A DNA stretch of 64,000 nucleotides. Source: Candidatus Levyibacteriota bacterium. GTDB lineage: Bacteria; Patescibacteriota; Microgenomatia; Levybacterales; UBA12049. Below the pieces are notes generated by a model that did no database searches, had not been told where the DNA came from, and saw only the letters and a program-made list of their open reading frames with translations. This document shows, one piece after another, positions 1 to 64,000 of this stretch. The translations under genes and the position numbers were made by a program. The DNA lies in the NCBI GenBank assembly GCA_018061075.1, contig JAGOUW010000001.1:167105-231104 (forward strand). The letters are read 5' to 3'. The first letter of the stretch is position 1; the number at the start of each line of letters is the position of its first letter.

Positions 1-864
1 CCAATAGGTTGAATCTTTAAAGAATGGTTCTTTTAATCTTAAAACTAGATTGATTGCTCCCAGGCCTTTTAAATTTGCCATTTTATTTAAATAACTTTCT
101 GGGAGGTCAGCAATTTTTGAGAAAAAGAATGATGGGAGAGTAACAATAACCTTATCGAATTCAGATTTTTTACCATCTGATTTTATGATTACTTTCTTAT
201 TACTCTCAATTTTTTCTACTCCAGAATTAAATAATACTTTTCCTCCTTTTTTCTCAATGTCCTTGACTAGATGATTAGCAAAATCTAAAAAACCTCCTTC
301 CGGATATGCAAGCTTTGTTGTTCTTTTATGAACTCTTGCCCAAAACCACGCAAGTGAAATATCATTTTTATATTTTCCAAACTTACTAAGGAGTTGAGGT
401 TCCCAGATGAGTTCATAAGTTTTTTTACCCATCGTGGACTTCAGAAAAGGCTGCGCATTTATTTTTTCAAGAGGTTTCCAGATAGGATTATATTTAAAAA
501 ATAATCCTAGTACTGCTGCCATTCGTACCCTTTCAAGTATTGATAGTTTTGCAAATTTCAAGACTGCAATTGGTGAATCTAATTGATAAATTTTTCCATC
601 GTTTAAATAAACAGAGGTGATAGGTCTTTTAATAAGGACATCATGATTTATTTCTTTAGCTAAATCCAAAACGCTTTTGTCGTTTGTAAACCAGTGATGA
701 TAGTGCTTTTCAAGAGTCCAGTCCCATACTTTTTCTTTAAATCCCAAAGCGAGTCCGCCAGGGATTTCGTCTTTTTCAAAAACTGTAACCTCATGTCCCT
801 CTTTTAATAAATAGTATGCTGCTGAAAGTCCGGTGAATCCGGCGCCAATAATTCCAATTTTCAT
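1..864 (-). CDS. FAD/NAD(P)-binding oxidoreductase (amine-oxidase/phytoene-desaturase-like); C-terminus cut by window edge
   Basis: Absent from the ORF track because it is open at the window edge. My minus-strand translation from the ATG at 864..862 gives MKIGIIGAGFTGLSAAYYLLKEGHEVTVFEKDEIPGGLALGF, a GxGxxG dinucleotide-binding fold. ATGA stop/start overlap with ORF 861..1955. Confidence 0.6.
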   Translation of the reverse strand, partial: MKIGIIGAGFTGLSAAYYLLKEGHEVTVFEKDEIPGGLALGFKEKVWDWTLEKHYHHWFTNDKSVLDLAKEINHDVLIKRPITSVYLNDGKIYQLDSPIAVLKFAKLSILERVRMAAVLGLFFKYNPIWKPLEKINAQPFLKSTMGKKTYELIWEPQLLSKFGKYKNDISLAWFWARVHKRTTKLAYPEGGFLDFANHLVKDIEKKGGKVLFNSGVEKIESNKKVIIKSDGKKSEFDKVIVTLPSFFFSKIADLPESYLNKMANLKGLGAINLVLRLKEPFFKDSTYW

Positions 865-1955
865 ATAACGTTTTTTACCCGCGTGAAGAATAGTGTGATT
901 ATTCCTGAAATTGTGGCTATAAAACCAACAATACTAGCAATTATAACAGAAGGATTTCCCGTTGGTGGGAGAGTTGGAATAGGGCTTAATTGCGCGATAA
1001 CAGATGGGGTAGGGGTTTGGGGTAATATGCTTGGGGTCGGGATAGCGCTAGGACTTATTATTGCAGTAGTCGGCGAAGGGCTTAAGGTTGGGGTTGGGCT
1101 AGGTGTTGGTGTTTGGGAAATTATCTTATTTACCCCGCTCTGTTGGTTTAACTGGCCAAACTTTGGAAATGAACTTTCTTGATTGTTATTTTTTGTATTA
1201 TTTTCGTTTGTTTTTGAAAAATCATAATTTCCGGAAAGGGTAATTAATGGAACTGGATTAATTTCATTTGGTGTAACACTTATTGAGGAAGATAATCCTC
1301 CAGCAAAAATATCAATATTTATAATTGTATCTTCATTAATTTCTATATATTCATCTAAATTTAATCTTCTTAATGTATTAAGAGGAACAGTGTAGTTTCC
1401 GCGTTCTTTTAAAAGCGATGAAACTATTTCAGAATCACTTATTTTTACATAAACGATTCCATCGTTTGGACTTGTACCATCTGGGAGTGTCACCCTTCCG
1501 CTAATTGGCACTTGAGAAGAAGGGTTTTCTGAGATTTCTCCTTTTGTTGTGGCTTCAGATTTAAAACCAACATCTACATATTTTTTGCTTCCCGAGGTAA
1601 TACTATAATAGTATTTAGTATTAGGATTTAAATTTCTTACTGTAATAGAGTGAGAGTTATATTTATTAATTTGTTGAGAAACCTGGTCTCTGTCGTCTAG
1701 TGTTATCCCGTCTAAGCTGTTTGGATCAATACCGTAATTAACAGTACCAATAACCTTGTCATCTGTTAAATAAGAAATTGTAAACGAGCCTTCAGACACA
1801 TTAGTTATCTGTATATTTTTTGGATCCTGTCCAGGACCAGCTCTTATTTGAAAAATTGTATCTCCTCTTGCTAAAATTGTTGTTACAACAGTTCCAATCA
1901 AGATTAAAATAAGACCTATTAGAGTTGGAATTTTTTTACCCCATACATTGTTCAT
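861..1955 (-). CDS. Sortase-anchored surface protein (Fn3-like plus carboxypeptidase-regulatory-like domains, P/T/S linker, LPPTG sorting signal)
   Basis: N-terminal TM/signal anchor. Fn3-like ITNVSEGSFTISY...HSITVRNLNPNTKYYYSI. ISGRVTLPDGTSPNDGIVYV resembles CarboxypepD_reg. PTPSPTPT linker. LPPTG (nt 957..971), then a hydrophobic stretch and an RVK tail. Confidence 0.65.
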   Translation of the reverse strand: MNNVWGKKIPTLIGLILILIGTVVTTILARGDTIFQIRAGPGQDPKNIQITNVSEGSFTISYLTDDKVIGTVNYGIDPNSLDGITLDDRDQVSQQINKYNSHSITVRNLNPNTKYYYSITSGSKKYVDVGFKSEATTKGEISENPSSQVPISGRVTLPDGTSPNDGIVYVKISDSEIVSSLLKERGNYTVPLNTLRRLNLDEYIEINEDTIINIDIFAGGLSSSISVTPNEINPVPLITLSGNYDFSKTNENNTKNNNQESSFPKFGQLNQQSGVNKIISQTPTPSPTPTLSPSPTTAIISPSAIPTPSILPQTPTPSVIAQLSPIPTLPPTGNPSVIIASIVGFIATISGIITLFFTRVKNVI

Positions 1956-1957
1956 AG

Positions 1958-2275
1958 TTAATTCTGGGAATTATTTTGGTTGGCGTCAGCGGCTGATTCG
2001 CTTGCTGTTTCTGTTGGAGTTATCGATACAGAAGGCGTTGGTGAAATATCATCCTCTTCTGCAGTTGGAGCGACAAATAAAGGCTCAGTTCTTTTTCTGT
2101 TTTTAATACTTTCAAGAGAGGTCTTATTAAATTTTCCATCAATTGGGATAATTTGAACCGTCAGAGGATCTGTAATAGTTGTAGTAACGTGGTTATGATA
2201 AATGTTAAATATAACCCAAAGGATGGTTACTAAAAACATGGGTATCAAAAGTGTAAGTAAATCTTTTTGTTTCAT
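1958..2275 (-). CDS. Small membrane-anchored protein, unknown function
   Basis: 105 aa with one N-terminal TM helix and an acidic/ST-rich tail. Tightly packed between the PilO-like and surface-protein genes. Confidence 0.4.
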   Translation of the reverse strand: MKQKDLLTLLIPMFLVTILWVIFNIYHNHVTTTITDPLTVQIIPIDGKFNKTSLESIKNRKRTEPLFVAPTAEEDDISPTPSVSITPTETASESAADANQNNSQN

Positions 2276-2874
2276 TGTTTTTTATAATAAGCTGAGCCTT
2301 TTAAATCTAGTTGTAGGGTTTCGGAGTCAGCGTTTTTTGTTAATGAAATGGTTTCCAGGGAAACAATTCTTTGCATAAGAATCAATTCAGATATGAAAGC
2401 ATTAAGACTTTCGTAAGTTGAAGTTCCAGTTAGTTCAAAACTAAATTTAGAACTGGTTGAAGCTCCTTCTTCTGTTAACCCAACTTCAGATATATCCAGT
2501 TTTTCTATCGCAACATTTGAAGACTGAGCTATTGTTTGGATTTGTCCGATTAATGTTGGGGCTTGAGGTTGTTCAGGGATGGCGTCAAGTACGAGGGGGA
2601 GGTCTTTTTGGATCACGGAATACTCCGTTATAAGGTTAGATAAATTTATAACTTTATTTTTGAGAGCTGAGTGTACGATTCTGCTATCTTCAACTTCTTT
2701 TCTAAGTTTAACAATTGTTGAAAGTGTAGGATTAATTGCAAAAAGTGCAAAGCATATGGTTGCTCCTAGTGTTAGGATAGCCATAAAATACTCCTGATTT
2801 TTTTGTTTTTTTAAGTAAGGGAGAATATCCTTATAGTATTTTTCGTATTTTATGCCTTTAAATACTTTTTTCAT
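2272..2874 (-). CDS. PilO-like type IV pilus assembly protein
   Basis: 200 aa. Basic N-terminus, single TM (AILTLGATICFALFAI), coiled-coil segment, then a C-terminal alpha/beta domain. This is PilO-like architecture, and the gene overlaps the upstream PilN-like gene by 4 nt. Confidence 0.45.
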   Translation of the reverse strand: MKKVFKGIKYEKYYKDILPYLKKQKNQEYFMAILTLGATICFALFAINPTLSTIVKLRKEVEDSRIVHSALKNKVINLSNLITEYSVIQKDLPLVLDAIPEQPQAPTLIGQIQTIAQSSNVAIEKLDISEVGLTEEGASTSSKFSFELTGTSTYESLNAFISELILMQRIVSLETISLTKNADSETLQLDLKGSAYYKKQ

Positions 2875-3413
2875 TGAGCAGGTGCCCCTTTCAACTTAAT
2901 AGTTATTAAAACATTCACTGAATTTGTTAATGATTGGTTGTCAATTCTGTCAATTGTTACAGAGCTAGTTTCAGGATAGTCTCTAATAATTGCGAGAAAA
3001 TTTGTAAGAGATGAAATTGACTGAATATTTGAATCTATCGAAACTTTATTTTCGCCAATTTCAAACGAGTTAAATGTAATTTCTGAAGGTGTGGCTTCGA
3101 TTAAATCATTTAGTATTTTTACATTCTTATTCCCATTAGTTGAAAGTTCTGCTGCGTCATTAAGTCTTCCTTGTAGATTTCGAAAAGTTAATTCTCTGTC
3201 TTTAAGACTTTCTACAATTACTTGCTCTTGTTTTATATCATCGTGAAGATCGATAAGGGTTCTATCGAGAGTGAATCTGTATATAAAAGTCGAGAATGCC
3301 ACGATCTCAGTTAGAATTATGAGAAGTCTACCTACGCTTAAAGCCCATCTCAAAATATCGTCAATTATATTTGATTTACTCTTGATTAAATTAATAGAGG
3401 CAGAAGATTGCAT
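2871..3413 (-). CDS. PilN-like type IV pilus assembly protein
   Basis: 180 aa. N-terminal INLIK motif resembles the PilN INLLP motif, followed by a single TM and a coiled coil. Adjacent to the PilO-like gene. Confidence 0.4.
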   Translation of the reverse strand: MQSSASINLIKSKSNIIDDILRWALSVGRLLIILTEIVAFSTFIYRFTLDRTLIDLHDDIKQEQVIVESLKDRELTFRNLQGRLNDAAELSTNGNKNVKILNDLIEATPSEITFNSFEIGENKVSIDSNIQSISSLTNFLAIIRDYPETSSVTIDRIDNQSLTNSVNVLITIKLKGAPAQ

Positions 3414-3472
3414 GCCATTTTAAGTCTATGGGTTTTTTGGTATTTTGTAAAGTAAAACGAGGTTAATTAAAG

Positions 3473-3748
3473 CTATTTTTTCTTTTTTACCGGAGCTGGT
3501 TTAGAAGGAGTTTTTGAGCCTGATAATTTAGCTAATCTAGATTTAAGTCTAGCAGCTTTGTTTTTGTGAATTACATTTTTCTTTGCAGCCTTATCTAAGA
3601 CCTTTGCGGCTTCTGCTAATTTTTTTGCTGTAGGACTTGTTCTTGTGTCTTTAAGAGTTTTTTTGAATTTTGATTTTAAATCTCTATTCTTTATTTCTCT
3701 TTTTAAGTCCTGTCTAAGTTTTTTTCTGGCCTGTTTTGTTACTGGCAT
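3473..3748 (-). CDS. rpsT: 30S ribosomal protein S20
   Basis: 91 aa, very basic: MPVTKQARKKLRQD...NVIHKNKAARLKSRLAKL. Typical S20. Confidence 0.9.
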   Translation of the reverse strand: MPVTKQARKKLRQDLKREIKNRDLKSKFKKTLKDTRTSPTAKKLAEAAKVLDKAAKKNVIHKNKAARLKSRLAKLSGSKTPSKPAPVKKKK

Positions 3749-3754
3749 GCACGC

Positions 3755-3783
3755 ATTTTAGCATGATATACTGATATTCGCAA
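3755..3783 (-). promoter_or_regulatory. Putative sigma70-type promoter of rpsT (leaderless geometry)
   Basis: On the minus strand: TTGCGA (3783..3778), 17 nt, TAAAAT (3760..3755), then only 6 nt (gcgtgc) before the ATG at 3748. No Shine-Dalgarno sequence is possible. Confidence 0.35.
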
Positions 3784-3800
3784 GCTAATTTGCTCTTTTT

Positions 3801-5513
3801 ATGCCTTTACGTTTTTTCCAAAAAGGTCTTTCTCTTCTTTTAAAAAAGCAGACAAACATTCTTTCCGCCGCTTTAGTTTTGATGGCGACTGTAATTCTTT
3901 CCCAGGTCTTAGGGCTTTTTCGACAGCGTTTACTAGCTGGAATTTTCGGTGCATCGGATACATTAGGAGTCTATTTAGTCTCTTCTAAGCTTCCTGATTT
4001 TTTGTTCCAGCTCATAATTGCAGGCGCACTTTCATCAGCTTTTATTCCTGTTTTTGCAGATCTTCTCCATAAAGGAAGGGAAACGGAAGCAAATAAAATG
4101 GCGTCTACTTTAATGGTCATGGGTTTTGCTTTTTTTGGTTTGGTTTCAATAATTTTATTTATTTTTGCTCCAATTTTCCTTCAGCTTTTTAATTTAGGAT
4201 CTGGATATCCACCGCATCAAATGGATCTAATGACAAATCTTATGAGAATAATTATTTTTGGTCAAATAATTTTCCTCGTTGCAACTTTTTTTTCTGCAAT
4301 TCTTCAATCTCACAATCATTTTTTTATTCCAGGAATCGCAGCTGCTCTTTATAACTTTGGAATAATTATTGGAATTTTATTATTCTCAGATAGAATTGGT
4401 ATTTATGCTCCAGCAGTTGGTGTAATAATTGGAGCTCTTTGTTATGCGCTATTTCAAATACCTCTAATTAGACGAGTGCATTTTTCTTTTAGACCTACAT
4501 TTTCATTTGACACAGCCGGAGTAAAAGACGTTTTAAAACTTATCTGGCCGAGAAGTTTATCATTATTTATTTTTCAAATTGGAACATTAATAACTGTTTC
4601 TTTAATCTCTTTTCTCCCATCAGCAGGGAGAAATTATGTTATTTTAGATTTTGCGCAGACTTTAGCATTTGCCCCGATTGTTTTGTTTGGTCAGTCAATC
4701 GCCCAAGCAGCTTTTCCAGTTTTGTCCCGCGAAAAAGATAGACTGGATATTTTTAGAACCACATTCTTAACGAGTTTTAATCAAATGCTTTATTTAGTTC
4801 TTCCCGTATCGGTACTATTTATAGTGCTACGTATTCCAATTGTCAGACTTATATTCGGAGCTGCAAGATTTGACTGGGAAGCAACAGTCTTAACTGGAAG
4901 AACTTTAGCATTTTTCGCATTCGCAATTTTTGCTCAGGCTTTAATTTATTTAGTGTCTCGTGCTTTTTACGCACTTCATGATACGAAAAGCCCACTTATA
5001 GTTGGAGCAATTTCTACCGTAATAATGCTTATCTTAAGCTTCTTTTTCGTAACTTATTGGAATACTAATTTAGTAAGTCTTGCTGAATCTTATGGAAGAT
5101 TTAAAATTATACCTTTTGGCGTAGAGGGAATTGCATTAGCAACTTCTATTGGGGGACTTATAAATCTTTCTATACTTCTTTTCTTGTTAAATAGAAGAAT
5201 AAAAATTTTTAATTTAAAGGATTTTTGGGTTCCACAGTTAAAAATATTTTTATCAGTGATATTTATGGGTTTTGCATTATATATTCCAATAAAACTTTTA
5301 GACCAATTAGTTTTCGATACCACGAAAACTGTAAATTTGATTGCTCTAACCGGAATTTCAAGTATTGCTGGTCTTTCAATTTACCTATTCTTAACATGGC
5401 TTCTAAATGTAAAAGAAGCAGAAACATTTTTATATATGTTCAGGCGTTTAAGTGGATATAAAGAATTAGTAGATAAAAGTGAAAAAATTATCGACGTGAA
5501 GGCTAGTCAATAA
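3801..5513 (+). CDS. murJ: Lipid II flippase MurJ/MviN
   Basis: 570 aa polytopic membrane protein. N-terminus ...SAALVLMATVILSQVLGLFRQRLLAGIFGASDTLGVY is typical of the MurJ family. Confidence 0.85.
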   Translation: MPLRFFQKGLSLLLKKQTNILSAALVLMATVILSQVLGLFRQRLLAGIFGASDTLGVYLVSSKLPDFLFQLIIAGALSSAFIPVFADLLHKGRETEANKMASTLMVMGFAFFGLVSIILFIFAPIFLQLFNLGSGYPPHQMDLMTNLMRIIIFGQIIFLVATFFSAILQSHNHFFIPGIAAALYNFGIIIGILLFSDRIGIYAPAVGVIIGALCYALFQIPLIRRVHFSFRPTFSFDTAGVKDVLKLIWPRSLSLFIFQIGTLITVSLISFLPSAGRNYVILDFAQTLAFAPIVLFGQSIAQAAFPVLSREKDRLDIFRTTFLTSFNQMLYLVLPVSVLFIVLRIPIVRLIFGAARFDWEATVLTGRTLAFFAFAIFAQALIYLVSRAFYALHDTKSPLIVGAISTVIMLILSFFFVTYWNTNLVSLAESYGRFKIIPFGVEGIALATSIGGLINLSILLFLLNRRIKIFNLKDFWVPQLKIFLSVIFMGFALYIPIKLLDQLVFDTTKTVNLIALTGISSIAGLSIYLFLTWLLNVKEAETFLYMFRRLSGYKELVDKSEKIIDVKASQ

Positions 5514-5550
5514 TTGCTTTTAATCTTCAGGCAAATTATACTTGCAGCTT

Positions 5551-7287
5551 ATGAATTCAAATATTAGAAATTTCGCAATTATCGCTCATGTCGATCATGG
5601 TAAATCGACCCTTGCTGATAGATTTCTAGAGTTAACAAAAACTATGACTCTAAGTAAAATCGGCGAGCAGTATCTTGATACAAATCCAATTGAGAAAGCC
5701 CGTGGCATAACTATAAAACTGGCGCCAGTTAGGATGAATTATCGTTTTAACGATAAAGAATACGTATTGAACTTAATAGATACTCCGGGTCACGTAGATT
5801 TTTCTTATGAAGTTAGTCGCACTCTTGCAGCATGTGAAGGAGCAATTCTACTCGTTGACGCGACTCAGGGAGTTCAGGCGCAGACTGTCGCGCATTTTTT
5901 CGCGGCACAAAAAGAGGGCCTAACGATAATCCCTGTTATTAATAAAATAGATCTTCAGAGTTCAAAAACAGAAGAAGTTGTAAAAGAGCTTGAGGAAATT
6001 TTTGGAATAAAAAAAGAAGAGATTATTTATATTTCTGCAAAGACTGGTCAAAATGTTCCAGAACTTTTAAAAGCGGTTGTTGAAAAAATTCCACCACCCA
6101 AGGGTTTAACTGACTCTCCGCTTAGAGCTTTGATATTTGATGCTTTATATGATGAGCACAGAGGAGTTATTGTTTACGTTAGAGTTGTGGACGGTACGCT
6201 TCCAAAAAATGGAAAAATAACTTTTTTCCAAAGTGAAAAAACTACAAATGCAGGGGAAATTGGATGTTTTACTCCTCTTATGACTCCGCGAAATGAATTA
6301 ATTGCAGGGGAGATTGGATACATAGTGACTGGGATTAAAGATATTCATGAGACTCAAGTTGGAGATACGATTTGTCTAGTTTCTTCTGGAGTGGATCCGC
6401 TTCCTGGATATAAAAAACCTCAACCAATGGTTTTCTTTGGAGTTTATCCAAAGACAACTGATGAATTAGTAAATTTAAAAGAAGGTTTAAATAAATATGC
6501 GCTTAATGATACGTCTATTACGATTGCCACTGAATATTCCTCTTTCCTTGGAAATGGATTTCGCGTAGGATTTTTAGGACTACTTCACGCAGACATTGTC
6601 CGCCAAAGATTAAGGGAAGAAGAAAATGTGGATTTATTTTTGACTTCTCCTCAAGTGCTTTATGAAAAAAAAGAAAACGGAGATATGCTCGAGCCTTATA
6701 TGAACTTAACCATCTTCGTTCCTTCCAGTTATGTGGGGGGTGTGATTTCAATTTGCCAACAAAGAAAAGGAAATATGCTTGATGTTAGTTATTTTCAAAG
6801 TAGTGCAATTCTAAAATATGACATGCCGTATTCTATGCTCGTCCGTGGTTTGTCATCTGATCTAAAGTCCACAACATCTGGATATGCCAGTATAGATTAT
6901 GAAATTTCAGATTATAGACCCGCGGATTTAGTAAATATAGAAATAAGAATTAATGATGTTCCAGTAGATGTTTTAAGTGAATATGCATATAGAGATGAAG
7001 CGCCTTATATCGCTCGCGAAAAAGCAGAAAAACTAAAAGAAAAACTCCCTCGTCAGCAGTTTAGGCAAGTCATCCAAGCTATAATTGGCGGAAATATAAT
7101 TGCCCGTGAGGAAATTTCTGCTTACAAGAAAGATGTTTTGATGCATGGTAGTAAGGTAGTTGGTGGAGGAGATGTTACTCGAAAGAAAATGCTTTTGGAA
7201 AAACAGAAAAAAGGAAAAGAAAGAATGACTGAAACCGGAAAAGTCACCATCCCCCAAGAAGTCCTCTTTAGTTTAATAGAGAAATAG
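5551..7287 (+). CDS. lepA: Translation elongation factor 4 (LepA)
   Basis: IRNFAIIAHVDHGKSTLADRFLE, DTPGHVDF and NKID G-motifs, plus a LepA C-terminal region. The track starts at TTG 5542; the ATG at 5551 is preferred. Confidence 0.95.
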   Translation: MNSNIRNFAIIAHVDHGKSTLADRFLELTKTMTLSKIGEQYLDTNPIEKARGITIKLAPVRMNYRFNDKEYVLNLIDTPGHVDFSYEVSRTLAACEGAILLVDATQGVQAQTVAHFFAAQKEGLTIIPVINKIDLQSSKTEEVVKELEEIFGIKKEEIIYISAKTGQNVPELLKAVVEKIPPPKGLTDSPLRALIFDALYDEHRGVIVYVRVVDGTLPKNGKITFFQSEKTTNAGEIGCFTPLMTPRNELIAGEIGYIVTGIKDIHETQVGDTICLVSSGVDPLPGYKKPQPMVFFGVYPKTTDELVNLKEGLNKYALNDTSITIATEYSSFLGNGFRVGFLGLLHADIVRQRLREEENVDLFLTSPQVLYEKKENGDMLEPYMNLTIFVPSSYVGGVISICQQRKGNMLDVSYFQSSAILKYDMPYSMLVRGLSSDLKSTTSGYASIDYEISDYRPADLVNIEIRINDVPVDVLSEYAYRDEAPYIAREKAEKLKEKLPRQQFRQVIQAIIGGNIIAREEISAYKKDVLMHGSKVVGGGDVTRKKMLLEKQKKGKERMTETGKVTIPQEVLFSLIEK

Positions 7288-7345
7288 TTTATTTTCCCTT
7301 TCACCAGTTTTGTCTTGAAGTCAACGAATTATTGCAAAGGCTAAT

Positions 7346-8041
7346 TTAGTGCTCTACATGATCGCCGGATGGAATGTGGCCTGATGTAAAAAACCTATCA
7401 ATTATATTTCCTCGATTTGGTTTTGGATAACGATCTGGATCATATCTTGGAATAGGGGGAGGATGAATCGCTCTGGTCGGATTTAGAAATGCACTGACAA
7501 TCGCATCTTGAACTAGCTCTGGTTCTTCATGCCAAGCTTCACCTCGAATAAATCTATTGCCAACAATGACTGATCCATCAGATCCTTGAGTGTGCGCAGT
7601 TATTTCATAGCAACCTGTTTCTGTAGGTAGATCGGCTGTTTGCGTTCTAAAAAAATGTAGGATTGCAGACGTGTCATGAGTAGAATGGTTAATTCTCAAG
7701 CTAGCAAAATCTTTCTCAGTTAGACCATCTTTTATATCTTGTAGTCCTTGAATGACTCCACTTTCCTGAAGAATTTGTAATTCTTTTACTCTTTTTTCTT
7801 GCGCCTCTTTTTCCTTGATCCTTTGTGCTTCAAGTTCTCTTTGTTGTTCAGCTTGAACTGCTTGCTGTCTAGCAAGCTCTTGTGCTCTTATTGAATCTAA
7901 GTGTTCTGCCTGCGCACTGTTTATGCGTCCCCAAATCTCTGATGTTTGTCTATGTCTATTATCTTGAGCAGTAGACTCTTGAGTTCCTGTTGTGTCTTGC
8001 TTGTTTTTTCGTGGTCTAAATCTTTCTAAAAAACTTGACAT
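7346..8041 (-). CDS. Hypothetical protein (Q/E/R-rich coiled-coil N-half, globular C-half)
   Basis: 231 aa ORF with no recognisable family. It looks G+C-richer than its neighbours. TATAAT lies on the minus strand at 8056..8051, 9 nt from the ATG. Confidence 0.5.
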   Translation of the reverse strand: MSSFLERFRPRKNKQDTTGTQESTAQDNRHRQTSEIWGRINSAQAEHLDSIRAQELARQQAVQAEQQRELEAQRIKEKEAQEKRVKELQILQESGVIQGLQDIKDGLTEKDFASLRINHSTHDTSAILHFFRTQTADLPTETGCYEITAHTQGSDGSVIVGNRFIRGEAWHEEPELVQDAIVSAFLNPTRAIHPPPIPRYDPDRYPKPNRGNIIDRFFTSGHIPSGDHVEH

Positions 8042-8145
8042 ATGCCCTATATTATACAGCTACAATGCAAATCAGAGAGGTATAAATAGAAAAAAACAGA
8101 TATCGACAATTCTTTTTATGGAATTCGCTGTATGACTATAAAGCC

Positions 8146-9336
8146 TTATAGGGCGAAGAAGAGGAGAGCTCCTACTATGAATAGTAGTCCGCCGATTGCA
8201 CCGATTCCGAATAAAGTTTGCGTAGGTCCAGTTGGAGCAATTGTCGCATCGCCACTGTCTACTGTCGTTACTGTTCCGTCTCCATCAGAGACTGTAACTG
8301 TTACTGCGCAAGACGAACTATCGCTACTTACATCTCCGCTGTCATCAGTCATAAGAGCTGAAGCTGTAAAGCTATTTGCATTATTATATGTGAATGATTT
8401 TTGGACATTTACTGTGTCGGTACCAATTCCACCACCCGTAGTTACATCCTCAACTGTTCCATCACCGAAGCTAAATGTGACCTTACTTATGGTTCCATCT
8501 GTATCAGATCCAGTTGCGGTAAATGTAATAGAGAGAGGCGCTGTTCCATCTGGGCTTCTATCTGTTATTAGGCTTTCGCAGACTGGAGCTTGGTTGGTGG
8601 AAGGAGCTGCACCCTCTCCCGAAGTTGTTGAAGTTGGGGTTGGCGTTAAGGTAGGTGTGGCAGCTGAAGTGATGGTTGGTGTTAGAGCGCCCGTAATTGT
8701 TGGGGTTAAGGTCGCATTTGGATCTGGGGTTACGTCTGGATCCCCTTGAATAGTAAGCGTAGCTGGAGTTCCGTTAAGGAATACATTTTCATTAAATGCA
8801 TCTTGGTTAGCTCCATTAATTGAGCGAATTTGAACTTGCTGATCATCAAATGAGATTTCAGTTGGGGGATCTGCTACGTCTAGCGTATCGAAGCTAATAG
8901 TTCCAATTTTAACGTCAGCTCTAATTACTTTTGTTGGGTCATTTTCTACTGAGAGAATAACTGACATGCTGTCTCCTTCATCTCCAATTATTGGCCCTTC
9001 GAGAATCGACAGATTTGAAGCTGGATTTAGCTTAAAATATTCTGTTTCTGTAGAAAGTTTTGTAGCATCAAATTTAATAACAAGCTTTACGAAGTTAACC
9101 TGGTTATTTCCAGGAGAGATCCAGATATCAAAATCTATTTTTTCTCCAACTGCTGCTGTTTTATCAGGAGGTACAAAAGAAAGAGTGGTATTAGGATTAG
9201 CTTGGCTTTGGAGATTTTGTTGTTGCTGAACTAAAAATACTGTGACTGGGATTACTAAAAGAATCACCAGTAAAAATCCTAATAAAAGGAGTTTCTTTTT
9301 TGAAAATGTTGGTTTACTAAGACCTATACTTGGCAA
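8146..9336 (-). CDS. Surface protein with cohesin-like and PKD-like domains and a C-terminal IAPTG sorting-like signal
   Basis: Signal anchor. Cohesin-like IDFDIWISPGNNQVNFVKLVIKFD. T/P linker. PKD-like ITFTATGSDTDGTISKVTFSFGDGT. IAPTG (nt 8227..8241) followed by a hydrophobic C-terminus. Apparent TTG start. Confidence 0.6.
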   Translation of the reverse strand: MPSIGLSKPTFSKKKLLLLGFLLVILLVIPVTVFLVQQQQNLQSQANPNTTLSFVPPDKTAAVGEKIDFDIWISPGNNQVNFVKLVIKFDATKLSTETEYFKLNPASNLSILEGPIIGDEGDSMSVILSVENDPTKVIRADVKIGTISFDTLDVADPPTEISFDDQQVQIRSINGANQDAFNENVFLNGTPATLTIQGDPDVTPDPNATLTPTITGALTPTITSAATPTLTPTPTSTTSGEGAAPSTNQAPVCESLITDRSPDGTAPLSITFTATGSDTDGTISKVTFSFGDGTVEDVTTGGGIGTDTVNVQKSFTYNNANSFTASALMTDDSGDVSSDSSSCAVTVTVSDGDGTVTTVDSGDATIAPTGPTQTLFGIGAIGGLLFIVGALLFFAL

Positions 9337-9426
9337 GGTAACTTAATCGTATATCAAGAATGAATTATGTGTCAACCCTACGTGCCTCAGGGTAAACCCC
9401 GATAGCCTCAGAAAAGATCTAGACTC

Positions 9427-9455
9427 TTGACGTTTTAGGTTTGGTTTTGTAAAAT
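9427..9455 (+). promoter_or_regulatory. Putative sigma70 promoter of groES-groEL
   Basis: TTGACG (9427..9432), 17 nt, TAAAAT (9450..9455), about 25 nt upstream of groES. No CIRCE-like TTAGCA...TGCTAA in this region. Confidence 0.5.
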
Positions 9456-9479
9456 GGCAGACTATACCACAGAGTGATT

Positions 9480-11409
<1,930 letters not shown>

Positions 11410-11410
11410 A

Positions 11411-11620
11411 GTGAAGCGCTGTCCGAGCTGCAATCCAACTAAATTTTTATTTTCAACGTTAATGTTATGGGAAGTCTGCATTTCGTGTGGCTTGATCAAT
11501 AAAAATCCGCCATATGATTTGCCTGAGATGAATTTTTATGGGCCGCCTATTGAATTGGGAATTAATCAAGGAGCATCTTTAGCTTCTGGTGCAAGCTTAA
11601 GCGTATTAACCTCAGTTTAA
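11411..11620 (+). CDS. Possible small zinc-ribbon protein
   Basis: 69 aa with a GTG start 2 nt after the groEL stop. CPSC...CISCG forms two CxxC pairs. No family recognised, so this could be spurious. Confidence 0.3.
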   Translation: MKRCPSCNPTKFLFSTLMLWEVCISCGLINKNPPYDLPEMNFYGPPIELGINQGASLASGASLSVLTSV

Positions 11621-12256
11621 TTAAACAATTTTCTTACCGGAGAGGAATAGTTTGCCTTTACCAACATTTGTATTTACTGGGATTTTATTTTTACAAAGAA
11701 TGCAGTCTTTTGGTTCCATCGCATTAAATTCTAAGTTTATTAACGCATTTATTTTTTTAACTCCTACGTCTTTAGCTTTTACATTTCCTCTGTTTGCGAT
11801 TACTCCAAGTCCTACAACTTTTCCTCCAGCTTTTTTTGTCATCTGAATTACTTTTTTCACACTTCCTCCAGTTGTTAAAATATCCTCTACAACTAAAACT
11901 TTTTTCCCTTTTACAAATGCGTCGTATCCTCTTGTGAAGGTGAATCCGCCTTCTCCATCTTTTTCTGCATAAACTCCCGGAATATCTTTTTTAAGAATTT
12001 TTGAAAGTTCATCTGCAGCGTCATGAGAAAGAATTACTCCTCCCATTGCAGGTCCTACAACTACTTCTATTCCGGATTTTTTAAAATCTTCTGCCCACAT
12101 TTTTGCGAGTTCCCTAACTAATTTTGTATGAGGATAAATAGCGTCTTTATTAATATATTTATCTCCGTGTTTTGCAGAGACATAGACGAAATGTCCATCT
12201 GTTAAAACGGCATTTGCTTTAGCTAGAATCTTTTTAACTTTTTCTTCTCTTTTCAT
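11621..12256 (-). CDS. pyrE: Orotate phosphoribosyltransferase-like PRTase
   Basis: PRPP-binding loop KVLVVEDILTTGGSVKKV. Overlaps pyrF by 4 nt. Confidence 0.75.
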   Translation of the reverse strand: MKREEKVKKILAKANAVLTDGHFVYVSAKHGDKYINKDAIYPHTKLVRELAKMWAEDFKKSGIEVVVGPAMGGVILSHDAADELSKILKKDIPGVYAEKDGEGGFTFTRGYDAFVKGKKVLVVEDILTTGGSVKKVIQMTKKAGGKVVGLGVIANRGNVKAKDVGVKKINALINLEFNAMEPKDCILCKNKIPVNTNVGKGKLFLSGKKIV

Positions 12257-13104
12257 AAATATTTAATAATTTCGTTATTTAACTCAATTGTCTTTTTTCT
12301 TGCTACCGTAGCGAAATCGGTGCCTGAGCTCGCAAATATAATAGCACGGGAAGAGTGAATAATCATCCCTTGGTTTTTAGAATTTTTTCCAGCTTTCACA
12401 GTTTTTTCTACGTCTCCTCCTTGTGCTCCAATCCCCGGAATAAGAATTGGTATATCGCCAATTACCTTTCTAATACTTGCTAGTTCCTTTGGATATGTCG
12501 CGCCAACTACGATTGCGCAATTGCCGTTTGTGTTCCAGGTCTTGGAAACATTTTTTGCAACAGCCATGTAAAGAGGTTCGCCACTTTTATTCTTAATATC
12601 TTGAAATTCTCCTGCACCCGAGTTTGAAGTTCTTACTAAAATTATTATTCCGCGGTCTTTATAGTCCAGGAAGCTTTTTAATGCTTCTTTTCCGAAATAT
12701 GGATTTACAGTGATAGCATCAAAACCTAATTTATCAAAAAATGCTTTTGCATATGAATCATTTGTGCTTCCAATATCTGCTCTTTTCGCGTCAATAATAG
12801 TTGGTACTTCTGGATGTTTTTTGTGAAGATAATTAATAGTTTTTTCTAGTGCTTTCCAGCCAAAAAGACCTTGTTCTTCATAATGTGCGATCTGAGGTTT
12901 GTATGCTACGACCAAATCATGAGTTGAATCAATAATCGCCTTATTAAATTGAAAGAATTGTTCATCAATTGTTTTAAATTTCCTTGTAATGCTTTGAGGG
13001 AGCTTTTCTTTTACGGGGTCTAGGCCTACACAAACAAACTTGTTTTCATTCCATTTATTTTCAAGTTTTTTGACGAATAAAGAGGTAGATATTTTTTTCG
13101 CCAT
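12253..13104 (-). CDS. pyrF: Orotidine 5'-phosphate decarboxylase (type 2-like)
   Basis: FVCVGLDP...IIDAKRADIGST...GIGAQGG motifs. Start trimmed to MAKKIST (13104) rather than the track start at 13143. Confidence 0.8.
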   Translation of the reverse strand: MAKKISTSLFVKKLENKWNENKFVCVGLDPVKEKLPQSITRKFKTIDEQFFQFNKAIIDSTHDLVVAYKPQIAHYEEQGLFGWKALEKTINYLHKKHPEVPTIIDAKRADIGSTNDSYAKAFFDKLGFDAITVNPYFGKEALKSFLDYKDRGIIILVRTSNSGAGEFQDIKNKSGEPLYMAVAKNVSKTWNTNGNCAIVVGATYPKELASIRKVIGDIPILIPGIGAQGGDVEKTVKAGKNSKNQGMIIHSSRAIIFASSGTDFATVARKKTIELNNEIIKYL

Positions 13105-13202
13105 ATAGTGGGCAATAAAAACATTATAGTTTGCAAAAAGCATAAGTCAATAATTAATTTTACTTTTCTATCAAGCATTGCTGTGTTATATTTAATTTCT
13201 AT

Positions 13203-14027
13203 ATGCGAAAGTTAATTCTTTTTACGACCCCTCTTCTTATCCTCACAATTCTTTTTCTTCTAATAGTTTTAGTTATAAATAGGGATGCTGGGAAGGGCGC
13301 GCTTCAGGTAACATCAGTTCCTGAAAGCCAAGTGTTTTTGGATGGAAATTATGTCGGTAAAACTCCGCTTTGTCTTTGTGAATTAAAGGATCTTTTAAGA
13401 GTTGGAGAATATACTATTAAATTGGTCCCGGTCGATAAGGGTTTAAAGAATTTTGAACAAAAAATAACACTTTATAAAGGAGTTCTAACAGTGGTTGACC
13501 GGACTTATGACAAGGATGTGTCTGCATCTAGTGGCACTATAATTACTCTTTCTCCAATAGATGATGAGAATATAGCAGAGCTTATGGTGACGTCATTTCC
13601 TAGCAATGCCCGGGTAATTTTAGACAGTAATCCAGTAGGGGAAACTCCATATCTAATAAATTTAACGGCATCAGATCATGAGATAAAACTTCTTAAAGAT
13701 GGATACAAGGAAAAAGTTATAAAAGTAAAAGGAGTTTTGGGGAAAAGACTAGAGGTAACAATGAGCCTTGGAATAAAGCTGGATGCAAAAGAAGTAGAGC
13801 AGCGAGCGAGCGCATCAGCTGTTACAACTCCTCAGGTCACAATTTTAGAGACACCAACTGGAGAGTTAAATGTTAGATCAGAAAATTCCGTTGGGTCAGA
13901 GTTGATAGGTACACTTTTACCGGGGGATAAAGTTGATTTAATCAGTGAGAAAGCTGGTTGGTATGAGGTAAGGCTCAAGGATGGGAAAACGGGCTGGGTG
14001 AGCGCCACATATGCTTCTAAAAATTAA
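13203..14027 (+). CDS. Membrane-anchored PEGA-domain / SH3b-domain protein
   Basis: N-terminal TM. Two PEGA-like repeats (VTSVPESQVFLDGNYVGKTPL; VTSFPSNARVILDSNPVGETPY). C-terminal SH3b-like LNVRSENS...GWYEVRLKDGKTGWV. Confidence 0.65.
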   Translation: MRKLILFTTPLLILTILFLLIVLVINRDAGKGALQVTSVPESQVFLDGNYVGKTPLCLCELKDLLRVGEYTIKLVPVDKGLKNFEQKITLYKGVLTVVDRTYDKDVSASSGTIITLSPIDDENIAELMVTSFPSNARVILDSNPVGETPYLINLTASDHEIKLLKDGYKEKVIKVKGVLGKRLEVTMSLGIKLDAKEVEQRASASAVTTPQVTILETPTGELNVRSENSVGSELIGTLLPGDKVDLISEKAGWYEVRLKDGKTGWVSATYASKN

Positions 14028-14971
14028 GTACCGATAAAGTAGATTATGAAGATTACCATTAGAGCCCAAATACTAACTGTAATTAAAAGTGGTTTATCTG
14101 AGAATAAAACTTTTTCAGGACTTTCTCCCTCATGTTTTTCATAAATATCCTGAAGGTATCTCATAAGTCCATAAACAACGGGGATAATTGTAAGCATTAG
14201 CCATTTTCTTTGGAAGAAATTAGGTAAAATATCTTCTATAAATAATCCGAAAAATGGAAGATGTATGTCTTTAGGATCCTCTAAGAATGTAAATAAAGAA
14301 TATGCGATAAAAGTACTGGTCGCAAAAATAGATGCGTATACATCAAGAAGCCTTTCTGAATAGTGAGATAAAGTTTTTCTAGTCGAAGATAAATTGTCGA
14401 TTTTACTTGCAGCCAAAAGAGTGAGCTCTGATCTTCTTTTTCCAATAGCCAGGAATAGTGAGATGGAAATAGTTGTTAAGAGAAGCCATACGGAAATATG
14501 GAATCCACTTGCAAATTCTCCACCCAAAACTCTAAGGATGTATCCAGCAGCAATTGCCAAAATATCAATAACGGTAATTGTTTTTAGAATACTTGAATAA
14601 AGAATTTGGAGAAGAAGATATACTATTATAAATAAGAAGAAAGACGGATTAACAAAAACTGACATTGCTAGCGAAGAAACTATTAGGAAAACTGCAAGAA
14701 CTGCTGCGAATTTTATATCAACATCTCCGTGTGCGAGTGGTCTGAATCTTTTAAAGGGATGCATCTTGTCATTTTTAATATCAAAGATGTCGTTTATTAT
14801 GTAAGTGGCGGAGGATACTGCGCAGAAAATGAAGAACCCAACGATTACGGGGAATACTGCAGTTGGGTTAAATAGCTCTCCGGTAAAAGTAACGGCCGCA
14901 AAAATAGCAAAGTTTTTAACCCATTGACGAGGCCTAAGTAATCTTAATATGTTATATGCTTTGCGTCCCAT
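14024..14971 (-). CDS. UbiA-family prenyl-phosphate phosphoribosyltransferase-like (DPPR-synthase-like)
   Basis: RPRQWVKNFAIF start, NDIFDIKNDKMHPFKRFRPLAHG Asp-rich motif, about 8 TM helices. Confidence 0.7.
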   Translation of the reverse strand: MGRKAYNILRLLRPRQWVKNFAIFAAVTFTGELFNPTAVFPVIVGFFIFCAVSSATYIINDIFDIKNDKMHPFKRFRPLAHGDVDIKFAAVLAVFLIVSSLAMSVFVNPSFFLFIIVYLLLQILYSSILKTITVIDILAIAAGYILRVLGGEFASGFHISVWLLLTTISISLFLAIGKRRSELTLLAASKIDNLSSTRKTLSHYSERLLDVYASIFATSTFIAYSLFTFLEDPKDIHLPFFGLFIEDILPNFFQRKWLMLTIIPVVYGLMRYLQDIYEKHEGESPEKVLFSDKPLLITVSIWALMVIFIIYFIGT

Positions 14972-16040
14972 TTTTCTTTCTAATTAAATAATTTAAAAAT
15001 AACAAAGTTCCCCCTACGATAATTACAAGCATTATTATGGCAAAAATTTTGCCACGGCTTGAAAGAACTAGGGAAAGTGAACCAAATATAGCAGAAATTA
15101 GCCAGTAAAACAACGCAATTCTTCTTTGCCCTAAGCCCGAAGAAAGAAGAAGATGATGGAGGTGTTTTTTATCATGCCAGAACGGAGAATGGCCTGTTAG
15201 GATTCTTCTTCCAATTGTAAATGCGCCATCAGCAAGAGGCACTCCCATAACTAAAATTGCTGTCGCGAGTTTTGCGCTTGAAAGAATTGAAACGACAGCT
15301 AGAAGAAGATATATGGCAGTTGCTCCATATCCCGGGAAAATTTTTGCGGGGTGAAAATTATAAATTAAAAATCCTATTGCAGCTCCAGAAATAATAAAAG
15401 AAAGTGAAGTTGTGGTTTGCGTAAGATCATCTCCGGTGCCAAATCTAAGACTAAGGATTCCGATAAATATTGCGGAGATTGCTACAATTCCTGGCATTTG
15501 TCCGTCAACACCTTTACTCCAGTTAAGCATGTTCATAACCCAAACTATCCAGAGAACTGCAACAACATGAGAAAGAGTAATGACCATTCCAATTCCTAAA
15601 AATTCAATTGGAAGTTTAATTTCATTTAAGTAAAGAATTCCTCCAAGTGGATTTGTTATAAAATTCACGCTTACTCCGGCAGCGACAACGATCACTGCGC
15701 AAAGAATATTAACTATAAATCTTACATATGGTGAAATATCAAACTTATCGTCCAGCGCACCAACTACCAAAGAGATAAATGCTGCGATATAAATTGCAAC
15801 TGTAATTTGATTGATCGGCAAAAAAATAATTCCCGCAAGAAGCGCACCAAGAAAAAGCGGAATCCCTCCGCCTCTTGGAATTGGTTTAGTGTGAATAACA
15901 GCAGGATGTTTTCGTACTTTTGGGTCATCGACTATTTTTAATTTTTTTAAAATTTTTATTGAAATTGGAGTGATAGCAGCGGTTACTAAGAATGCAACTA
16001 AAAATGGCAGGAAGATTAAATTATTTAAAATATTTTCCAT
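14952..16040 (-). CDS. MraY/WecA-family polyprenyl-phosphate sugar-1-phosphate transferase
   Basis: Polytopic membrane protein. GALDDKFDISP and MNMLNWSKGVDGQ resemble the NxxNxxDGxDG motif. HHLHHLL near the C-terminus. Confidence 0.75.
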   Translation of the reverse strand: MENILNNLIFLPFLVAFLVTAAITPISIKILKKLKIVDDPKVRKHPAVIHTKPIPRGGGIPLFLGALLAGIIFLPINQITVAIYIAAFISLVVGALDDKFDISPYVRFIVNILCAVIVVAAGVSVNFITNPLGGILYLNEIKLPIEFLGIGMVITLSHVVAVLWIVWVMNMLNWSKGVDGQMPGIVAISAIFIGILSLRFGTGDDLTQTTTSLSFIISGAAIGFLIYNFHPAKIFPGYGATAIYLLLAVVSILSSAKLATAILVMGVPLADGAFTIGRRILTGHSPFWHDKKHLHHLLLSSGLGQRRIALFYWLISAIFGSLSLVLSSRGKIFAIIMLVIIVGGTLLFLNYLIRKKNGTQSI

Positions 16041-16394
16041 TTATATAATTAGTGAAATTGTGCGAACGATAAAAAGAAAAGTTAAAAGAGCAGTTAAAAA
16101 ACTTGTTATTGCGATTAATCTAGATATTAGTGGTGAGGTTGTGTAGCTAACTGCAGAGAGAATTATGTTTACAAAAAATATTAAAGACGTAATAATAGAC
16201 GGAATAAAAATTCCAAAAGTGGAGCTTAATCTTTCCTCTCCCCAAGGCATCTGATTAAACACAGGAATTAGTGGGGGAAGCTTGCTTAAGTTAAATAAAA
16301 TATAAGAAGCCGTGATGGAGATTATAATAAATGTAGCGATATATAATCTAAAAATTAATCTGTCTTTTTTTAAAGAATTAAAATACTTTTTCAT
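16041..16394 (-). CDS. Small polytopic membrane protein
   Basis: 117 aa with 3-4 predicted TM helices, inside the glycosylation cluster. Confidence 0.4.
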   Translation of the reverse strand: MKKYFNSLKKDRLIFRLYIATFIIISITASYILFNLSKLPPLIPVFNQMPWGEERLSSTFGIFIPSIITSLIFFVNIILSAVSYTTSPLISRLIAITSFLTALLTFLFIVRTISLII

Positions 16395-17835
16395 AAATTT
16401 TTACACCCCTTATGTCAATTTTTTCTTCATAGTTAATAAGTTTCATTGGAAACTGCGGAACGTTCGGCATTACAACAATAAGCTTTGGTTCTTTTGTTCT
16501 AATGGCGTTTTCCATTTCAGATAATCCAGTTGGATAGTTAGTAATGTGATATGCGACAGTATAGCGCATGATTGGAGTTTTTTCTGCAAGTTTATAAACC
16601 TGAGCATTATTTCCCCAAATAAATACCGACTCACCCTTAGTGGTATGTGCCTTGATGTATCTAGCGAGGTCATAATCCCTTGGAGTGTTTCCATCGAAAA
16701 ATGCTTGATAAGAAGACACATCTTTTTTATCGCTGCAAAACGCAATTAGATTTGTGTAATGTTGTATGATTTTACCCTTTAAATTAAAAGTATTAATTAT
16801 TGCTAAGTATCCAATCACTAAAAATATTACTAATAAGATTCTTGTTTTCTTCTCTTCTATAATAGTACCCACCATTAAGCAGAAGCTTGGGAGAAGCATT
16901 ATTAGGTAGTGCGTATATGGACGCTGTGCAAAGAATGCGCTGAATAAAGAGAACGCAAACCAAACAGTCGCAAACAAAACATTTCTTGGAATTTTTTTTC
17001 TTTTCCAAAAAACAAATCCTAAAAATGCCGCAAGTAGTCCAGCCTTAATATATAAAAGTCCTTGGGGGATTATAAATTCATTGCCGTATCCAACATATCC
17101 AACATTGCTAAAAAGAAAACCGTTAATAGCATCCTTGAAATTATTTGTCAGGAAAAAATAACCCAATATCGATACTACCGGAAGAACAAAGCCCGCTATG
17201 AAAGGCAAGGCTCTGTTGCCAAATTTATCTTTTAGATCTTTCTCATGATCAATTAATATAAAAAACAATAGAGCCATGAAATCAAAGACTGCTACGATTT
17301 TCGTTAAGAAGGCAAGGCTCATGAGGAACCCCGATAATAAATGAAATCTAAAATGCCAAGCTTTTTTAATATAATCTCCGGATACTATTATGTATGCAGA
17401 AACTAAAATTGGGAAAAGCATGAAATTTTCAGCATTGGCAATATTTCCTTCAATGAGTCTTGTGCCAAAAGCAAATGCATATAAAGATGTTGAAGTGATC
17501 GCCGCGTATTTAGATTTTGGAAGTAATCTTTTTACAACAAAATAAAAAGCCCAGACCGAGAAAAGTCCGAAAAATAATGAGAGGATTCTCAGAGCGTATT
17601 GATCAGAATTAAAAAGAGCATATAAGATATACAGAAGTGGAGGTTTGTTGTCCCAGGCGCCTGAGTATAGTTTTGCGCCGTCATTAATCAGCATTCCTAC
17701 GGCCTGATAAATTCCTTCATCTCCATACCAATAAGGTTCAAAAAGACTTGGCCACCTTAGAAAAAAGAAGACTACGGAGATAATTAATAAAAACCAAAAG
17801 GATCTGCTTTTTTCAAGACGCGAAAAAAGTTTCAT
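16378..17835 (-). CDS. GT-C fold glycosyltransferase (ArnT/PMT-like)
   Basis: 485 aa polytopic membrane protein. An early-loop YWYGDEGIY (DE motif) is typical of polyprenyl-P-sugar-dependent GT-C enzymes. Confidence 0.6.
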   Translation of the reverse strand: MKLFSRLEKSRSFWFLLIISVVFFFLRWPSLFEPYWYGDEGIYQAVGMLINDGAKLYSGAWDNKPPLLYILYALFNSDQYALRILSLFFGLFSVWAFYFVVKRLLPKSKYAAITSTSLYAFAFGTRLIEGNIANAENFMLFPILVSAYIIVSGDYIKKAWHFRFHLLSGFLMSLAFLTKIVAVFDFMALLFFILIDHEKDLKDKFGNRALPFIAGFVLPVVSILGYFFLTNNFKDAINGFLFSNVGYVGYGNEFIIPQGLLYIKAGLLAAFLGFVFWKRKKIPRNVLFATVWFAFSLFSAFFAQRPYTHYLIMLLPSFCLMVGTIIEEKKTRILLVIFLVIGYLAIINTFNLKGKIIQHYTNLIAFCSDKKDVSSYQAFFDGNTPRDYDLARYIKAHTTKGESVFIWGNNAQVYKLAEKTPIMRYTVAYHITNYPTGLSEMENAIRTKEPKLIVVMPNVPQFPMKLINYEEKIDIRGVKIYEKVF

Positions 17836-19325
17836 AATTTTTCAGTAACTTTATATTCCATTTTTCGTCCAAGCATTAGTTGCGTGTGAGAAATAATTGC
17901 AGGTAAAGAGTTGAGGAAAAATCCTGCAATTGGCATGAGGATAAACTCTAGAGGGAAAAGAAGTTCTCGGGTTCTAGATTTGCTTAAATGTTTTGGTCTA
18001 TTTCTGTAATCGATTACTACCATGATAACTAATGCGATTAGAGATGTTGTAAGAATAATTCTTGCCATCACAGGAAGACTGTATCCAAGAGAGGTCCTTG
18101 AGAATTCCGGATTAACTAGCGTAATAACACTTGTAGCAATTGTTAAGATAAACCAATTTGCCGGCCAAAGAAAATGATCTAAAAGAACGTGAAAAAGAAT
18201 TTTAGTCTTCCTAACAAATGGAACTCCCGGAACCGTAAGCCACCATTTTATGAATAGAGGATCATCCGATGCGCCATAACTCCAACGTCTAATTTGAGAA
18301 TATTTATTCTGAAGACTTCCAATATAGGTTGGAGAAAGAGGAGAGTCCATGGAGGTTTTTAGGAAAATTGGGTTTGCGGAAATGTCGCCCTTCATCATAA
18401 AAAAAGCTTTAAAGAAAACTCTATAATCTTCTGGAATTACATCAGTGTCCCAGTATCCAATTCTTTTTAATAAAAGAAAGGAGAGTGAATATGTGGATGT
18501 GGCAATTAGTCTGTCTCCTTGGACTAAGAGGCCAGTTCTGTGAAGACTTGAGAAGAATGAAAATACTCGACTTGCTGCAGGAACACTCCAGAAATTATTA
18601 TGATCTACGTTTGCTGATTGCCAAAACCTGTTGTATCTTTTTTCTTCTCTTAAGAAGTCATAACCTAAATAAGCAAAATATTGTCTATCAAACATTGAGT
18701 CTGCGTCAGCAGTTGTAACTGTCGTGTAATTTACGTCAATAATATTTGTGTCAATTAAAATTTTATTTATTTCTTTTCCTGCGAATGATTCATTTGAAGA
18801 TTTTCCCTTTACTTCTCCTGGAATATCAGGATGATATGCTGCATAAATTCCGCCAAATACATTTTCAAAATCTTTTATAATTTTTGAAGCTTTTTTATGC
18901 GCTGTGTCTTCTCTTTTTTCCATCGCTAAGACTACATAAATTCTTTTCGATGGAAAAGTTTGAGCTGCAATAGTTCCTACGATTCTTCTTAGTTTTTCTT
19001 CTGTCTCTTTATAGTTTGGAATAATAATTACGTGATTTATTTTGTCAAAATCCGCAAGTTTTTCTCCTTTTTCAAGCCAGTTTTGTGACTCTGCTTCTTT
19101 AATTTTTTTAGAGCCAAGATATGCTGTGAACATTAAGGAGAAAGATCTATAGAACCAGTAAACATCAAAAAATAGAATAAAATAAGCTACTAGATATGGG
19201 ACAAAAATGGAGCCCCAAACAGGAAAGAGGATCAGGGTCCAAGATGTGATTCCAGGAAGAGCTAATAGGGATCTATGTGTTTTGATAGGATAACGAGTGA
19301 AGATTCTGTTAAAAAATTCTGTCAT
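17832..19325 (-). CDS. Membrane-integrated family-2 glycosyltransferase (processive synthase-like)
   Basis: VIIPNYKE..., TTADADSMF (DxD), and QIRRWSYGA resembling QxxRW. TM helices at both ends. Confidence 0.6.
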   Translation of the reverse strand: MTEFFNRIFTRYPIKTHRSLLALPGITSWTLILFPVWGSIFVPYLVAYFILFFDVYWFYRSFSLMFTAYLGSKKIKEAESQNWLEKGEKLADFDKINHVIIIPNYKETEEKLRRIVGTIAAQTFPSKRIYVVLAMEKREDTAHKKASKIIKDFENVFGGIYAAYHPDIPGEVKGKSSNESFAGKEINKILIDTNIIDVNYTTVTTADADSMFDRQYFAYLGYDFLREEKRYNRFWQSANVDHNNFWSVPAASRVFSFFSSLHRTGLLVQGDRLIATSTYSLSFLLLKRIGYWDTDVIPEDYRVFFKAFFMMKGDISANPIFLKTSMDSPLSPTYIGSLQNKYSQIRRWSYGASDDPLFIKWWLTVPGVPFVRKTKILFHVLLDHFLWPANWFILTIATSVITLVNPEFSRTSLGYSLPVMARIILTTSLIALVIMVVIDYRNRPKHLSKSRTRELLFPLEFILMPIAGFFLNSLPAIISHTQLMLGRKMEYKVTEKL

Positions 19326-19337
19326 AAATGGTTTGGG

Positions 19338-20144
19338 TTAGGATACTAAATTGAATAGTCTCTTTGCGTTTTCTGAGGTTTTAGCCTCAACTTCTTTGGA
19401 ATCAATACCTTTAATTTTACCTATTTGTGCTGCGACAATTATAACATAGGAAGGAATGTTGCGACTATGTCTATGAGGAACGGGCGTTAAGTAAGGTGAG
19501 TCTGTTTCGGTAACAATTCTATCTATTGGAGTATTTTTAATTAAATCTGAGAGCCTAGTGTCTTCGCCTTTGGCGATTCCGTCATATGTAATGTTCCCGT
19601 CAAATCCCACCAGAAAACCTAATTTAAGAACTTTTTCTAGAAAATCAACCGACCCTGACATGCAGTGAAACATACCTGGTTTGGTTTGATCTATTAATGA
19701 AGAGTGGGTATTTAAGATTTCTAAAATATCATTTCCGGCTTGTCTGTTGTGAATTTGCAGAGGCAATTTAAGTTTGTGTGCGAGTTCCAGTTGTTTTATG
19801 AAGACTTCTTTTTGAAGATTTGGTTCAACTATTCCATTTGAGGCATAAGAATAGTAGTCTAGTCCTATTTCCCCGATTGCTAGAACTTTTTTTGATGATT
19901 TAGCTATTTTTTCAAGTTCTTTATCCCAACCAGTTTGCACTTTATCCGCATGATGAGGGTGGATTCCGATAATTGCATACAAATTTTCGTATTTTTCAGC
20001 AAGTTCTACAGCTTTTTGACTTGATTCAAGACTTGTCCCAGTATTAATTATTATTTCTACGCCATCTTTTTGAGCCTGTTTTATTACAATATCGAAATCT
20101 TTGGCGAATGATTTGAAGTTAAGATGACAATGTACGTCTACCAT
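19338..20144 (-). CDS. tatD: TatD-family metal-dependent hydrolase
   Basis: MVDVHCHLNF...GEIGLDY...ETDSPYL. Start trimmed to the ATG at 20144; the track start at 20210 would run through a TTGACA promoter-like site. Confidence 0.85.
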   Translation of the reverse strand: MVDVHCHLNFKSFAKDFDIVIKQAQKDGVEIIINTGTSLESSQKAVELAEKYENLYAIIGIHPHHADKVQTGWDKELEKIAKSSKKVLAIGEIGLDYYSYASNGIVEPNLQKEVFIKQLELAHKLKLPLQIHNRQAGNDILEILNTHSSLIDQTKPGMFHCMSGSVDFLEKVLKLGFLVGFDGNITYDGIAKGEDTRLSDLIKNTPIDRIVTETDSPYLTPVPHRHSRNIPSYVIIVAAQIGKIKGIDSKEVEAKTSENAKRLFNLVS

Positions 20145-20203
20145 AATACTAATTATATAATTTCCGCTTGACAAAGTCCTGAGAAAGTTGCTTAATATAA
20201 TTA

Positions 20204-20368
20204 ATGGCAAAAAGAAAACAATACAAACACTTCAAGCTTTACACAGACCAGAACATCATGGGTGTTGTAATGTTTACCATGCTCGCAGGTATGGTTGGAG
20301 TATTAATCGGAGCATTTTTACTTTATTCTTCAGTAGGTCAAGCAGTTCTAGGCGTCTCAACTCCTTAA
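20204..20368 (+). CDS. Possible 54-aa small membrane protein (below the ORF-track cutoff)
   Basis: My translation: MAKRKQYKHFKLYTDQNIMGVVMFTMLAGMVGVLIGAFLLYSSVGQAVLGVSTP*. Basic N-terminus plus one TM helix. TTGACA lies at 20168..20173 upstream. Confidence 0.35.
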   Translation: MAKRKQYKHFKLYTDQNIMGVVMFTMLAGMVGVLIGAFLLYSSVGQAVLGVSTP

Positions 20369-20451
20369 GCCAAGTTTTTCTTCACAATTTTATTCTCATT
20401 AATAGCATTTATTGTTTTAACTCAAATCATAATTATTAGGTTATAATATTT

Positions 20452-21909
20452 TTGGTGAAAGCTTTCATTAAAAGTCTAAAGAAAAATAAAGAAATTTGGC
20501 TTGCAATTGGAATATGTTTTTCATTCTTTATTGCCTACCTGACGCTTGGTTTAGTTAAGCATTCCCACTTCCTTACAGGTTATGATCTTTCGCTTGTTAA
20601 TCAAGTAACTTGGGAATATAGCCGTTTTATTTCTCCTGTCATGACCGGACATGCATACGCTTTTATGCCCGCATTTTACGATCACATTGAATTTATTTAC
20701 TTACTCTTGTCTCCTTTTTATTGGATTTTACCTGACGCTAGAACGTTGATAATTCTCCAGGCATCAGTAGTTGCAGTTTCTGGATATTTTATCTTTTTAC
20801 TGGCAAAAAAACATAAAATTAATTTATTTGTTTCTCTGTCACTCATGTTTGCCTACTTCACATTTTATGGTGTTCAATTTGCGCTTTGGTCAGACGTTCA
20901 TAGTCTTGTTTTTGGCGCAAGTTTTTTAGCGATATTTATTTACTTTCTAGATACAAATAGAAATAAATTGGCATTTCTATTTTTTCTGCTTGCTATAACC
21001 AGCAAGGAAGATATTGGCTTTATAACTTTATTTATTTCCTTTGTTTATCTTCTGTTATCTAAAAGAAAAATTAATTTACTGTTTATGTTAATTTCCGCTG
21101 CATACATTTTTATAATATTTTTTATTTATTATCCAAATTTTACATGGGGCTATACATATGCTGGGGACAGCGGATTATTATCAGGAATTGATCCAAGGGA
21201 ATTTATAGATACTCCGGAAAAAAGAGATGTATTTTTCTATTCTTTTATCTCTAATGGATTTATTTCATTATTAAATCCGTTCTATCTGTTCCCATTCTTG
21301 GCAGATCTGGGCCATTATTTTGTGTTAGGTAATGAAAGAGTGACATCTGCTCAGGGGCTTTTTGGGCACTACAGATTTACCTCATCTCTTTTACTTATTT
21401 GGCCAACAATTTTAATAATCGGAAAATATAAAAAACTAAATAATAAATATCTCTCTCTTTATATATTATTTTTTGCAGCCCTCACTACATACATGCTTCA
21501 TGCGCCATTAACTTATTTAACAAAAAGTTGGTTTTGGACAACTCCCTCTGGAGTTAAGAATATTAATCAGGCGATTGAGGCTTTGCCAAAAGATGCATAT
21601 GTTGTGACGCAGGTAAATATTTCTCCACACATTTCTAACCGAAAATTAATTGTGACGATGTGGGGAGAGGGAAAAGATTTTAGTAAAAACTCTCCATGCC
21701 GAGAGCCTAGCTGTAAGTGGTTTAAGTGGGCAGGTGAACCGCAGTATATGATTGTCGACACATCTCCTGAATGGAATATAATTAACCTTTTAGCAACTCG
21801 AGAAGATTTTATTGATGGACTAAATAATATGGAAAAAACGGGCACTATTAAGATATATAAAGAATTTGGTTCAGCAAAGATTTACACAGTTGAAAAGCGT
21901 CCATTTTAG
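20452..21909 (+). CDS. Polytopic membrane protein, DUF2079-like (putative glycan-processing/GT-C-like)
   Basis: 485 aa with about 10 TM helices and a soluble C-terminal domain. The N-terminal FLTGYDLSLVNQVTWEY resembles DUF2079 proteins. TTG/GTG start. Confidence 0.5.
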   Translation: MVKAFIKSLKKNKEIWLAIGICFSFFIAYLTLGLVKHSHFLTGYDLSLVNQVTWEYSRFISPVMTGHAYAFMPAFYDHIEFIYLLLSPFYWILPDARTLIILQASVVAVSGYFIFLLAKKHKINLFVSLSLMFAYFTFYGVQFALWSDVHSLVFGASFLAIFIYFLDTNRNKLAFLFFLLAITSKEDIGFITLFISFVYLLLSKRKINLLFMLISAAYIFIIFFIYYPNFTWGYTYAGDSGLLSGIDPREFIDTPEKRDVFFYSFISNGFISLLNPFYLFPFLADLGHYFVLGNERVTSAQGLFGHYRFTSSLLLIWPTILIIGKYKKLNNKYLSLYILFFAALTTYMLHAPLTYLTKSWFWTTPSGVKNINQAIEALPKDAYVVTQVNISPHISNRKLIVTMWGEGKDFSKNSPCREPSCKWFKWAGEPQYMIVDTSPEWNIINLLATREDFIDGLNNMEKTGTIKIYKEFGSAKIYTVEKRPF

Positions 21910-21932
21910 TTTTTAAAGATTATAGTTTCATT

Positions 21933-23018
21933 ATGATTAGATTAGAAGGAGATTCAAGGGGAATATCTTCAGCGCAAATTAGACATCCCGATAGGGGAAT
22001 ATTAGCTCCTAATCACATATCAAGTCTCATTTTAATTGCGCAAGGAAATACTTATCCTGAGGTGGCAAAATTAAGAGGAGTTAGCGTTCAACAGATTAAA
22101 AATGTAGCTAATGAATTGAGAGGCAGGCTGGGTGTGTCAACTATGCCGGAGGCTATAGAAAGAGCGGCAGATTTAGGAGTTATAGATCTTAGAGCGATGG
22201 TTAGTTCAGGTTTTGACCCATCTGTATTTAGTTCTTTTGGAGAAAGTGACAGAGTGGTTATTGATGGAATTTCTAAAGGGAAACCCTATAAAGAAATTAG
22301 CGCCGAGCTAGGTGTTTCAGAGAGTATGGTAAAAAATAGAGCTGCTTCAATAGCTAAGCTTATTGGTGCAAAAGGATCATCTCATATGGCAACACATTTT
22401 TTTTTCGCAAAGCAAGTGAAAAAAGAAGAAGCTATTGTTCGGGGAGAGGACCCCTCCCGGGTAGATGTTTTTGGTCCATTGCAAGAAGTGTCCCACGCTA
22501 AGAAAGGTTTAATCGAGATAGATAAAAAGTTGTCTCCGAGAGAAAAGAGTGCGCTTGAGCTAGCTGGTAAAGGCTTCTCAGAAAAGGGTATCGGGGGTAT
22601 TTTGGGGCTTTCTAAGAATACAGTTAAGCAATATCTTGCTCACGCAAGAGCAAGGTTTGGAGTTGGTACTACAAGAGGTCTTCTCGTTGAAGCAATAAAC
22701 TTAGGAATGATAAACGTAGAGTTTGCTATTTCTCAAGGTATCGAGGCGGAGGCTTTGGGTGAATTAGATATGGCTGAAAGAAAAATTCTATCCAGCTTAA
22801 TGATAGACAAGCCAATGGTAGACTTGGTTAAGGAGCTTGGTATGTCTTATTCAGATTTTGATAAAGCTTTAATAATTGTTTTGGGGAAAATTAAAGCTTT
22901 AAATCCTGCCCAAGCAGTAGTTATGTTACTTAAGATTAAAAAAGAAGGTTATATTGAAGATGGTAAATTCGAGGGATTTACTTTTAATCATCACGTAAAG
23001 GTAAATGAGGTTGCTTAA
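21933..23018 (+). CDS. Protein made of four tandem LuxR/GerE-type HTH domains
   Basis: Four repeats of the GerE pattern, e.g. GNTYPEVAKLRGVSVQQIKNVANELRGRLGV, GKPYKEISAELGVSESMVKNRAASIAKLIG, GFSEKGIGGILGLSKNTVKQYLAHARARFGV and a degenerate fourth. No receiver or sensor domain. Confidence 0.65.
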   Translation: MIRLEGDSRGISSAQIRHPDRGILAPNHISSLILIAQGNTYPEVAKLRGVSVQQIKNVANELRGRLGVSTMPEAIERAADLGVIDLRAMVSSGFDPSVFSSFGESDRVVIDGISKGKPYKEISAELGVSESMVKNRAASIAKLIGAKGSSHMATHFFFAKQVKKEEAIVRGEDPSRVDVFGPLQEVSHAKKGLIEIDKKLSPREKSALELAGKGFSEKGIGGILGLSKNTVKQYLAHARARFGVGTTRGLLVEAINLGMINVEFAISQGIEAEALGELDMAERKILSSLMIDKPMVDLVKELGMSYSDFDKALIIVLGKIKALNPAQAVVMLLKIKKEGYIEDGKFEGFTFNHHVKVNEVA

Positions 23019-24430
23019 ATTCTTGGGAAAAGTGGTGAGGTCGATTTAATGTTTTTTTCTTTAAAAATATTCTGAATTTTTTCTGATGTTTCTGGCAAGA
23101 ATGGTGATAGTTCAAATGCAATTTGATTAATTTTTTCCACCCAATCTTGTAATAGTTCTCTAAGTTTTTCTAAGTCTTCAACTTTCCAAGGTTGTTCTTT
23201 TTCAATCTCCTGATCAATTTCAGAAATTCTTCCCCAAGCGCTATTTAAGAATTCATTAAATTTATATTCTTCAAATGATTTTTTATATTCTTCACTGATT
23301 TGAGGTTTTGAAATTTCATTGAATGTTACTTTTTCACAAAGTTTCGCAACACGGGCGACTAGATTTCCTAAGCCGTTTGCTAAATCAGAATTATATACTT
23401 CTATAAATCTTTCTTCGGTAAAATCTCCGTCATCAGTTGTCGGAATTTGGGAAAGCATATAATACCTAAATGGTTCAAGTCCATACTTATCTGCTATCTC
23501 AAAAGGATCAATAACATTTCCTAGCGATTTTGACATTTTCGCTCCGCCACTTTGTACAAATCCATGAACCAATACTGTTTTTGGTATTTTAAGTCCTGCG
23601 GACATTAGCATCGCTGGCCAATAAATAGTGTGAAATCTATTTATATCTTTTCCAATTACATGGACATCTGCCGGCCACCATTTTTCAAACATTTCCTGAT
23701 CAATTCCATATCCAATTCCAGTAATGTAAATGGCAAGTGCATCGAACCACACATACATTACCTGTGAATCATCTCCTGGTACAGGAACGCCTACTCCTTT
23801 CGCTCTTTCTTTATTTCTAGAAATACTAAAATCTTCAAGCCCTTGTTTTATGAAAGATAAAATTTCATTTCTTTTGCTAATTGGCACAATTTTAAGCTCA
23901 TTTGATTCGATCAGTTTTAATAATTTTTCTTGATAATTTGATAATTTAAAAAAATAATTTTCTTCTGTAACTTTTTCAGGAGCTTTTTGATGATCTGGGC
24001 ATTTTCCCTCCGTTAACTCCTTTTCTGTTTTAAAACTCTCGCACCCGACGCAGTAAAGACCAGTGTAAGACTTTTTATAAATGTCCCCGTTTTTGTTACA
24101 TAATTCCCAAAGTTTTTGAACACCAGGGAAATGATGCTTGGAGTCGCTCCCTCTTTCAAAAACATTGAGTTTTACACCAAGTTTTGCGTATGAATCTTCA
24201 AATACTTTCGAGTTTCTATCGAGAAGTTTTTGCGTAGGAATTCCTTCGGCTTCAGCCGTCTGGACATTTTTAAGTGCATTTTCATCGGCCCCAGAAAGAA
24301 GAAGAGTTTCTTCTCCCAGTAATTCATGATAATTGCGAATTACATCTGCTTGGAAATATTCTAATGCGTGTCCAATGTGTGGCTTTCCATTTACATAAGG
24401 GATCGCTGTTGTAATATAAAATTTGCTCAT
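23015..24430 (-). CDS. metG: Methionyl-tRNA synthetase
   Basis: YITTAIPYVNGKPHIGHALE (HIGH) and KMSKSLGN (KMSKS). Confidence 0.95.
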   Translation of the reverse strand: MSKFYITTAIPYVNGKPHIGHALEYFQADVIRNYHELLGEETLLLSGADENALKNVQTAEAEGIPTQKLLDRNSKVFEDSYAKLGVKLNVFERGSDSKHHFPGVQKLWELCNKNGDIYKKSYTGLYCVGCESFKTEKELTEGKCPDHQKAPEKVTEENYFFKLSNYQEKLLKLIESNELKIVPISKRNEILSFIKQGLEDFSISRNKERAKGVGVPVPGDDSQVMYVWFDALAIYITGIGYGIDQEMFEKWWPADVHVIGKDINRFHTIYWPAMLMSAGLKIPKTVLVHGFVQSGGAKMSKSLGNVIDPFEIADKYGLEPFRYYMLSQIPTTDDGDFTEERFIEVYNSDLANGLGNLVARVAKLCEKVTFNEISKPQISEEYKKSFEEYKFNEFLNSAWGRISEIDQEIEKEQPWKVEDLEKLRELLQDWVEKINQIAFELSPFLPETSEKIQNIFKEKNIKSTSPLFPRI

Positions 24431-24475
24431 GTTAGCTTTGATTTTAACAGAAAGGAAGCTAGTAAGTCTAATAGA

Positions 24476-24850
24476 TTACTTTTTTTTGATTAGGAAAAGT
24501 TCGATTGTAATTAGTAATGCAATTGATAGAGTTAGGAAAATCCAATGGGTTAGGCCGATTAGGCGCATTAATAGATATCCCAAGACTATTAGTGTAATTG
24601 CTACACCGTGTTGTTTTCCTATAAATATAAAAGTAGACAATGAAAAAATTAGAAGACCCAGTGTTGCGAAGAAAATTGGGAGTATTGGGATCGTAACTGC
24701 GGAAATTTGAAATTTGTGAAACGGGGAAAAGTTTACAAAAAGATAAGTGGTGATAATTGTAAGCAAGATAGCAATTAATAAATAAATATAATTGTGTCTT
24801 TTTCTGGCAATTGGTTTAAGTTTTTTTCTTGTTTTTCCTAAATTCTCCAC
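24476..24850 (-). CDS. Small polytopic membrane protein
   Basis: 124 aa, basic N-terminus, 3-4 TM helices. Confidence 0.45.
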   Translation of the reverse strand: MENLGKTRKKLKPIARKRHNYIYLLIAILLTIITTYLFVNFSPFHKFQISAVTIPILPIFFATLGLLIFSLSTFIFIGKQHGVAITLIVLGYLLMRLIGLTHWIFLTLSIALLITIELFLIKKK

Positions 24851-24878
24851 AAGAATTAGTATAACATTTAAAACCCTC

Positions 24879-24907
24879 TTGACAGGAATTAGCAGACGTG
24901 CTATATT
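24879..24907 (+). promoter_or_regulatory. Putative sigma70 promoter of the hrcA-grpE-dnaK operon
   Basis: TTGACA (24879..24884), 17 nt, TATATT (24902..24907). Confidence 0.5.
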
Positions 24908-24915
24908 ACTGCTAA
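24889..24915 (+). promoter_or_regulatory. CIRCE-like inverted repeat (candidate HrcA operator)
   Basis: TTAGCAGAC-N9-TACTGCTAA, compared with the CIRCE consensus TTAGCACTC-N9-GAGTGCTAA. The 27-nt length and the outer 7-nt arms TTAGCAG/CTGCTAA are conserved. It overlaps the promoter spacer and -10 box. Confidence 0.55.
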
Positions 24916-24945
24916 GTCCAATTTAAGACGTTAAATTGAATACTG

Positions 24946-25022
24946 CTAACATCTAACGACTAACTTCTAACGCAAATAAACGATATTGTTAGTAGTTAGA
25001 AGTCAGAAGTTATTAGTTAAAA
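24946..25022 (+). repeat. Inverted arrays of phased heptamer repeats (CTAACNN x4 / GTTAGNN-like x5) in the hrcA leader
   Basis: CTAAC at 24946, 24953, 24960 and 24967. GTTAG, GTTAG, GTCAG, GTTAT and GTTAA at 24988, 24995, 25002, 25009 and 25016. Exact 7-nt phasing, and the arms are reverse-complementary. Confidence 0.6.
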
Positions 25023-25024
25023 TT

Positions 25025-25756
25025 ATGCATGATTTGACACAGCGTCAAATAGAGATTTTAAAGTCTCTAATTGAGGAGTACATTGAAACGGCAGAACCAG
25101 TAGGCTCTGAGACTCTTGAGAAAAAACATTCTCTCTCAGCTTCGCCTGCAACAATTCGAAATGAAATGGTGAGATTAACCGATTACGGTTATCTTAAAAA
25201 GACTCACATTTCATCAGGCAGAGTTCCTACCCCAGCTGCAATGAAATTTTACGTAAAGCAGCTCATGAAGGAGAAGGATCTTTCGGTTGCAGAAGAAGTC
25301 TCGATGAAAGAGAAAGTCTGGGATATAAGAAATAAGGAGGCAGAATTTCTTAAAGAAGTAACCAGAGCGCTCGCAAATAAAACAGGAGCAATCGCAATTG
25401 CAGCAACCGATAACGGAGAATATTTTATTTCAGGTTATGCAAATTTGCTTGAGATGCCAGAGTTTTTCGATATAGACATAACGAAAACTTTGCTTTCAGC
25501 AATTGACGAGTTTGAATGTTTTAGAATTCTTTTCGCAGCAGCCGGAACTGACAGTGAAATACAGGTTCTTATGGGAGACGATCTTGGCCCAACTTTGGCA
25601 GGTCCATATGGATTTGTATTTAAAAAGTACACAACGCTGGAGCACGGTGGAGGAGAAATTGGAGTAATTGGTCCAACGAGACTTAACTACACTCAAGTTG
25701 TGCCAACCGTTAGATATTTTGGAAATTTAATAGAAGAAGTTGCAAAGGGATGGTAA
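25025..25756 (+). CDS. hrcA: Heat-inducible transcription repressor HrcA (short form)
   Basis: LTQRQIEILKSLIEEYIETAEPVGSETL...ATIRNEMVRL...GVIGPTRLNY. ATG 25025 preferred; the track start at 24986 reads through the repeat array. Confidence 0.85.
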   Translation: MHDLTQRQIEILKSLIEEYIETAEPVGSETLEKKHSLSASPATIRNEMVRLTDYGYLKKTHISSGRVPTPAAMKFYVKQLMKEKDLSVAEEVSMKEKVWDIRNKEAEFLKEVTRALANKTGAIAIAATDNGEYFISGYANLLEMPEFFDIDITKTLLSAIDEFECFRILFAAAGTDSEIQVLMGDDLGPTLAGPYGFVFKKYTTLEHGGGEIGVIGPTRLNYTQVVPTVRYFGNLIEEVAKGW

Positions 25757-26226
25757 TGATGACAAAGAAAAATGATACAGAAGAAAATTTGGATGAAGAA
25801 AGTATTGAGATAGACGTTGAAAACGATCAGTTAAAGAACCTTGAAAATCAATTAAAAAGAGCACTTGCTGATTATCAGAATCTTGAAAGAAGGATAACAG
25901 AGGAGAAAAGTGCTTGGATAATGGCAGCAAATAAAGATTTGATCTTGAAACTTTTACCAGTTTTAGATAATCTATTTCTTGCACAGAAACATATTACTGA
26001 CGCCGGTCTAGATCTTTCTATTCAGAAATTTTTAGACGCCCTTTATAATGAGGGAATGGAGCGGATCGAAACCAAAGGCAGGGATTTCGACCCACACTTG
26101 ATGGAATGTGTTTCGGTGCAAGAAGGAACAGAGGATAAAGTACTTGAAGAGGTAAGACCTGGATTTAAAATAAATGATACAGTTCTTAGACCAGCCCAAG
26201 TAATTGTAGGAGGACAAAAAAACTAA
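25750..26226 (+). CDS. grpE: Nucleotide exchange factor GrpE
   Basis: [14 protein letters not shown]..., C-terminal ...[16 protein letters not shown]. Lies between hrcA and dnaK. Confidence 0.85.
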
Positions 26227-26227
26227 T

Positions 26228-28153
26228 ATGGCAAAAATAATTGGAATTGATTTAGGTACAACAAACTCATGTGTAGCCGTTATGGAAGGTGGAGCACCAA
26301 AAGTGATTCACTCTAGAGAAGGCCGCAACACTATCCCTTCAGTGGTAGACCCAGTAAGTCACGTTGTGGGAGATGTAGCAAAGCGTCAGCTCGTTCTTAA
26401 ACCAAAAAACACAATCTTTTCTATTAAAAGACTCATGGGTAAAAAGTTTAAGGATGAGAGTGTTCAATTTGATTCGAAATGGCTTCCATACACTATTAAA
26501 GAGGGAAGAGAAGGAATGGCGACAGTTGAAGTAGATGGGAAAACTTTAACTCCTCAGGAAGTTTCAGCAATGATTCTTCAGAAAATAAAGGCTGATGCGG
26601 AATCTTATTTGGGAGATAAAGTAACTCAAGCTGTGATTACGGTGCCAGCATATTTTGATGATTCTCAGCGTCAAGCTACAAAACAAGCTGGAGAAATCGC
26701 AGGCCTTGAAGTTCTAAGAATTATAAATGAGCCTACCGCAGCAGCGCTAGCTTATGGTTTGGACAAGAAAAACGCACACACAATTGCTGTTTATGATCTT
26801 GGAGGGGGAACTTTTGATATCTCAATTCTTGAACTTGGAGAAGGAGTTTATGAAGTTAAATCCACAAATGGAGATACTCATCTTGGAGGAGACGACTTTG
26901 ATCAAGCAATTATTGATTACTTAGCAGAAGAATTTAAGAAAGAGAATAATGTAGATCTTAAAAAAGATCCACAAGCTCTTCAGAGACTTAGAGAGTCAGC
27001 TGAAAAAGCTAAGATTGAATTATCAACTTCACAAGAAGCTCAAATTAATCAGCCATTCATTACTCAGGGAGAAAATGGCCCACTTCATCTTACAACTACT
27101 CTAACTCGTGCAAAATTAGAGCAAATCGTAGATCCTTTAGTTCAGAAAACTCTAAAACCAGTAGAGCAGGCTTTAAAAGACGCAAAAGTAAAAGTAACTG
27201 AGATTGATGAAATAGTTTTGGTCGGAGGAATGACCAGAATGCCAAAGATTGTCGAGACAGTAACTAAATTCTTTGGAAAAGAACCAAATAAATCGGTAAA
27301 TCCAGACGAGGTTGTAGCAGTTGGTGCTGCAGTTCAGGCTGGAGTATTAGGCGGAGAAGTTAAGGATGTGCTTCTATTAGATGTTACGCCTTTAACTCTT
27401 GGAATTGAGACTTTAGGGTCAGTTTCTACTCCTCTTATTTCAAAAAATACAACTATTCCTACTTCAAAGTCTCAGGTTTTCTCAACTGCTGCAGATAATC
27501 AAACACAGGTAGAAATTAATGTTTTGCAGGGTGAGCGCGCAATGGCAGCCGATAATAAGTCACTTGGACGTTTTATATTAGACGGAATTCCACCAGCTCC
27601 ACGAGGCGTACCACAAGTAGAAGTTACTTTTGATATCGATGCGTCTGGTATCCTAAACGTAAAAGCTCAAGATAAAGCTTCAGGAAAAGAACAAAGTATT
27701 AAAATTACAGGTTCAACAGGCTTAACTGATGAGGAAATCGATAAAATGACAAAGGATGCTGAAGCTCATGCAAAAGAAGACGAGGATAAGAAGGCTATGG
27801 TTGAGGCTAAGAATCAGGCTGATTCACTTATCTTTACTGCAGAAAAAAGTCTAAAGGACGGCGGAGATAAGGTGCCAGCTGAGCTAAAGACTGAGGTTGA
27901 GGATAAAATTAAATCTCTAAAAGATGTTTTGAATTCAGATTCTAAAGAGGAAATCGAAACAAAAACAAATGAATTGTCAGAAAGTCTTCAGAAAATTGGA
28001 CAGCAAATGAATTCTGCAGGTCAAAATCCTGAGAGTGCAACGCCAGAAGATGCTTCTAGTTCTGAAAATACTGAGGCTAACGGAGAAAATCCAAAAGAAG
28101 AAGAGAAGAAAAAAAATCCAGACGAACCAGTCGAAGGCGAAGTAGTAAATTAA
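26228..28153 (+). CDS. dnaK: Chaperone DnaK (Hsp70)
   Basis: [39 protein letters not shown]. Confidence 0.98.
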
Positions 28154-28171
28154 CCCCTTAAACCTCTAAAA

Positions 28172-28180
28172 TGGTATAAT
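28172..28180 (+). promoter_or_regulatory. Extended -10 element (TGgTATAAT) directly upstream of glmS
   Basis: TG at 28172..28173 and TATAAT at 28175..28180, 10 nt before ATG 28191. No SD in between. Confidence 0.3.
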
Positions 28181-28190
28181 TCAACCTAAT

Positions 28191-29957
28191 ATGTGTGGAA
28201 TTTTTGGATACGTTGGTAAGAAAACAGACACCCCAAATATGATTCTTGATGGGCTCAAGCTTCTGGAATACAGGGGCTATGATTCATGGGGAATTGCTGT
28301 AAAATCTGGAGATAAAATTCAGGTAGAAAAACATGTTGGAAAAATAGGAGACGCTAAGGTAAATTTACCGGAAAGTGAGATTGGAATAGGGCATACTCGT
28401 TGGGCGACTCACGGAGGCGTAACTCAGGAAAATTCACACCCACATTTAGACTGCACGGAAAATATAGCAGTTGTGCATAACGGAATAATTGAGAATTATA
28501 AAGAAATAAAAGATGATCTTTTGAAAAAAGATCACAAATTCCACTCAGAAACTGACACTGAGATTTTCCCCCATCTTATAGAGGAGTTTATTAAATCTGA
28601 AGATTTAAATTTTACTGATGCTTTTAGAATTGCTTTTAATTCCATAAAAGGCCTTAATGCAATTGTCGCAATTAACACAAAAACAAATGAAATTGCAGCT
28701 GCAAAAACCGGTTCACCTCTCGTAGTGGGAGTAGGAGAAGACGCTTTTTATATTTCTTCAGATCCAAATGGAGTCGCAGTGCATACTGATAAAGCACTGT
28801 TTATTAAGGATCATGAAATGGTGGTTATCGGAAAAAGTCTTCAGCTTTTTTCTCTTCCGGATGGGTTAAGTGTAACGCCCGCTTTGGAAACTTTGGAAAA
28901 AGCTCTTAAAGAAGAGGGGATGGGAGAATTTCCTCACTTTATGATTAAGGAAATAACTGAGCAATCCCAAGTTTTGGAAAACATCGCAAATAATTATTCT
29001 CCTCAGATTGAGAAATTAGGGAAGAGTATAAAAAATGCATATGGAACTTATTTTATAGGTGCTGGAACTGCATATTTTGCATGTTTAATGGGAACTTATT
29101 TATTTTCAAAAATTGCAAAAATTCACGTAAATACTGCACCAGCCTCTGAATTTAACTATCTCGAAGATTTTTTAACAGAAAAAAGTCTGATTATCGCTCT
29201 GTCTCAATCCGGAGAAACAATTGATGTGGTTGAGCCACTTCAAAGAGCAAAGAAAAAAGGAAGTAAGGTAATTGCTATAACAAACGTAAAAGGGTCTTCG
29301 ATTTACAGAATGAGTGATGAGCAAATGCTTTTAGGAGCGGGTTCTGAGAGGGCTGTTGCTTCAACTAAAGTTTTCTTAGCAAAACTTGGAATTCTCCTTA
29401 TGCTTTCATACGCTATGAAAGGGGAGGTTGAGAAAGGAAAAGAATTAGTGGAAAAAGCGTCTAAAGAAATTAAAAGAATTTTAGAAGAAGATAGTTTAGA
29501 AAAAATAAAAAAAGTTGCATATTTCTTGGGTGCACATGAGCACATTTTCATAATTGGACGGGGAGCTTCATATCCAGCAGCGCTTGAGGCCGCGCTTAAA
29601 ATTCGCGAAGTGAGCTACCTTCATGCAGAAGGATTAGCCGGAGGAGAACTAAAACATGGATCAATAGCATTAATCTCTAAAGGAACTCCAGTTATAGTTT
29701 TTGCGCCAAATGATGAAACATATCAAGCTGTAATTTCAAATGCAATGGAGGTTAAGGCGAGGGGCGGAGTAATAATTGGTGTAAGCCATGAAAATAACGA
29801 TGTTTTTGATCATTTCATTGTAGTTAAAGATATTGAAGAAGGAAGTTTGATTGCTCAGATTTTACCTGCTCAGATCATAGCTTATTATTTAGCTGTAATG
29901 AAGAATTATGATCCAGATAAGCCACGAAATCTTGCAAAAAGCGTAACTGTAAAATAA
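28191..29957 (+). CDS. glmS: Glutamine--fructose-6-phosphate aminotransferase
   Basis: MCGIFGY N-terminal nucleophile, two SIS domains (SQSGETID), C-terminal KSVTVK-type end. Confidence 0.95.
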   Translation: MCGIFGYVGKKTDTPNMILDGLKLLEYRGYDSWGIAVKSGDKIQVEKHVGKIGDAKVNLPESEIGIGHTRWATHGGVTQENSHPHLDCTENIAVVHNGIIENYKEIKDDLLKKDHKFHSETDTEIFPHLIEEFIKSEDLNFTDAFRIAFNSIKGLNAIVAINTKTNEIAAAKTGSPLVVGVGEDAFYISSDPNGVAVHTDKALFIKDHEMVVIGKSLQLFSLPDGLSVTPALETLEKALKEEGMGEFPHFMIKEITEQSQVLENIANNYSPQIEKLGKSIKNAYGTYFIGAGTAYFACLMGTYLFSKIAKIHVNTAPASEFNYLEDFLTEKSLIIALSQSGETIDVVEPLQRAKKKGSKVIAITNVKGSSIYRMSDEQMLLGAGSERAVASTKVFLAKLGILLMLSYAMKGEVEKGKELVEKASKEIKRILEEDSLEKIKKVAYFLGAHEHIFIIGRGASYPAALEAALKIREVSYLHAEGLAGGELKHGSIALISKGTPVIVFAPNDETYQAVISNAMEVKARGGVIIGVSHENNDVFDHFIVVKDIEEGSLIAQILPAQIIAYYLAVMKNYDPDKPRNLAKSVTVK

Positions 29958-29963
29958 AAATTT

Positions 29964-30845
29964 ATGGCAAAAGATTATTATCAAATTTTAGGAGTAACAA
30001 AAGGTGCAAGTGAGACAGATATAAAAAAGGCATACAGAAAGCTTGCGCTTGAGCATCATCCTGATAGAAATAAAGGAGATAAAACGTCAGAGGAGAAGTT
30101 TAAGGAAGTAACTAAGGCATACGAAGTTTTGTCAGATCCAGCAAAAAGACAATCTTATGATCAATTTGGTCATGCTGCTTTTGAGCAGGGAGCAGGTCAA
30201 CAGGGACCATTTGGAGGTGGTGGAAATCCATTCTCAGGCGGTGGACCATTCTCATACACATATACTACGGGTGGAAATGCTGGGGGTTTTGACTTTGGTG
30301 GAGGAGCAGATCCATTTGAAATATTTGAGCAATTCTTCGGAGGTGGAAATCCATTTGGTAGGCAGCAAAGAAGACCCGTATATTCTCTTCAGATAGATTT
30401 TATGGACGCTGTTAAAGGGGTTACGAAAAGAATAACAGTTGAGGGAAAAACCGAGACTGTAAAAATCCCCGCAGGAATAGACAATGGGCAGCGTGTGAGA
30501 TTTGGGACTTACGATGTTCTAATTGAAGTCAGATCGGATAAGAGGTTTAGGAGAGAAGGACAAAATGTGGTAACTGAGGAGGAGATTTCATTCCCGCAAG
30601 CGGCACTTGGAGTTGAAATAGATGTTGAGACAGTGGACGGTAATGTTAAGCTAAGAATTCCTTCAGGAACTCAGCCAAATACTGTAATTAGGCTTGCACA
30701 AAGAGGGATACCAAGTGTAAACGGAAGAGGAAAAGGTGATCATTATGTGCAGGTAAAAGTGGTGGTGCCTAAAAGTTTGTCAGCACACCAGAAAGAATTA
30801 TTAAAAGAATTTGATAGTACCAAGAAAAAATCCGGGTGGTTTTAG
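29964..30845 (+). CDS. dnaJ: J-domain co-chaperone, type II (DnaJ/CbpA-like, no zinc-finger domain)
   Basis: DYYQILGV...HHPDRN (HPD), a G/F-rich region and C-terminal substrate-binding domains. The protein contains no cysteine, so there is no CxxCxGxG. Confidence 0.85.
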
Positions 30846-31426
30846 CGTTCTTTAGTTGGTGGTCTTCCTTCCATTCCTATTCTTGCGAGGTACGTTTCTC
30901 TTTCTAAGATAGCAGCCCTTAAAACTGTTTCCCTCGGCATTAAAAATAATGGATAGTCAGTTGTTCCATCGACCATAAGTGACTGATCAAATGTTTGTCC
31001 ATCTCCAAGCACTTCAGTCTGTACTCCATATACTGAACTCCCGCCACTTTGAAGAACAACAGATGAAAGGTGTGCTTCTTTTCTCCATGCTAGTTCTGGT
31101 CCTACTTCTCCCTCTACTAATTCCCAATTTCTAATAAATTTTCTTGCTTCCTCATCAATTTTCCAAATAATGCCATTAATTCTAGGGCCTCTTTCAGGAA
31201 TAGCTACGTAGGTTCTGAAATCAGGCCCCCATGCTTCTTCTAAAATTCTCCTAGGATTAGTCGGTATCTGATCTAGTCTTTGTATTTCCAGACGATGATC
31301 CATTAGAACTGCAGGTTTGCCTTTTAGATCACTTCTACCTGTAATTGCCTCCATCATAGCTGGATCAGCATTGGCCCCGTATCCAAAATAGTAAATAAAT
31401 GCTGTATTCATTTTTGTATGTGGCAT
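30842..31426 (-). CDS. Gamma-glutamylcyclotransferase/AIG2-like fold protein
   Basis: The N-terminal [14 protein letters not shown] resembles the GGCT YFAYGSN motif. It looks G+C-richer than its neighbours. Its stop overlaps the dnaJ stop (convergent, 4 nt). Confidence 0.45.
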
Positions 31427-31515
31427 TAAACATCAAATCCTTACAAAAAGCAAATAATTTAATACATATTGCAATTTTCAAGCTTTGGATTATATAATCT
31501 GCTCCTGCTCTATGT

Positions 31516-32817
31516 ATGGCTGAACGAATTGGGGTAGGGGTTAGAGGTGCAGGAACAGTAGGTGGAGGAGTAATCCGAGAGCTTATAAAAAATGGTCCCG
31601 ATTGGGGACTTGAACTTCGAGGTGTAGCAGTTAATAATCCTGCAAATCCAAATAGAGAGTTTGATGGTCCACATTACACAACTTCAAGTCAGCTTTTGGA
31701 AGATCCAAATATTAAAATAATAGTTGAGGCTACAGGTGGAGTTATTCCGGCTATTTCTGCTGCGTTTATGACGGATGCTATGGGTGCTGGTAAAAGCGTA
31801 GTTACTCCTGCAAAAGCGCCTGTTGCGTTATATCCGGATCAGCTGTTTGAAGCTGCCAGACAAAATAATGTGGATTTTCAATTTGAAGGCACAGTTGGGG
31901 GTGGAATTCCTGTGGTAAATACTCTAAGAAGAAGAACAAATGTCGATCGTGTAATGGGAATAACGGGAATAGTTAACGGGACTACAAATCATATCTTGAC
32001 GCAAATGAGAGACAGAGGAATGAGCTTCGAAGATGCGTTAGCTGAAGCGCAAGCTGCTGGATATGCTGAAGCTGATCCTACCTCTGACATTGAGGGACAG
32101 GATGCTGCTTTTAAGCTCGCGATTCTTTTTATGCTAGGCTTTAACTCAATTGTGAATCCATTGACAATTGAGAGGAAAGGGATATCTGATGTCACAGCTG
32201 CAGATTTGCATTTTGCAAATAATTATGTAGGAGACGGTAACACGACACACGACATAAAACTTCTAGCAATTGCCAAAAGAAGAGATGACGGACTTTTTGA
32301 GGCAAGAGTCACTCCAGCAATTATAAGAAGGGATAATCCCTTAGCATCAGTAAATGGCGTATTTAATGGGGTAAAAGTAGACTGGGAGCTTGCAGATTCA
32401 CAGATGTATACTGGTCGTGGTGCAGGAAGAGACGCTACAACCAGCGCAGTCCTGGAAGATATTAGAACTGCTGCTGTAAATTTAGGAAAAGGACCTGATG
32501 ACTTGCCAACTTTAGACGGACAAGCGGAATTAGAAGAGCCTGAAGATATTCAGAGAGCAGGATATATAAGAATGCTTTTAGCTCACAAACCTATGAGCGC
32601 TGGAGAAGCATATATGATTATGGGTGAAAGTGGATTGAATATTACCGATATTCAGCAGGAAAGGCAGTTTAAGACAGTAGTTAATGGAGAGCCACATATA
32701 CCAGATATTGTTGTTTTTGAACCAGCCAGACAAGAAGTTATACAGTCTGCACTAGAGGATTTGTCATTTAGCGATCGAGTCGAAGGTACTCCTGTTTTTA
32801 TTCCATTCGAAGGATAG
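31516..32817 (+). CDS. hom: Homoserine dehydrogenase
   Basis: GVGVRGAGTVGGGV, NGTTNHILTQM and EADPTSDIEGQDAAFKLAIL, plus a C-terminal ACT-like region. TTGCAA-18 nt-TATAAT (31469..31498) lies upstream. Confidence 0.85.
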   Translation: MAERIGVGVRGAGTVGGGVIRELIKNGPDWGLELRGVAVNNPANPNREFDGPHYTTSSQLLEDPNIKIIVEATGGVIPAISAAFMTDAMGAGKSVVTPAKAPVALYPDQLFEAARQNNVDFQFEGTVGGGIPVVNTLRRRTNVDRVMGITGIVNGTTNHILTQMRDRGMSFEDALAEAQAAGYAEADPTSDIEGQDAAFKLAILFMLGFNSIVNPLTIERKGISDVTAADLHFANNYVGDGNTTHDIKLLAIAKRRDDGLFEARVTPAIIRRDNPLASVNGVFNGVKVDWELADSQMYTGRGAGRDATTSAVLEDIRTAAVNLGKGPDDLPTLDGQAELEEPEDIQRAGYIRMLLAHKPMSAGEAYMIMGESGLNITDIQQERQFKTVVNGEPHIPDIVVFEPARQEVIQSALEDLSFSDRVEGTPVFIPFEG

Positions 32818-32842
32818 AAATTAATTCTGTTATAATTTCTTC

Positions 32843-33160
32843 ATGAAGTACTTGCAAATCACCGTAAATACACCAATTGATTTTTCAGATAAGGTTCGTG
32901 ATGCGATGAGCGAAGCGGGGGCTGGTAAAATTGGTAATTATTCAAATTGCTCTTTTTCTACAAAAGGCACAGGTTATAGTATGCCAAATGAAGGAGCAAA
33001 TCCAGCGATAGGTGAAATTGGAAGAATTGAATTAATAGAAGAAGAAAGAATTTTAACATTTTGTAAAGAAGAAGATTTGGAAAAAGTAACGGAAGCTATA
33101 AGATCTGCTCATCCATATGAAGAGCCATTAATTACGATTTGGCCTGTCGAAATTATATGA
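32843..33160 (+). CDS. Small PII-like-fold protein (NIF3/YqfO C-terminal-domain-like)
   Basis: 105 aa. ...AGAGKIGNYSNCSFSTKGTGYSMP...ANPAIGEIG...SAHPYEEP resembles the NIF3/YqfO insert domain. Recognition is weak. Confidence 0.3.
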   Translation: MKYLQITVNTPIDFSDKVRDAMSEAGAGKIGNYSNCSFSTKGTGYSMPNEGANPAIGEIGRIELIEEERILTFCKEEDLEKVTEAIRSAHPYEEPLITIWPVEII

Positions 33161-33696
33161 AATATATTGCTGTTTTTTGCTCATCCAGGGATTTAGATCC
33201 TAAATACATTGAGCCTGCTAAGGAGTTTTCTAGACTTCTAGTACAGCATGGATATCATTTGGTCTTCGGTGGGTCTGATACGGGGCTTATGAAAGTAGTC
33301 GCTGATGAGGTAAGAAAAAACGGTGGAGAAGTAATTGGTGTTTCTATGCAGGTTTTTCACAATGTAGCTAGAAAAGATGTAAGTGAAATGATTGTTGCAA
33401 ATGACTTAGGTCAAAGAAAAGCCATAATGTTAGATAAGGCGGTTGCGATCGTAGCATTGGTAGGCGGACTAGGAACTTTAGATGAACTTCTTCACATAGC
33501 AGAACTTAAAAGACAAAAACATCATGAAAAGCCAATTGTGGTTTTGGACACAGATAATTTTTATGAAGGCTTAAGAGTCCAATTTAAGAAAATGGAAGAC
33601 GATAAATTTAACGCTTTTGATATGCGGGAATACATAATGTTTAGAAATACTCCTCAAGAAGCGATAGATTTTATTAACGAAGAACTTGATAAATGA
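33157..33696 (+). CDS. LOG-family (TIGR00730) nucleotide phosphoribohydrolase
   Basis: VFGGSDTGLMKVVADE and GGLGTLDEL motifs. ATGA overlap with the upstream ORF. ATG 33157 preferred to the track start at 33139. Confidence 0.8.
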   Translation: MKYIAVFCSSRDLDPKYIEPAKEFSRLLVQHGYHLVFGGSDTGLMKVVADEVRKNGGEVIGVSMQVFHNVARKDVSEMIVANDLGQRKAIMLDKAVAIVALVGGLGTLDELLHIAELKRQKHHEKPIVVLDTDNFYEGLRVQFKKMEDDKFNAFDMREYIMFRNTPQEAIDFINEELDK

Positions 33697-34724
33697 TAAA
33701 ATTTCCAGGACTCATCGATCCGCATGTCCACTTAAGAACTCCTGGCCAAACTCATAAAGAAGATTTTTTAACTGGCACTAAGGCTGCGATTGTTGGGGGG
33801 TTTACAGCAGTAATTGATATGCCAAACAACAAAATACCAATTACCAGTTACCAATTACTAATTGAAAAAGAAAATATTGCGAAAGAGAAAATAGTATCTG
33901 ATATTGGATTTTATTTTGGTTCGCTCGGTGATAATTTAGCAGAATTTGAAAAAGTAAAAGATAAGGTAATGGGACTGAAATTATATCTTAATCAAACGAC
34001 AGGCGGATTTATTATTGATCAGAAAAGTTTGACACGAATTTATGATGCATGGTCTGGTCCTCCGATTCTTGTTCATGCTGAGGAAGATGTCATAGATTTG
34101 GTAATTGAAGTCTGCGAAAAAACAAAAAAGAAAACTCATATTTGTCATGTTAGTTCAGCTGAAGAATTAGAAAAAATTATAATTGCTAAGAAAAAAGGTT
34201 TGCCAATAACTTGTGGAGTGACACCTCATCATTTATTTCTGACAGAAGAAGATGTTGATCGCCTGGATACTTTCGGGCTTATGAAGCCTCCTGTTTATGA
34301 TGGATTTTCAGATTTTGCATTTAAAAATTTAAAATGGATTGATGTTATAGAATCAGACCATGCGCCACATACAAAAGAAGAAAAAAATTCAGAGAATCCA
34401 CCGTTCGGAGTTCCAAATTTAGAAACCACATTGGGTTTGTTATTGTCCGCAGAATCAAAAGGCTTACTAACAATTGAAGACATAAAGCGACTTTGTCATG
34501 ATGGGCCATCAGAAATATTTAGAATAAAACAAGATTCTGAAATAGAGGTAGATGAAGATGAGGAATGGACTGTTGATGGAAATCGTTTGGAAACTAAATG
34601 TAATTGGTCTCCATTTGAAGACTGGAAACTAAAAGGAAAAGTTAAGAAAGTCTATATTAGAAAAAAATTAGTATTTGAAAATGGACAATTTCTCGTAGAA
34701 TCAGGATTTGGAAAAGTGCTATAA
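33693..34724 (+). CDS. pyrC: Dihydroorotase-like amidohydrolase
   Basis: PGLIDPHVHLRTPG metal-binding start; ...VIESDHAPH. Adjacent to the pyrD-like gene. Confidence 0.7.
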   Translation: MIKFPGLIDPHVHLRTPGQTHKEDFLTGTKAAIVGGFTAVIDMPNNKIPITSYQLLIEKENIAKEKIVSDIGFYFGSLGDNLAEFEKVKDKVMGLKLYLNQTTGGFIIDQKSLTRIYDAWSGPPILVHAEEDVIDLVIEVCEKTKKKTHICHVSSAEELEKIIIAKKKGLPITCGVTPHHLFLTEEDVDRLDTFGLMKPPVYDGFSDFAFKNLKWIDVIESDHAPHTKEEKNSENPPFGVPNLETTLGLLLSAESKGLLTIEDIKRLCHDGPSEIFRIKQDSEIEVDEDEEWTVDGNRLETKCNWSPFEDWKLKGKVKKVYIRKKLVFENGQFLVESGFGKVL

Positions 34725-34732
34725 TTTTCGGG

Positions 34733-35794
34733 ATGTTAAAGCCATTTTTTGACCCTCTAAAAACTTACGAAGAAAATTATAAAAAAGGCCCCTTTGGAGA
34801 ATTCGCAAATAAAAAAGTTTATAAAGAAAAAGGTGCACCGGATCATTATTTATTTGGTCTTCCAATTTTTACTCCTTTTGGAATTCCAGCAGGTCCACTT
34901 TTAAATTCTAAATATGTAAACGCAGCCTTAGATAAAGGATTTGATCTTGTGGAATATAAAACTGTTAGAACTAAATTCCGCTTATCAAATGAATGGCCAA
35001 ATGTTCTGGCTGTAAAAGTTAAAGGAAATTTAACATTAGAGATGGCAGAAAAAGGAGTTATTGGAAATCAGAAATATGGAAATCCACTAGCAGTAACAAA
35101 TTCTTTTGGAGTTCCATCGATGGATCCAGAAGTTTGGCAAAAAGATTTAGCAAAAAGTGTTAAGCATGCAAAAAAAGGACAAGCTGTGATTGGAAGCTTC
35201 CAGGGAACGACTGAAGGAGATGTGAATAAATTTATTAAAGATTATGCTCTTGCTGCTAAATTGGTAAAAAAAACTGGAGTAAAAGTAATGGAGGTAAATT
35301 TATCTTGTCCAAATGAAGGATCTTCCCACTTAGTTTGCTTTGATGTTCCAAGGACGGTGGAGATAGTGGAAGCTATTAAAAATGAAATCGGAAATACGCC
35401 TTTAATTATTAAAATTGCATATTTTGAAGATCAGAAAAACTTAGAGAAATTAATTAAGTCCGTTGGAAAAATAGTTCAAGGAATTTCTGCGATAAATACA
35501 ATTCCTGCTAAAGTTTATAAAGAAAATGGTGAGCAGGCGTTGCCGGGGGGACCAATGAGATTAAAATCTGGAACATGCGGGCACCCTATTAAATGGGCGG
35601 GACTGGAAATGACAGAAAGACTTTTTAATCTAAGAAATGAGCTTGGATTTAATTTTAAAATTATTGGTGTGGGTGGCGTAACCCAAGCGAACGAATATTT
35701 TGAATATAGATCAAAAGGAGCAGATGCTGTGATGAGTGCGACTGGAGCCATGTGGAATCCACTTCTAGCCCAAGAAATAAAAAGTTTAATTTGA
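34733..35794 (+). CDS. pyrD: Dihydroorotate dehydrogenase-like flavoenzyme
   Basis: EVNLSCPN motif, GVGGV near the C-terminus, TIM-barrel DHOD/DHPD family pattern. Confidence 0.7.
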   Translation: MLKPFFDPLKTYEENYKKGPFGEFANKKVYKEKGAPDHYLFGLPIFTPFGIPAGPLLNSKYVNAALDKGFDLVEYKTVRTKFRLSNEWPNVLAVKVKGNLTLEMAEKGVIGNQKYGNPLAVTNSFGVPSMDPEVWQKDLAKSVKHAKKGQAVIGSFQGTTEGDVNKFIKDYALAAKLVKKTGVKVMEVNLSCPNEGSSHLVCFDVPRTVEIVEAIKNEIGNTPLIIKIAYFEDQKNLEKLIKSVGKIVQGISAINTIPAKVYKENGEQALPGGPMRLKSGTCGHPIKWAGLEMTERLFNLRNELGFNFKIIGVGGVTQANEYFEYRSKGADAVMSATGAMWNPLLAQEIKSLI

Positions 35795-35819
35795 TATTTA
35801 ATATCTAGATAAGTATAAT
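35791..35819 (+). promoter_or_regulatory. Putative sigma70 promoter with leaderless geometry for ORF 35826
   Basis: TTGATA (35791..35796), 17 nt, TATAAT (35814..35819), then 6 nt and ATG 35826. Confidence 0.4.
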
Positions 35820-35825
35820 CTCGCA

Positions 35826-36773
35826 ATGGCAGTAGAATTACCAGATAAACGGGGCGATGAATTTAGAGTTCCTCAGAGAACAGAAGCACCAGCTTATGCA
35901 GCTGCATTTACTTCTCATGCGGATTGGTTTGGATCTTTCATAGCTAATACCGATCAGAAAGTTGTACAGAGAATTACGCTTCTTGATGGGTTGCAGAGGT
36001 TTCAGGGTGTTTGGGATAAGGCAATAGATCCCGCGCAGGATTTTAGAGTTTTACTTTTAGGAGCTGGAAGAGGCGATTCGGAATTAGCAGCACTTAGTCA
36101 ATTAAAAGAATTAAGAGGTGACATGAGTAAGGTAAGTATTTTAGTAGAGGAGCCATCAGCGCAGATGCAAGGAGAATTATTAACTTCTGCTCAGGAAAGA
36201 GGTTTTGGGGCAAATATAAAAGGAATAGAAGGCAAGGAATTTGAAGATCCGACATATGTTCCTCCAGGCGTTGATTTAGCAGTAGGATTTCAGATGTGGC
36301 AATATGTAAAAGGATGGGAGGGTGTACCTGCAGTAGACAATTCTTTAGAAAAACTAAGAGCAACCGTTGCTGAGAGAGGTGGAGCTTCAGTTATTTCCGT
36401 AATGTCCCAAACAAGTGATAACTTTGCTTTAAGATCTAAGTATCTTCCAGTTATCCATGGAGAAGGAACGACAGAAACTACGGCAGAAATGATTTCAGAT
36501 CAACTTTATGCTCCCGATTTAGAAACACCCCACGATATCATAATTACCCCATCAACTTTAAATGTTAGCTCCGTGTTTCCAGATGGTCGTTTTGATCCAA
36601 CTCCAGAAGGTGCAAATATACTATCTTTTATATTAAGAGCTGACTGGAATGTTTTACCAGACGGTCTTAAAGTGCAAGTGGCGCAAGATTTAGAATATCT
36701 TGTAAGAAGAAATGATGGATATAGACTATCTTTTAGAGATGCTTACGTCTGGCTTCCTGGTATAGACAATTAA
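35826..36773 (+). CDS. Class I SAM-dependent methyltransferase-like protein (histamine-N-methyltransferase-like layout)
   Basis: FRVLLLGAGRGDSELAALSQL (motif I-like), then VEEPSAQM. The overall order resembles the HNMT family. It looks G+C-richer than its neighbours. Confidence 0.4.
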   Translation: MAVELPDKRGDEFRVPQRTEAPAYAAAFTSHADWFGSFIANTDQKVVQRITLLDGLQRFQGVWDKAIDPAQDFRVLLLGAGRGDSELAALSQLKELRGDMSKVSILVEEPSAQMQGELLTSAQERGFGANIKGIEGKEFEDPTYVPPGVDLAVGFQMWQYVKGWEGVPAVDNSLEKLRATVAERGGASVISVMSQTSDNFALRSKYLPVIHGEGTTETTAEMISDQLYAPDLETPHDIIITPSTLNVSSVFPDGRFDPTPEGANILSFILRADWNVLPDGLKVQVAQDLEYLVRRNDGYRLSFRDAYVWLPGIDN

Positions 36774-36811
36774 GTTTGTAATTTTGGCCTCAAGTTCCTA
36801 TACTTATATTA

Positions 36812-37150
36812 ATGCCCGGATTTTATCTATCCATTCCTTTTTTGTTTCTCAAATTTTGGTATCTTGAGGCCCCCCTCAGGCTGATCAAATACTTCATGTC
36901 TGTGAATCATGCAGTTTTACAGATTCTTTCTCTTCCTCTCATGCTTAGGACTTTTTTCAAACCTCTTAAGAATGAATACAGAAAAGGATTGGTAGTGTTC
37001 TCTATTGGAATGGGAATTTTTATAAAAACTACGCTGATATTTTTTGATTTAGTTTTCTTCGGTACAGTTTTATTTCTTGAAGTTACATTTTTAGCGTTTT
37101 TTATCTGGTGGCCCTTAATTACATTTTTAATTTTATTTATTAAATTATGA
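36812..37150 (+). CDS. Small polytopic membrane protein, translationally coupled to the Clp-like ATPase
   Basis: 112 aa, 3 TM helices. ATGA stop/start overlap at 37147..37150. Confidence 0.45.
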   Translation: MPGFYLSIPFLFLKFWYLEAPLRLIKYFMSVNHAVLQILSLPLMLRTFFKPLKNEYRKGLVVFSIGMGIFIKTTLIFFDLVFFGTVLFLEVTFLAFFIWWPLITFLILFIKL

Positions 37151-39501
37151 ACGGAAGAATAAGTATATCTTTAATTTACGATTCAATTGGTTCTGTCCTA
37201 ATTAGATTTTTTGCAATAAACGGAGCTTTAATTCTTATTGTTTATGAGATTGTTTTAGGAAACTTTCCAAGAATTCCATTGTTCCTTTTATCATTAATTA
37301 CTATTATTCATATTTTTATTAGATATGAGATTGAGAATATTTTGCCTATGAAAAAAGTCACTGGAAATTTAACGGACACATTAGACTGTTTTACAAAAGA
37401 AGCTCTTATGGCTGTTCTACTTAAAAATAATTCACCTTCCATTATTAATTATTTAAAAAATAGACTTCAAATTAAATTTTATCTAGAAAAAGTAGCGATA
37501 AATTCTAAAGATTTAAAGATTGTAGATTTTCCAAAGCACGATTTATATGCGAAAGCATTAGAAATCGCAAAGTCTCAAAATGGAAATTATGTTACTTCCG
37601 TTGATCTTTTTACGGCCTTTCTTCTTCTGACAGAAAATCAAACAAAATTACTTTTTTCAAACAGATTAAAAGAAACAGATATTTTAAATATAAATCACTG
37701 GACTAAAGTAACGTTTGATGAAGAAAATATTAAGCCTAAAAAAGCAAGGTTTGTGGGAATTGGAATTGGGGAAACGCTAGTGTGGGGTTGGACTCCTGAA
37801 ACAAGAAATTATACTAAAGACTTAACTTTTTCAAGCGTTAGAAAAAAAGGATTTATAGAAGGAAGGGAAACAGAATATAAAGAAATGCTTGAGGCAATGC
37901 AGAGAAAAGAAAATAATAATGTACTTCTGGTTGGAGATATTGGAACGGGAAAAAGTAATTTAGTGGATAATTTTATTTTTGATAGTTATGAAGCAAATTT
38001 ATCCAAAAAATTAAATCACAGAAGATTTTTAGAAGTTGCAATTGGTCCGCTTGTTGCTGGAACTGCAAATAGAGAAGAATTAGAAACAAGACTCCAGGCG
38101 ATAATTGAAGAGGTAAAGCATTCAGGAAATGTAATTTTATATGTACCAGAGTTCCAAAATTTAATTGGTTCATCTTCTTATGAAATCGATTTATCTGGCG
38201 CCATTCTTCCATATCTTAGAGATGGAAGAATGCCTATAGTCGCGACTATGACAGAGCCTGAGTATAAAAAATATTTTGAAAATAATGCAATTAGAGAGGT
38301 TTTTGAAATTATAAAACTTAGTGAGCCGAATGAAGAAACGGCATTAAAAATGCTTTTTCAAAAAGCTGAAGAAATTGAAAATGATACTAAGACCCAACTT
38401 AGCTATAGGGCTGTTCTTTCAGCTGTAAAATACGCAGACAAATTTGATGTAAATGCAGTGCTTCCTGGAACTGCCGTTGAGCTTTTAACAGAAGCTGCAA
38501 ATTCTGTTTATCTGGATAAAAGAAAAGAAAAAATAGTTCTTGAGGAAGATATTTTAGCTAAAGTTGAAACAAAAAGTCATATACCGGTGGGTCAGCCAAA
38601 ATCTGAAGAAAAACTTCTACTCCTAAATCTTGAAAATGAAATGCATAAGTTTGTTATCGGTCAAGATGAAGCAATTCGTTCAATTTCTGAAGCAATAAGA
38701 AGGATTAGGGCAGGTCTGTCTCGCGAAAAACCAATTTCATTTTTATTCTTAGGTCCTACTGGAGTTGGAAAAACAGAAGCTGCGAGAACACTTGCAAGAA
38801 TTTATTTTGGGGGTGTTGCAAATATAATCAGGGTGGATATGAGTGAATATGGAAATCCCGACTCTGTTTCAAAAATGCTTGAATCTGATTCTGGAAGCTT
38901 CTTAAATCAAATTGAAACTCATCCTTTCTCGTTAGTTTTATTAGACGAATTTGAAAAAGCCAATGAGAAAATCTTAAATTTATTTCTTCAGGTTTTTGAG
39001 GATGGAAGAATGACTGATAATTCGGGTAAAACTATTTCTTTTACTAATACTATTATTATATCTACCAGTAACGCCGGTTCTGAGTTTATCCGCGAAAATC
39101 TAGCGGGCAATAGAGACATTTCAAATAATAGTTTGTTAGATCATTTGCAGAGAAGTGGAATATTTACACCAGAATTATTAAATAGATTTGATGATATTGT
39201 CGTCTTTAATCCCCTTAATCAGTCTCAAGTTTCACAGATCGCAAAATTACTTTTAGCGCAATTATCCGGAAGACTTTCTCAGCAAGATATAACTTTAAGT
39301 TTTGATCCTCAGGCTGTTGAGTTTATTGCACGCGGCGGGTTTAATGAGGAATTTGGTGCACGTCCCCTTACCCGTTTTATTCAGGATAAGGTAGAAGATG
39401 TTATGGCTAAAAAGATGCTTTCTGGAGAAGTTGTGAGGGGAGATAAGATAAATGTTACATTAGATCAGAGTTCAAATCTTACCTTTACTAAAGCAACTTA
39501 G
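37147..39501 (+). CDS. Membrane-anchored two-ring Clp/Hsp100-family AAA+ ATPase (ClpA/ClpC-like)
   Basis: Two N-terminal TM helices and a Clp_N-like repeat. NBD1 has GDIGTGKSNLV but an atypical Walker B, ILYVPEF. NBD2 has LGPTGVGKTEAARTLA, LVLLDEFEKA and GARPLTRFIQ. There is no long M-domain. Confidence 0.8.
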   Translation: MNGRISISLIYDSIGSVLIRFFAINGALILIVYEIVLGNFPRIPLFLLSLITIIHIFIRYEIENILPMKKVTGNLTDTLDCFTKEALMAVLLKNNSPSIINYLKNRLQIKFYLEKVAINSKDLKIVDFPKHDLYAKALEIAKSQNGNYVTSVDLFTAFLLLTENQTKLLFSNRLKETDILNINHWTKVTFDEENIKPKKARFVGIGIGETLVWGWTPETRNYTKDLTFSSVRKKGFIEGRETEYKEMLEAMQRKENNNVLLVGDIGTGKSNLVDNFIFDSYEANLSKKLNHRRFLEVAIGPLVAGTANREELETRLQAIIEEVKHSGNVILYVPEFQNLIGSSSYEIDLSGAILPYLRDGRMPIVATMTEPEYKKYFENNAIREVFEIIKLSEPNEETALKMLFQKAEEIENDTKTQLSYRAVLSAVKYADKFDVNAVLPGTAVELLTEAANSVYLDKRKEKIVLEEDILAKVETKSHIPVGQPKSEEKLLLLNLENEMHKFVIGQDEAIRSISEAIRRIRAGLSREKPISFLFLGPTGVGKTEAARTLARIYFGGVANIIRVDMSEYGNPDSVSKMLESDSGSFLNQIETHPFSLVLLDEFEKANEKILNLFLQVFEDGRMTDNSGKTISFTNTIIISTSNAGSEFIRENLAGNRDISNNSLLDHLQRSGIFTPELLNRFDDIVVFNPLNQSQVSQIAKLLLAQLSGRLSQQDITLSFDPQAVEFIARGGFNEEFGARPLTRFIQDKVEDVMAKKMLSGEVVRGDKINVTLDQSSNLTFTKAT

Positions 39502-39541
39502 CCTTGAAGCTAGCTTCAGATTCTGCTATACTTACTCCACT

Positions 39542-40774
39542 ATGCCAGCAGTACAACGTAGCGAATTTGCTTTAGCACTAAATCAGGTTGCAAATGAAAG
39601 GGGAATAGACCCCGAAATAGTTTTGGATACTGTTCAAAACGCTATCCTCGCGGCTTACAGAAAAGATCACCCAGATATTGAAGTCGAAGAATATTCAGCT
39701 ACTTTGGACCCAAATTCAGGAGAAGCTAAAATTTTCCACGAAAAACTAGATGTGACACCACCAGGATTCGGAAGAATCGCAGCTCAAACAGCAAAGCAGG
39801 TTATTTTACAGAAAATTAGAGAAAAGGAAAAAGAAGCAGTAATTACGGATTATCGAGTAAGAATCGGAACGATTGTAAATGGAATGGTTCTTAGGTTTGC
39901 AGGCCCAAATATTATTGTGGATGTTGGAAAAGCTGAGGGAATTATGCCTCCTCAGGAGCAAATAGCTAATGAAAAATACCACTTAAACCAGAGAATGGCT
40001 GTTTACTTAAAAGAAATCCACGAAGGGCCAAAAGGCGAAGAAGTGGTCGTTTCCCGTGCTGATAATGGACTTTTAGAAGGATTACTTAAGCGTGAAGTTC
40101 CAGAAGTGGCTCAGGGATCAGTTGAAATTAAGGCTATTGAGAGAGAGCCAGGAAATAGAGCGAAAATTGCTGTTTATTCAAATCAGGCTGGAATTGATCC
40201 AGTAGGAAGCTGTGTTGGACAAAAAGGAGTAAGAGTGCAGGCGATAATTGCAGAATTTAATGGATTAGAAAAAATCGATATTATTCAATGGCAGGAAAAT
40301 GTTAGAGATTATGTGGTGCAAGCACTTTCACCAGCTAAAAATATTACTGTCGAAATGGATGAAAAAGAAAAAACCGCTAAGGTAAAAGTTCCACAGGAAG
40401 AATTATCATTAGCAATTGGAAAAGATGGACAAAATGTAAGATTAGCTTCAAAATTAACTGGATATAGAATTGAAATTGAGGGAGAAGGATCTCTGGTAAA
40501 AGAAGAACCAGTTGAAGATCCAAAGGAAGAAGTCGAAGAGAAGAAAGCAGAAGTTAAAGAAGAGGAAAAGGTTGAATCAGAAGAAAAAGTTGAAGCTGAT
40601 GCTAAAGAAGAAGTTGAGGAAAAAGTAGCAGAGGTAACATCGGACCTTGAAGAGGCAAAGGTAGATCCAGAAGCTCCAGTAGAAGTTAAGGCTGAAGAAT
40701 CACAAAATGAACCTTTAACTCCCGAAAATCCTGAAACTGACGCTAAAGAAGAAAATTCACCTAAAAGTTCTTAA
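39542..40774 (+). CDS. nusA: Transcription termination/antitermination factor NusA
   Basis: S1 and two KH domains (GSCVGQKGVRVQAI; AIGKDGQNVRLASKLTG), with an acidic E/K-rich C-terminal tail. Confidence 0.92.
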   Translation: MPAVQRSEFALALNQVANERGIDPEIVLDTVQNAILAAYRKDHPDIEVEEYSATLDPNSGEAKIFHEKLDVTPPGFGRIAAQTAKQVILQKIREKEKEAVITDYRVRIGTIVNGMVLRFAGPNIIVDVGKAEGIMPPQEQIANEKYHLNQRMAVYLKEIHEGPKGEEVVVSRADNGLLEGLLKREVPEVAQGSVEIKAIEREPGNRAKIAVYSNQAGIDPVGSCVGQKGVRVQAIIAEFNGLEKIDIIQWQENVRDYVVQALSPAKNITVEMDEKEKTAKVKVPQEELSLAIGKDGQNVRLASKLTGYRIEIEGEGSLVKEEPVEDPKEEVEEKKAEVKEEEKVESEEKVEADAKEEVEEKVAEVTSDLEEAKVDPEAPVEVKAEESQNEPLTPENPETDAKEENSPKSS

Positions 40775-40807
40775 CATGAGAAGCTTTAATTTTCTTCACA
40801 AAAAAAT

Positions 40808-42238
40808 ATGGACGCTAAAAAAACTAACCAAGAATATCCTCCAGTCGTAGCCGTTTTAGGTCATGTTGACCATGGTAAGACTACTCTCCTAGACACTATA
40901 AGGAAAACTTCAATTGCGAGCCGCGAGCATGGCGGAATCACCCAGAAAATTGGAGCTTCAAGTGTCGAGATTGAGCATGAAGGAAAAAAGAGATGGATTA
41001 CTTTTATAGATACTCCTGGACACGAAGCTTTTGCTAAGATGCGAGGCCGCGGAGCACAAGCTGCAGATATTGGCTTGCTCATAGTGTCTTCGGTTGATGG
41101 AGTTATGCCTCAGACAAAAGAAAGCATAGGGCTTCTTAAAGCTTCAGGAGTCCCATATATAGTAGTACTCACTAAATCAGATGATCCTCAGAAAAACCCA
41201 GAAAAAGCAAAAAGAGATCTTATGAATGAAGAGATTCTCTTCGAGGGATTAGGTGGAGACGTGCCTGTAATTGAGGTTTCTTCAAAAACTGGAGCAAATA
41301 TTAAAGAATTACTGGATCTAATCTTACTTGTTAATGATCTTCATCCAAAATCAACTGAAATTTCTGAAAATGGACCGCTTAAAGCAATTGTAATTGAATC
41401 AAAACAGGATCCAAAAGCAGGTCCTAAGGCTACAGTTGTTGTAAAAAACGGTACGATTTCAGTTAGAGATGATGTTACGACTGGTGAAGTAAGCGGTAGA
41501 GTTAGAAATTTAATATTAGATTCTGGAAAAACCACACAGTCTGCAAGAGTTGGGGACGCAGTTGAGGTTTTAGGTTTTGAAACGGCTCCAAAGGTAGGGA
41601 ATGTTATATATAAAGGCTCAGAAATAAAGCTTTTAGAAGAGTCAGAAAAAGAAATTAGAAAAAAGAACAACGAGGACTATATTTCCTTAATTTTAGTAGC
41701 TGACACTTTAGGTTCTCTTGAGGCAATCGTAGCCTCACTTCCTGAGAAAATAAACATTATTTCTAAAAAAACTGGAGACATAACTACAGCTGATGTATTG
41801 CTTGCGAAATCAATTGGAGCATTAGTCTTAGGTTTTAATATAAAAATTAAGCCTGATGTAGCGCGTTTAGCCTCAACAGAAAAGGTTTTGGTTAGAAGTT
41901 ATGGCATTATTTATGAAATGCTTGATGAAATTAAAGATGTAGTAGAAGGAAAAGCATTGTCTCTTCTTGAAGAGGTTTATGGGACAGCAAAGGTTTTAGC
42001 GAGTTTTCCATACGAAAAGCAGATTGTTATGGGTATAAAGGTTCTTGAAGGCCGCGTTGCTAAGGGAGATAAGGTAAGAATTGAACGAGGAGACGAAATT
42101 ATCGGAGAGGGTTATATTAATTCAGTGAGAATTGGAAAAGATCAAACCTCCAAAGTCGAAGCAGGCCTGGAAGCGGGTATAATAGTAGGCCCTGCGCTTG
42201 ACTTTACTATAGGCGATATGATAATATGCCATAACTAA
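40808..42238 (+). CDS. infB: Translation initiation factor IF-2 (minimal form, G domain onward)
   Basis: PPVVAVLGHVDHGKTTLLD within the first 35 aa, DTPGHEAF and TKSD. 476 aa in total. Confidence 0.92.
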   Translation: MDAKKTNQEYPPVVAVLGHVDHGKTTLLDTIRKTSIASREHGGITQKIGASSVEIEHEGKKRWITFIDTPGHEAFAKMRGRGAQAADIGLLIVSSVDGVMPQTKESIGLLKASGVPYIVVLTKSDDPQKNPEKAKRDLMNEEILFEGLGGDVPVIEVSSKTGANIKELLDLILLVNDLHPKSTEISENGPLKAIVIESKQDPKAGPKATVVVKNGTISVRDDVTTGEVSGRVRNLILDSGKTTQSARVGDAVEVLGFETAPKVGNVIYKGSEIKLLEESEKEIRKKNNEDYISLILVADTLGSLEAIVASLPEKINIISKKTGDITTADVLLAKSIGALVLGFNIKIKPDVARLASTEKVLVRSYGIIYEMLDEIKDVVEGKALSLLEEVYGTAKVLASFPYEKQIVMGIKVLEGRVAKGDKVRIERGDEIIGEGYINSVRIGKDQTSKVEAGLEAGIIVGPALDFTIGDMIICHN

Positions 42239-42278
42239 TTAAGCCTATAGAACTCTATTTGGCTTATTTTATATAAAC

Positions 42279-43289
42279 ATGGATATTCAAAGACTTAGAG
42301 AAATTTTTGACCGAGAAAGCAGTTTTGCGATTGTTGTTGGTCATGATTACACAATTGATGAAATGGGAGCTTCTCTTTCGCTTTATTTAACACTTTCCTC
42401 GCTTGGAAAAGACGTATCTGTTATTTCAACAAAGCAGCCTTTAGTAGAGGTTTCAAATCTTGTTGGAATTGACAGGGTTAAATCTGGATACGAATCAAAA
42501 AATGGAGACTTAGTAGTTTCTTTCCCATATCAGGGAGATGAAATTGGAAAAGTTTCATACACTCTTGAAGCTGGATTTTTAAATATTATCGTAAAACCTA
42601 AAGAAAACGCTCTTTCTTTTGGTGAAAAAGACGTTCTATTTAGAAGAAGTGGAGAAGTGCCTCGTGTACTTATCGCTGTTGGAGTTAAAAGACTTTCTGA
42701 ATTATCATCTATATTCAACATAGAAGCTCTTAAAGATACAACTATTATTAATATTGATAAAGCAGGAAATAATGAAGGATTTGGAGATATAGTTATGATT
42801 GGTCAGTCTGCTTCAAGTGTTTCTGAGCAAGTTACTAATGTAATGTTAACTCTTGCATACCCAATTGATCCTGATGTTGCACAAAACTTACTTAGTGGAA
42901 TTGTATATGCAACAGGAGATTTCCAAAGCTCTATGACAAGTTCTCTAGCATTTGAAATGGCTGGAATTTTACTTAGAAGCGGAGCAGTTAGGGAAGGAAT
43001 GGCACCGGTTTCAAGACAGGTTAGAAGACCAGTTGCACCAATTGCACCTATTACTCAAGCACCAACACAGCCAGTAAATAATTTCGTAGATGATGTAATG
43101 CCAAACCCTTCACTACAGCAAGTTGTTTCACAAAGACAAGCTAGAGCTACATCTCAAGCAAGATCAAACCAGGCACCATTTGATAGTACTTCTTCACAAA
43201 GCGAATTCCCAAGTGAACAGAAAAAAGATGATGCTCCACCTGATTGGTTAGCACCTAAAATCTATAAAGGCTCAACTAATGTTGAGTAA
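42279..43289 (+). CDS. DHH-family (NrnA-like) protein with degenerate catalytic motifs and a disordered tail
   Basis: FAIVVGHDYTIDEMGAS (motif I-like), INIDKAGNN where DHH is expected, and LLSGIVYATGDF (motif IV-like). The DHHA1 region is replaced by a P/Q/S-rich tail. Confidence 0.6.
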   Translation: MDIQRLREIFDRESSFAIVVGHDYTIDEMGASLSLYLTLSSLGKDVSVISTKQPLVEVSNLVGIDRVKSGYESKNGDLVVSFPYQGDEIGKVSYTLEAGFLNIIVKPKENALSFGEKDVLFRRSGEVPRVLIAVGVKRLSELSSIFNIEALKDTTIINIDKAGNNEGFGDIVMIGQSASSVSEQVTNVMLTLAYPIDPDVAQNLLSGIVYATGDFQSSMTSSLAFEMAGILLRSGAVREGMAPVSRQVRRPVAPIAPITQAPTQPVNNFVDDVMPNPSLQQVVSQRQARATSQARSNQAPFDSTSSQSEFPSEQKKDDAPPDWLAPKIYKGSTNVE

Positions 43290-43320
43290 ATAGTGAATCT
43301 TTGATATAATACCTCTCTAT

Positions 43321-43590
43321 ATGCCGCTAAGCACAACACAGAAACAAGAAATTATAAATAAATTCGCAACAGTAAAAGGTGACACAGGAAGTCCTGAAGT
43401 TCAAATTGCACTTCTTACTACCAGAATCGAAAAATTAACAGAACACTTAAAAGCACATAACCATGACGTACATTCAAGACGCGGATTATTATCAATGATC
43501 GCAAAGAGAAGAAGACTTATTAACTTTTTAACAAAAGTCGATAAGATTAGATCAGCAGACATCGCTAAAAAAGTAGGATTGAAAGATTAA
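43321..43590 (+). CDS. rpsO: 30S ribosomal protein S15
   Basis: GDTGSPEVQIALLTTRIEKLTEHLKAHNHDVHSRRGLLSMIAKRRRLINFL. Confidence 0.95.
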   Translation: MPLSTTQKQEIINKFATVKGDTGSPEVQIALLTTRIEKLTEHLKAHNHDVHSRRGLLSMIAKRRRLINFLTKVDKIRSADIAKKVGLKD

Positions 43591-43659
43591 GTAGAAAGAT
43601 ATAAAATACATTCATATTCCTCGATTTAGTAGTGTGTGGGAGAAAGAAATAAAAATTAA

Positions 43660-46140
43660 ATGAAAAACGCCTCAGTAGAGATAGAACTAGCAGGAAAAAA
43701 ACTAACCTTTGAAACAGGTGAACTTGCAGTGCAATCAACTTCTTCAGTTCTAGCCCGCCTTGGAGATACGGTGGTTTTAGTAACAGTTGTAGAAGGCGGA
43801 AAAACAGACCTAGACTATTTCCCACTTTCAATTGAATACCAAGAGCGTCTTTACGCTGGAGGAAAAATTAAAGGTTCTCGTTGGGTAAAAAGAGGCGGAA
43901 GACCAAGCGACGAATCAATACTCGCTGGAAGACTTATCGATCGCTCTGTTAGACCACTTTTTCCAAAAGCATTTAAAAATGAAGTACAAGTAATCATAAC
44001 TGTTCTTTCAGTTGATGGTGAAAATGAAGCAGATATAGTAGCTCTAAATGCTGTTTCAGCAGCAATAGCAATTTCAAGAATTCCATGGAATGGACCAATT
44101 GGAGCAGTAAGAGTTGGATATTTAAGTCGCGAAGAAGGCGGAAAACCTGAAATCGTTGCTAATCCAATAAGTTCAGAAATAGCTTCTTCAGAATTAGACA
44201 TAGTTCTATCTCAATCAAAAGACAAGACAGTAATGATTGAAGCTGGAGCGAAGCAAGTTACGGAAGACATATTAATGTCTGCAGTTGAAATTGCTCACAA
44301 GGAAACTCAATCAGTCATTAAGGGAATTGAAGAATTAGTTAAAAAAGCTGGACAAGAAAAATTAGAAGTTCCAGCTGAGGGAGATCTAAATGAAGTAGTT
44401 GCACTTATTGATAAATCTTATAAAGAAGAAGTCCAAAATCTTATTGATACAAGAGTAAATAAAGAAGGCGGCGGAAATGAAACAGGAGCATTAATTGATA
44501 AGATTTTTGAAGATTTGAAGGTAAAAGATGCTGGATCTGAAATAGACAAGAAAACTATTGCCGCAGCTGTAGAAAAGGTAATGTTTAAGTTAATTAGATC
44601 AAACGTTATTACCAAAGGAAAAAGAGCAGACGGAAGGAAAATGGATGAAATTAGACAACTTCAGGGAAAAGTTGGACTTCTTCCAAGAACTCACGGATCA
44701 GCGCTATTCCAAAGAGGTATAACTCAAGCTCTCACAATTGCAACACTAGGATCTCCTCGAATGGGACAACTCATTGAATCAGCAGATGGAGAAGAAGAAA
44801 AAAGATACATACATCATTATTCAGGTCTTCCATATTCATTTGGTCAAACTGGACGTGTAGGAACTCCAAGTAGACGTGAAATCGGACATGGAGCATTAGC
44901 AGAAAGAGCTCTAGAAGCAGTTATTCCATCTCAAGCTGAATTCCCATACACAATTCAGGTCGTATCAGAAGTTTTATCACAAAATGGATCTTCATCTATG
45001 GCTTCAACTTGTGGATCAACTCTAGCTCTTATGGATGCAGGAGTTCCAATTAAAAAACCAGTTGCTGGAATTTCAATCGGAATGATGTCTGATGGAGATA
45101 AGTATGAGCTCTTGACTGACATTATTGGTCTTGAAGACTTTTCTGGAGACATGGACTTTAAAGTAGCAGGAACAGACTCAGGAGTAACAGCAATCCAGCT
45201 TGATGTTAAAATCCCTGGACTAACTGATGAACAAATTAAAGCTATATTGGACAGAGCAAAAACAGCAAGACTTGAGATTCTTAAGGTTATTGCGTCTGTT
45301 ATTCCAGAGCCAAGAAAAAATCTTTCTGACTTTGCTCCAAAAATTGAGACAGTTAAGATTCCAGTAGATAAGATCGGTGAACTAATCGGACCAGGTGGAA
45401 AAAATATCAAACATATTATTGCTACTACTGGAGCACAAGTTGACGTAGAAGATGACGGAACAGTCACCATTTCAGGAGTTGATCGGGATGCTGTAAAAGC
45501 AGGAACCGATTGGATAAAAAATATGATGAGAGAAGTAACCGTTGGAGAAGTTTTTGAAGATTCTGAAGTTAAAAGAATGCTTCCTTTTGGAGCATTTGTA
45601 GAATTCTTACCAGGAAAAGAAGGCATGGTTCATGTATCACAGATGGCAGCAGAATATGTAAAAAATCCAGCTGACGTAGTTAATATTGGAGATAAAGTAA
45701 AAGTTAGAGTAATGGAAATTGATGATCAGGGAAGAATAAACCTTTCTATGAAATTTGGTGCAGACGCTGATAAGCCATCAAGTGGTGGCGGAGATAGAGG
45801 CGGAGACCGCGGAGGATTCGAAGATAGAGGACCAAGAAGAGATGGTGGTGGATTTAGAGGAGGTCCAAGAAATGATCGTGGACCACGAAGAGATTTTGCA
45901 CCACGCAGTGACTTTGCTCCTAGAAATGATTTTGCGCCAAGAAATGATAGACCAGCTGCAAATTTTGAACAACAGGTGCCAACTGCACCTTTAAAGGGAC
46001 CTCGTCATGATGATCCTGAAGCAGGACCAGCAGCGCATCCTTTAGCAATGCAATTTAGGAGAGAGCGAGAAGAGAATTTTAGAAAAAATAATCCAAGAAC
46101 TGGTGGAGCACGACGTCCTTACAAAAAAACCCACTATTAA
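43660..46140 (+). CDS. pnp: Polyribonucleotide nucleotidyltransferase (PNPase) with an RG-rich C-terminal extension
   Basis: Two RNase PH domains, KH (GPGGKNIKHI) and S1 (GMVHVSQM), followed by a roughly 125-aa tail GGGDRGGDRGGFEDRGPRRDGGGFRGGPRNDRGPRRDFAPR... Confidence 0.95.
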   Translation: MKNASVEIELAGKKLTFETGELAVQSTSSVLARLGDTVVLVTVVEGGKTDLDYFPLSIEYQERLYAGGKIKGSRWVKRGGRPSDESILAGRLIDRSVRPLFPKAFKNEVQVIITVLSVDGENEADIVALNAVSAAIAISRIPWNGPIGAVRVGYLSREEGGKPEIVANPISSEIASSELDIVLSQSKDKTVMIEAGAKQVTEDILMSAVEIAHKETQSVIKGIEELVKKAGQEKLEVPAEGDLNEVVALIDKSYKEEVQNLIDTRVNKEGGGNETGALIDKIFEDLKVKDAGSEIDKKTIAAAVEKVMFKLIRSNVITKGKRADGRKMDEIRQLQGKVGLLPRTHGSALFQRGITQALTIATLGSPRMGQLIESADGEEEKRYIHHYSGLPYSFGQTGRVGTPSRREIGHGALAERALEAVIPSQAEFPYTIQVVSEVLSQNGSSSMASTCGSTLALMDAGVPIKKPVAGISIGMMSDGDKYELLTDIIGLEDFSGDMDFKVAGTDSGVTAIQLDVKIPGLTDEQIKAILDRAKTARLEILKVIASVIPEPRKNLSDFAPKIETVKIPVDKIGELIGPGGKNIKHIIATTGAQVDVEDDGTVTISGVDRDAVKAGTDWIKNMMREVTVGEVFEDSEVKRMLPFGAFVEFLPGKEGMVHVSQMAAEYVKNPADVVNIGDKVKVRVMEIDDQGRINLSMKFGADADKPSSGGGDRGGDRGGFEDRGPRRDGGGFRGGPRNDRGPRRDFAPRSDFAPRNDFAPRNDRPAANFEQQVPTAPLKGPRHDDPEAGPAAHPLAMQFRREREENFRKNNPRTGGARRPYKKTHY
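45892..45945 (+). repeat. Three tandem 18-nt (6-codon) repeats encoding DFAPR(S/N) inside the pnp tail
   Basis: gattttgcaccacgcagt / gactttgctcctagaaat / gattttgcgccaagaaat. Confidence 0.8.
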
Positions 46141-46145
46141 ACTTG

Positions 46146-46811
46146 ATGGAAACATCAGTAATTGTTAGAGTTAAAAACGAAAAAGAAAATCTCCAAAAAC
46201 TTTTTATAATTCTTAAAGATCAAACTTATCAAGATTTCGAACTAGTAATTGTTAATAATAATTCAATAGACGGATCCGAAAAAATAGTTTTTGATTATTT
46301 CTCAAAGAATCGCATTCAAGTTATTTTGATTAAAGATTTTTCTTATTCCAAGGCGTGTAATTTGGGAGCAGAAAAGGCAAAAGGAAAATATTTAGTATTT
46401 TTATCTGCGCATTCGTTTCCTGTTTCCAAGACTTGGCTTATGGATGGTTTAAGTAATTTTAAAAGCGATAAGGTGGCCGGAGTTTTTGCATTTCCAGTTG
46501 CTGGAGAAGAATCTACGTTAGCTGAAAAAATCATAGGTTTTCCTAATAAATATAAAAAGGGAGGGCATTTAGGAAATACGAATTCTATTATAAGACTTGA
46601 TTTGTGGGAAAAGCATAAGTTTGATGAAAGTTTGATAGTCTCAGAAGATCTCGAATGGTCGATGTATTTTAAGCGTAAAGGATATGAAATAATTAATGAT
46701 CCTAGGTTTAGAGTAACTCATTCGCACCATTTAGGTCTTCTCGGAATTATCAAAAAACATTTGATTTGGCAAAATTCAAAAAAAGAAATTCGAAATAAGT
46801 TTCAAAACTGA
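46146..46811 (+). CDS. Family-2 glycosyltransferase
   Basis: SVIVRVKNEKENL...ELVIVNNNSIDGS...SEDLEW (DxD-like). ATG 46146 preferred to TTG 46143. Confidence 0.7.
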   Translation: METSVIVRVKNEKENLQKLFIILKDQTYQDFELVIVNNNSIDGSEKIVFDYFSKNRIQVILIKDFSYSKACNLGAEKAKGKYLVFLSAHSFPVSKTWLMDGLSNFKSDKVAGVFAFPVAGEESTLAEKIIGFPNKYKKGGHLGNTNSIIRLDLWEKHKFDESLIVSEDLEWSMYFKRKGYEIINDPRFRVTHSHHLGLLGIIKKHLIWQNSKKEIRNKFQN

Positions 46812-46823
46812 TAAGATATATAT

Positions 46824-47885
46824 ATGGATAATTCTGCCCTGAGTTTTGATGCTCAACTTCAAGTTTTAGAAAAAAAGATTACCGATGCCTCTTTGCCTCC
46901 TGAGCTTTTGGAAAAAGCTCGTGGCATGATAAGTATTTTAAAGATTTCACTCAAGCAAGCAGGAAATTATTCTAATTTAGAAAGTGTTTCAAATTATTTA
47001 AATGTTATTTCTCAGATCCCGTTTGCATCTCAAACAAAAGATAATTTGGATTTGGGATATGCTAAGCAAGTTTTAGATAAAAACCATTACGGACTTACTG
47101 GAGTTAAAGACACAATCTTAGAATATCTTGCATCTCTAATTCTTAATCTTAAAAGTGGGCAGAAGGCAAATCGCGCGCCTATTCTTTGTTTGGTAGGACT
47201 TGTTGGAACAGGTAAAACTACACTGGCCTCGTCAATTGCCCAGTCTATGGGTAGAACCTTTGAAAGAATCCCTCTGGGAGGAATGGGGGATGCTAGAGAT
47301 TTAAGAGGTCAGTCTCGTCTTTATTCAGACGCAGAGCCTGGACAAATTATAAAAAAAATTATTCATGCTAAATCAAAAAACAGCGTAATACTTTTGGATG
47401 AGTTAGATCGCGTAACTGAGGGTGCAAGAGCAGATATTATGGGAGTTTTAGTTGAGCTTCTTGATCCAGAGCAAAATCATGCTTTCACAGATCATTATGT
47501 AGATTACCCAATCGATCTATCAGAAGTTTTATTTGTAGCAACAGTAAATAATACTACTAACATAGCAACAGCTGTATTAGACCGTTTGGAATTAGTTCAG
47601 ATGCCTTCGTATTCAGATGAAGAGAAATTTATGATCGGAAAAAATTATCTGTTCCCAAAAATCTCTCAGCAATCAGGACTTCCTCCAAAGATTTTAAAGA
47701 TTGAAGATGATATTTGGCCTGTTATTGTTCGGCCTTTAGGTTATGATTCTGGAATTAGATCCTTGGAACGCACCATCGAAGGAATCTGCAGAAAGGTTGC
47801 AAGATTAATAGTTGAGGGTAAAGTCGGCAAAAATGTTATAATAACACTGAATTCGCAGAACATTGCTCAGTTTTTGCCTCATTAA
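46824..47885 (+). CDS. Lon-like AAA+ module without LON N-domain or protease domain
   Basis: HYGLTGVKDTILEYLA, GLVGTGKTTLASSIAQSMGRTFERIPLGGMGDARDLRG, VILLDELDRV and LDRLELVQMPSY are collinear with the Lon ATPase core. The ORF ends at 353 aa, before any Ser-Lys protease domain. Confidence 0.7.
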   Translation: MDNSALSFDAQLQVLEKKITDASLPPELLEKARGMISILKISLKQAGNYSNLESVSNYLNVISQIPFASQTKDNLDLGYAKQVLDKNHYGLTGVKDTILEYLASLILNLKSGQKANRAPILCLVGLVGTGKTTLASSIAQSMGRTFERIPLGGMGDARDLRGQSRLYSDAEPGQIIKKIIHAKSKNSVILLDELDRVTEGARADIMGVLVELLDPEQNHAFTDHYVDYPIDLSEVLFVATVNNTTNIATAVLDRLELVQMPSYSDEEKFMIGKNYLFPKISQQSGLPPKILKIEDDIWPVIVRPLGYDSGIRSLERTIEGICRKVARLIVEGKVGKNVIITLNSQNIAQFLPH

Positions 47886-47893
47886 AATTTGAT

Positions 47894-49549
47894 ATGGATA
47901 ATACTTTAAAATACATTCCTCTTGGAGGAGTCACAGGTGTAACTAAGAACATGCATCTTTATGAATATAATGATCAGGTTCTTATTGTGGATTGTGGCCT
48001 TGGTTTTGCGGACGAAACGATGATAGGTGTGGATCTCATGCTTCCTGATGTTTCATATTTCCAAAAAAATCCAAATAAAAAAATCATAGGAATTGCGATA
48101 ACTCATGGCCATGAAGATCATCTTGGGGCACTTCCTTATGTTCTTCCTCAGCTCCAGGGAAATTTTAATATCTACGCAACGCCTCTAACTGCAGGGTTTA
48201 TTAATGGAAAATTAAAAGAATTTGGAATAAATAAAAAAGCCATAAGTGTTAATTTTGATAAAGATATTTTACTCGGAAATTTCATGTTGTCGTTTATCAG
48301 AGTGACGCATTCAGTGCCAGATACGTCAAATATTTTTATCAAAACTCCTGTTGGAAATATTTATCATGGTTCAGATTTTAAATTTGATATGACTCCATAT
48401 GATGGAAAGAAAAGTGACTTTGCGAAGATTGTAAGAAAAGCAGATGAAGGAATAATGTGCCTTATGTCTGACTGTCTTGGGTCAGAAAGATCCGGATTTA
48501 CTGAGACTGAGATTGGGATTGGAAATAAATTATTTGAGGAAATGAGAAATACTCAGGGCAAATTTATTCTCACTACTTATTCTTCAAATATTGCCAGACT
48601 AAATCAGGTGGTGGATGCTGCAAGAACATTAAATAGAAGAATCTGTTTCGTTGGCCGTTCACTTCTAAAAGCTAAAGATATAGCGACAGAGCTCGGTTAC
48701 ATGAAGATCGATAAAAACATGGAAATTGAGCTCAAAGACATCAGAAATTATAACAATAAGCAAATTGTTTTAGTTGTAGCGGGAAGTCAGGGTCAGGAAA
48801 ATTCTGCATTATCAAGAATTGCCAGAGGAGATCATAGAGACATCGTAATTAACTCTAAGGACACTGTCGCATTTTCTTCTGATGCAATTCCAGGAAATGA
48901 GGTAGCAGTAAATTCATTAATTGACGATCTCGCAAAATCTGGCGCTAGAGTTTTATATTCTGATGTAGCTCACGGTCTTCACGTTTCAGGTCACGGCCCT
49001 CAGGGAGATTTATCTCTTATGATGAGTCTAGTGCGTCCTAAAAAAGTTCTTCCAATTGGCGGAGGATATAAGCATATGATTGCATATAAATCTTTGGCAA
49101 TTAAAAATGGATTTTTAGAAAAAGATGTTTTGCTTCCTGATGACGGACAAGAAGTAATTTTTACTAAGACTGACGCAAAGCTTGGTAAAAAGATATCTCT
49201 TCAAAATGTGTATGTAGATCAAGTTTCAGGAGAAGAAGTGGATACTTTTGTGTTACGTGACCGAGAAAAGATTTCTAAAGAAGGAGTAGTTATAGTGCTT
49301 GCAGAAATTGATACTTTTGGAGGACTTGTCGACAAACCAAATATTATTGTTAGAGGTTTTTCAGGTGCTGAGGTAAATGAATTAATTAACGGTTTATCAT
49401 CAGAAATTAGTATGAATTTAAAACCTAAGAAAACAAAAATTAATGACTGGAATTATCTAAGACGAAATATAGGAAATATTTCTGAAAGATACTTATTAAA
49501 AAAGCTCAAGCGTCGTCCCCTCGTTCTACCGGTTGTGATAGAAGTTTAA
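47894..49549 (+). CDS. rnj: Ribonuclease J
   Basis: Metallo-beta-lactamase ITHGHEDHLGALPY, a beta-CASP region, HVSGHG, and a C-terminal domain. Confidence 0.9.
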   Translation: MDNTLKYIPLGGVTGVTKNMHLYEYNDQVLIVDCGLGFADETMIGVDLMLPDVSYFQKNPNKKIIGIAITHGHEDHLGALPYVLPQLQGNFNIYATPLTAGFINGKLKEFGINKKAISVNFDKDILLGNFMLSFIRVTHSVPDTSNIFIKTPVGNIYHGSDFKFDMTPYDGKKSDFAKIVRKADEGIMCLMSDCLGSERSGFTETEIGIGNKLFEEMRNTQGKFILTTYSSNIARLNQVVDAARTLNRRICFVGRSLLKAKDIATELGYMKIDKNMEIELKDIRNYNNKQIVLVVAGSQGQENSALSRIARGDHRDIVINSKDTVAFSSDAIPGNEVAVNSLIDDLAKSGARVLYSDVAHGLHVSGHGPQGDLSLMMSLVRPKKVLPIGGGYKHMIAYKSLAIKNGFLEKDVLLPDDGQEVIFTKTDAKLGKKISLQNVYVDQVSGEEVDTFVLRDREKISKEGVVIVLAEIDTFGGLVDKPNIIVRGFSGAEVNELINGLSSEISMNLKPKKTKINDWNYLRRNIGNISERYLLKKLKRRPLVLPVVIEV

Positions 49550-49561
49550 GTCAACTATAAT
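49533..49561 (+). promoter_or_regulatory. Putative sigma70 promoter with leaderless geometry for ORF 49570
   Basis: TTGTGA (49533..49538), 17 nt, TATAAT (49556..49561), then 8 nt and ATG 49570. It lies within the 3' end of rnj. Confidence 0.4.
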
Positions 49562-49569
49562 CCATTCTT

Positions 49570-50106
49570 ATGGAAAGACCAGTTTCACGACCTGATGCTA
49601 TTCAATATGACCCTTCATTTGCAGCTAGATTTCACTCTGATGCAAGAAAGATGGATAGAAAGTTTAGATTTTCAGATGCTGTAGGTTTGCAAGGAGTAGA
49701 TCAACAAACGCTTGTGATGTATCTAGGACTAAGACAGTTAAGGGAAGAAGCATTTTTAGCAAATAATCTTGGATTCCATGGTTTACGAGGATTTATAAAT
49801 CCCACCATTCACTATATTCATAGGCTTCAGGGAGTGAGAAATCCATATCAAGCTGCAAGAGATAGTTATGAAGCTTCCTATAGTGCCCATATTGCCAATG
49901 AATATCCGGAGGAAGCAAGGCAAAGAGTTTATCCAATTCAAAGTAGTGTAAATGATTTAATTTTAAGATTTAGCGTTAGACACGAAATGAGAGCTTCACG
50001 AGGAGGAATCGCTTTTGATATGTGGGTTCCGCGAAGAGAAATAGTAGAGGAGTGGGGAAATCATTGGAGAGAAAGACTTTCTACTCAAAGAGAAGCGGGA
50101 TTGTAA
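49570..50106 (+). CDS. Hypothetical protein (R/E/A-rich, no TM)
   Basis: 178-aa ORF, no family recognised. It looks G+C-richer than its neighbours. Its 3' end overlaps the convergent ORF 50081..50563 by 26 nt. Confidence 0.45.
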   Translation: MERPVSRPDAIQYDPSFAARFHSDARKMDRKFRFSDAVGLQGVDQQTLVMYLGLRQLREEAFLANNLGFHGLRGFINPTIHYIHRLQGVRNPYQAARDSYEASYSAHIANEYPEEARQRVYPIQSSVNDLILRFSVRHEMRASRGGIAFDMWVPRREIVEEWGNHWRERLSTQREAGL

Positions 50107-50563
50107 CTTTATCTATTTGAGATCCGTCTTTTGCACTATATTGAAAAACATCTAAAGTTCCAGTTTCTGATTCAGTATCATAACTTATCATCTTCTCAAA
50201 CGGACCGAATTGTCCTGTGTCAGGAGCATTTGCTAACGTAAAAGTTTCTGTTAGTACGTTTCCCTCTGAGTCATAAAGTCTAATCGCTACATTGCTTTCA
50301 AAAGTCCTAGCATTTCCTTTTACTACAAAGTCCGATTTTATTTTGTCCCCTGATCTCGGAGAAAGGACCTCAATATTTCGAGATGAAGAAGGAGCCATGG
50401 AAATAACCTCTACTGAATTGTTACCGGGGATAATGGTAGGGTAAGGTGTAACGGATGCAAATGGATTAGAAACAGTTTTTACGGAGAAATTATTTGCTAT
50501 AAAAAGCAAAGAGAATAATGCCAGAGCAAGTACTAGGAGTAAAAGAATGTGTTCTTTTCTCAA
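50081..50563 (-). CDS. Gmad2-like immunoglobulin-fold secreted protein
   Basis: N-terminal TM/signal. VKGNARTFESNVAIRLYDSEGNVL...TLDVFQYSAKDGS is a pattern typical of Gmad2 Ig-like domains. Confidence 0.5.
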   Translation of the reverse strand: MRKEHILLLLVLALALFSLLFIANNFSVKTVSNPFASVTPYPTIIPGNNSVEVISMAPSSSRNIEVLSPRSGDKIKSDFVVKGNARTFESNVAIRLYDSEGNVLTETFTLANAPDTGQFGPFEKMISYDTESETGTLDVFQYSAKDGSQIDKVTIPLLFE

Positions 50564-50597
50564 GATCTAGATATATTAGCGGTTTTAGAGAATCAAG

Positions 50598-50870
50598 TCA
50601 AACCTGCCTATTTTTTCTTCTCCTAGTTTTTATTTTTGTGGCTCTTCCGCCTTTAGTACCAACTAAGCTGTAGTCTTCGTTCGAATTAGAATTTTGATTG
50701 CTCTTCCTATAAAAATAGTAAACAGCAATAATCACTAAAATTATCCCCAAGTTTAGGAATACATTTAAAGATCCTATAGGATCTGTTACAGCATATCTAA
50801 TTTGTGCCGGAGATAGCGTAGCAATAGCAACTATTAAAGAAAATATAATTACTGTATATGGATTAACCAT
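50598..50870 (-). CDS. Small membrane protein
   Basis: 90 aa, two TM helices, basic C-terminus. Confidence 0.4.
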   Translation of the reverse strand: MVNPYTVIIFSLIVAIATLSPAQIRYAVTDPIGSLNVFLNLGIILVIIAVYYFYRKSNQNSNSNEDYSLVGTKGGRATKIKTRRRKNRQV

Positions 50871-50933
50871 GAGCTTATATTAGTTTTTAGTCTTATAATG
50901 GAAGTATAAAAAAGGTAAAGAATCTGCAAGAGG

Positions 50934-51596
50934 TTAGCAGCTGAATTGTTTCATGCAGGCGGTTTTTGCGTCTCCAGAAAGTGAGTTGCAAATTGAACAT
51001 TCGGATGATGCAGCAGTACCGGTTGGAGCATTTGACGCTCCCTTCATGACTCCTTGCATCATTGCAGAAATATCTTGAAATTTAATATTAGTTGGAGGAG
51101 TGAATATGGTTGTGTCCGCTGTCCAATCAGAGCAGTCATACTCTGCATTTAAATTAGGGTCAAAGTATTTTTTTGAATCTTCGTTGTTAACATATTCATC
51201 AATAGACATTGTCATTTTCAACCCAGTGTTGTTTGGGAAATCACTTCCCCAAATATAATTTTCGTCTTCGTTCCTAACGACATAAATAGTAGAAGATTTG
51301 CCGTTAGTAGAGCTCGTTACTTCCGTCCTCATATTTTGTCCAGCGATATATGCTGTACCAGATGTCGAATTTCCGCTTTCGTCTGCATATGTGAAGGTAC
51401 ATTCCTGAGTTTTTCCTGATTTCAGAATGGAAGCTAAATTACTTTCTAAAGAAGTGGTCTCTTTTGATTCATCTGTTGCTACAGTTGCAGTAGGCTCGGA
51501 ATCGTTTTTATTCTGAGAGTAGAGGAAGACACCGACTGCCCCAGCAAGTATAACAACTGCGGCGATTATTCCAATAATTGCTTGTTTGTTTTGCAC
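50934..51596 (-). CDS. Membrane-anchored extracytoplasmic protein with a Cys-rich C-terminus
   Basis: 220 aa with an N-terminal TM anchor. Several Cys residues include CSICNSL...CMKQFSC at the end. Confidence 0.45.
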   Translation of the reverse strand: MQNKQAIIGIIAAVVILAGAVGVFLYSQNKNDSEPTATVATDESKETTSLESNLASILKSGKTQECTFTYADESGNSTSGTAYIAGQNMRTEVTSSTNGKSSTIYVVRNEDENYIWGSDFPNNTGLKMTMSIDEYVNNEDSKKYFDPNLNAEYDCSDWTADTTIFTPPTNIKFQDISAMMQGVMKGASNAPTGTAASSECSICNSLSGDAKTACMKQFSC

Positions 51597-51674
51597 ATGG
51601 GTATTGTATTCTTGAAGTAAAAAAATGTCAAGAATATTGCAATTATATTTTGAACCGTTAGAATTAGATAGTTA

Positions 51675-52352
51675 ATGGATCTAGAAAATAAAAATATATT
51701 AATAACGGGTTCTAGTAAAGGAATTGGCGAGCAAATCGCCTATGCTTTTTCCAAAGAAAAATGCAGGATAATCATTACTTACAATAGTGATATTAGTGGC
51801 GCACAAAAAGTGGCACATAAATGTAAGGATTTGGGTGCTGATGACGTTTTAATTTTAAAATTAGACACTAGAGATGATGAGAATATTAAAAAAGCAGTTG
51901 AAGAGGTGGTCGAGAAGTTTGGACATATTGATATTCTTATAAATAATGCTGGGGTAATCGGTTGGGAGAAATTTGAGAACGAATCATTTGATGAGATAGA
52001 AGGACAGGTCGGAACAAATCTTTTAGGAATGATTAAAATGACTTCTGCGTCATTCTCTCAAATAAAAGAAGGGATTATTAATATCGCAAGTCGGGCTGGA
52101 CATCTTCCCTACCCTGGTCGGGCTGTATATTGTGCGACGAAGTTTGGGGTCATAGGTTTTACAAAAAGTCTTGCGCTAGAATATCCAGATCTTCGAATTT
52201 TTTCTGTCTCACCTGGTGCTGTTAAGACAGAAATGTGGAATTTTGATTCAGGTGTAGATCCAGCAAAAATAGCAGATATGATTGTAAAAGGTTGGAAAGG
52301 TGAGATACCACTCAAAGATGGAGATCTTAATCTCTGGGAGATAATTAAATAG
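51675..52352 (+). CDS. Short-chain dehydrogenase/reductase (SDR)
   Basis: ITGSSKGIGEQIA (TGxxxGxG), NNAG, and YCATKFG (YxxxK). Confidence 0.85.
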   Translation: MDLENKNILITGSSKGIGEQIAYAFSKEKCRIIITYNSDISGAQKVAHKCKDLGADDVLILKLDTRDDENIKKAVEEVVEKFGHIDILINNAGVIGWEKFENESFDEIEGQVGTNLLGMIKMTSASFSQIKEGIINIASRAGHLPYPGRAVYCATKFGVIGFTKSLALEYPDLRIFSVSPGAVKTEMWNFDSGVDPAKIADMIVKGWKGEIPLKDGDLNLWEIIK

Positions 52353-52952
52353 TTATTTTGATTCTAGGCTTTTCCAAAGAATACGACTTGCTATTGTGCG
52401 ATGTGGAGACCATAGTTTACTAATTTCTAAAAGTTTTTCTTTGTTTGGTTTTTCTTCAAGTTTATAAATTTTTATAATTGCGTTTTGTAGTCCTAAATCA
52501 CCAGCTGAAAAAATATCAGACCTACCTAAGGTAAACATTAAAAACATTTCTGCAGTCCACTGCCCCACTCCTTTTAATTTTATTAACTCCCCTATTACTT
52601 CTTCATCAGACATCGAATCAAGTTTTTTTAAGTCCAATTGTTTGTTAATTATCGCTTCTGCAATTCCTTTTATATATTTAATTTTGCTAAATGAAATTCC
52701 CGCTTCCCGGATTTTTTGGTCTGGAATTGTTAATAATTCTTTAGGATTTATTTTTTCGTTTTTAAATAATTTTTCAAATCTTCCAAAAATAGTATCTGCG
52801 GCTTTTATAGATAGTTGTTGACTTACAATCGATTCCACTAAGTCTATAAAATAGTCATCGGGTTTGATTTGTTTGGAAAGTTCAATCTTGATCGCAACTT
52901 TATATAAAATTGGATCTACTTTTTTAAAATGAATGAGTGCTTTATCTGTCAA
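52353..52952 (-). CDS. alkA: DNA-3-methyladenine glycosylase II (HhH-GPD, AlkA/Mag-like)
   Basis: LKGVGQWTAEMFLMFTLGRSDIFSAGDLGL, a helix-hairpin-helix plus a catalytic Asp. Confidence 0.8.
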   Translation of the reverse strand: MTDKALIHFKKVDPILYKVAIKIELSKQIKPDDYFIDLVESIVSQQLSIKAADTIFGRFEKLFKNEKINPKELLTIPDQKIREAGISFSKIKYIKGIAEAIINKQLDLKKLDSMSDEEVIGELIKLKGVGQWTAEMFLMFTLGRSDIFSAGDLGLQNAIIKIYKLEEKPNKEKLLEISKLWSPHRTIASRILWKSLESK

Positions 52953-54231
52953 TTAATTTATAACCTCTTGTTTTAATTGTAACAATTTCATAATTTTTAT
53001 CATGATCTTTAAGTTTGTTCCTAACTCTAGCTACTAATCTGTCAATTGCCCAGTCAGTAACTCCAAGAGATTCTGCTTCCGGCCAGACAGCTTCTATTAT
53101 CTCTTCCCTTTCACAAATTTCATTTTTATTTTCTTCCAGAAATTTTAAAAGTAAATTTTCTTTTTTAGAAAAATCAGTATTATTTTTTTCTTTTCTTTTT
53201 TCCTCAGCTTTTGATTTTATAAATAAATCAAAAATTGGGTTAAATATTTTAAAAGTTTTTAAATCAAAAAATCCTGTATTTATTAAATATTCCCCTTCTT
53301 TAATTTCACTTTCCGTTAATTTTTTTTCTGACTCTATTTTAAGTAGTATGTCTTGTTCTGATGAAGACAAGCTCTCCCAAAGTTCTTCTGATTGAAGAGA
53401 AATTCTTTCATCGTTTTTCAGAAAATCAAATAGTTCGTTGGGCTTTATATTTCCATTTTCTTTTAGTGAAATTAATGCAAACTGTAAATATTGAGTATGT
53501 CCATCAACAAGCTTTAATAACTCTGTAATCATTTCTTCGGAAAGTTTTAAATCATATTGCTTGATACTCGATTCAAAAACTGTTTTTATGTCAGATTTTT
53601 TATTTGGTTTTATGTACAGGTTGTCAGAAAAAATTAATAAAGATTGCTTGGTAAAAATAGTAGGCTCTAAATGGTTTAAAGGCCGGGCACTTGTAAAAAC
53701 ATAAGATAGTCGGTTGTGAGTAGATTCGATTAACCCCTGAAAATTTGCGAAGAAATCATGAGTAATAGAATCTTTCATTCGATCAAATCTTAAGAAAAAT
53801 ATAGTAGGGAGATAACCTTCGTCACATAGAAGCACCAAGCTTTTTCTTAAATAATCTATTGTTAAGAAAAGATCTTGTGACTGGATACTATCCAAAAAAT
53901 ATAACGCAATTTGTTTCTTTATTCTCTGCGGTAAATCAGAATCTTCGATAGCATCTGCCAGTCTTTTAAAAGTTAAAATCCAAAAAGGATAAATTTCTCT
54001 TTCTACCAAATCATTTAAATCGACTGGAATAATTATGTATTTTTTATCGTCTAAATATTTTTTAGTAATCCCGTTATGATTCAAAAAGAATCTAAGAAAA
54101 TTACTAATTCCAACTCTAAGCATTCCAGTGAGCACAACGGATCTTCTATTTATAATATGGGTTCCAAGGTTTTTAGCGTCATCTTCACGGAAGTTAATTG
54201 GATAAGTTTGTTCAATTAGGTTGGGATTCAT
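52942..54231 (-). CDS. OmpR/PhoB-type winged-helix regulator fused to an N-terminal degenerate P-loop (AAA/STAND-like) domain
   Basis: The C-terminal REEIIEAVWPE...AIDRLVARVRNKL...IVTIKTRGYKLI matches trans_reg_C. The N-terminal VVLTGMLRVGISN is Walker-A-like with K replaced by I, and IFFLRFD is Walker-B-like. Overlaps alkA by 11 nt. Confidence 0.6.
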   Translation of the reverse strand: MNPNLIEQTYPINFREDDAKNLGTHIINRRSVVLTGMLRVGISNFLRFFLNHNGITKKYLDDKKYIIIPVDLNDLVEREIYPFWILTFKRLADAIEDSDLPQRIKKQIALYFLDSIQSQDLFLTIDYLRKSLVLLCDEGYLPTIFFLRFDRMKDSITHDFFANFQGLIESTHNRLSYVFTSARPLNHLEPTIFTKQSLLIFSDNLYIKPNKKSDIKTVFESSIKQYDLKLSEEMITELLKLVDGHTQYLQFALISLKENGNIKPNELFDFLKNDERISLQSEELWESLSSSEQDILLKIESEKKLTESEIKEGEYLINTGFFDLKTFKIFNPIFDLFIKSKAEEKRKEKNNTDFSKKENLLLKFLEENKNEICEREEIIEAVWPEAESLGVTDWAIDRLVARVRNKLKDHDKNYEIVTIKTRGYKLIDR

Positions 54232-54276
54232 GGTGACATTTTAATTGTTTAAAAGCACATAAGCAAACAGATTTTT

Positions 54277-54299
54277 TGTCAGGAAAGTGTCAGGAAAAG
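54277..54299. promoter_or_regulatory. Tandem direct repeat TGTCAGGAAA(G) x2 in the divergent intergenic region
   Basis: tgtcaggaaag (54277..54287) followed directly by tgtcaggaaaag (54288..54299). On the minus strand each copy reads TTCCTGACA, which contains a -35-like CTGACA. Confidence 0.4.
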
Positions 54300-54348
54300 A
54301 TCGGAAAAAAATCAAGCCAGCATTTTAAATCTAGTTTATTATGGTGCA

Positions 54349-54642
54349 ATGGTAAGTGAAGTAAGACAAGCACCAGCGAACGCAAAAGATTTTAGCGCAA
54401 CGCGTTCTGGAATAAGAAAATTAGGCACTCTCGTTCCGACAAGTGAAGTTAGTCCAACTGGTAGTTTGATGCGAAGAACTTTAAGATTTGTTCCGCATGA
54501 AGCGCCACCCGTACCAGAACTTAGAGCTGGAAGCGGAATTGGCCAAGCAGGACCTGGAATTGGAGAACCTGCACCAGTCGGAGCGCAATCCTTCGCACCT
54601 GTTCCAGTTTTTGAAGCCCCATTAGGAGAACAAAGGATTTAA
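54349..54642 (+). CDS. Hypothetical low-complexity ORF, in frame with the downstream GlpX-like ORF
   Basis: 97 aa, P/G/A-rich. It ends in TAA at 54640..54642 and lies in the same reading frame as ATG 54646. TATTAT at 54337..54342 is 6 nt upstream of the ATG. Confidence 0.3.
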   Translation: MVSEVRQAPANAKDFSATRSGIRKLGTLVPTSEVSPTGSLMRRTLRFVPHEAPPVPELRAGSGIGQAGPGIGEPAPVGAQSFAPVPVFEAPLGEQRI

Positions 54643-54645
54643 TTT

Positions 54646-55977
54646 ATGCCTCCAGAAACCAGCGCCGGCAAGGGCGCTACTTCCATTGGTCCTGTTGCTG
54701 TTAGAAAACCAGATGGAAGCATGCATGTTCGAATCGATAGACCCAGACCCACTCCTGCTTACACAAACGGTCATGCTCAAGAAGTGACACCTGAATTTGT
54801 TGATCGAACACCAAAGTTAAGCGTGGAAACAGTAGTTCCCTTCTATCAAGTTGCAGCTGCGAGAACTGCTGTTGGTGTAGACAGCGCAAATAGAGAAAGA
54901 TACAGAAGACGTCCAATCTCAGAAAGATTAAGAGAGCAGTTTGAGGTAGATTTGGATGTTAGGGCAACTCCAGCGCTTGAAGCAAATATACATCAGGCAC
55001 CTTTTGTTTCAAATGTCGTACGAATTGAGCGAGCAAAAGAATTATGGAAATATGGAAGGCAGCTCCCAAACATTGAAGGTCCATATGGATTTGGAGAATT
55101 AATAGCGATTCAAGATAGGAGATTATTGGATGGTGCAGGATTTTTAGCATTGGGAAGAGCAAATCTAGTATTGGATCCAATTGAAAGGACAAAAGAGGCA
55201 TCAAGGCCTTCATACGCATTAGAAGAAGCAAGAAGAGGAAAAGGATCAACGGTTCAGATTGCAGGAGCGGTAAATCAGGAGCTAGGAGAAATGCCAACTG
55301 AAGAACAAGGTGCGTATTATGCTGATGGAATTACAGTAGGTCCGCGAGTTGCAGAGTTCATTAGAAGCCACGATGCGCAAGGTTTATTGGATAGGCCTAC
55401 TAAAGAATTAATAAGGCTTATATTAGAAGCACATAGATCAAATGATCCTAGAATAATTACGGCAGTTGTTTTAAGTAGAGAGAGAAATGCCAGGAAAATG
55501 GCAGAACTGGAAGCGCTTGGAGTGAATGTTCAAGCGATTCCTGACGGTGATTTAACTCATATGCTTGATGTAGCGACCCTACATGATTCAAGGAAACCTA
55601 AGATTGTAGTTGGAAGCGGTGGAAAGGAAGAAGGTGCTGCTGGAGCATTTGGATTAAAAACACAAAGAGCATATGCAGAAAGAAAATATGTTGGTAAGCA
55701 AGGAGAATTAGTTCCAGGAATTTCTCGAACTTTAACTATTGATCAAGTTGCGCCAGGAAATCCAGATAGTTATTTTGTAGTTTTTGCCTCAATCAATGGA
55801 GTTCCTGAATTGGGAATGGATGGAGTCACGAGGGCAATGATCCAAAGACCACATGACCCTGAGCCGAGGTCTACAAGGGGATCTGACTATAGAGTACAGG
55901 TAGGCTCAGTTACAAGTAGAGATCGCCATATTAGAAAAGATCTAATTCCCGTAACTAGAAATCGTTTGCACCACTAG
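54646..55977 (+). CDS. Divergent GlpX-like (class II fructose-1,6-bisphosphatase family) protein with an N-terminal extension
   Basis: LVLDPIERT (compare VDPIEGT), TAVVLSRERNARKMAELEALGVNVQAIPDGDL (compare ...KPRH...GVRV..IPDGDV), VGSGGKEEGA (compare GIGGAPEG), and FVVFASINGV. The first 100 aa or so are unassignable. Confidence 0.5.
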   Translation: MPPETSAGKGATSIGPVAVRKPDGSMHVRIDRPRPTPAYTNGHAQEVTPEFVDRTPKLSVETVVPFYQVAAARTAVGVDSANRERYRRRPISERLREQFEVDLDVRATPALEANIHQAPFVSNVVRIERAKELWKYGRQLPNIEGPYGFGELIAIQDRRLLDGAGFLALGRANLVLDPIERTKEASRPSYALEEARRGKGSTVQIAGAVNQELGEMPTEEQGAYYADGITVGPRVAEFIRSHDAQGLLDRPTKELIRLILEAHRSNDPRIITAVVLSRERNARKMAELEALGVNVQAIPDGDLTHMLDVATLHDSRKPKIVVGSGGKEEGAAGAFGLKTQRAYAERKYVGKQGELVPGISRTLTIDQVAPGNPDSYFVVFASINGVPELGMDGVTRAMIQRPHDPEPRSTRGSDYRVQVGSVTSRDRHIRKDLIPVTRNRLHH

Positions 55978-56003
55978 ATACATCTCGTTATAATAGACTA
56001 ATT

Positions 56004-58097
56004 ATGGCCAAGAAAAGAGGGTCTTATGGTAAGCGTGGAAAATTCAAAATAAAGCTTAAGACAAAGACAGTCTATACTATTTTTGCGTTAGGTCAGATAG
56101 TAGCAGGACTATTACTTCTTCTTTCTTTCAGTAATTCCGGAGAGACATTTATTTATATAAATACTTTTATAAGGCAGTATTTTGGGCCTTTCTCATTTTT
56201 CTTAGGGTTTGTTTTTATACTGTTTGGGTTCCTATTTTTCAAAACCAAATTTGCGCTCTCCCGTCCAAACGTAGCCATAGGATTTTTAATTCTTTTTGGC
56301 TCAGCAGTGGTTTTATTCAGGTCAGGTTATATAGGGCAGCTTATGTTTGCGAATATTTCTGATGTTATTACACCGATTGGCACTCTTTTGGTTTTTCTTG
56401 CTGGAATATTTATAGGGCTTGTAGTTTTATTTGATACTTCAGTTGATGAAATTTTAAAAGGTCTGTCTGCATTTAGAAAGACAGGCGGAAAAGTAGTTCC
56501 GACAGGTTTTCTAAAAAAACAAAAAGATCCGCTTCTTAACAAACAAATGACTATTAAAGATTCAAGCTTTAATAAGAATGGACCAATGATTATGTCTAAC
56601 TCAGTTAAGAAAGACGAGGCACTTATGTCTGAGAAACTTGTTAGTAATACTCTTTCCTCAGGATTAATTTGGGAATATCCGCCGTTAGATTTGCTTGAAG
56701 ACGGAGAAGGCGGAAAAGCTGACAGAGGAGACGTTAAGGCTACAGCTGCAAAGATTGAAGAGACTCTTCAGAGCTTTGGAATTATCGCAAAAGTTGTAGA
56801 AGTAAACCTTGGCCCAGCTGTTACACAGTATGCTTTGGAGATCGCACTTGGAACTAAAGTTTCTAAGATTACCTCTCTTGCTAACGATTTAGCGCTTAAT
56901 ACTCAGGCCCCAACCGGACAAATTAGAATTGAAGCTCCAATTCCTGGAAGGAATTTGGTGGGTATTGAAATTCCAAATAAATCTTTGGAAGTTGTAACTC
57001 TTCGTACGATGCTTTCCTCAGACCTCATGAGAAAATCTAAGTCTAAGCTTTCAGTGTCCCTAGGTCTTGATGTTAGTGGAAGCCCATTGATTGCTGATAT
57101 CGGGAAAATGCCTCACGTACTTGTAGCTGGAACTACTGGATCAGGAAAATCAGTACTCGTAAATTCATTCATCACCTCCCTACTTTTTAGAGCAAGTCCT
57201 GAAGAGGTAAAGCTTATTTTAATCGATCCAAAGCGCGTTGAATTAACTGGATATAACGGAATTCCACATCTTATGATTCCTGTTATCGTAGAGGTTGAAA
57301 AAATTCTTTCAGCGCTTAAATGGGCGACAAACGAGATGGATAGAAGATATAAAACTTTTGCGGAAAGAGGAGTCAGAAATATTGATGGATATAATGAGCT
57401 TGCAGGATTTCAGGCACTTCCATATATTATTATTTTCATCGATGAGTTAGCGGATCTTATGATGTTTGCGCCAGTTGAGGTCGAAGACACTATCGCGCGT
57501 CTTGCGCAAATGGCTCGTGCAACTGGAATTCATTTGGTAATTGCGACACAAAGGCCTTCAGTAGACGTTATTACGGGTCTTATTAAAGCAAACGTGCCGT
57601 GTAGAATCGCATTCAGCGTCAGTTCTATGATTGATTCACGCGTTATTATTGATGGACCTGGGGCCGAGAAACTACTAGGACGAGGAGATATGCTATATAT
57701 TCCTCCAGATCAAGCAAAACCAACTCGTATTCAGGGAGCATTTGTTTCGGATAAAGAGGTTAAAAAATTAGTGGAGTTTCTTAAGTCTAAGTCTCCAGCT
57801 GTTGAATATACAGAGGAAATTATTTCTACGCCTTATACGCCTAAAGGAAGCATTGGTACATCTGGTGCAGATGGAAAAGATCCAGTATTCGCAGAAGCTG
57901 TTAGAGTTATTTGTGAATATGATAAAGCCTCAGCTTCACTTCTACAAAGAAGGCTTTCAATTGGATATTCTAGAGCTGCGAGAATCTTGGATCAGCTTGA
58001 GGCCGCGGGAATTGTGGGGCGAGCAGAAGGAAGTAAGCCAAGAGACGTTTTGATTAAAGATCCTTCACAAATCCTTGGTGAGCCTCAAAGCGAGTAA
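56004..58097 (+). CDS. ftsK: DNA translocase FtsK/SpoIIIE
   Basis: N-terminal TM helices, PHVLVAGTTGSGKSV (Walker A), IIFIDELADLM (Walker B), and a C-terminal gamma wHTH (LLQRRLSIGYSRAARILDQLE). Confidence 0.92.
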   Translation: MAKKRGSYGKRGKFKIKLKTKTVYTIFALGQIVAGLLLLLSFSNSGETFIYINTFIRQYFGPFSFFLGFVFILFGFLFFKTKFALSRPNVAIGFLILFGSAVVLFRSGYIGQLMFANISDVITPIGTLLVFLAGIFIGLVVLFDTSVDEILKGLSAFRKTGGKVVPTGFLKKQKDPLLNKQMTIKDSSFNKNGPMIMSNSVKKDEALMSEKLVSNTLSSGLIWEYPPLDLLEDGEGGKADRGDVKATAAKIEETLQSFGIIAKVVEVNLGPAVTQYALEIALGTKVSKITSLANDLALNTQAPTGQIRIEAPIPGRNLVGIEIPNKSLEVVTLRTMLSSDLMRKSKSKLSVSLGLDVSGSPLIADIGKMPHVLVAGTTGSGKSVLVNSFITSLLFRASPEEVKLILIDPKRVELTGYNGIPHLMIPVIVEVEKILSALKWATNEMDRRYKTFAERGVRNIDGYNELAGFQALPYIIIFIDELADLMMFAPVEVEDTIARLAQMARATGIHLVIATQRPSVDVITGLIKANVPCRIAFSVSSMIDSRVIIDGPGAEKLLGRGDMLYIPPDQAKPTRIQGAFVSDKEVKKLVEFLKSKSPAVEYTEEIISTPYTPKGSIGTSGADGKDPVFAEAVRVICEYDKASASLLQRRLSIGYSRAARILDQLEAAGIVGRAEGSKPRDVLIKDPSQILGEPQSE

Positions 58098-58103
58098 TAA
58101 AAT

Positions 58104-58745
58104 ATGATTAATATAGGCGCACAGTTCCAGGAGGAACGAAAAAATCAGAATCTGTCTATTGAGGAGGTAGCTCGTGCAACAAAAATTAGAGCTGAATTTT
58201 TAAATGCAATTGAGCGCGGAGATTATAAAAAACTTCCGTCTCCAGCTTACGCGCATGGATTTGTCAGAAATTATGCTAAATTTTTAGGGCTTCCTGTAGA
58301 AAGAAGTTTAGCAATTTTTAGACGCGAATTTGATGAAAAAAAGAATATAGAAGTTTTACCTCGTGGGCTCACTAATTCTTCTGATTTTTCAATCCCCAGA
58401 TTTAAGATTGGGAAAAGCGCATTGCTAATTGGAGTCGTATTTTTAGCTTTAGCAGGTTTCTTATTTTTCCAGTATAGAGCTGCAGTGTTTAACCCGGGTT
58501 TAGATGTAGATTCACCGGAAGAAAATCAGGTACTTAGCTCTCTAAATATTGAAGTGCGCGGAAAGACAGATCCAAACGGAATTCTTATGGTAGAGAATGA
58601 ACAAGTGACAATTAATTCTGACGGAAGCTTTAAAAAGCAGATTACTGTTTTTCCGGGTTCTACATCATTAACGTTTCAAGTTGAGAATAAATTTGGAAGA
58701 ACTACAACGCTAGAGCGAAAAATTAATATTAAATTAGGGGATTGA
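58104..58745 (+). CDS. RodZ-like HTH membrane protein
   Basis: LSIEEVARATKIRAEFLNAIERGDYKKLPSPAYAHGFVRNYAKFLGL, then a single TM and an extracytoplasmic domain. Confidence 0.6.
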   Translation: MINIGAQFQEERKNQNLSIEEVARATKIRAEFLNAIERGDYKKLPSPAYAHGFVRNYAKFLGLPVERSLAIFRREFDEKKNIEVLPRGLTNSSDFSIPRFKIGKSALLIGVVFLALAGFLFFQYRAAVFNPGLDVDSPEENQVLSSLNIEVRGKTDPNGILMVENEQVTINSDGSFKKQITVFPGSTSLTFQVENKFGRTTTLERKINIKLGD

Positions 58746-58810
58746 TATAGTGAATATATCTTGACACTTAAGTTTTCATGATATAAGTTAATTAGTACTA
58801 ACGTCTCAAT

Positions 58811-58865
58811 GTCATCCTGAGGCTAAAGCCGAAGGATCCAGATTCTTCGTTTCACTCAGAATGAC
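58811..58865. repeat. 55-nt imperfect palindromic (REP-like) element
   Basis: GTCATCCTGAG-gctaaag-CCGAAGGATC-ca-GATTCTTCG-tttca-CTCAGAATGAC. Outer 11-nt and inner 9-nt arms pair with one mismatch each. Confidence 0.7.
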
Positions 58866-58883
58866 AGGCGTGAATATAAATAC

Positions 58884-59162
58884 ATGACTGATCCTGCCCA
58901 AATATTATTGTTTATCGTCATAATAATCCTGACACTACTTCTTTTAGTTTTAGGTATCCAAGTATTTTTTATTCTTAAGGATCTTCGAAAGACCATCACA
59001 AAGGCAAATAAAGTACTAGATAACACAGGAGATATCACTCAGAGTGTATCTCAGCCTCTCACGAGTATTTCATCTATTCTAATGGGTCTTAAAGCCGGTG
59101 GAACTATCGCCTCAATTATAAAAAAGGTTTCGGATGATAAGGAGGATAAGAAGAATGGGTAA
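58884..59162 (+). CDS. DUF948-like small membrane protein
   Basis: 92 aa with an N-terminal TM followed by a helical region. Paired with a YtxH-like gene. Confidence 0.5.
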   Translation: MTDPAQILLFIVIIILTLLLLVLGIQVFFILKDLRKTITKANKVLDNTGDITQSVSQPLTSISSILMGLKAGGTIASIIKKVSDDKEDKKNG

Positions 59163-59466
59163 CCACGGAAGATTTTCAGATGGAATACTTTTAGGAATGC
59201 TTATTGGAGGCGCTGCTGTTTTTTTACTCGGCACAAAAAAGGGAAATAAGATTTTAAAAACTATCACTGAGGATGGTTTAGCCGGACTTTCTGAGGTTGC
59301 GAAGGATCTTGAAAATGATGCAAGAAGAGAGACAAAGGTTCAGCTTAAAAAAGTAGAAGAGAAAATCGAAGACCTAGGAGATTCGATTGTTATTGAGACT
59401 GTAGGAAATGGTCAAGAATCTAAAACTTCTTCCAAGAGATTCTTCCGCAAAACCGCAAAAAATTAG
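59155..59466 (+). CDS. YtxH-like protein
   Basis: GILLGMLIGGAAVFLLGTKKGNKILK then a helical region. AGGAGG lies upstream of ATG 59155, which is preferred to the track start at 59134. Confidence 0.55.
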   Translation: MGNHGRFSDGILLGMLIGGAAVFLLGTKKGNKILKTITEDGLAGLSEVAKDLENDARRETKVQLKKVEEKIEDLGDSIVIETVGNGQESKTSSKRFFRKTAKN

Positions 59467-60419
59467 AGGCCGTAGGTAGAAATATTTTCTTCGTGTTCAT
59501 CAAGAGTTTGCGCATACCTGTTAACACCATTTTTATCAGTTATGTAAAAAAGATAAGGTGTTTCATCAGGATTTACTGCAGCTTGAAGGCTAAGTAGTCC
59601 TGGATTTGAGATTGGAGCTGGCGGAAGACCTGCTCTTCCGTAAGTATTGTAAAGTGAGGAAGACTGTTTGTCTTCATTTGTAATATTATTTGGCCACCAT
59701 TTTTTCGAAACCGAATCATAGCCTTTTATATATTGAAGCGTTGCGTCAATGTCTAGCTTCATTCCTATATCTAGTCTGTTGTGAATTACGCTTGAAACAA
59801 TGGGCCTATCTTCTGCGTGTCTTGCTTCGCGCTCTATTAAAGAAGCGAGAGTTACAATTTCGTTTTCAGTTAGATTTACTCTTGAAGTGTCTAAGGTTGC
59901 ATATTTAGAATCGAAATTATCTCTCATTATTTTTACAACTGCGTCTACATCTGCATCTTTTGGTAATAAATAAGTATCAGGGAATAAATATCCTTCATTT
60001 TTTTCTAAAACTCCCTCCCAGGAAGCGTCATATTTAGGCATAAGTTTTTCGAGAGTATCTGCGATTTCTCCCACGCGCTGACCTTCTGGAATTGTTATCC
60101 AAATATCTTCTGTTCCTACAGTTAATGATTGCGCTACAGCGCGCGCTGTCATAGATGGGTTTAGTCTAAAGCTTCCGGCCTGAATCTTACTATCAAGTCC
60201 TGTCTGTTTGGTAAGAAGAAAGAAAGCAGTTGGATCTTTAATAAGTCCTTGATCTTTAAGGTTTCTTGCAATTGATCTAACGCCCTCGCCCTGTTCAACT
60301 ATGAATATTTTAGGGGTATTATCATTTGAGTTAGCTGGGGAAGTTCCTCTTAGCCACCAGCCAAGAGAAAGAATAATAAGTACTGCGAGGATAGCAACCG
60401 TTACGTAAATTCTCTTCAT
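59463..60419 (-). CDS. mltG: Endolytic murein transglycosylase MltG (YceG-like)
   Basis: N-terminal TM, a LysM-like segment, EGYLFPDTYLLP, and ASLIEREA. Confidence 0.85.
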   Translation of the reverse strand: MKRIYVTVAILAVLIILSLGWWLRGTSPANSNDNTPKIFIVEQGEGVRSIARNLKDQGLIKDPTAFFLLTKQTGLDSKIQAGSFRLNPSMTARAVAQSLTVGTEDIWITIPEGQRVGEIADTLEKLMPKYDASWEGVLEKNEGYLFPDTYLLPKDADVDAVVKIMRDNFDSKYATLDTSRVNLTENEIVTLASLIEREARHAEDRPIVSSVIHNRLDIGMKLDIDATLQYIKGYDSVSKKWWPNNITNEDKQSSSLYNTYGRAGLPPAPISNPGLLSLQAAVNPDETPYLFYITDKNGVNRYAQTLDEHEENISTYGL

Positions 60420-61690
60420 TTAAACTTTACTAAAGGGAAGTTTTCTAATGACTCTTTTCCTTCCTTAAGATTATACACAGAATCGGAGTAAAAAGTACAG
60501 ATTGGCTCGTTCTTGCGAGCTTTCTCTCCAATTTTTTTATTCAAATAAATGCCAGCTGATTTCATGTCAGGGGCGCCAAGAATTCGAGTTATCATAGTAA
60601 GATTTTTAATGTTAAAACCTGCAATCTCGCAATTTCTTGGAGCAACATACTCAAATTTATGTTTTCCAGGCTTTAAATCTTTACTTGTTACTTTTGCATC
60701 TCCGCCCTGCGCCTTTATGATTTCTTTAAGCTTTGCTAGTGCAAGTCCTGAAAGAAGAATATGAAGCGCCCAGTTAAATCCATTCTTGTGTTCCTTGATT
60801 ATTTTATTTCTAAAAGCCGCAGGACTACTTGCAAGACAAAGTTCCAACAAACTTCCTGCGAGATTTATACTTCTTGCTTCTAAATCCGGAGCTCTTTTTG
60901 GATCTTGCTCTAAGACTAGTAGCGCTTCTTTTGTCTCAAGAACTGGACCGATGCCTCGCCCTGCTGGTTCATCTGTTTTGTGAATTAAAACTTCGATTTT
61001 TACCCCGAATTTTTTTGCGAGCTGTTCAAATTTTCTTTTAAGAAGTTTTGCATCATTTACATTATGAACTTTTACAGACTCACCATATGGAATATCAATT
61101 ACCACATGATTACTTCCAAATGCTACTTTTTTAGCCATGATTGAGATAAGAATCTTATCAAATGATTCAAAAAGAAGGACCTCTTCAACCTTTATAATTA
61201 CGTCATCAGCTGGTGCTATGTTAAAACTTCCACCCCAAACAATGCATCCATTAGTTTTCTTAACGGTCGCATATATTTTTTGTTTGGATAAATTTACCGG
61301 TGCGAGGATTTCGAAATCATCAGCGGTTCCGCCCGGAGTTGTGATAGCCCTAGAAGAGCTTTTAGGTATCTTAAAACCCGCTGCCGCAACGATGGGCACC
61401 ACTATCATGGTCGTTCTAGTTCCTGGGACTCCTCCTATAGAATGTTTGTCTGCGATGATTCCTGAGAAATTTAATTTTTCTCCAGTTTCAATCATGGCTT
61501 TAGTCAGATAATAAATTTCGTCGTCTGAAAATCCTTTTGAGAATCCAGAAGCTGCGAAATAAGTCGTTAAAACGTCTCCAAGTTTTTCTTTGGAGATTTG
61601 ATCCATGATGGCAAAAATTTCTTTATAGTTTAGTTCTCTGCCAACAAGCTTTTTTCTTATGGCGGCTATAGCCTGTTCTTTTTCATCCAT
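60416..61690 (-). CDS. deoA: Thymidine-phosphorylase-family enzyme, AMP-phosphorylase-like
   Basis: ADKHSIGGVPGTRTTMIVVPIVAAAG...SSRAITTPGGTAD. The HSIGGVPG variant resembles archaeal AMP phosphorylases rather than the HSTGGVGD of classical TP. Confidence 0.75.
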   Translation of the reverse strand: MDEKEQAIAAIRKKLVGRELNYKEIFAIMDQISKEKLGDVLTTYFAASGFSKGFSDDEIYYLTKAMIETGEKLNFSGIIADKHSIGGVPGTRTTMIVVPIVAAAGFKIPKSSSRAITTPGGTADDFEILAPVNLSKQKIYATVKKTNGCIVWGGSFNIAPADDVIIKVEEVLLFESFDKILISIMAKKVAFGSNHVVIDIPYGESVKVHNVNDAKLLKRKFEQLAKKFGVKIEVLIHKTDEPAGRGIGPVLETKEALLVLEQDPKRAPDLEARSINLAGSLLELCLASSPAAFRNKIIKEHKNGFNWALHILLSGLALAKLKEIIKAQGGDAKVTSKDLKPGKHKFEYVAPRNCEIAGFNIKNLTMITRILGAPDMKSAGIYLNKKIGEKARKNEPICTFYSDSVYNLKEGKESLENFPLVKFK

Positions 61691-61824
61691 GTTTGACTTG
61701 GTTAATCATGAGTTTTACTAAATTTTTAAGAAATTTTATTGTTGCAAAAAAAGTGTTATTTATGACCTTATAGATTGTCGGCCAAATGTTATATAAAATT
61801 CTTTGAATTCCAACTCTTTCCATA

Positions 61825-62541
61825 TTATTTTACAATTCTAGCTTTAATAATAAGCCTTTTCCAAATTGTACCAGGCGGGGTACAGGTAATAATAGTTAAA
61901 AAACTATCTGTAAAATTTTGAGCTAGAACTGAAGTGTCAGTTGGTTCGACTACAGTGATACTAATTATTTTATATTTGTGTTTTGCGCCATTTACTTCTG
62001 TATTTATCTCATCTCCAACTTCTAGTTTGTAGGCATTTGCAAGAACAGTTTTATAATTGTTCGGATCATACAATTGCGGTAGCGTCGAGTGACCAAAGAT
62101 TACAGAATTTCCGTCTTTTCCAGGTAGGGTGTCTGAATTAAACTGAACCATATGGCGAGTTAGATCCGTATCTTTATTTGAAACTTCAGCGTCAGCTATT
62201 CCTATTTTAGGAAAGGAAATTTTATAAGTCGCTACATTATTTGATTTTTGTGCTTCAGCTCCTGGATACCAGTTGTAAGCATTTGTATAATCTCTGTTCA
62301 TGGATCTTGTCGCGTTCTCGATAAGCGTTCCTAAATTTGTAGGGCTAATAACTGTTTGGTTTGGGATTGGAGCTTGGATTTTTTGAGACGCAAATGCCGG
62401 CGCAAAATAAATTTGCCATGAAAGGAGAGGGAAAAAAGTGTAAGCGAATAGTATAGCGCCAAAAATTAATACTCCAATGCTCCCAATTCTTACGAGTAGT
62501 TTATAATTTCTTCTTTTTCCCTTGTAGTAAATTTTACCCAT
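61825..62541 (-). CDS. Sortase (transpeptidase)
   Basis: N-terminal TM. His in NSVIFGHS, Cys in LTIITCTP (TLxTC-like), and a downstream Arg (WKRLIIKA). Overlaps the upstream ORF by 8 nt. Confidence 0.85.
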   Translation of the reverse strand: MGKIYYKGKRRNYKLLVRIGSIGVLIFGAILFAYTFFPLLSWQIYFAPAFASQKIQAPIPNQTVISPTNLGTLIENATRSMNRDYTNAYNWYPGAEAQKSNNVATYKISFPKIGIADAEVSNKDTDLTRHMVQFNSDTLPGKDGNSVIFGHSTLPQLYDPNNYKTVLANAYKLEVGDEINTEVNGAKHKYKIISITVVEPTDTSVLAQNFTDSFLTIITCTPPGTIWKRLIIKARIVK

Positions 62542-64000
62542 TTTTTTCTGTCATTATTTTTATCTTTCCCGAGGAGAACGGTATGCGTTCCGGGAGGAAG
62601 GGGATAGGAGGGAACAATTTTATATCAACTTTATTTATTTCATTTATTTCGTTTAACTTCTTGATAGCGTCTTTTGCGGATTTTCCTTTTATTTCATTTG
62701 CGATTTCTTTTGAATCAATTTTTGGAACTAAATTAGCTTTTATTGTGAGTTTTCCGGTAGCATTATTTCCTTTTGCTTTTAGATTAGCAGCGCTTGCATC
62801 AACGCTATCTTTATCTACAACTAAATCGCTTCCAGTTTCTAACTTATCCTTTGCGAAATTTAAAATGTCAGTTTCTTTATAAGAAACACCCCTGTAGCTA
62901 ATTGTTGCGGTTAGGCTAATTTCCGTTGCTTCATCATCTATATCTTTACTGAAAGTTTTTTTATCAAACTCGACTGAGATAAAGTTTGGTAATACTACGG
63001 ATCCATCTTCTGCTTCTTTTTGAATTTGTTCCTTGGCTTCTGTTTCTAAATCTTTTTGGAGTTCTGCTGCTAATTTATCCTGATCTTTTTTAGCAACAAC
63101 CTTTACTTCTTTTTTTGTTCCTCCTGAAAAAGCTTTATCATTTTTTGCAGCAACGGATGAGCTTCCGTCAACTGTAAATTTAGTATTACTTGGTAGGTTT
63201 TGACTAGTTCCAAATTTTTCTGCAGTAACTGTGACATCTGCTTTTCCAGGTTCAGTTCCCGAGAAAATATCTCCTGATGCTGAAGCGATGGTGACAGCTT
63301 TATCAGTTACAAACTTAAGATCATTTGGAGAAGTAATTACAGTGCCTGTAGGAATCGTAACTCCAGAAGTATTACTGTTAAATAAAGTTACGGTTCCTTT
63401 AGCTTTATCTCCAACCTCCTTTTTACCAGTTGTTGCAATTGACTTCTTTCCGTCTGCTGTGACAGTTATAAATTGAGCGTTAATGATGTCATCATCTGCG
63501 TTTGTCGCTTCAGTTTCTGAAAAAGTTACATTTACTTCTTCATCTTCTTCCTTTGCATCAATTCCCAGAGTTACGGTTACACTTCTGCCAAAAAGATAAA
63601 CATAAAGAAATAATAAGATTATCGTCAGAGGGATTAATCCAATCGCGAGTTTTTTGCGAGATCCATTTGCGCCTTTTAAAATTTTTCCCGGGTGTACTGT
63701 TTTCATAAAACCCATAATTCCTGTCATTATAAATGCGCCGTTAACGGGAAACGGTTTTTTCTCCGCACTATTTATTTTTAGTTCTTCAGGAATTTCCCTG
63801 AATTGGTCAGCTGGAGAAATGTTATCCATAACTGCAGTTTTTGGAATTTCTTTGTCGGTGGGTTTATTAGTGCTAAATTCTTCTTCGAGTGTTTCAGCCT
63901 TAGTGTTTGTTTGGTTTTCTGGAATTTCCTCAGAGGATTTAACATCTCCTCCCACAAACCCAAATTCTGATGCGGCTTCAGCAAGAGTTCTGTCAGTTTC
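62534..64000 (-). CDS. Large membrane-anchored extracytoplasmic protein, N-terminus outside the window
   Basis: The frame stays open to the window edge (…ETDRTLAEAASEFGFVGGDVK…), so the GTG at 63955 is probably not the true start. There is a single TM (LIPLTIILLFLYVYLF) and K/T/D-rich beta-type domains. Co-transcribed with the sortase. Confidence 0.5.
   Translation of the reverse strand, partial: ETDRTLAEAASEFGFVGGDVKSSEEIPENQTNTKAETLEEEFSTNKPTDKEIPKTAVMDNISPADQFREIPEELKINSAEKKPFPVNGAFIMTGIMGFMKTVHPGKILKGANGSRKKLAIGLIPLTIILLFLYVYLFGRSVTVTLGIDAKEEDEEVNVTFSETEATNADDDIINAQFITVTADGKKSIATTGKKEVGDKAKGTVTLFNSNTSGVTIPTGTVITSPNDLKFVTDKAVTIASASGDIFSGTEPGKADVTVTAEKFGTSQNLPSNTKFTVDGSSSVAAKNDKAFSGGTKKEVKVVAKKDQDKLAAELQKDLETEAKEQIQKEAEDGSVVLPNFISVEFDKKTFSKDIDDEATEISLTATISYRGVSYKETDILNFAKDKLETGSDLVVDKDSVDASAANLKAKGNNATGKLTIKANLVPKIDSKEIANEIKGKSAKDAIKKLNEINEINKVDIKLFPPIPFLPERIPFSSGKIKIMTEKNG

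Follow-up and report, generated by a model that had tools for sequence, protein, structure and literature searches.

The question raised by this locus is whether single genes that are richer in G+C than the conserved genes around them are patches of foreign DNA. The window, which is the whole 64,000-nucleotide stretch analysed here, belongs to a Candidatus Levybacteria (CPR) contig with a G+C content of 36.1%. A first-pass annotation had picked out seven stretches by eye and proposed that they were acquired piecemeal from higher-GC donors, such as a host or co-resident organism, or that they form a distinct expression class. ORFs underlie all seven stretches, and because 54349..55977 consists of two same-frame ORFs split by a TAA, the flagged set comprises eight real ORFs. 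We consider it fairly probable (about 0.65) that these are eight genuine flexible genes of a low-G+C Levybacteria lineage, the composition of which is intrinsic to their proteins, and not foreign-DNA patches. The flagged ORFs are as follows (GARP, Gly+Ala+Arg+Pro; R/(R+K), Arg/(Arg+Lys)).

7346..8041, minus strand: orphan ORF, 231 aa, with a Q/E/R-rich N-terminal half (G+C 0.397, GC3 0.216, R/(R+K) 0.69)
21933..23018, plus strand: four tandem LuxR/GerE-type HTH modules, the fourth degenerate, 361 aa (G+C 0.387, R/(R+K) 0.37)
30842..31426, minus strand: 194-aa protein, possibly with a gamma-glutamylcyclotransferase (GGCT) fold (G+C 0.400, GC3 0.236, R/(R+K) 0.71)
31516..32817, plus strand: homoserine dehydrogenase (Hom), 433 aa (G+C 0.421, GC3 0.256, GARP 0.323, R/(R+K) 0.68)
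35826..36773, plus strand: class I SAM-dependent methyltransferase with a predicted HNMT-like fold, 315 aa (G+C 0.401, GC3 0.228, R/(R+K) 0.62)
49570..50106, plus strand: orphan ORF, 178 aa, very Arg-rich (23 R, 2 K; R/(R+K) 0.92; G+C 0.387, GC3 0.212)
54349..54642, plus strand: small P/G/A-rich ORF, 97 aa, ending in a TAA stop (GARP 0.44, G+C 0.469, GC3 0.214)
54646..55977, plus strand: distant relative of class II fructose-1,6-bisphosphatase (GlpX), 443 aa (G+C 0.426, GC3 0.241, GARP 0.359, R/(R+K) 0.75)

Composition was tested against a background of 64 kb of genome with 50 non-flagged ORFs. The G+C content of the eight flagged ORFs ranged from 0.387 to 0.469 (mean 0.411) versus 0.355 ± 0.029 in the other 50 (Mann-Whitney U test, p=1.7e-6, for a set that had itself been picked by composition). 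The G+C excess was therefore real as claimed but modest, and the pick by eye had missed both the division of 54349..55977 into two ORFs and core genes of similar richness, namely 8146-9336 (0.413), DnaJ (0.410), 50934-51596 (0.397), FtsK (0.392), PNPase (0.390), and GroEL and DnaK (both about 0.387). Codon positions 1 and 2 carried the entire excess (GC1 0.558 vs 0.463 and GC2 0.440 vs 0.350, flagged vs rest), whereas GC3 was 0.235 in flagged genes and 0.251 in the rest (p=0.2), with an observed-minus-expected value of -0.018 for the flagged genes. Leave-one-out synonymous codon likelihoods of the flagged genes gave z-scores of -2.1 to +1.65 (p=0.18; standard deviation of non-flagged genes, 1.7), their dinucleotide signatures (delta*) did not differ from the rest (p=0.22; 0.46 after length correction), and AGA still supplied 66% of their Arg codons. 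The HNMT-like gene was among the most native by delta* (61). Third positions, synonymous choice and dinucleotide signature thus follow the AT bias of the genome. The first-pass annotation had tied its idea of higher-GC donors to GC3 and codon usage outside the normal spread of the genome; GC3, codon likelihood and dinucleotides all lay inside the spread of the window, so that the idea fails on this first point.

The amino-acid style described at first inspection (R/A/G/P/E/D-rich products among K/I/N/F-rich neighbours) was confirmed. GARP was 0.27-0.44 in flagged proteins versus 0.21 elsewhere in the window, and FYMINK (Phe+Tyr+Met+Ile+Asn+Lys) was 0.19-0.29 versus 0.32; Arg was enriched 2.2-fold and Lys 0.49-fold. 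In seven of the eight flagged proteins Arg/(Arg+Lys) was 0.62-0.92 (within the top ~4% for ORFs of Levybacteria), whereas the other 50 ORFs had a mean of 0.31 and a maximum of 0.53 (p=4e-5). The extra G+C arises because the proteins are Arg/Ala/Gly/Pro-rich, with Arg replacing Lys, which raises codon positions 1 and 2. Arg residues showed no above-average conservation when orthologues were aligned (odds ratio 0.8-1.1), indicating that site-specific constraint does not explain the Arg richness. An Arg/(Arg+Lys) of 0.62-0.92 is also what would be expected of a high-GC proteome, and this counts against our preferred explanation.

It is quite unlikely, in our view, that the set is simply a by-eye pick from the upper tail of a continuous distribution, with no class behind it and with unrelated proteins that happen to be G/A/R/P-rich. 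GARP across window ORFs was indeed unimodal (a one-component Gaussian was as good as two; BIC -159.7 vs -158.1), core genes of equal G+C were overlooked, the eight proteins come from eight families that are unrelated to each other, and in 80 other Levybacteria loci composition and rarity were not significantly linked when counted by family (17 of the 218 rare families were Arg-rich/GARP-rich, and none of the 14 common ones; p=0.61). Against such a pick stands the gap in Arg/(Arg+Lys) between 0.53, the highest value of the other 50 ORFs, and 0.62, the lowest of seven flagged ones. Moreover, the region within 10 kb of DnaJ has 10 rare and 9 widespread genes, and all four flagged genes there are rare (Fisher p about 0.09); in three comparisons with sister species, flagged genes showed lower conservation than the genes next to them (p=0.013-0.2).

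Comparison with sister species (L numbers) showed that five flagged genes are present or absent as single-gene indels, and that synteny is kept for Hom, 49570-50106 and the small-ORF/GlpX-like pair. Pfam annotation and synteny agreed with the earlier description of singletons between core genes, and the pattern of the five genes with piecemeal gain and loss; between conserved operons, flagged genes are gained and lost one at a time as indels. As also reported earlier, no tRNA was found, and neither the Pfam scans that were run nor the annotation precomputed for the sister contigs showed an integrase domain. Phage and defence-system libraries gave no family match except for generic HTH matches to the LuxR protein, and none of the flagged genes had a relative on a viral contig. 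Where source names or contexts were available, no high-GC taxon supplied a close homologue, and a donor was found for none of the cassettes.

The orphan ORF 7346..8041 occupies a variable slot with LepA on one side and a PKD-domain surface protein on the other; L095 and L096 have nothing in this slot, and L093 has an unrelated 179-aa ORF there. This ORF had no match in Pfam, NCBIfam, PHROGs or PADLOC and no relative among metagenome contigs, and its 90% cluster consists of itself alone. The initial 4xLuxR assignment of 21933..23018 was confirmed by Pfam (PF00196, 60 bits; PF08281, 63 bits), by NCBIfam stretches at residues 22-75, 100-153 and 197-260, and by the alignment of its four segments with each other. 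In L013 and L015 the DUF2079 gene and MetRS have no such gene between them, and in L014 the slot holds a LuxR-like ORF with 24% identity. The gene at 30842..31426, a single-gene indel between DnaJ and the Hom promoter, was found only in the window, L008 (71%) and L009 (79%); in L011 and L014, which do not have it, the DnaJ stop abuts the Hom promoter. Its product had no match in Pfam, NCBIfam or PDB, whereas hhalign against human GGCT (E=0.028, with YFGYGAN aligned to YFAYGSN) and the NCBI product name GGCT suggest the GGCT-like protein originally proposed. Hom was correctly named at first (PF00742, 172 bits; PF03447, 49 bits; NF004976, 331 bits vs a cut-off of 205). Its locus is kept in L009 and L011 (91%) and L014 (68%), and L008 and L013 have no Hom. 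The GARP of the Hom family was 0.310 ± 0.044, so that the window Hom is typical in composition. Its own clade extended down to 46% identity, beyond which matches fell to about 40% identity and came from many phyla; no close high-GC donor was found among these relatives.

The HNMT-like gene was the one recent insertion that could be dated.

35788..36777, no strand assigned: single-gene insertion of 990 bp relative to three sister species (L008, L011, L013)
35791..35819, plus strand: promoter-like site TTGATA-17-TATAAT within the insertion, 11/12 matches, ending 7 nt before the ATG

The insertion is bounded by a 6-bp direct repeat, AAGTTT, at 35782-35787 and 36772-36777, and it provides a new stop codon for pyrD; the earlier statement that no flanking repeats mark the stretches does not hold here. 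The empty junction AAGTTTGTAATTTTGGCCTCAAG is uninterrupted and common to L008, L011 and L013 (with TAATTT in place of AAGTTT in L013). Because the grouping by core-protein distances is ((window,L008),L011),L013, these empty sites place the insertion after the split from L008, and 35826-36773 is a clean terminal-branch insertion of 990 bp. At least one gene was gained as a cassette of 990 bp that brought its own promoter-like site and was joined via 6 bp of identical sequence. Four-fold divergence (d4) from the sister in the flanks was 0.22-0.47, after which a donor GC3 of 0.40-0.70 should have left a GC3 of 0.33-0.58. A GC-rich donor of this gene was ruled out, since its actual GC3 of 0.228 lies below the value of at least 0.33 expected even with a donor GC3 of 0.40. 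The product had no sequence match in Pfam, NCBIfam or PDB, and it belongs to a small family with 276 representatives (E<=1e-3); the GARP of the window copy was 0.286, and most of the family was lower (median ~0.23), a point against our preferred explanation. The initial HNMT-like assignment was confirmed by an AF2 model (pLDDT 82, pTM 0.81), for which the top five Foldseek PDB matches were all human HNMT (E 2e-14, TM 0.65-0.73), and by a GxGxG that is invariant in the family (G79, G81, G83). Like HNMT (PDB 1jqd, 2aou), a class I SAM-dependent small-molecule N-methyltransferase, the predicted protein has the whole-chain fold and the GxGxG SAM-binding motif; unlike HNMT, it is bacterial (CPR), with only 16-17% identity, no Pfam or NCBIfam match and a small family of its own. 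With native GC3, codons and dinucleotides, such a GC3 in a recent insertion, and Hom relatives at about 40% identity in many phyla, acquisition from higher-GC donors was not sustained. The sources would instead be compositionally similar genomes, other Levybacteria or CPR, and the route may be illegitimate or microhomology recombination of taken-up DNA.

Two further promoter-like sites lie directly upstream of flagged genes.

31469..31498, plus strand: TTGCAA-18-TATAAT upstream of Hom, 10/12 matches
49533..49561, plus strand: TTGTGA-17-TATAAT, 10/12 matches, ending 9 nt before the ATG of 49570

The boxes upstream of Hom (TTGCA...TATAAT) are conserved in L009, L011 and L014. It had been stated that most stretches carry their own -10 box; this stands for the strong sites before 35826, 31516 and 49570, but the overall number of promoter-like sites was at shuffled expectation (55 vs 53.8, 21 vs 23.3 and 4 vs 7.0). 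We regard as very improbable the proposal that own promoters or unusual expression levels, with selection on expression, shaped these sequences into a distinct class. The three strong sites, two of which end 7-9 nt before the ATG, favour it. Expression level acts mainly on synonymous sites, and these are exactly the sites at which there is no difference here: the codon bias of flagged genes was average, and strong bias with the lowest GC3 was found in PNPase, 42279-43289, ClpB and NusA.

The orphan ORF 49570..50106, downstream of RNase J, had no match in family searches (including Pfam and NCBIfam), and its syntenic orthologues in L007 (78%), L002 (45%) and L004 (44%) lie beside genes that are 79-92% identical. 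The small ORF 54349..54642 is kept in position and frame in L007, L004 and L002 (93-108 aa, 27-60% identity) and is translationally coupled to the next gene, 54646..55977. At their junction AGGATTTAATTTATG is invariant save for GGAATTT in the AGGATTT part in L004, and ATTTAATTTATG is invariant in 4/4 genomes. The GlpX-like assignment stood at the Pfam level (PF03320, 44.7 bits vs a gathering score of 27, at profile positions 97-221 only) but not at the level of TIGR00330 (33 bits vs a cut-off of 259); a search against PDB GlpX gave an E value of 8e-6 over about 90 residues. Like GlpX (PF03320, TIGR00330; PDB 1ni9, 6ayu), the protein passes the Pfam gathering score, and its IPDGD and GSGGxxEG align to GlpX residues 139-227. 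Its DPIERT motif resembles the metal-binding DPIEGT-type motif of GlpX. Unlike GlpX, it scores far under the NCBIfam equivalog cut-off, has 443 aa rather than about 335 with N- and C-terminal thirds that cannot be aligned, and is always preceded by a coupled 93-108-aa P/G/A-rich ORF. Only 8 homologues were found (65-100% identical), all syntenic where the context is known. Across 249 inferred changes in this family, GARP losses and gains were balanced (56 vs 53; R>K 7 vs K>R 11), indicating that it is compositionally stationary.

Old transfers from higher-GC donors into the subclade ancestor, in which synonymous sites have equilibrated and non-synonymous sites lag, are an unlikely alternative. 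Amelioration models predict discordance among codon positions for genes in transit (PMC2394748), and the flagged genes combine high GC1 and GC2 with low GC3, besides their Arg/(Arg+Lys) being far above that in the rest of the window. Also consistent with such a lag are the slight net loss of GARP (157 vs 120 gains) and Arg (R>K 19 vs K>R 12) in Hom lineages, the restriction of the GlpX-like family to 8 close homologues, as after a single entry, and a departure from the conservation trend: GARP increased with conservation in non-flagged genes (rho 0.47-0.63), whereas the flagged genes are GARP-rich but less conserved. However, the GlpX-like flux is balanced, and the composition of sister-genome orthologues was unchanged at 45-70% identity (G+C 0.39-0.42, GC3 0.22-0.26 and GARP 0.30-0.34, even at 68%). 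R-K exchanges are among the easiest and should equilibrate well before 35-55% protein divergence. The absence of a close high-GC homologue where source names or contexts were available, and the native GC3 of the demonstrably recent HNMT-like insertion, also argue against the lag. In our preferred reading of flexible genes with intrinsic composition, the amino-acid style would be a feature of these protein families which the lineage maintains and which is not in decay.

Among known systems, the flagged genes resemble flexible genes or 'islets' in a conserved backbone in being patchy among sister species, of single-gene scale and placed between conserved operons, with native GC3 and codon usage despite recent arrival and a short direct repeat at one junction. 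The native composition of islets reflects exchange within a pool of genes of similar composition (see the prophage case in PMC2394748). They differ from islets in having no integrase, tRNA or phage context, and in a G+C content that exceeds that of the backbone solely because of their amino-acid usage. It is more common for laterally gained bacterial genes to have a higher A+T content than the backbone. Classical genomic islands are reportedly detected by atypical G+C or codon usage, as in the amelioration framework of Lawrence and Ochman; the flagged genes share with them a locally deviant total G+C and a position between core genes, but have non-deviant GC3, synonymous codons and dinucleotides, span one gene rather than 10-200 kb, and are without tRNA or integrase. 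Amino-acid usage driven by nucleotide bias, with GARP opposed to FYMINK, was reportedly described by Singer and Hickey in 2000 and by Muto and Osawa in 1987. The same axis splits the flagged proteins from their neighbours, and the GARP of ordinary window genes rises with conservation, as expected under AT pressure; unlike in that system, the axis varies inside one genome, and the GARP- and Arg-rich proteins are the less conserved ones.

The window (G+C, 36.1%) contains a dense array of housekeeping genes (MurJ, LepA, GroEL, PyrE/PyrF-like genes, MetRS, HrcA-GrpE-DnaK, GlmS, DnaJ, ClpB-like, NusA, IF2, PNPase, RNase J, and FtsK). The first-pass annotation had singled out seven stretches as G+C-richer genes with a distinct amino-acid style. 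All seven matched open reading frames, although 54349..55977 consisted of two same-frame ORFs split by a TAA. The eight flagged genes were as follows:

7346-8041, ORF without a recognisable family
21933-23018, protein with repeated LuxR-type modules (4xLuxR)
30842-31426, putative gamma-glutamylcyclotransferase (GGCT/AIG2)-like protein
31516-32817, Hom
35826-36773, histamine N-methyltransferase (HNMT)-like protein
49570-50106, ORF without a recognisable family
54349-54642, small ORF of 97 aa without a recognisable family (first half of stretch 54349..55977)
54646-55977, GlpX-like protein (GlpX, class II FBPase) of 443 aa (second half of the same stretch)

Both the higher G+C and the amino-acid style were real. 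The G+C of the eight flagged ORFs ranged from 0.387 to 0.469, compared with 0.355 ± 0.029 for the fifty other ORFs, and their Gly+Ala+Arg+Pro fraction (GARP) was 0.27-0.44, versus 0.21 in the rest. In the flagged proteins Arg was increased 2.2-fold and Lys was halved, and Arg/(Arg+Lys) was 0.62-0.92 in seven of the eight (0.37 in the LuxR protein; mean 0.31 and maximum 0.53 in the other ORFs). However, the G+C excess was limited to codon positions 1 and 2 (GC1, 0.558 vs 0.463; GC2, 0.440 vs 0.350), whereas GC3 was, if anything, lower in the flagged ORFs (0.235 vs 0.251, p=0.2). Moreover, the flagged genes lay in the tail of a continuous distribution: GARP was unimodal across the window ORFs, and unflagged core genes were equally G+C-rich (8146-9336, 0.413; DnaJ, 0.410; FtsK, PNPase, GroEL, and DnaK, approximately 0.39). 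The 8146-9336 product is a predicted surface protein of 396 aa, with a weak Pfam PKD match and, by our own reading of the sequence, a hydrophobic segment at each terminus and a linker rich in Thr and Pro. Its G+C derives from Thr/Pro/Ser/Asp/Gly richness, with an Arg/(Arg+Lys) of only 0.18, and it had not been listed although it is as G+C-rich as the flagged genes. The most AT-rich genes of the window (52353-54231; G+C, 0.29-0.30) encode an HhH-GPD glycosylase and a protein of 429 aa that has a Trans_reg_C domain at its C terminus. Both lie upstream of the GlpX-like pair and make the contrast seen by eye at 54349 sharper.

Synonymous codon usage was evaluated with a leave-one-out likelihood conditioned on the amino acids of each gene, and this 64-kb window alone served as the background for GC3, codon usage, and dinucleotide relative-abundance distance (delta*). 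The likelihood of the flagged genes ranged from z = -2.1 to +1.65 (standard deviation of the non-flagged genes, 1.7; MWU p=0.18), their GC3 was 0.018 under expectation, and AGA accounted for 66% of their Arg codons, as in the rest of the window. The delta* values were not different (p=0.22; length-corrected, 0.46). The first-pass annotation had proposed acquisition from higher-GC donors, an idea that it said would fail if GC3 and codon usage fell within the normal spread; both lay within that of the 64-kb window. Neither higher-GC donors nor the other proposal, a separate expression class, was supported. Across the window, GC3 was lowest (0.14-0.18) and codon bias strongest (z about 4.6) in PNPase (43660-46140) and the upstream DHH/NrnA-like gene (42279-43289), and the preferred codons of this genome therefore appear to be A/T-ending.

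A chimeric contig or binning contamination was considered and rejected: GC3 is native, six of the eight ORFs have orthologues with the same context in independent sister MAGs, and two flagged genes also occur on Logan contigs. Origin by overprinting or from alternative frames was likewise rejected, on inference from composition: a +2 frame would raise Cys and Ser besides Arg and Gly, yet Cys and Ser were depleted, and the other frames would predict a high GC3, contrary to the flagged genes. Phage and defence libraries (PHROGs, PADLOC) gave no family matches for the flagged genes except generic HTH matches to the LuxR protein, viral-contig scans yielded no relatives of them, and a literature search on Levybacteria, HGT, and GC returned nothing relevant.

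Every window protein was mapped onto retrieved Levybacteria loci (denoted by L and a number), and the comparison covered 80 loci for the DnaJ region, four informative ones for the LepA region, and sister contigs for the surroundings of the GlpX-like gene. These sister loci bore out a piecemeal flux of single genes between core genes, as had been proposed from the sequence of the window alone. The genes 35826-36773, 30842-31426, 21933-23018, and 7346-8041 were absent at the same locus in close relatives, as was Hom in some sisters. The description of inserted singletons therefore largely held, but not for 49570-50106 and the 54349/54646 pair, for which no such absence was observed in four sister contigs. 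Gene flux extends beyond the G+C-rich genes: ten window genes within 10 kb of DnaJ were rare among the 80 loci, and only four of them were flagged. In the following interval, the CutA-like gene showed 40% identity to its L008 counterpart and had no detectable match in L011, and LOG was 57% identical to that of L011, whereas the flanking genes of the same genomes were 80-97% identical. These low identities suggest allele replacement between DnaJ and ClpB.

CutA-like/LOG interval: window 32843-33696; L008 2359-3215; L011 7215-8071

One event, the insertion of the HNMT-like gene, was cleanly resolved. The gene was missing in L008, L011, and L013, in which pyrD adjoins the orthologue of the gene at 36812, and the empty junction, AAGTTTGTAATTTTGGCCTCAAG, was conserved in all three (with TAATTT in place of AAGTTT in L013). 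In the window, the insert measures 990 bp and is edged by AAGTTT at 35782-35787 and 36772-36777. Concatenated core proteins gave the grouping ((window,L008),L011),L013, with identities to the window of 94%, 85%, and 71%, respectively; together with the shared empty junction, this grouping makes a single insertion on the terminal branch the parsimonious reading. The insertion is later than the L008 split, and the flanking genes differ from those of L008 by a 4-fold-site divergence of 0.22-0.47. With so little time elapsed, a GC-rich donor would still be visible as a raised GC3: the values expected today are 0.33-0.36, 0.41-0.47, and 0.49-0.58 for donor GC3 of 0.40, 0.55, and 0.70, respectively. 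The observed GC3 was 0.228 (binomial SE about 0.024, calculated from 315 codons), which is evidence against a GC-rich donor of this gene. The nearest relatives of the protein (34-40% identity) were located on contigs with, in our judgement, CPR-like gene content.

The insert also contains a promoter-like TTGATA-17-TATAAT that ends 7 nt ahead of the ATG. The best promoter-like sites upstream of 35826 and 49570 (window 35791-35826 and 49533-49570) stop just 7-9 nt before the starts, and by this spacing both genes may have transcripts with little or no leader. The 36812-ClpB operon is preceded by a short intergenic region, GTAATTTTGGCCTCAAGTTCCTATACTTAGATTA (TAT for TAG in the window), that was nearly invariant among species with only 71% identical proteins; L013 carries an extra 34-bp insert in this region.

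Intergenic region upstream of 36812-ClpB: window 36774-36811; L008 5317-5346; L011 10205-10234; L013 15790-15856

The product of 35826-36773 has no sequence-level family, and a PDB sequence search with it gave no match. Its AF2 model (pLDDT 82) matched HNMT in all of the top five PDB hits (probability 1.00; TM 0.65-0.73 to human HNMT), and SAM-binding motif I is present as LLGAGRGD (GxGxG), with G79, G81, and G83 invariant in five homologues. The fold, modelled with confidence, is that of an HNMT-like class I SAM methyltransferase, Rossmann-like and with an HNMT-type substrate domain, and the protein is a putative enzyme of this kind. Distant homologues (37%) lie directly upstream of a phosphoribosyltransferase gene (L088 1161-2726, L089 894-2459, and L090 343-1908), and the window gene landed directly after pyrD (34733-36773); the protein may have a link to the metabolism of pyrimidines or nucleotides.

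The other absent genes differed in distribution. Hom is by its domains a bona fide homoserine dehydrogenase (PF00742, 172 bits; PF03447, 49 bits; NCBIfam NF004976, 331 bits with a cut-off of 205). L009 and L011 (91%) and L014 (68%) carry it at the corresponding locus, and L008 and L013 lack it, a distribution that fits vertical descent plus losses. Members of its own clade had identities of 46-100%; the matches further out, at about 40%, were scattered across Aenigmarchaeota, Methylomirabilota, Armatimonadota, Clostridia, and others, and none of the homologue matches was to a close relative from a high-GC taxon. The 21933-23018 product matched PF00196 (60.2 bits vs a gathering score of 23.5), with four tandem LuxR-type HTH modules aligned. 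In L013 and L015 the slot between the DUF2079 gene and MetRS lacked this gene, and in L014 it holds a LuxR-like ORF of 24% identity. In the window, L008, and L009, the 30842-31426 gene separates the DnaJ stop from the conserved Hom promoter; L011 and L014 lack it. Its product had no Pfam, NCBIfam, or PDB match (PDB by single sequence and by profile); its GGCT name comes only from the NCBI record, and hhalign to human GGCT (E=0.028, probability 1.8%) aligned YFGYGAN and GIIWKI, a likeness to GGCT at the motif level only. For 7346-8041, no homologue was found in the searches, including a metagenome scan. Relaxed Pfam (E<=5) and NCBIfam searches returned nothing for four no-family proteins and the small ORF 54349-54642. 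Between LepA and the PKD-domain surface protein lies a variable slot, which holds this orphan gene in the window, is occupied by an unrelated Gly/Ala-rich ORF of 179 aa in L093, and is empty in L095 and L096.

LepA/PKD slot: window 7288-8145; L093 7735-8274; L095 2033-2039; L096 5911-5920

The 49570-50106 gene and the 54349/54646 pair were syntenic in L002, L004, and L007, with identities of 44-78% and 65-87%, respectively, compared with 79-98% for their neighbours. A PDB sequence search with 49570-50106 gave only spurious Protein A repeat matches. The GlpX-like protein scored 44.7 bits against PF03320 (gathering score, 27) over profile positions 97-221 of 307 only (about 40%), and 33.1 bits against TIGR00330, far under the equivalog cut-off of 259.3. 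Only eight homologues were found, all at least 65% identical, and its AF2 model, built from only 8 sequences, had a pLDDT of 31.7. The small ORF, only 27-60% conserved, and the GlpX-like gene were always in the same frame, with a TAA plus one codon between them. Their junction, ATTTAATTTATG, was invariant in all four genomes, directly preceded by AGGA in three of the four (GGAATTT in L004). This looks like a Shine-Dalgarno sequence within the end of the small ORF that would couple its translation to that of the GlpX-like gene. Stop-codon readthrough joining the two ORFs was considered and rejected; the invariant junction AGGATTTAATTTATG is more simply read as a Shine-Dalgarno sequence with a coupled restart.

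Small-ORF/GlpX-like junction: window 54590-54690; L007 9945-10045; L004 9945-10045; L002 7668-7768

The amino-acid composition of the flagged proteins appears to be mostly intrinsic and maintained. Sister orthologues retained the pattern (G+C, 0.39-0.42; GC3, 0.22-0.26; GARP, 0.30-0.34), and the GARP of Hom (0.323) was typical for its family (0.310 ± 0.044). Substitution flux was counted by parsimony on NJ trees; three-taxon polarisation of GARP changes yielded too few events. The flux was balanced in the GlpX-like family (GARP loss 56, gain 53; R>K 7, K>R 11) and showed mild erosion in Hom (GARP loss 157 vs gain 120; R>K 19, K>R 12). Amelioration lag, in which the style would be a residue of the donor, is a possible alternative for Hom and the HNMT-like gene; in its favor, the window copy of the latter exceeds most of its family in GARP. 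Arg residues were no more conserved than average in orthologue alignments, and Arg richness is therefore not explained by site-specific constraint. In ordinary genes GARP climbed with conservation (rho 0.47-0.63), a trend from which the flagged genes depart. These patchy, fast-evolving proteins retain Arg over Lys despite a 36% G+C genome.

In the 80 other loci, 27 ORFs belonging to 17-19 families were both Arg-rich and GARP-rich (Arg/(Arg+Lys) >=0.6 and GARP >=0.26). All 27 were rare (present in no more than 7 of 80 loci), their GC3 was native (difference, -0.004 ± 0.041), and 7 of the 10 scanned had no Pfam family. An ORF-level Fisher test linked this style with rarity (27/325 rare vs 0/550 common, p=1e-12) and was discarded as pseudo-replicated; at the family level (17/218 rare vs 0/14 common, p=0.61) the link across Levybacteria is a lead, not a result. 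Such Arg-rich, Gly/Ala/Pro-rich proteins, mostly orphans, made up about 8% of the rare families. They include long ORFs of up to 725 and 1105 aa with native GC3, each in 1 of 80 loci and none over a Pfam gathering score (the 1105-aa ORF had a sub-threshold match only).

Long Arg-rich/GARP-rich ORFs: L014 15533-17710; L043 65-3382; L020 4378-6995; L086 19895-20728

Levybacteria may share a pool of such genes, which would move among related low-GC genomes as promoter-bearing single-gene cassettes, insert at short identities, and keep their style by selection rather than by inheritance from a donor. We regard this as unlikely, at roughly one chance in seven; if it were true, the selection could reflect a common cellular role, e.g., host or nucleic-acid interaction.

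Total G+C alone would mislabel the flagged genes as imports from a GC-rich host, a tempting reading for a CPR bacterium with an episymbiotic life. Once G+C was resolved by codon position and sister genomes were compared, the flux in this lineage was seen to be real at single-gene resolution and the exchanged DNA to be compositionally native. The analysis also resolved one insertion junction cleanly in a CPR genome, predicted an HNMT-like fold for a family that had no annotation at the sequence level, and brought out a small GlpX-like/small-ORF pair restricted to its clade. Genomic islands are recognised by deviant GC3, codon usage, or oligonucleotide signature and by flanking tRNA genes, integrases, recombinases, or direct repeats. 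The flagged genes matched the 64-kb background in all three compositional measures; no tRNA gene was found within the window and no integrase domain in window Pfam scans or the precomputed annotation of sister contigs, and the sole repeat was the 6-bp direct repeat of the 35788-36777 insertion. These observations call for caution in island detection in AT-rich, reduced genomes; the flagged genes are ordinary members of the flexible gene set in a CPR lineage.

Follow-up and report, generated by a model that had tools for sequence, protein, structure and literature searches.

Why should hrcA, the first gene of a heat-shock operon, stand behind a long leader of inverted 7-nt repeats that runs almost up to its start codon? 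The locus lies in a 64-kb stretch of DNA from a Levybacteria (CPR) genome, referred to below as the window, and was compared with orthologous hrcA loci, which carry labels such as L001 and L003. With roughly even confidence, we read it as the control region of an hrcA-grpE-dnaK operon of the classical kind, autoregulated by HrcA, in which the promoter is combined with a cis-acting leader RNA of two hairpins, P1 and P2, that would affect mRNA stability and translation. The function of the leader is the part that we infer.

The hrcA operon and its operator

The three genes are tightly packed on the + strand (25025..28153; Table 1). Homologues of hrcA are numerous (n=4245), and the closest named ones belong to Levybacteria or Microgenomates. 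An N-terminally longer HrcA, beginning at the in-frame TTG at 24986, was considered and rejected, because the homologous stretch of L007 contains an in-frame TAG and because orthologues with different leaders share the start MHDLTQRQ.

The hrcA promoter matches the consensus at 11 of 12 positions, with a 17-nt spacer and a TG extension. All the elements named by an earlier reading made from the sequence only are present, and about 80 orthologous loci conserve the promoter, including the motif cTTGACA. HrcA is the regulator of class I heat-shock genes and acts through the CIRCE operator, whose consensus is TTAGCACTC-N9-GAGTGCTAA. The CIRCE that the same reading had placed inside the promoter is also there, and in the same position in orthologous loci: by a strict pattern search, 78 of 89 loci have it at the identical promoter position, and the remainder carry variants. 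In the window the operator agrees with the consensus at 14 of 18 arm positions, the TTAGCA and TGCTAA cores being exact; its arms are complementary at 7 of 9 positions, and it is the sole exact TTAGCA-N15-TGCTAA match in the 64 kb. It is 96-100% identical to the sites of L001-L006, despite differing flanks. The description of this operator as degenerate has to be withdrawn, since TTAGCAGnC-N9-TACTGCTAA is the form typical of the phylum. At the identical promoter position this form grades into the canonical TTAGCACTC-N9-tAGTGCTAA in other Levybacteria, and the orthologous sites in L025, L078, and L080 (TTAGCACTC-N9-TAGTGCTAA) match the consensus at 17 of 18 positions.

As in the established CIRCE/HrcA system, an inverted repeat with 9-bp arms and a 9-bp spacer overlaps the sigma-70-type promoter of class I chaperone genes, and the cognate hrcA is encoded as the first gene of the operon, an arrangement kept throughout the phylum. 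The window differs in the short, 243-aa form of its HrcA and in the four arm positions that depart from the consensus. The region would act as a strong sigma-70-type promoter with a predicted HrcA operator. Because the CIRCE spans the promoter spacer and the -10 box, RNA polymerase would be occluded by bound HrcA, as follows from established HrcA/CIRCE biology and from the conserved arrangement. Promoter and operator are textbook elements and merely extend HrcA regulation to a CPR phylum.

Table 1. Positions of the control elements and genes of the hrcA operon in the 64-kb window.
Feature	Position	Strand	Remarks
Divergent promoter-like site	24858..24885	-	Consensus match only; back-to-back with hrcA promoter
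-35 hexamer, TTGACA	24879..24884	+	hrcA operon promoter
CIRCE operator, TTAGCAGAC-N9-TACTGCTAA	24889..24915	+	Fills promoter spacer; -10 box within its 9-nt spacer and right arm
Extended -10 (TG, one base, TATATT)	24899..24907	+	TATATT at 24902-24907; consensus match
P1, 5'-proximal leader hairpin	24919..24938	+	CAAUUUAA, loop GACG, UUAAAUUG; from RNA folds
P2 5' arm	24942..24971	+	Four phased CTAACNN from 24946 (other phase: TAACNNN)
P2 loop	24972..24987	+	A/T-rich, not conserved
P2 3' arm and rest of heptad array	24988..25022	+	Pairing up to 25017; array ends 2 nt from ATG
hrcA	25025..25756	+	243-aa short-form HrcA repressor; Pfam PF01628 (HrcA) and PF03444 (HrcA_DNA-bdg)
grpE	25750-26226	+	Identity from Pfam; 7-nt overlap with 3' end of hrcA
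dnaK	26228-28153	+	Identity from Pfam; 1-nt gap after grpE

Architecture of the leader

Transcription is predicted to start at about 24914, from the usual 7-nt distance after the -10 box, and the 5' UTR would then be about 110 nt long. A leader of this length would be unusual in a genome with mostly leaderless mRNAs: a -10-like box lies 5-12 nt before the ATG in 19 of the 52 window genes. The apparent predominance of leaderless genes in this host also bears on the choice of internal AUGs. The absence of a Shine-Dalgarno (SD) sequence before hrcA, which had been remarked upon from the sequence, is true but not special, as just 8 of the 52 genes have even a loose SD-like match.

The leader is predicted to fold into two hairpins. 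P1 is small and lies about 5 nt from the 5' end; P2 is long, imperfect, and A/U-rich, and its arms are complementary arrays of 7-nt repeats. The units of the 5' arm, CTAACNN, start at 24946, 24953, 24960, and 24967 (in the other phase TAACATC, TAACGAC, TAACTTC, and TAACGCA), and those of the 3' arm are GTTAGTA at 24988, GTTAGAA at 24995, GTCAGAA at 25002, GTTATTA at 25009, and GTTAAAA at 25016. Both arrays, of four and five phased units, and the ATG at 25025 stand exactly where the sequence-only reading had located them. The paired segments (24942-71 and 24988-25017, 30 nt each) are 77% complementary. With at most three mismatches, CTAACNNCTAACNNCTAACNNCTAAC occurs at this locus only, in both arms, and in none of 100 shuffles; hrcA is the outlier in the lag-7 score, with 0.71. 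The region 24910-25060 folds with -31.9 kcal/mol (z = -2.72; 4 of 200 shuffles fold equally well) and the leader alone gives z = -3.97, which bears out the earlier proposal that the inverted arrays could form a leader hairpin. The observation of heptads and hairpin is far beyond chance. It is not an assembly artefact either: in five assemblies obtained independently, all with an identical hrcA coding sequence, the leader recurs with unchanged heptad numbers, and a single base change at -3 is the only difference.

The sequence TACTGCTAA does recur at 24941-49, at the beginning of the first array, but the link to the right arm of CIRCE that was drawn from it is not conserved, the CTGCTAA of the first heptad being CTACTAA in L008 and CTTCTAA in L024. 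A second CIRCE built on this copy was rejected, because only 4 of 9 positions match in its would-be left arm, TTAAGACGT, and orthologues do not keep the arrangement.

Distribution and conservation

Across the phylum, CIRCE and the ATG are 1 to 183 nt apart. The P2 heptad hairpin, preceded by P1, occurs in one HrcA clade, formed by the window, L007, L008, L012/L083, and L024, and variants of it are found in L098 and L103. Conservation in orthologous leaders was the test that the sequence-only reading had set itself. The test is passed within this subclade, where the inverted heptad hairpin is kept in orthologous leaders, whereas the closest relatives do not have it. L001, L003, and L004 share 85-92% operon nucleotide identity with the window, yet their leader is 18 nt long and without P2. 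Since, in addition, hrcA is nearly leaderless in six species, any function of the leader is dispensable. The 18-nt sequence (TCTAGATTTTwACAAGTT) is not contained in the long leader, which excludes a simple deletion and indicates that leaders were replaced, not trimmed.

Where P2 is present, its arms appear to be under purifying selection, as judged from the arms, the fourfold sites, and the loop. Among orthologous leaders, the 5' arm is 76-100% identical (1.00 for the closest pair) and the 3' arm 80-96%, with the order of heptad variants kept. Over the same loci the fourfold sites of hrcA are 30-56% identical, and the loop, at 46-74%, is near neutral, with the exception of L012 versus L083 (96%). 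Heptad copy number is identical in the five assemblies and in six species, and the arms of the six species align without indels, so that the array does not behave as an unstable repeat. A phase-variable contingency repeat was discarded on these grounds.

Pairing is also maintained. In seven leaders, 94.5% of cells are paired, as against 85.4% in shuffles, and ten pairs have changed on both sides, a number reached by none of 500 shuffles. Compensatory changes affect 7 of the 10 pairs of P1 and only 3 of the 19 pairs of P2, despite saturated neutral sites; where a P2 pair has changed on one side only, the result is mostly a G-U wobble in the sense strand. The small number of compensatory changes in P2 points to a sequence constraint beyond what a purely structural role would explain.

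Within the phylum, the element is specific to hrcA. In 646 kb, a covariance model has full-length matches only in hrcA leaders (114-133 bits for six leaders; 50 and 48 bits for the variants L098 and L103), and in a metagenome scan the Levybacteria copies of P2 are found only upstream of hrcA. A mobile palindrome of the MITE or REP type was therefore rejected, as neither search gave dispersed copies. Structure as such is more widespread: among leaders of at least 40 nt, 28 of 41 have z below -2, and in most of the long leaders, with structures read by eye, the first stem begins within 5 nt of the predicted 5' end and an A/U tract is unpaired before the AUG. The P2 element would be ancestral to one HrcA clade and would since have been lost or replaced repeatedly. 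Being selected where present and yet repeatedly lost or replaced, it would modulate expression, not be essential to it.

A possible role in mRNA stability and translation

Hairpins close to the 5' end are known to stabilise transcripts in the ermC, aprE, and ompA leaders of Gram-positive bacteria and E. coli. P1 resembles them as a stem-loop a few nucleotides from the inferred 5' end, and CPR bacteria retain RNase J together with RNase III and PNPase (PMC12641178). In the favoured model, the hairpins would shield the transcript from 5'-dependent decay. P2, in turn, would keep about 20 nt before the AUG in a duplex, which would hold the translation rate of the repressor cistron low; cleavage by RNase III within P2 is a possible variant. 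The likeness to the known stabilisers has limits, as P2 is far longer than a stabiliser requires and the 5' end is a prediction here. Attenuation by P2 has against it that, in the predicted fold, neither the AUG nor the 7 nt preceding it are paired. In addition, the gap between CIRCE and ATG takes unrelated palindromic elements in other species, and stable structure in this gap may partly reflect an insertion preference rather than selection. On present evidence, P2 is neither a canonical RNA thermometer nor a second operator.

Heptamer repeats beyond the hrcA leader

Among the tandem repeats of Levybacteria intergenic DNA, a period of 7 dominates. The Levybacteria loci hold 166 arrays of this period, compared with 17 of period 6 and 41 of period 8; they are built from many different unit sequences and often run into start codons. 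In other Levybacteria, the hrcA-grpE spacers consist of the stop codon, a small hairpin, 4-5 heptads, and the ATG, and the heptad family of the P2 3' arm forms direct arrays abutting grpE start codons. Heptad hairpins also precede other genes. Besides the hrcA leader, the window contains weak period-7 arrays at 1609, 33835, and 41646. The metagenome scan found GTTAG-type heptads in unrelated organisms as well, the non-Levybacteria loci having a GC content of 0.28-0.55. The strict 7-nt phasing had been taken as the mark of a cooperative protein-binding array. This argument loses its force when period-7 arrays of many sequences pervade the intergenic DNA of the lineage and GTTAG heptads are found outside it. 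The phasing would instead reflect the mode of sequence origin in this lineage, by heptanucleotide simple-sequence arrays, with no dedicated binding register.

Comparable 7-nt repeats are the STRR heptamers of cyanobacteria. Direct repeats of the heptamer TAACTGA abut start codons in Beggiatoaceae, Cyanobacteria, and Bacteroidetes (MacGregor 2015, PMC4679880), and heptamer repeats lie near start codons in Nostoc (bioRxiv 10.1101/2022.06.06.494920). The impression that the hrcA array corresponds to no described element thus needs qualification: heptamer arrays abutting start codons have been described (PMC4679880), whereas the two-arm hairpin form differs from them. Among the published descriptions, that of the TAACTGA repeats comes closest. 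Like the TAACTGA repeats, which come in 2-6 copies, the hrcA leader has tandem intergenic 7-nt units in 4-5 copies, ends its array 2 nt from an SD-less start codon, and has a unit that reads TAACNNN in one phase. The differences are that the window has two complementary arrays making a hairpin, that the array adjoining the ATG is in the reverse-complement orientation, and that the units are degenerate and not exactly TAACTGA, so that the forward repeat is not reproduced. In the Beggiatoa (BOGUAY) genome, 169 direct heptamer sets contrast with one inverted set (PMC4679880). The host also belongs to a CPR phylum from which repeats of that type were not reported; the dominance of period-7 arrays in the intergenic and intercistronic DNA of such a lineage does not appear in the heptamer-repeat papers found.

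The hrcA hairpin is a start-codon-proximal heptamer repeat placed in a defined regulon, under measurable purifying selection, with a complementary partner arm and with natural knock-outs in sister species. The combination of these four properties makes the function of heptamer repeats testable.

Alternative explanations

The hairpin could be a neutral or selfish simple-sequence palindrome without any role, produced by replication slippage and inverted duplication in a gap, between the operator and the start codon, that tolerates such sequence. Nearest relatives without the element and a hypervariable leader length agree with this, as do the unrelated palindromes inserted in the same gap elsewhere, such as that of L048, which has a duplicated target. 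Period-7 arrays are generic in the phylum and present in other phyla, and heptanucleotide repeats are the commonest class of long simple sequence in many genomes, for which slippage has been proposed (Mrazek 2007, as cited in PMC4679880). We consider this explanation unlikely, however, because arms that stay 76-96% identical while the fourfold sites approach saturation and the loop drifts, that show no indels in six species or five assemblies, and that are single-copy and hrcA-specific within Levybacteria are not what neutral sequence would leave.

The sequence constraint on P2 could alternatively come from a protein that reads the heptads, either on DNA, as an auxiliary operator of HrcA or of a second regulator, or on RNA, as a ribosome-associated or cold-shock-type protein. 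The two arms have kept their sequence and the order of their heptad variants, compensatory changes are few, and the heptads resemble CIRCE half-sites (CNNCTAA versus CTGCTAA, TTAGNAG versus TTAGCAG). Binders of the S1, Csp, or CsrA type were proposed by MacGregor for heptamers at start codons (PMC4679880). Several features make this quite improbable. The arrays of the phylum have many unrelated units, and L098 and L103 keep the architecture with other heptads (CTAAA/TTTAG, AAATTCG). The G that equates the first heptad with the CIRCE arm is not conserved, and the half-sites are everted, with the wrong spacing for CIRCE. The adjacent P1, moreover, evolves by compensatory change, which fits an RNA structure rather than a DNA site.

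A more speculative extension, to which we attach only a slim chance, is that in Levybacteria, with their largely leaderless and SD-less mRNAs, heptad arrays are an SD-independent signal for start selection or re-initiation, or a platform for a ribosome-associated factor, and that the hrcA leader masks its own array with the exact complement, so that HrcA synthesis would need unwinding of the RNA. Unwinding may depend on temperature, on a helicase or cold-shock protein, or on cleavage by RNase III. If true, the leader would represent a new class of cis-regulatory RNA, one made of simple-sequence repeats, and the unexplained heptamer repeats of cyanobacteria, Beggiatoaceae, and Bacteroidetes would gain a function.

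The known RNA thermometers include ROSE, fourU, and the cyanobacterial hsp17 5' UTR. A switch of this kind, suggested by the sequence-only reading, would have P2 block the ribosome at low temperature and melt on heat shock, leading to more translation of hrcA and, by coupling, of grpE and dnaK. P2 shares with these thermometers its place in the 5' UTR of a heat-shock operon, close to the initiation region, and its imperfect, A/U-rich stem; alignment reading shows conserved mismatches, for example A.C opposite GTCAG in 5 of 6 species. Its 3' arm lies within the expected 30S footprint, the unpaired probability over -20 to -1 climbs from 0.18 at 10 C to 0.42 at 45 C, and three slipped registers lie within 4.4 kcal/mol, one of which covers the AUG. 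However, the temperature-series folds speak against the switch. In silico, the AUG is unpaired with a probability of 0.85-0.94 at every temperature from 10 to 55 C (0.94 at 10 C, 0.90 at 37 C), there is no SD to mask, and the sole register that reaches the AUG is the alternative weaker by 4.4 kcal/mol. For all P2 segments, the predicted pair probability is about 0.8 at 10 C, 0.68 at 37 C, and 0.5 at 50 C; the segments melt together, cooperatively, and the midpoint near 50 C is far higher than the temperature of groundwater. Sister species lack the element, and on a repressor gene heat would boost repressor synthesis, opposing induction. A scan against Rfam, of the whole window at the gathering score and of 24800-25120 with E-values up to 10, gave no thermometer family and nothing relevant. 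Of the readings considered, a thermometer is the least probable, and it is very unlikely.

Two further identities can be dismissed: a CtsR box, since the CtsR operator is a heptad direct repeat with a 3-nt spacer and a period of 10 (A/GGTCAAA-NAN-A/GGTCAAA) and the leader has a period of 7 and no GGTCAAA, and an intrinsic terminator or attenuator, since there is no terminator-like site and no T-run 3' of P2.

Additional observations

The sites that yielded this species include those of the projects SRR11088486 and SRR27787828. The divergent promoter-like site on the - strand would serve a 124-aa ORF (24850-24476). Its -10 box ends 7 nt from the ATG of this ORF, so that the transcript would be leaderless.

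The hrcA promoter and its operator

The leader considered here is the stretch between CIRCE, the HrcA operator, and the hrcA start codon, and it is followed by hrcA, grpE, dnaK, a glmS-like gene, and dnaJ. Every feature described there by the sequence-only reading was recovered at its position (see table). The hrcA promoter reaches 11/12 with a TG extension in a promoter scan, and its CIRCE is the sole exact match to TTAGCA-N15-TGCTAA in the window. Nearly all orthologous loci show the same order of cTTGACA, spacer, and a CIRCE that reads T[TA][GA]GCA[GC]T[CGT]-N9-TA[CG]TGCTAA and whose own spacer and right arm contain the -10 box; in some species, the operator is the almost canonical TTAGCACTC-N9-TAGTGCTAA. 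The CIRCE of the window is 96-100% identical to that of close relatives, even with unrelated flanking DNA, and left-arm position 7 is complementary to its palindromic partner in 58 of 74 sites (54 G/C and 4 C/G). The element had been called degenerate; its conserved form and position across the orthologous loci identify it as the normal HrcA operator of the lineage, not a decayed one. The promoter/CIRCE architecture and its conservation are direct observations, and both promoter and operator represent biology already known.

A 16-nt direct repeat (81% identical) is present at 24844-24859 (TCTCCACAAGAATTAG) and 24877-24892 (TCTTGACAGGAATTAG). Its upstream copy, 33 nt off, duplicates the -35/left-CIRCE region, and the repeat overlaps the start region of a divergent 124-aa ORF.

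Features of the hrcA leader region and further period-7 arrays in the window
Feature	Position	Description
-35 box	24879-24884	TTGACA, followed by a 17-nt spacer
CIRCE	24889-24915	TTAGCAGAC-N9-TACTGCTAA
-10 box	24902-24907	TATATT, after the 17-nt spacer
P1	24919-24938	small 5'-proximal leader hairpin
P2	24942-25022	heptad hairpin: 5' arm 24942-24971, loop 24972-24987, 3' arm 24988-25022
hrcA ATG	25025	243-aa product
Period-7 array	1609-1630	TAGTATT, 3.3 copies
Period-7 array	33835-33863	TACCAAT, 4.1 copies; appears inside ORF 33693-34724
Period-7 array	41646-41667	AAAAAGA, 3.1 copies

The heptad hairpin

Four phased CTAACNN units begin at 24946 and five GTYAKNA-type units at 24988, the second array stopping 2 nt short of the hrcA ATG. 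The P2 arms form a 30-nt inverted repeat with 77% complementarity, and the four-heptad pattern (at most three mismatches) is confined to these two arms and was absent from all 100 shuffles. Set against shuffled sequence, a comparison proposed in the sequence-only reading, the segment 24910-25060 folds more stably (-31.9 kcal/mol, z = -2.72); the leader folded alone gives z = -3.97. Five independent assemblies with an identical hrcA coding sequence contain the same leader and the same heptad numbers, one of them with a single base change at -3, which rules out an assembly artefact as well as an unstable repeat.

Distribution and conservation in Levybacteria

The comparison was based on 80 orthologous loci obtained by a genome-collection scan (HrcA identity 67-99%), with eight loci added by single-protein look-ups and three hrcA leaders by a metagenome pattern scan; the names carried by the HrcA homologues are Levybacteria and Microgenomates. 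The CIRCE-to-ATG distance varies from 1 to 183 nt across loci, and six species are effectively leaderless at hrcA. Conservation in orthologous leaders had been put forward as a test of the hairpin, and the P1 plus P2 leader is indeed kept, as in the window, in L007, L008, L012, L083, and L024, with recognizable variants in L098 and L103. In an HrcA tree, the carriers belong to a single clade and range from its base (L024) to its tip (the window), and many members between the two have short or different leaders. The nearest relatives of the window, with 85-92% nucleotide identity over hrcA-dnaK, possess unrelated leaders; L001, L003, and L004 have a common 18-nt leader. This pattern arose by repeated loss of the leader or by recombination, between the conserved promoter and the 5' end of hrcA, that swapped leader alleles. 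As sister species do without it, the P1 plus P2 element must be a modulator, not a requirement.

Between six species, identity is 30-56% at the 4-fold degenerate sites of hrcA, 76-90% in the P2 5' arm (100% for L012/L083), 80-96% in the 3' arm, and 46-74% in the loop for all pairs except L012/L083. The arms are free of indels, and the heptad variants follow one another in a conserved order. In an alignment of seven leaders fitted to a covariance model, paired cells amount to 94.5% versus 85.4% in shuffles, two-sided changes occur at ten pairs (0 of 500 shuffles), and pairing is only 18-45% when the partner is shifted by 1-3 columns. Six leaders analyzed independently with MAFFT and RNAalifold yielded the same helices. 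Most of the covariation resides in P1 (7 of 10 pairs); P2 has double changes at 3 of its 19 pairs, in addition to numerous one-sided ones by which pairing is kept as G-U on the sense strand. The architecture is also seen in L098, built there from CTAAA/TTTAG heptads, and in L103, where the units are of AAATTCG type, so that pairing is preserved while the unit sequence changes. These sequence comparisons speak for selection on the element in those species that carry it. The P1 plus P2 element exists, is conserved, and is restricted to hrcA. P2 is strongly conserved in sequence and covaries little, a combination that could stem from its pairing in several 7-nt registers or from a factor that recognizes it.

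Among different species, a ~65-nt palindrome, CCCGyACA...GAGGyyTACr.CCTCGCG...TrTrCGGG, turns up at both sides of the hrcA promoter, within the leader (L018, L072, L055, L048, L083) or upstream of the promoter (L065, L022, L063, L098, L083); its behavior resembles that of a small, dispersed repeat of the REP/MITE type. In L048 (2850-3003), a near-leaderless hrcA start (ATGCATGATCTTACACAGCGA, 10 nt past CIRCE) is split by a ~130-nt insert carrying this palindrome. Past the insert, the initial 21 nt of hrcA occur again, now after the SD-like AAGGAGAG; the arrangement resembles a snapshot of an insertion event.

Period-7 arrays as a general feature

In the window and the 80 Levybacteria loci, TRF detected 166 arrays of period 7 versus 17 of period 6 and 41 of period 8, and the autocorrelation of intergenic DNA peaks at lags 7, 14, and 21. 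Roughly one in two intergenic arrays stops no more than 25 nt from the ATG of a long ORF (mode 2-5 nt). Spacers between hrcA and grpE, in loci that have one, typically consist of a stop, a small GC hairpin, 4-5 direct heptads, and the ATG, as with ATTCAAA x3 ahead of the ATG in L065 and TAGAAGT TAGATGA TAGAAGA and so on in L012. Hairpin-forming inverted arrays are also located upstream of dnaK (L004) and of the gene that follows it (L057 and L063). Of 17 loci recovered by the metagenome scan with the 3'-arm pattern, only three are Levybacteria hrcA leaders; in the others, the same AGTTAGN heptad family forms long arrays, hairpins, or arrays abutting start codons, on non-Levybacteria contigs with 28-55% GC and unrelated genes. 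The phasing had also been read as a cooperative protein-binding array. Heptad arrays and their 7-nt phasing are generic, and the diversity of unit sequences argues against one sequence-specific binder.

Period-7 arrays dominate the L001-L080 spacers at locus positions ~3730-3800 (hrcA-grpE), ~4200-4300 (grpE-dnaK), and ~6150-6300 (after dnaK). Inverted-heptad hairpins upstream of other genes lie at L004 4229-4296, L057 3620-3702, L063 6218-6300, L027 2374-2431, and L033 6529-6646; in several, the 3' array meets the ATG, which is the geometry of the hrcA leader in the window. AGTTAGN heptads of unrelated organisms (L081-L097) are seen, for example, at L092 7982-8059, L095 1560-1663, and L093 734-766, and forms outside Levybacteria include an 11-copy array and a start-codon array between two ribosomal-protein-like genes.

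Read in TAAC phase, the 5' arm of the window is TAACATC TAACGAC TAACTTC TAACGCA and, judged by sequence, belongs to a TAACNNN family. Direct repeats of the heptamer TAACTGA occur in Beggiatoaceae, Cyanobacteria, and Bacteroidetes, where they mostly stop a few nt before SD-less start codons; their function is unknown, a translational role has been proposed, and only one inverted set was present among 170 (MacGregor 2015, PMC4679880). Among long simple-sequence repeats, heptanucleotides are the most frequent class, and polymerase slippage is their proposed origin, according to Mrazek 2007 as cited in PMC4679880. In Nostoc, heptamer repeats near start codons affect expression (10.1101/2022.06.06.494920). 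The heptad hairpin is new, yet of a sequence kind already known and unexplained.

Translation context and proposed role

Almost all genes of the window lack an SD, and in 19 of 52 a TATAAT-like box ends 5-12 nt before the ATG, with a sharp peak at 6-10 nt; for these reasons, mRNAs of this Levybacteria genome seem as a rule to be leaderless or nearly so. Examples of leaderless-type sites are 28170-28193, 34715-34735, 35808-35828, and 55985-56006. The 110-nt hrcA leader is the exception, and its lag-7 score (0.71) is the highest of the 52 genes. Among leaders of at least 40 nt, 28 of 41 fold with z < -2; in most structures, judged by eye, the first stem begins no more than 5 nt from the predicted 5' end and an unpaired A/U tract lies ahead of the AUG.

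The thermometer-type switch suggested by the sequence-only reading is not upheld, two defining features of thermometers being absent in silico. Over 10-55 °C, the AUG has an unpaired probability of 0.94-0.85; the P2 segments melt jointly with a midpoint near 50 °C, and P1 is more stable than P2 in the temperature series. P2 has three slipped registers (-20.0, -17.4, and -15.6 kcal/mol), the weakest of which reaches the AUG. Rfam returned no family match.

With a transcription start predicted near 24914, the leader would act at the RNA level. It may protect the 5' end and damp ribosome access to the repressor cistron, and RNase III processing is possibly involved. RNase J, RNase III, and PNPase are retained in CPR bacteria (PMC12641178).

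Neighboring genes

Two genes upstream of the hrcA promoter, a 361-aa protein (21933-23018) combines LuxR/GerE and sigma-70 region-4 type helix-turn-helix domains; no link between it and the hrcA leader was found. Across this lineage, taking the window (25025-25756) and all orthologues together, HrcA measures only 241-251 aa; a typical HrcA has ~340 aa. The Pfam C-terminal domain match of HrcA in this lineage begins at profile position 74. The glmS-like gene (28191-29957), located between dnaK and dnaJ, encodes glutamine amidotransferase and SIS domains and is preceded by a -10-like box of its own, 10 nt from the ATG.

Follow-up and report, generated by a model that had tools for sequence, protein, structure and literature searches.

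Clp/Hsp100 ATPases are soluble threading machines. FtsH is held in the membrane by two N-terminal helices and has a cytoplasmic ATPase. In NSF (D2) and in Pex1/Pex6 (D1) one ring binds nucleotide without hydrolysis and serves assembly. Processive unfolding by Clp/Hsp100 proteins depends critically on aromatic pore loops (PMC5425593). Torsins, which are of Clp/Hsp100 descent, have no aromatic pore loops, associate with the membrane through a hydrophobic N-terminus and rely on transmembrane cofactors (PMC5425593). Bcs1 is reported to move its cargo without classical threading (PMC7018516; PMC10567702), and to be a transmembrane AAA protein that transports folded cargo (PMC10567702). Here we describe a gene pair from Candidatus Levyibacteriota that shares features with several of these systems. 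It lies in a 64,000-nucleotide stretch of DNA (the window).

A conserved gene pair of the Patescibacteria

The pair consists of a gene for a small membrane protein, here called the partner, and a gene for a Clp-type ATPase, laid out as follows.

36812..37150, + strand: partner gene, 112-aa membrane protein (ORF, dN/dS, relatives, AlphaFold)
37147..39501, + strand: gene for a membrane-anchored, two-ring ATPase of the Clp/Hsp100 type, 784 aa (Pfam, NCBIfam, PDB search, AlphaFold, Foldseek)
37147..37150, + strand: ATGA start/stop overlap of the partner and Clp genes (sequence)

The first-pass annotation had placed an ATGA overlap between the Clp gene and a 112-aa ORF, and the coordinates are correct: the partner stop TGA occupies 37148-37150 and the Clp ATG 37147-37149. 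The Clp gene is translationally coupled to the small membrane protein gene. An identical 4-nt overlap is found in loci L087 and L006, and other loci have gaps or overlaps of a few nucleotides. The small upstream ORF had been expected to stay beside Clp homologs, and this was indeed the case: it lies directly 5' of the Clp gene in all 12 testable loci, which come from Levybacteria, other Microgenomates, Parcubacteria and Saccharibacteria and have different neighbourhoods, and it is kept next to homologs down to ~30% identity. One metagenome contig carries a natural partner-ATPase fusion (P0120). The gene context is that of housekeeping genes. We conclude that the pair is a real, conserved two-gene unit of CPR/Patescibacteria.

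Pfam and NCBIfam place the Clp protein in Clp/Hsp100. Its best relatives in a PDB sequence search were ClpB and ClpC (E ~1e-98), and its AlphaFold model (pLDDT 83.8) matched the cores of ClpC1, ClpA and ClpB in Foldseek with a TM score of ~0.83. The NCBIfam scores were 394.5 for ClpA (TIGR02639; equivalog cut-off 993) and 406 for ClpB (TIGR03346; cut-off 1232). A ClpB/Hsp104-type disaggregase was rejected, with a score below the equivalog cut-off and no M-domain. The anti-phage ClpB-like ATPase of Dodola (DolB) was rejected as well: it scored 117 bits, which reflects generic D2 homology, against ~330 bits for ClpB, and the lack of any match between the PADLOC models and the partner, together with the housekeeping gene context, counts against a Dodola-type defence function. 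Some Clp homologs have precomputed matches to the SMAX1 NBD family PF23569.

A family profile run against 1.84 billion proteins recovered 145 representative clusters. The window protein has the hairpin, the helical N-domain, the linker of GWTPET type, the pores without tyrosine and the intact D2, and its partner carries the W-W-Y...T-x-F-x-P motif immediately 5' of the Clp gene. We found no curated family or publication describing such a pair of anchored Clp protein and partner. The pair is a distinct family of Patescibacteria, and it appears confined to CPR-type genomes.

Membrane anchor, linker and partner protein

The following parts of the two proteins lie in or near the membrane or link it to the ATPase rings.

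37186..37332, + strand: Clp residues 14-62, hydrophobic helical hairpin, membrane anchor (hydropathy, AlphaFold, family, dN/dS)
37378..37716, + strand: Clp residues 78-190, N-domain made up entirely of helices, perhaps a strongly diverged Clp_N repeat (AlphaFold helices)
37720..37815, + strand: Clp residues 192-223, Gly/Trp-rich linker EE..FxGxGIGExLVxGWTPETxxYT (family conservation)
36833..36925, + strand: partner residues 8-38, long N-terminal helix with an F/W-W-Y/F...P motif (conservation, AlphaFold, hydrophobicity)
36950..36985, + strand: partner residues 47-58, invariant basic loop TFFKPLKNEYRK, predicted cytoplasmic (conservation, AlphaFold)
36986..37141, + strand: partner residues 59-110, a pair of hydrophobic segments of membrane grade, 59-82 and 86-110 (Kyte-Doolittle, Eisenberg, AlphaFold)

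The topology of the Clp anchor and of the partner was derived from hydropathy and AlphaFold. N-terminal membrane helices had been claimed for the 784-aa Clp protein, and hydropathy, modelled helices and conservation agree on them. Kyte-Doolittle peaks reach 2.2-2.3, AlphaFold places helices at residues 14-36 and 42-62 (pLDDT 85-92), and almost every family representative has a hydrophobic N-terminus, which all canonical ClpC controls lack. The true start is not an internal methionine, since codons 1-67 are under purifying selection (dN/dS 0.084 at dS ~1.2) and Met68, the sole nearby internal start, is Val in the compared relative. The hydrophobic hairpin at the N-terminus is a genuine part of the translated protein. 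For the Clp_N-like repeat postulated behind it, hhalign gave a weak match to the Clp_N profile over one repeat (residues ~131-180; P = 0.0013, 18% probability), and neither Pfam, searched for Clp_N in the protein, nor a comparison of a family profile with the PDB gave a match. The linker that follows is family-specific and has no counterpart in the ClpB/ClpC alignment. Its residues E192, G204, G214, W215, T216 and E218 are invariant, and residues 203-214 have a pLDDT below 50 despite their conservation.

Comparison of the partner with its L087 ortholog gave a dN/dS of 0.11, which indicates strong purifying selection. Its ~1,471 relatives are all ~108-130 aa long and named 'hypothetical proteins', and no Pfam or NCBIfam family was found for them. 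Its AlphaFold model has a pLDDT of 93 and found no match among PDB structures. W16, P21 and N32 of the N-terminal helix motif are invariant. This helix is partly hydrophobic and partly amphipathic, with a mean hydrophobicity of 0.56 over residues 2-19 and a hydrophobic moment of 0.42 over residues 20-38. The basic loop is non-helical in the model; T47, P51, K53, E55, Y56 and R57 are invariant in 60 sequences, and T47, F49 and P51 are retained even in Saccharibacteria, so that the window partner and the Saccharibacteria versions have invariant residues in common. The positive-inside rule and fusion P0120 suggest that this loop is cytoplasmic. The two following segments reach Kyte-Doolittle values of up to 2.66 and Eisenberg mean hydrophobicities of 0.72 and 0.91. 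AlphaFold draws residues 58-110 as a single continuous helix; we infer a hairpin for 59-110 on topological grounds, as the fusion requires a cytoplasmic C-terminus of the partner. Of the three transmembrane helices assigned earlier to the partner, two are clearly of membrane grade and the third (8-38) is unproven, being only partly hydrophobic or amphipathic. Within the hydrophobic region K72, E90 and P101 are conserved, K72 and E90 invariantly so.

Invariant charges inside membrane segments would suit a membrane conduit for which the ATPase serves as collar. Twelve anchor helices together with partner helices might build a pore in line with the AAA+ channel, pass folded proteins, as Bcs1 does with Rieske, or non-protein cargo, and serve uptake or export in the host-dependent CPR cells. 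Membrane helices come from every subunit, with two or more additional ones from the partner, the pore loops (see below) differ from those of threading machines, the family appears CPR-restricted, and Bcs1 is a precedent for folded cargo (PMC10567702). However, the argument is an architectural one, and no shared cargo or channel gene was found beside the pair, whose neighbourhoods vary by lineage. We consider a conduit improbable.

Two ATPase rings without pore tyrosines

The catalytic and pore motifs were located by alignment to ClpB and ClpC.

37855..38556, + strand: Clp residues 237-470, D1 AAA+ module, predicted non-catalytic (ClpB/ClpC D1 alignment, motif decay)
37933..37956, + strand: D1 Walker A GDIGTGKS, 263-270 (alignment)
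38056..38082, + strand: D1 pore-loop position AGTANREEL, 304-312; AG(A/T)KYRGEF in ClpB/ClpC (alignment)
38134..38151, + strand: D1 Walker B ILYVPE, 330-335, Pro for Asp (alignment)
38296..38301, + strand: D1 arginine-finger positions E384 and V385; canonical ERRFQ (alignment)
38557..39501, + strand: Clp residues 471-784, D2 AAA+ module and D2-small, predicted active ATPase (Pfam, ClpB alignment)
38752..38775, + strand: D2 Walker A GPTGVGKT, 536-543 (K542 and T543 invariant in 120/120 and 65/65)
38872..38904, + strand: D2 pore-loop remnant KMLESDSGSFL, 576-586, canonical GAPPGYVGYEEGG minus 8 residues and without Tyr (ClpB/ClpC alignment)
38935..38958, + strand: D2 Walker B VLLDEFEK, 597-604 (D600 and E601 invariant; motif LLDEFEKA)
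39079..39162, + strand: Clp residues 645-672, the ClpP-docking region of ClpA/ClpC, here SEFIRENLAGNRDISNNSLLDHLQRSGI (no [LIVM]-G-[FLM] tripeptide)
39184..39186, + strand: D2 arginine finger R680 (invariant in 120/120 and 65/65)

The D1 ring combines a Walker A motif with decayed catalytic positions, as the first-pass annotation had seen for GDIGTGKS and the Asp-to-Pro exchange in Walker B. The column of K269 holds 112 K and 7 R among 120 homologs, and the Ser/Thr that follows it is replaced by Glu/Asp in 71 of them. ILYVPEF aligns residue for residue with 'ILFIDEL' of ClpB, so the exchange is real, and Pro occupies the Asp column in 116/120 close homologs. The exchange to Pro holds for the Microgenomates-type clade and fails as a family-wide trait: in the wider family the column contains D (21), P (20), E (11), Q (5) and others, the variants include PE, QN, EN, SN, DN and DD, and Saccharibacteria relatives keep DE. 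The two finger columns are without a conserved Arg, their commonest residues being S/D/Q/G/E/N and L/V/F/Q/S/K. D1 is thus predicted from its motifs to be non-catalytic, yet it is under strong purifying selection, with a dN/dS (0.048) as low as that of D2 (0.051). An M-domain is missing, as had been stated: query residues 456 to 462 span ClpC 404 to 469 and ClpB 438 to 520 without insertion, and the AlphaFold model of the Clp protein contains no coiled coil.

The description of the second ring as canonical is confirmed at the catalytic level. Pfam assigns AAA_2 (PF07724) to residues 529-684 (E = 5e-37) and ClpB_D2-small (PF10431) to 690-770 (E = 4e-24), and D2 scores 250 bits against ClpB D2. 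Walker A, Walker B, sensor 1 N642, R680 and sensor 2 R739 are invariant in 120/120 close homologs and 65/65 representatives (185 sequences). R680 as a trans-acting finger would imply an oligomeric ring. This invariance also bears on whether the protein is a decaying Clp paralog, a passive scaffold for which ATP turnover is no longer important. The varied decay of D1 across the family is what relaxed catalytic constraint would produce. However, next to the invariant D2 residues, dN/dS is 0.05-0.08 in every domain of the Clp protein at dS ~1, and the family persists in strongly reduced genomes of several CPR lineages. Decay is accordingly very unlikely.

The pores of both rings differ from those of threading Clp proteins. 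In D1 the Tyr column contains N/D/S/G/T/Q in 120/120 close homologs and N/S/T/G/D/K/E/R or a gap in 65 representatives, Tyr occurring in none of them. In D2 the query clade has an 8-residue deletion in the loop, and a clade at 45% identity reads GAPPGEGDER-G, with GYVG replaced by GEGDER. Among the 65 representatives, Tyr is outside the eight commonest residues of the GYVG Tyr column; one family member (P0356) has GYLP at or near this column. F585 of the window protein aligns with the canonical Leu of 'GGQLT' and not with the loop tip. D2 is therefore predicted to be an active ATPase without the canonical threading apparatus. The loss of pore tyrosines in both rings, together with that of the D1 arginine fingers and the ClpP tripeptide beside invariant D2 catalytic residues, is the main feature of the protein and had been missed in the first-pass annotation.

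Unfolding or extraction in parallel to FtsH, as suggested there, is weakened by the absence of the pore tyrosines, the D1 fingers, the ClpP tripeptide and a peptidase. With the usual gripping apparatus missing, an FtsH-like mechanism is unlikely. An unconventional extractor or translocase could still be imagined, in which a hexamer under the membrane pulls membrane or secreted proteins through non-aromatic pore residues and the small protein serves as an adaptor or as a receptor for substrates, parallel to FtsH and Msp1 but without a built-in protease. The geometry would suit extraction, since the N-face of D1 should face the membrane, the orientation that an extractor would need. The two-ring fold has been preserved, D2 constitutes a complete ATPase, and the acidic GAPPGEGDER loop, conserved in part of the family, speaks for a functional pore surface. 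This loop suggests that the pore still contacts something and thereby argues against a mechanism without threading. Moreover, the locus has hrcA-grpE-dnaK-dnaJ in its vicinity in Levybacteria, and dnaJ in L086, but the window contains no CIRCE heat-shock operator. Further points against extraction are that practically every member has lost the tyrosines critical for processive unfolding (PMC5425593) in both rings, that D1 is predicted to be unable to hydrolyse ATP, and that neither a ClpP loop nor a peptidase domain is available for the disposal of extracted proteins. In the query clade the D2 loop has been deleted, so that orthologs with the same partner differ in having the loop at all. Taken together, we regard an extractor as a doubtful but serious alternative.

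The ClpP-docking loop, an IGF/LGF-type tripeptide that the first-pass annotation had proposed to look for, was found in 0/164 family members and in 41/44 canonical ClpC-type genes, and the Pfam matches of the Clp protein include no peptidase domain. In agreement with the earlier reading, no clpP was found among the ORFs scanned, which are part of the window's ORFs. An ordinary ClpA/ClpC-type unfoldase that feeds a ClpP encoded elsewhere in the genome would account for the source annotation 'ATP-dependent Clp protease ATP-binding subunit' and for a fold whose best structural matches are ClpC and ClpA. The motif comparison contradicts it, the pore-loop tyrosines are missing, the NCBIfam scores lie far under the equivalog cut-offs, and canonical Clp genes coexist with the anchored Clp in L001 and L058; this explanation is hardly tenable. 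Since the docking loop is absent, automatic naming as 'Clp protease ATP-binding subunit ClpA/ClpC' misleads.

A putative non-threading membrane machine

Compared with ClpC, ClpA and ClpB, the window protein shares two AAA+ modules, D2-small and the D2 catalytic motifs, and with ClpA also the absence of an M-domain. It differs in its membrane hairpin and dedicated partner, in having no Clp_N by standard models, and in lacking the D1 Walker B Asp, the D1 arginine fingers, both pore tyrosines and the ClpP tripeptide. Like FtsH, it is a bacterial AAA+ protein on two N-terminal membrane helices. FtsH, however, combines one AAA module that bears an aromatic pore loop with a fused M41 zinc peptidase, and the window protein shows none of these. 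In Msp1/ATAD1 and Bcs1 an N-terminal anchor likewise holds a ring ATPase at the membrane surface, but these are single rings from other AAA clades, and Msp1 uses aromatic pore loops. One inactive ring, as predicted for D1, is also known from NSF, Pex1/Pex6 and Hsp100-like proteins of the SMAX1/D53 type, all of them soluble.

In design the pair resembles Torsin with LAP1/LULL1 of the eukaryotic ER and nuclear envelope more than it resembles FtsH, Torsin being a Clp-related, membrane-associated ATPase without aromatic pore loops that has a transmembrane partner. Torsin, however, has one AAA+ module, resides in the ER lumen and receives its arginine finger from an AAA-like cofactor, whereas the window protein has two rings with an invariant R680 and its partner is a helical membrane protein of ~110 aa without an AAA-like fold. 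Given the D2 finger and a partner that lacks any AAA-like domain, the parallel is one of function only, an analogy.

We give about an even chance to the pair being a Patescibacteria-specific two-protein membrane machine that works by a D2-driven conformational switch in the manner of Torsin and its cofactor, and not in that of FtsH or ClpAP. The ATPase hexamer would sit with the N-terminal face of D1 against the cytoplasmic side of the membrane. D1 may serve as an assembly or regulatory ring that binds nucleotide without hydrolysing it, and D2 would be the sole motor. D1, the N-domain and the invariant GWTPET linker could then pass an ATP-driven switch on to the anchor helices and the partner, where it would remodel, assemble, disassemble or gate a membrane-embedded complex. 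Since neither ring has canonical gripping loops, hydrolysis most likely powers something other than processive threading, a reading that is taken from missing motifs, and the role is probably other than classical protein unfolding. More tentatively, the anchored Hsp100 machine may be a non-threading, bacterial functional counterpart of Torsin and Bcs1 that gates or remodels a membrane complex or conveys cargo. It is possibly part of the host-dependent lifestyle of CPR bacteria.

Saccharibacteria, which belong to the CPR, are now genetically tractable. If the proposed mechanism is true, the Hsp100 repertoire would gain a non-threading, membrane-coupled mode that has so far been known mainly from eukaryotic Torsins, and the family would offer a simpler bacterial system for the action of ATPases on membranes. 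Two conserved 'dark matter' genes of the CPR would thereby receive a candidate role.

The gene pair and its products

The first-pass annotation had proposed a membrane-anchored Clp/Hsp100 ATPase whose start codon overlaps the stop codon of a small membrane protein. Both open reading frames were located in the window:

36812..37150 (+), 112-aa membrane protein (the partner)
37147..39501 (+), 784-aa Clp/Hsp100-type ATPase (the anchored Clp), with a first (D1) and a second (D2) ATPase ring

The window sequence contains the described ATGA overlap, in which the TGA stop of the partner overlaps the ATG of the anchored Clp. Pfam assigned AAA_2 to residues 529-684 and ClpB_D2-small to residues 690-770 of the anchored Clp, and D1 was matched by generic P-loop models only. 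The closest relatives of solved structure were ClpB and ClpC (E ~1e-98), and the AlphaFold model (mean pLDDT 83.8, pTM 0.73) superposed on the AAA cores of ClpC1, ClpA and ClpB with TM ~0.83. NCBIfam equivalog cut-offs were missed widely (ClpB 406 vs 1232, ClpA 394 vs 993). Residue-level alignment paired the Walker B segment of D1, 'vilyvPEf', with 'VILFIDEL' of ClpB, so that the atypical motif with Asp replaced by Pro was confirmed. D2 carries the expected canonical motifs GPTGVGKT and LLDEFEKA, and the alignment agreed with the earlier reading in that the stretch bearing the ClpC/ClpB M-domain is missing.

The two N-terminal transmembrane helices had been described with the caveat that the true start might be an internal Met. 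Kyte-Doolittle analysis marked residues 13-62 as hydrophobic, with the same two peaks in the family-averaged profile, and AlphaFold placed confident helices at 14-36 and 42-62. Selection was estimated against the ortholog on the 785-kb contig L087 (~86-96% protein identity; dS ~0.9-1.2). For the anchored Clp, dN/dS was 0.084 in codons 1-67, 0.076 in codons 68-236, 0.048 in D1 and 0.051 in D2; for the partner it was 0.11. The sole nearby alternative start, Met68, is Val in L087, and together with the dN/dS values this rules out an internal start at that position. The N-terminal helices are thus real and do not result from a mis-called start. Since dN/dS is low in all segments and Met68 is replaced, both reading frames are, judged from codon conservation, translated as annotated.

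In the partner, Kyte-Doolittle analysis marked residues 59-112. The AlphaFold model (pLDDT 93) has one helix over residues 8-38 and a single long one over 58-110, with a basic, non-helical loop (47-57) between them. On the Eisenberg scale, two stretches reach membrane grade, 59-82 (0.72) and 86-110 (0.91); residues 2-19 score in between (0.56) and residues 20-38 are amphipathic. Hydropathy therefore secures two of the three transmembrane segments claimed before (59-82 and 86-110); the third, in the N-terminal helix, is uncertain and a count of three is not established. Residues W16, S40, T47, F49, P51, S64, G68 and P101 are invariant in the alignment, from the window protein through the Saccharibacteria versions. 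Searches with 33 + 7 + 4 partner sequences, divergent ones included, gave nothing credible in Pfam/NCBIfam, and databases name the partner a 'hypothetical protein'. No PADLOC family matched it, and a defence-system reading of the pair was rejected on the PADLOC result. Foldseek found no structural neighbour of the partner model in the PDB (best E = 4.9).

Linkage of the pair and its genomic neighbourhood

Database searches recovered full-length homologs of the anchored Clp (96-44% identity, all ~780-825 aa) from Levybacteria, Woesebacteria and other Patescibacteria, together with many partner homologs of ~110 aa, and many pairs lie on one contig. Direct inspection of several differing neighbourhoods revealed that the two genes overlap by up to 4 nt or are separated by up to 3 nt. 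The first-pass annotation had made its claim hinge on conservation of the small upstream ORF, and this ORF was found at 12/12 loci with an intact upstream region, the window included. This count leaves aside L012, which ends at a contig edge, and L057, which is frameshifted or masked. Canonical ClpC loci had no partner-like ORF in 5/5 cases.

Loci with the partner gene directly upstream of an anchored Clp gene
L001: 47%-identity ortholog; same nusA-infB context
L003-L005: 47% identity; neighbours differ
L087: close relative
L013: Patescibacteria
L014, L023: Saccharibacteria, ~30% identity
L018: Parcubacteria
L006: Saccharibacteria; ATGA overlap again
L058: labelled Gammaproteobacteria
L030, L065: labelled Gammaproteobacteria

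Four contigs with family members and partners (L012, L030, L058 and L065; GC 0.48-0.54) are titled 'uncultured Gammaproteobacteria bacterium'. Either these labels are wrong or the family extends past Patescibacteria.

One homolog, P0120 (821 aa; L086 2950..5415; JGI 3300027835 contig Ga0209515_10024984), is a natural fusion of a whole partner with the Clp body. The partner is joined just after the position of the second anchor helix and replaces the hairpin of the Clp itself; the C-terminus of the partner must therefore be cytoplasmic. P0120 is known from one 5.4-kb metagenome contig and may be an assembly artefact, and as a single case the fusion is weak evidence that partner and Clp associate physically. 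A dnaJ gene lies ~1 kb upstream of the P0120 gene.

The window has the look of a Levybacteria-type CPR genome (~35% GC). The pair is flanked by pyrimidine genes on one side and nusA-infB on the other, with dnaK and dnaJ ~6-11 kb upstream of it, and the order in L087 is hrcA-grpE-dnaK-glmS-dnaJ-...-partner-Clp-nusA-infB. Because neighbourhoods differ among other lineages, the sole conserved linkage is that of the two genes with each other. In L001, a Y1 (IS200-type) transposase (6746..7177) lies between the anchored Clp and nusA and breaks the Clp-nusA-infB order. No HrcA/CIRCE operator was found in the window with up to 3 mismatches, and a promoter/terminator scan around the operon was uninformative (11 promoter-like sites vs 13.7 expected from shuffles). 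The first-pass annotation had reported no clpP in the window, and those of its ORFs that were scanned with Pfam included no ClpP, FtsH or canonical Clp. Further features of the window are:

2272..2874 (-), PilO-like pilus assembly protein, in an unannotated ORF cluster (861..3413) at the left edge
35826..36773 (+), 315-aa ORF immediately preceding the partner gene
40808..42238 (+), IF-2 of 476 aa
46824..47885 (+), 353-aa protein with AAA and Lon lid domains
62534..63955 (-), baseplate-J-like protein (PF04865), with neighbour ORFs at 59463..62541, at the right edge

The PilO-like cluster probably belongs to a type IV pilus locus. The 315-aa ORF matched nothing in Pfam, NCBIfam, PADLOC or the PDB. 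It is missing from the otherwise syntenic L087, in which the partner gene comes next after a DHO dehydrogenase gene; the ORF has a GC of 0.40 vs ~0.32-0.35 in its neighbours, with similar GC3 (0.23), and may be a lineage-specific insertion. The IF-2 begins at the GTPase domain and has no typical long bacterial N-terminal region; a length of 476-496 aa is also found in L087 and L001. The 353-aa protein lacks the Lon protease domain, is conserved in L087 (20027 onward) and represents a second unusual 'protease-less' AAA+ protein of the region. GC skew changes sign in the baseplate-J-like region, which may belong to a prophage or to a contractile injection system.

Pore loops, catalytic motifs and a proposed mechanism

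Motifs were aligned in 120 homologs and then in 65 whole-family representatives against three canonical ClpC genes. A search of genome contigs with a full-length-alignment profile had returned mostly ordinary ClpC genes through generic motifs (LLDEFEK, LGPTGVGKT); these then served as the canonical controls, and about a dozen matches belonged to the family.

Motifs of canonical ClpC genes and of the anchored Clp family
D1 pore loop: canonical AGTKYRGEF; family Tyr column N/D/S/G/T/Q in 120/120 close homologs, Tyr in 0/65 representatives
D1 arginine fingers: canonical ALERRFQ; family, Arg conserved in neither column
D1 Walker B: canonical FIDELH; family D 21, P 20, E 11, Q 5, others, next residue N 26, E 16, D 14
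D2 pore loop: canonical GAPPGYVGYEEGG; family Tyr column gap (29), E, G, Q, M, N, others, Tyr not among the commonest

In the query's subfamily, the Microgenomates-type relatives closest to the window protein, the D1 Walker B Asp column is Pro in 116/120 sequences, and an acidic residue (Glu or Asp) stands at the Walker A Ser/Thr position in 71/120. In Saccharibacteria members both Walker motifs of D1 remain canonical (A, GKT; B, FIDEA or FLDEA), yet the two pore tyrosines are gone and anchor and partner are present. Because these members combine such features with canonical D1 Walker motifs, the ancestral signature of the family is, on the aligned sequences, anchor, partner and Tyr-less pores, and by the same comparison the Asp-to-Pro change is a later, clade-specific step of D1 decay. 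The change reported before is hence real in the window protein and does not hold for the Saccharibacteria, which keep DE.

The D2 loop differs between clades. A 45%-identity clade has a conserved acidic GAPPGEGDER-G (pattern G(A/S)PPG(E/Q)G(D/N/E)(E/D)(R/K)G), and the query clade has an 8-residue deletion (window 38872..38904) with the remnant 'ESDS--------GSF'. An acidic loop in one clade and a deletion in the other, with the same partner kept, fit together under none of the explanations considered. F585 was rejected as a substitute pore aromatic, as its position corresponds to the Leu of canonical 'GGQLT' and not to the loop tip.

In D2, the K/T of Walker A, the D/E of Walker B, N642 (sensor 1), R680 (arginine finger) and R739 (sensor 2) are invariant across all 185 sequences. 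This invariance and the low dN/dS contradict a passive relic, which we consider very improbable. Since the D2 arginine finger acts in trans, its conservation points to a ring-shaped oligomer, which is presumably hexameric like every Hsp100 protein. D1 keeps the Walker A lysine, has lost the Walker B Asp and the arginine fingers, and often lacks the Mg-binding Ser/Thr. The loss of catalytic residues with the lysine kept, under constraint equal to that of D2 (dN/dS 0.048), suggests that D1 probably binds nucleotide without hydrolysing it and serves in assembly or regulation, as known from other two-ring AAA proteins; D2 would be the motor. The ClpP-docking [LIVM]-G-[FLM] tripeptide occurred in 0/164 family members vs 41/44 canonical genes, which contradicts a ClpP-coupled unfoldase to the point that we give this reading hardly any credence.

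Aromatic pore loops are required for processive unfolding in Clp/Hsp100 proteins (PMC5425593). As they are missing in both rings, and as the D2 loop can be deleted without losing the gene pair, processive threading by the anchored Clp is unlikely. The N-terminal anchor would place the D1 face at the membrane. Such a geometry, like the conserved acidic D2 loop of one clade, favours an unconventional extractor or translocase, which we nevertheless regard as doubtful, and a conduit of the Bcs1 type seems less probable still. We give a non-threading mechanism about an even chance of being correct. Its most economical form would be an ATP-driven conformational switch that acts on the partner and on whichever membrane complex the partner contacts. 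The same logic has been proposed for Torsins: they are Clp-derived, have no aromatic pore loops, are membrane-associated and need transmembrane cofactors (PMC5425593).

Distinctness of the family

A family-specific profile was built from the N-terminal 236 residues (hairpin, helical domain and linker). Among 1.84 billion proteins it matched only 145 representative clusters (50% identity), 56 of them at E <= 1e-30, with full-length matches of 778-909 aa. Against PDB sequences it gave noise only (best hit a centriole protein, E = 0.13). Comparison by hhalign with a Clp_N profile from 45 canonical genes reached 18% probability (P = 0.0013) over one repeat, so that the 'Clp_N-like repeat' of the first-pass annotation is plausible but unproven. 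The linker between N-domain and D1 (FxGxGIGExLVxGWTPET; window 37720..37815, residues 192-223; GIGETLVWGWTPET) has no counterpart in ClpB or ClpC. Its residues G204, G214, W215, T216 and E218 are among the few invariant ones of the protein, yet AlphaFold models it at pLDDT < 50. Such a combination is typical of segments that gain order only on entering a complex, and the linker is a candidate motif for an interaction or for a membrane interface.

At least two genomes encode canonical Clp proteins alongside the pair, and consequently the anchored Clp is not simply the ClpB or ClpC of its lineage. L001 also encodes a 1217-aa Clp with Clp_N, and L058 a textbook ClpB (Clp_N, M-domain, GYIG Tyr pore loop) at 2117..4756 (-), divergent to the pair at 4902..7947 (+), with which it may share a regulatory region.

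Source databases name the anchored Clp ClpA, ClpC or 'AAA-2 domain protein', and we found neither a curated family nor a publication that covers an Hsp100 with a membrane anchor, Tyr-less pores and a membrane partner of its own. Literature searches returned no paper on a membrane-anchored Hsp100 in CPR or Saccharibacteria, and the Southlakia Tn-seq paper makes no mention of Clp/AAA proteins in its main text. The anchored Clp is clearly an Hsp100 by descent and so not categorically new; it lacks the functional features by which ClpA/ClpC, ClpB and FtsH are defined. We are highly confident that the family and its anatomy are correctly identified. This family, whose function we infer, would surprise AAA+ specialists, and it occurs in Saccharibacteria, which are newly tractable.
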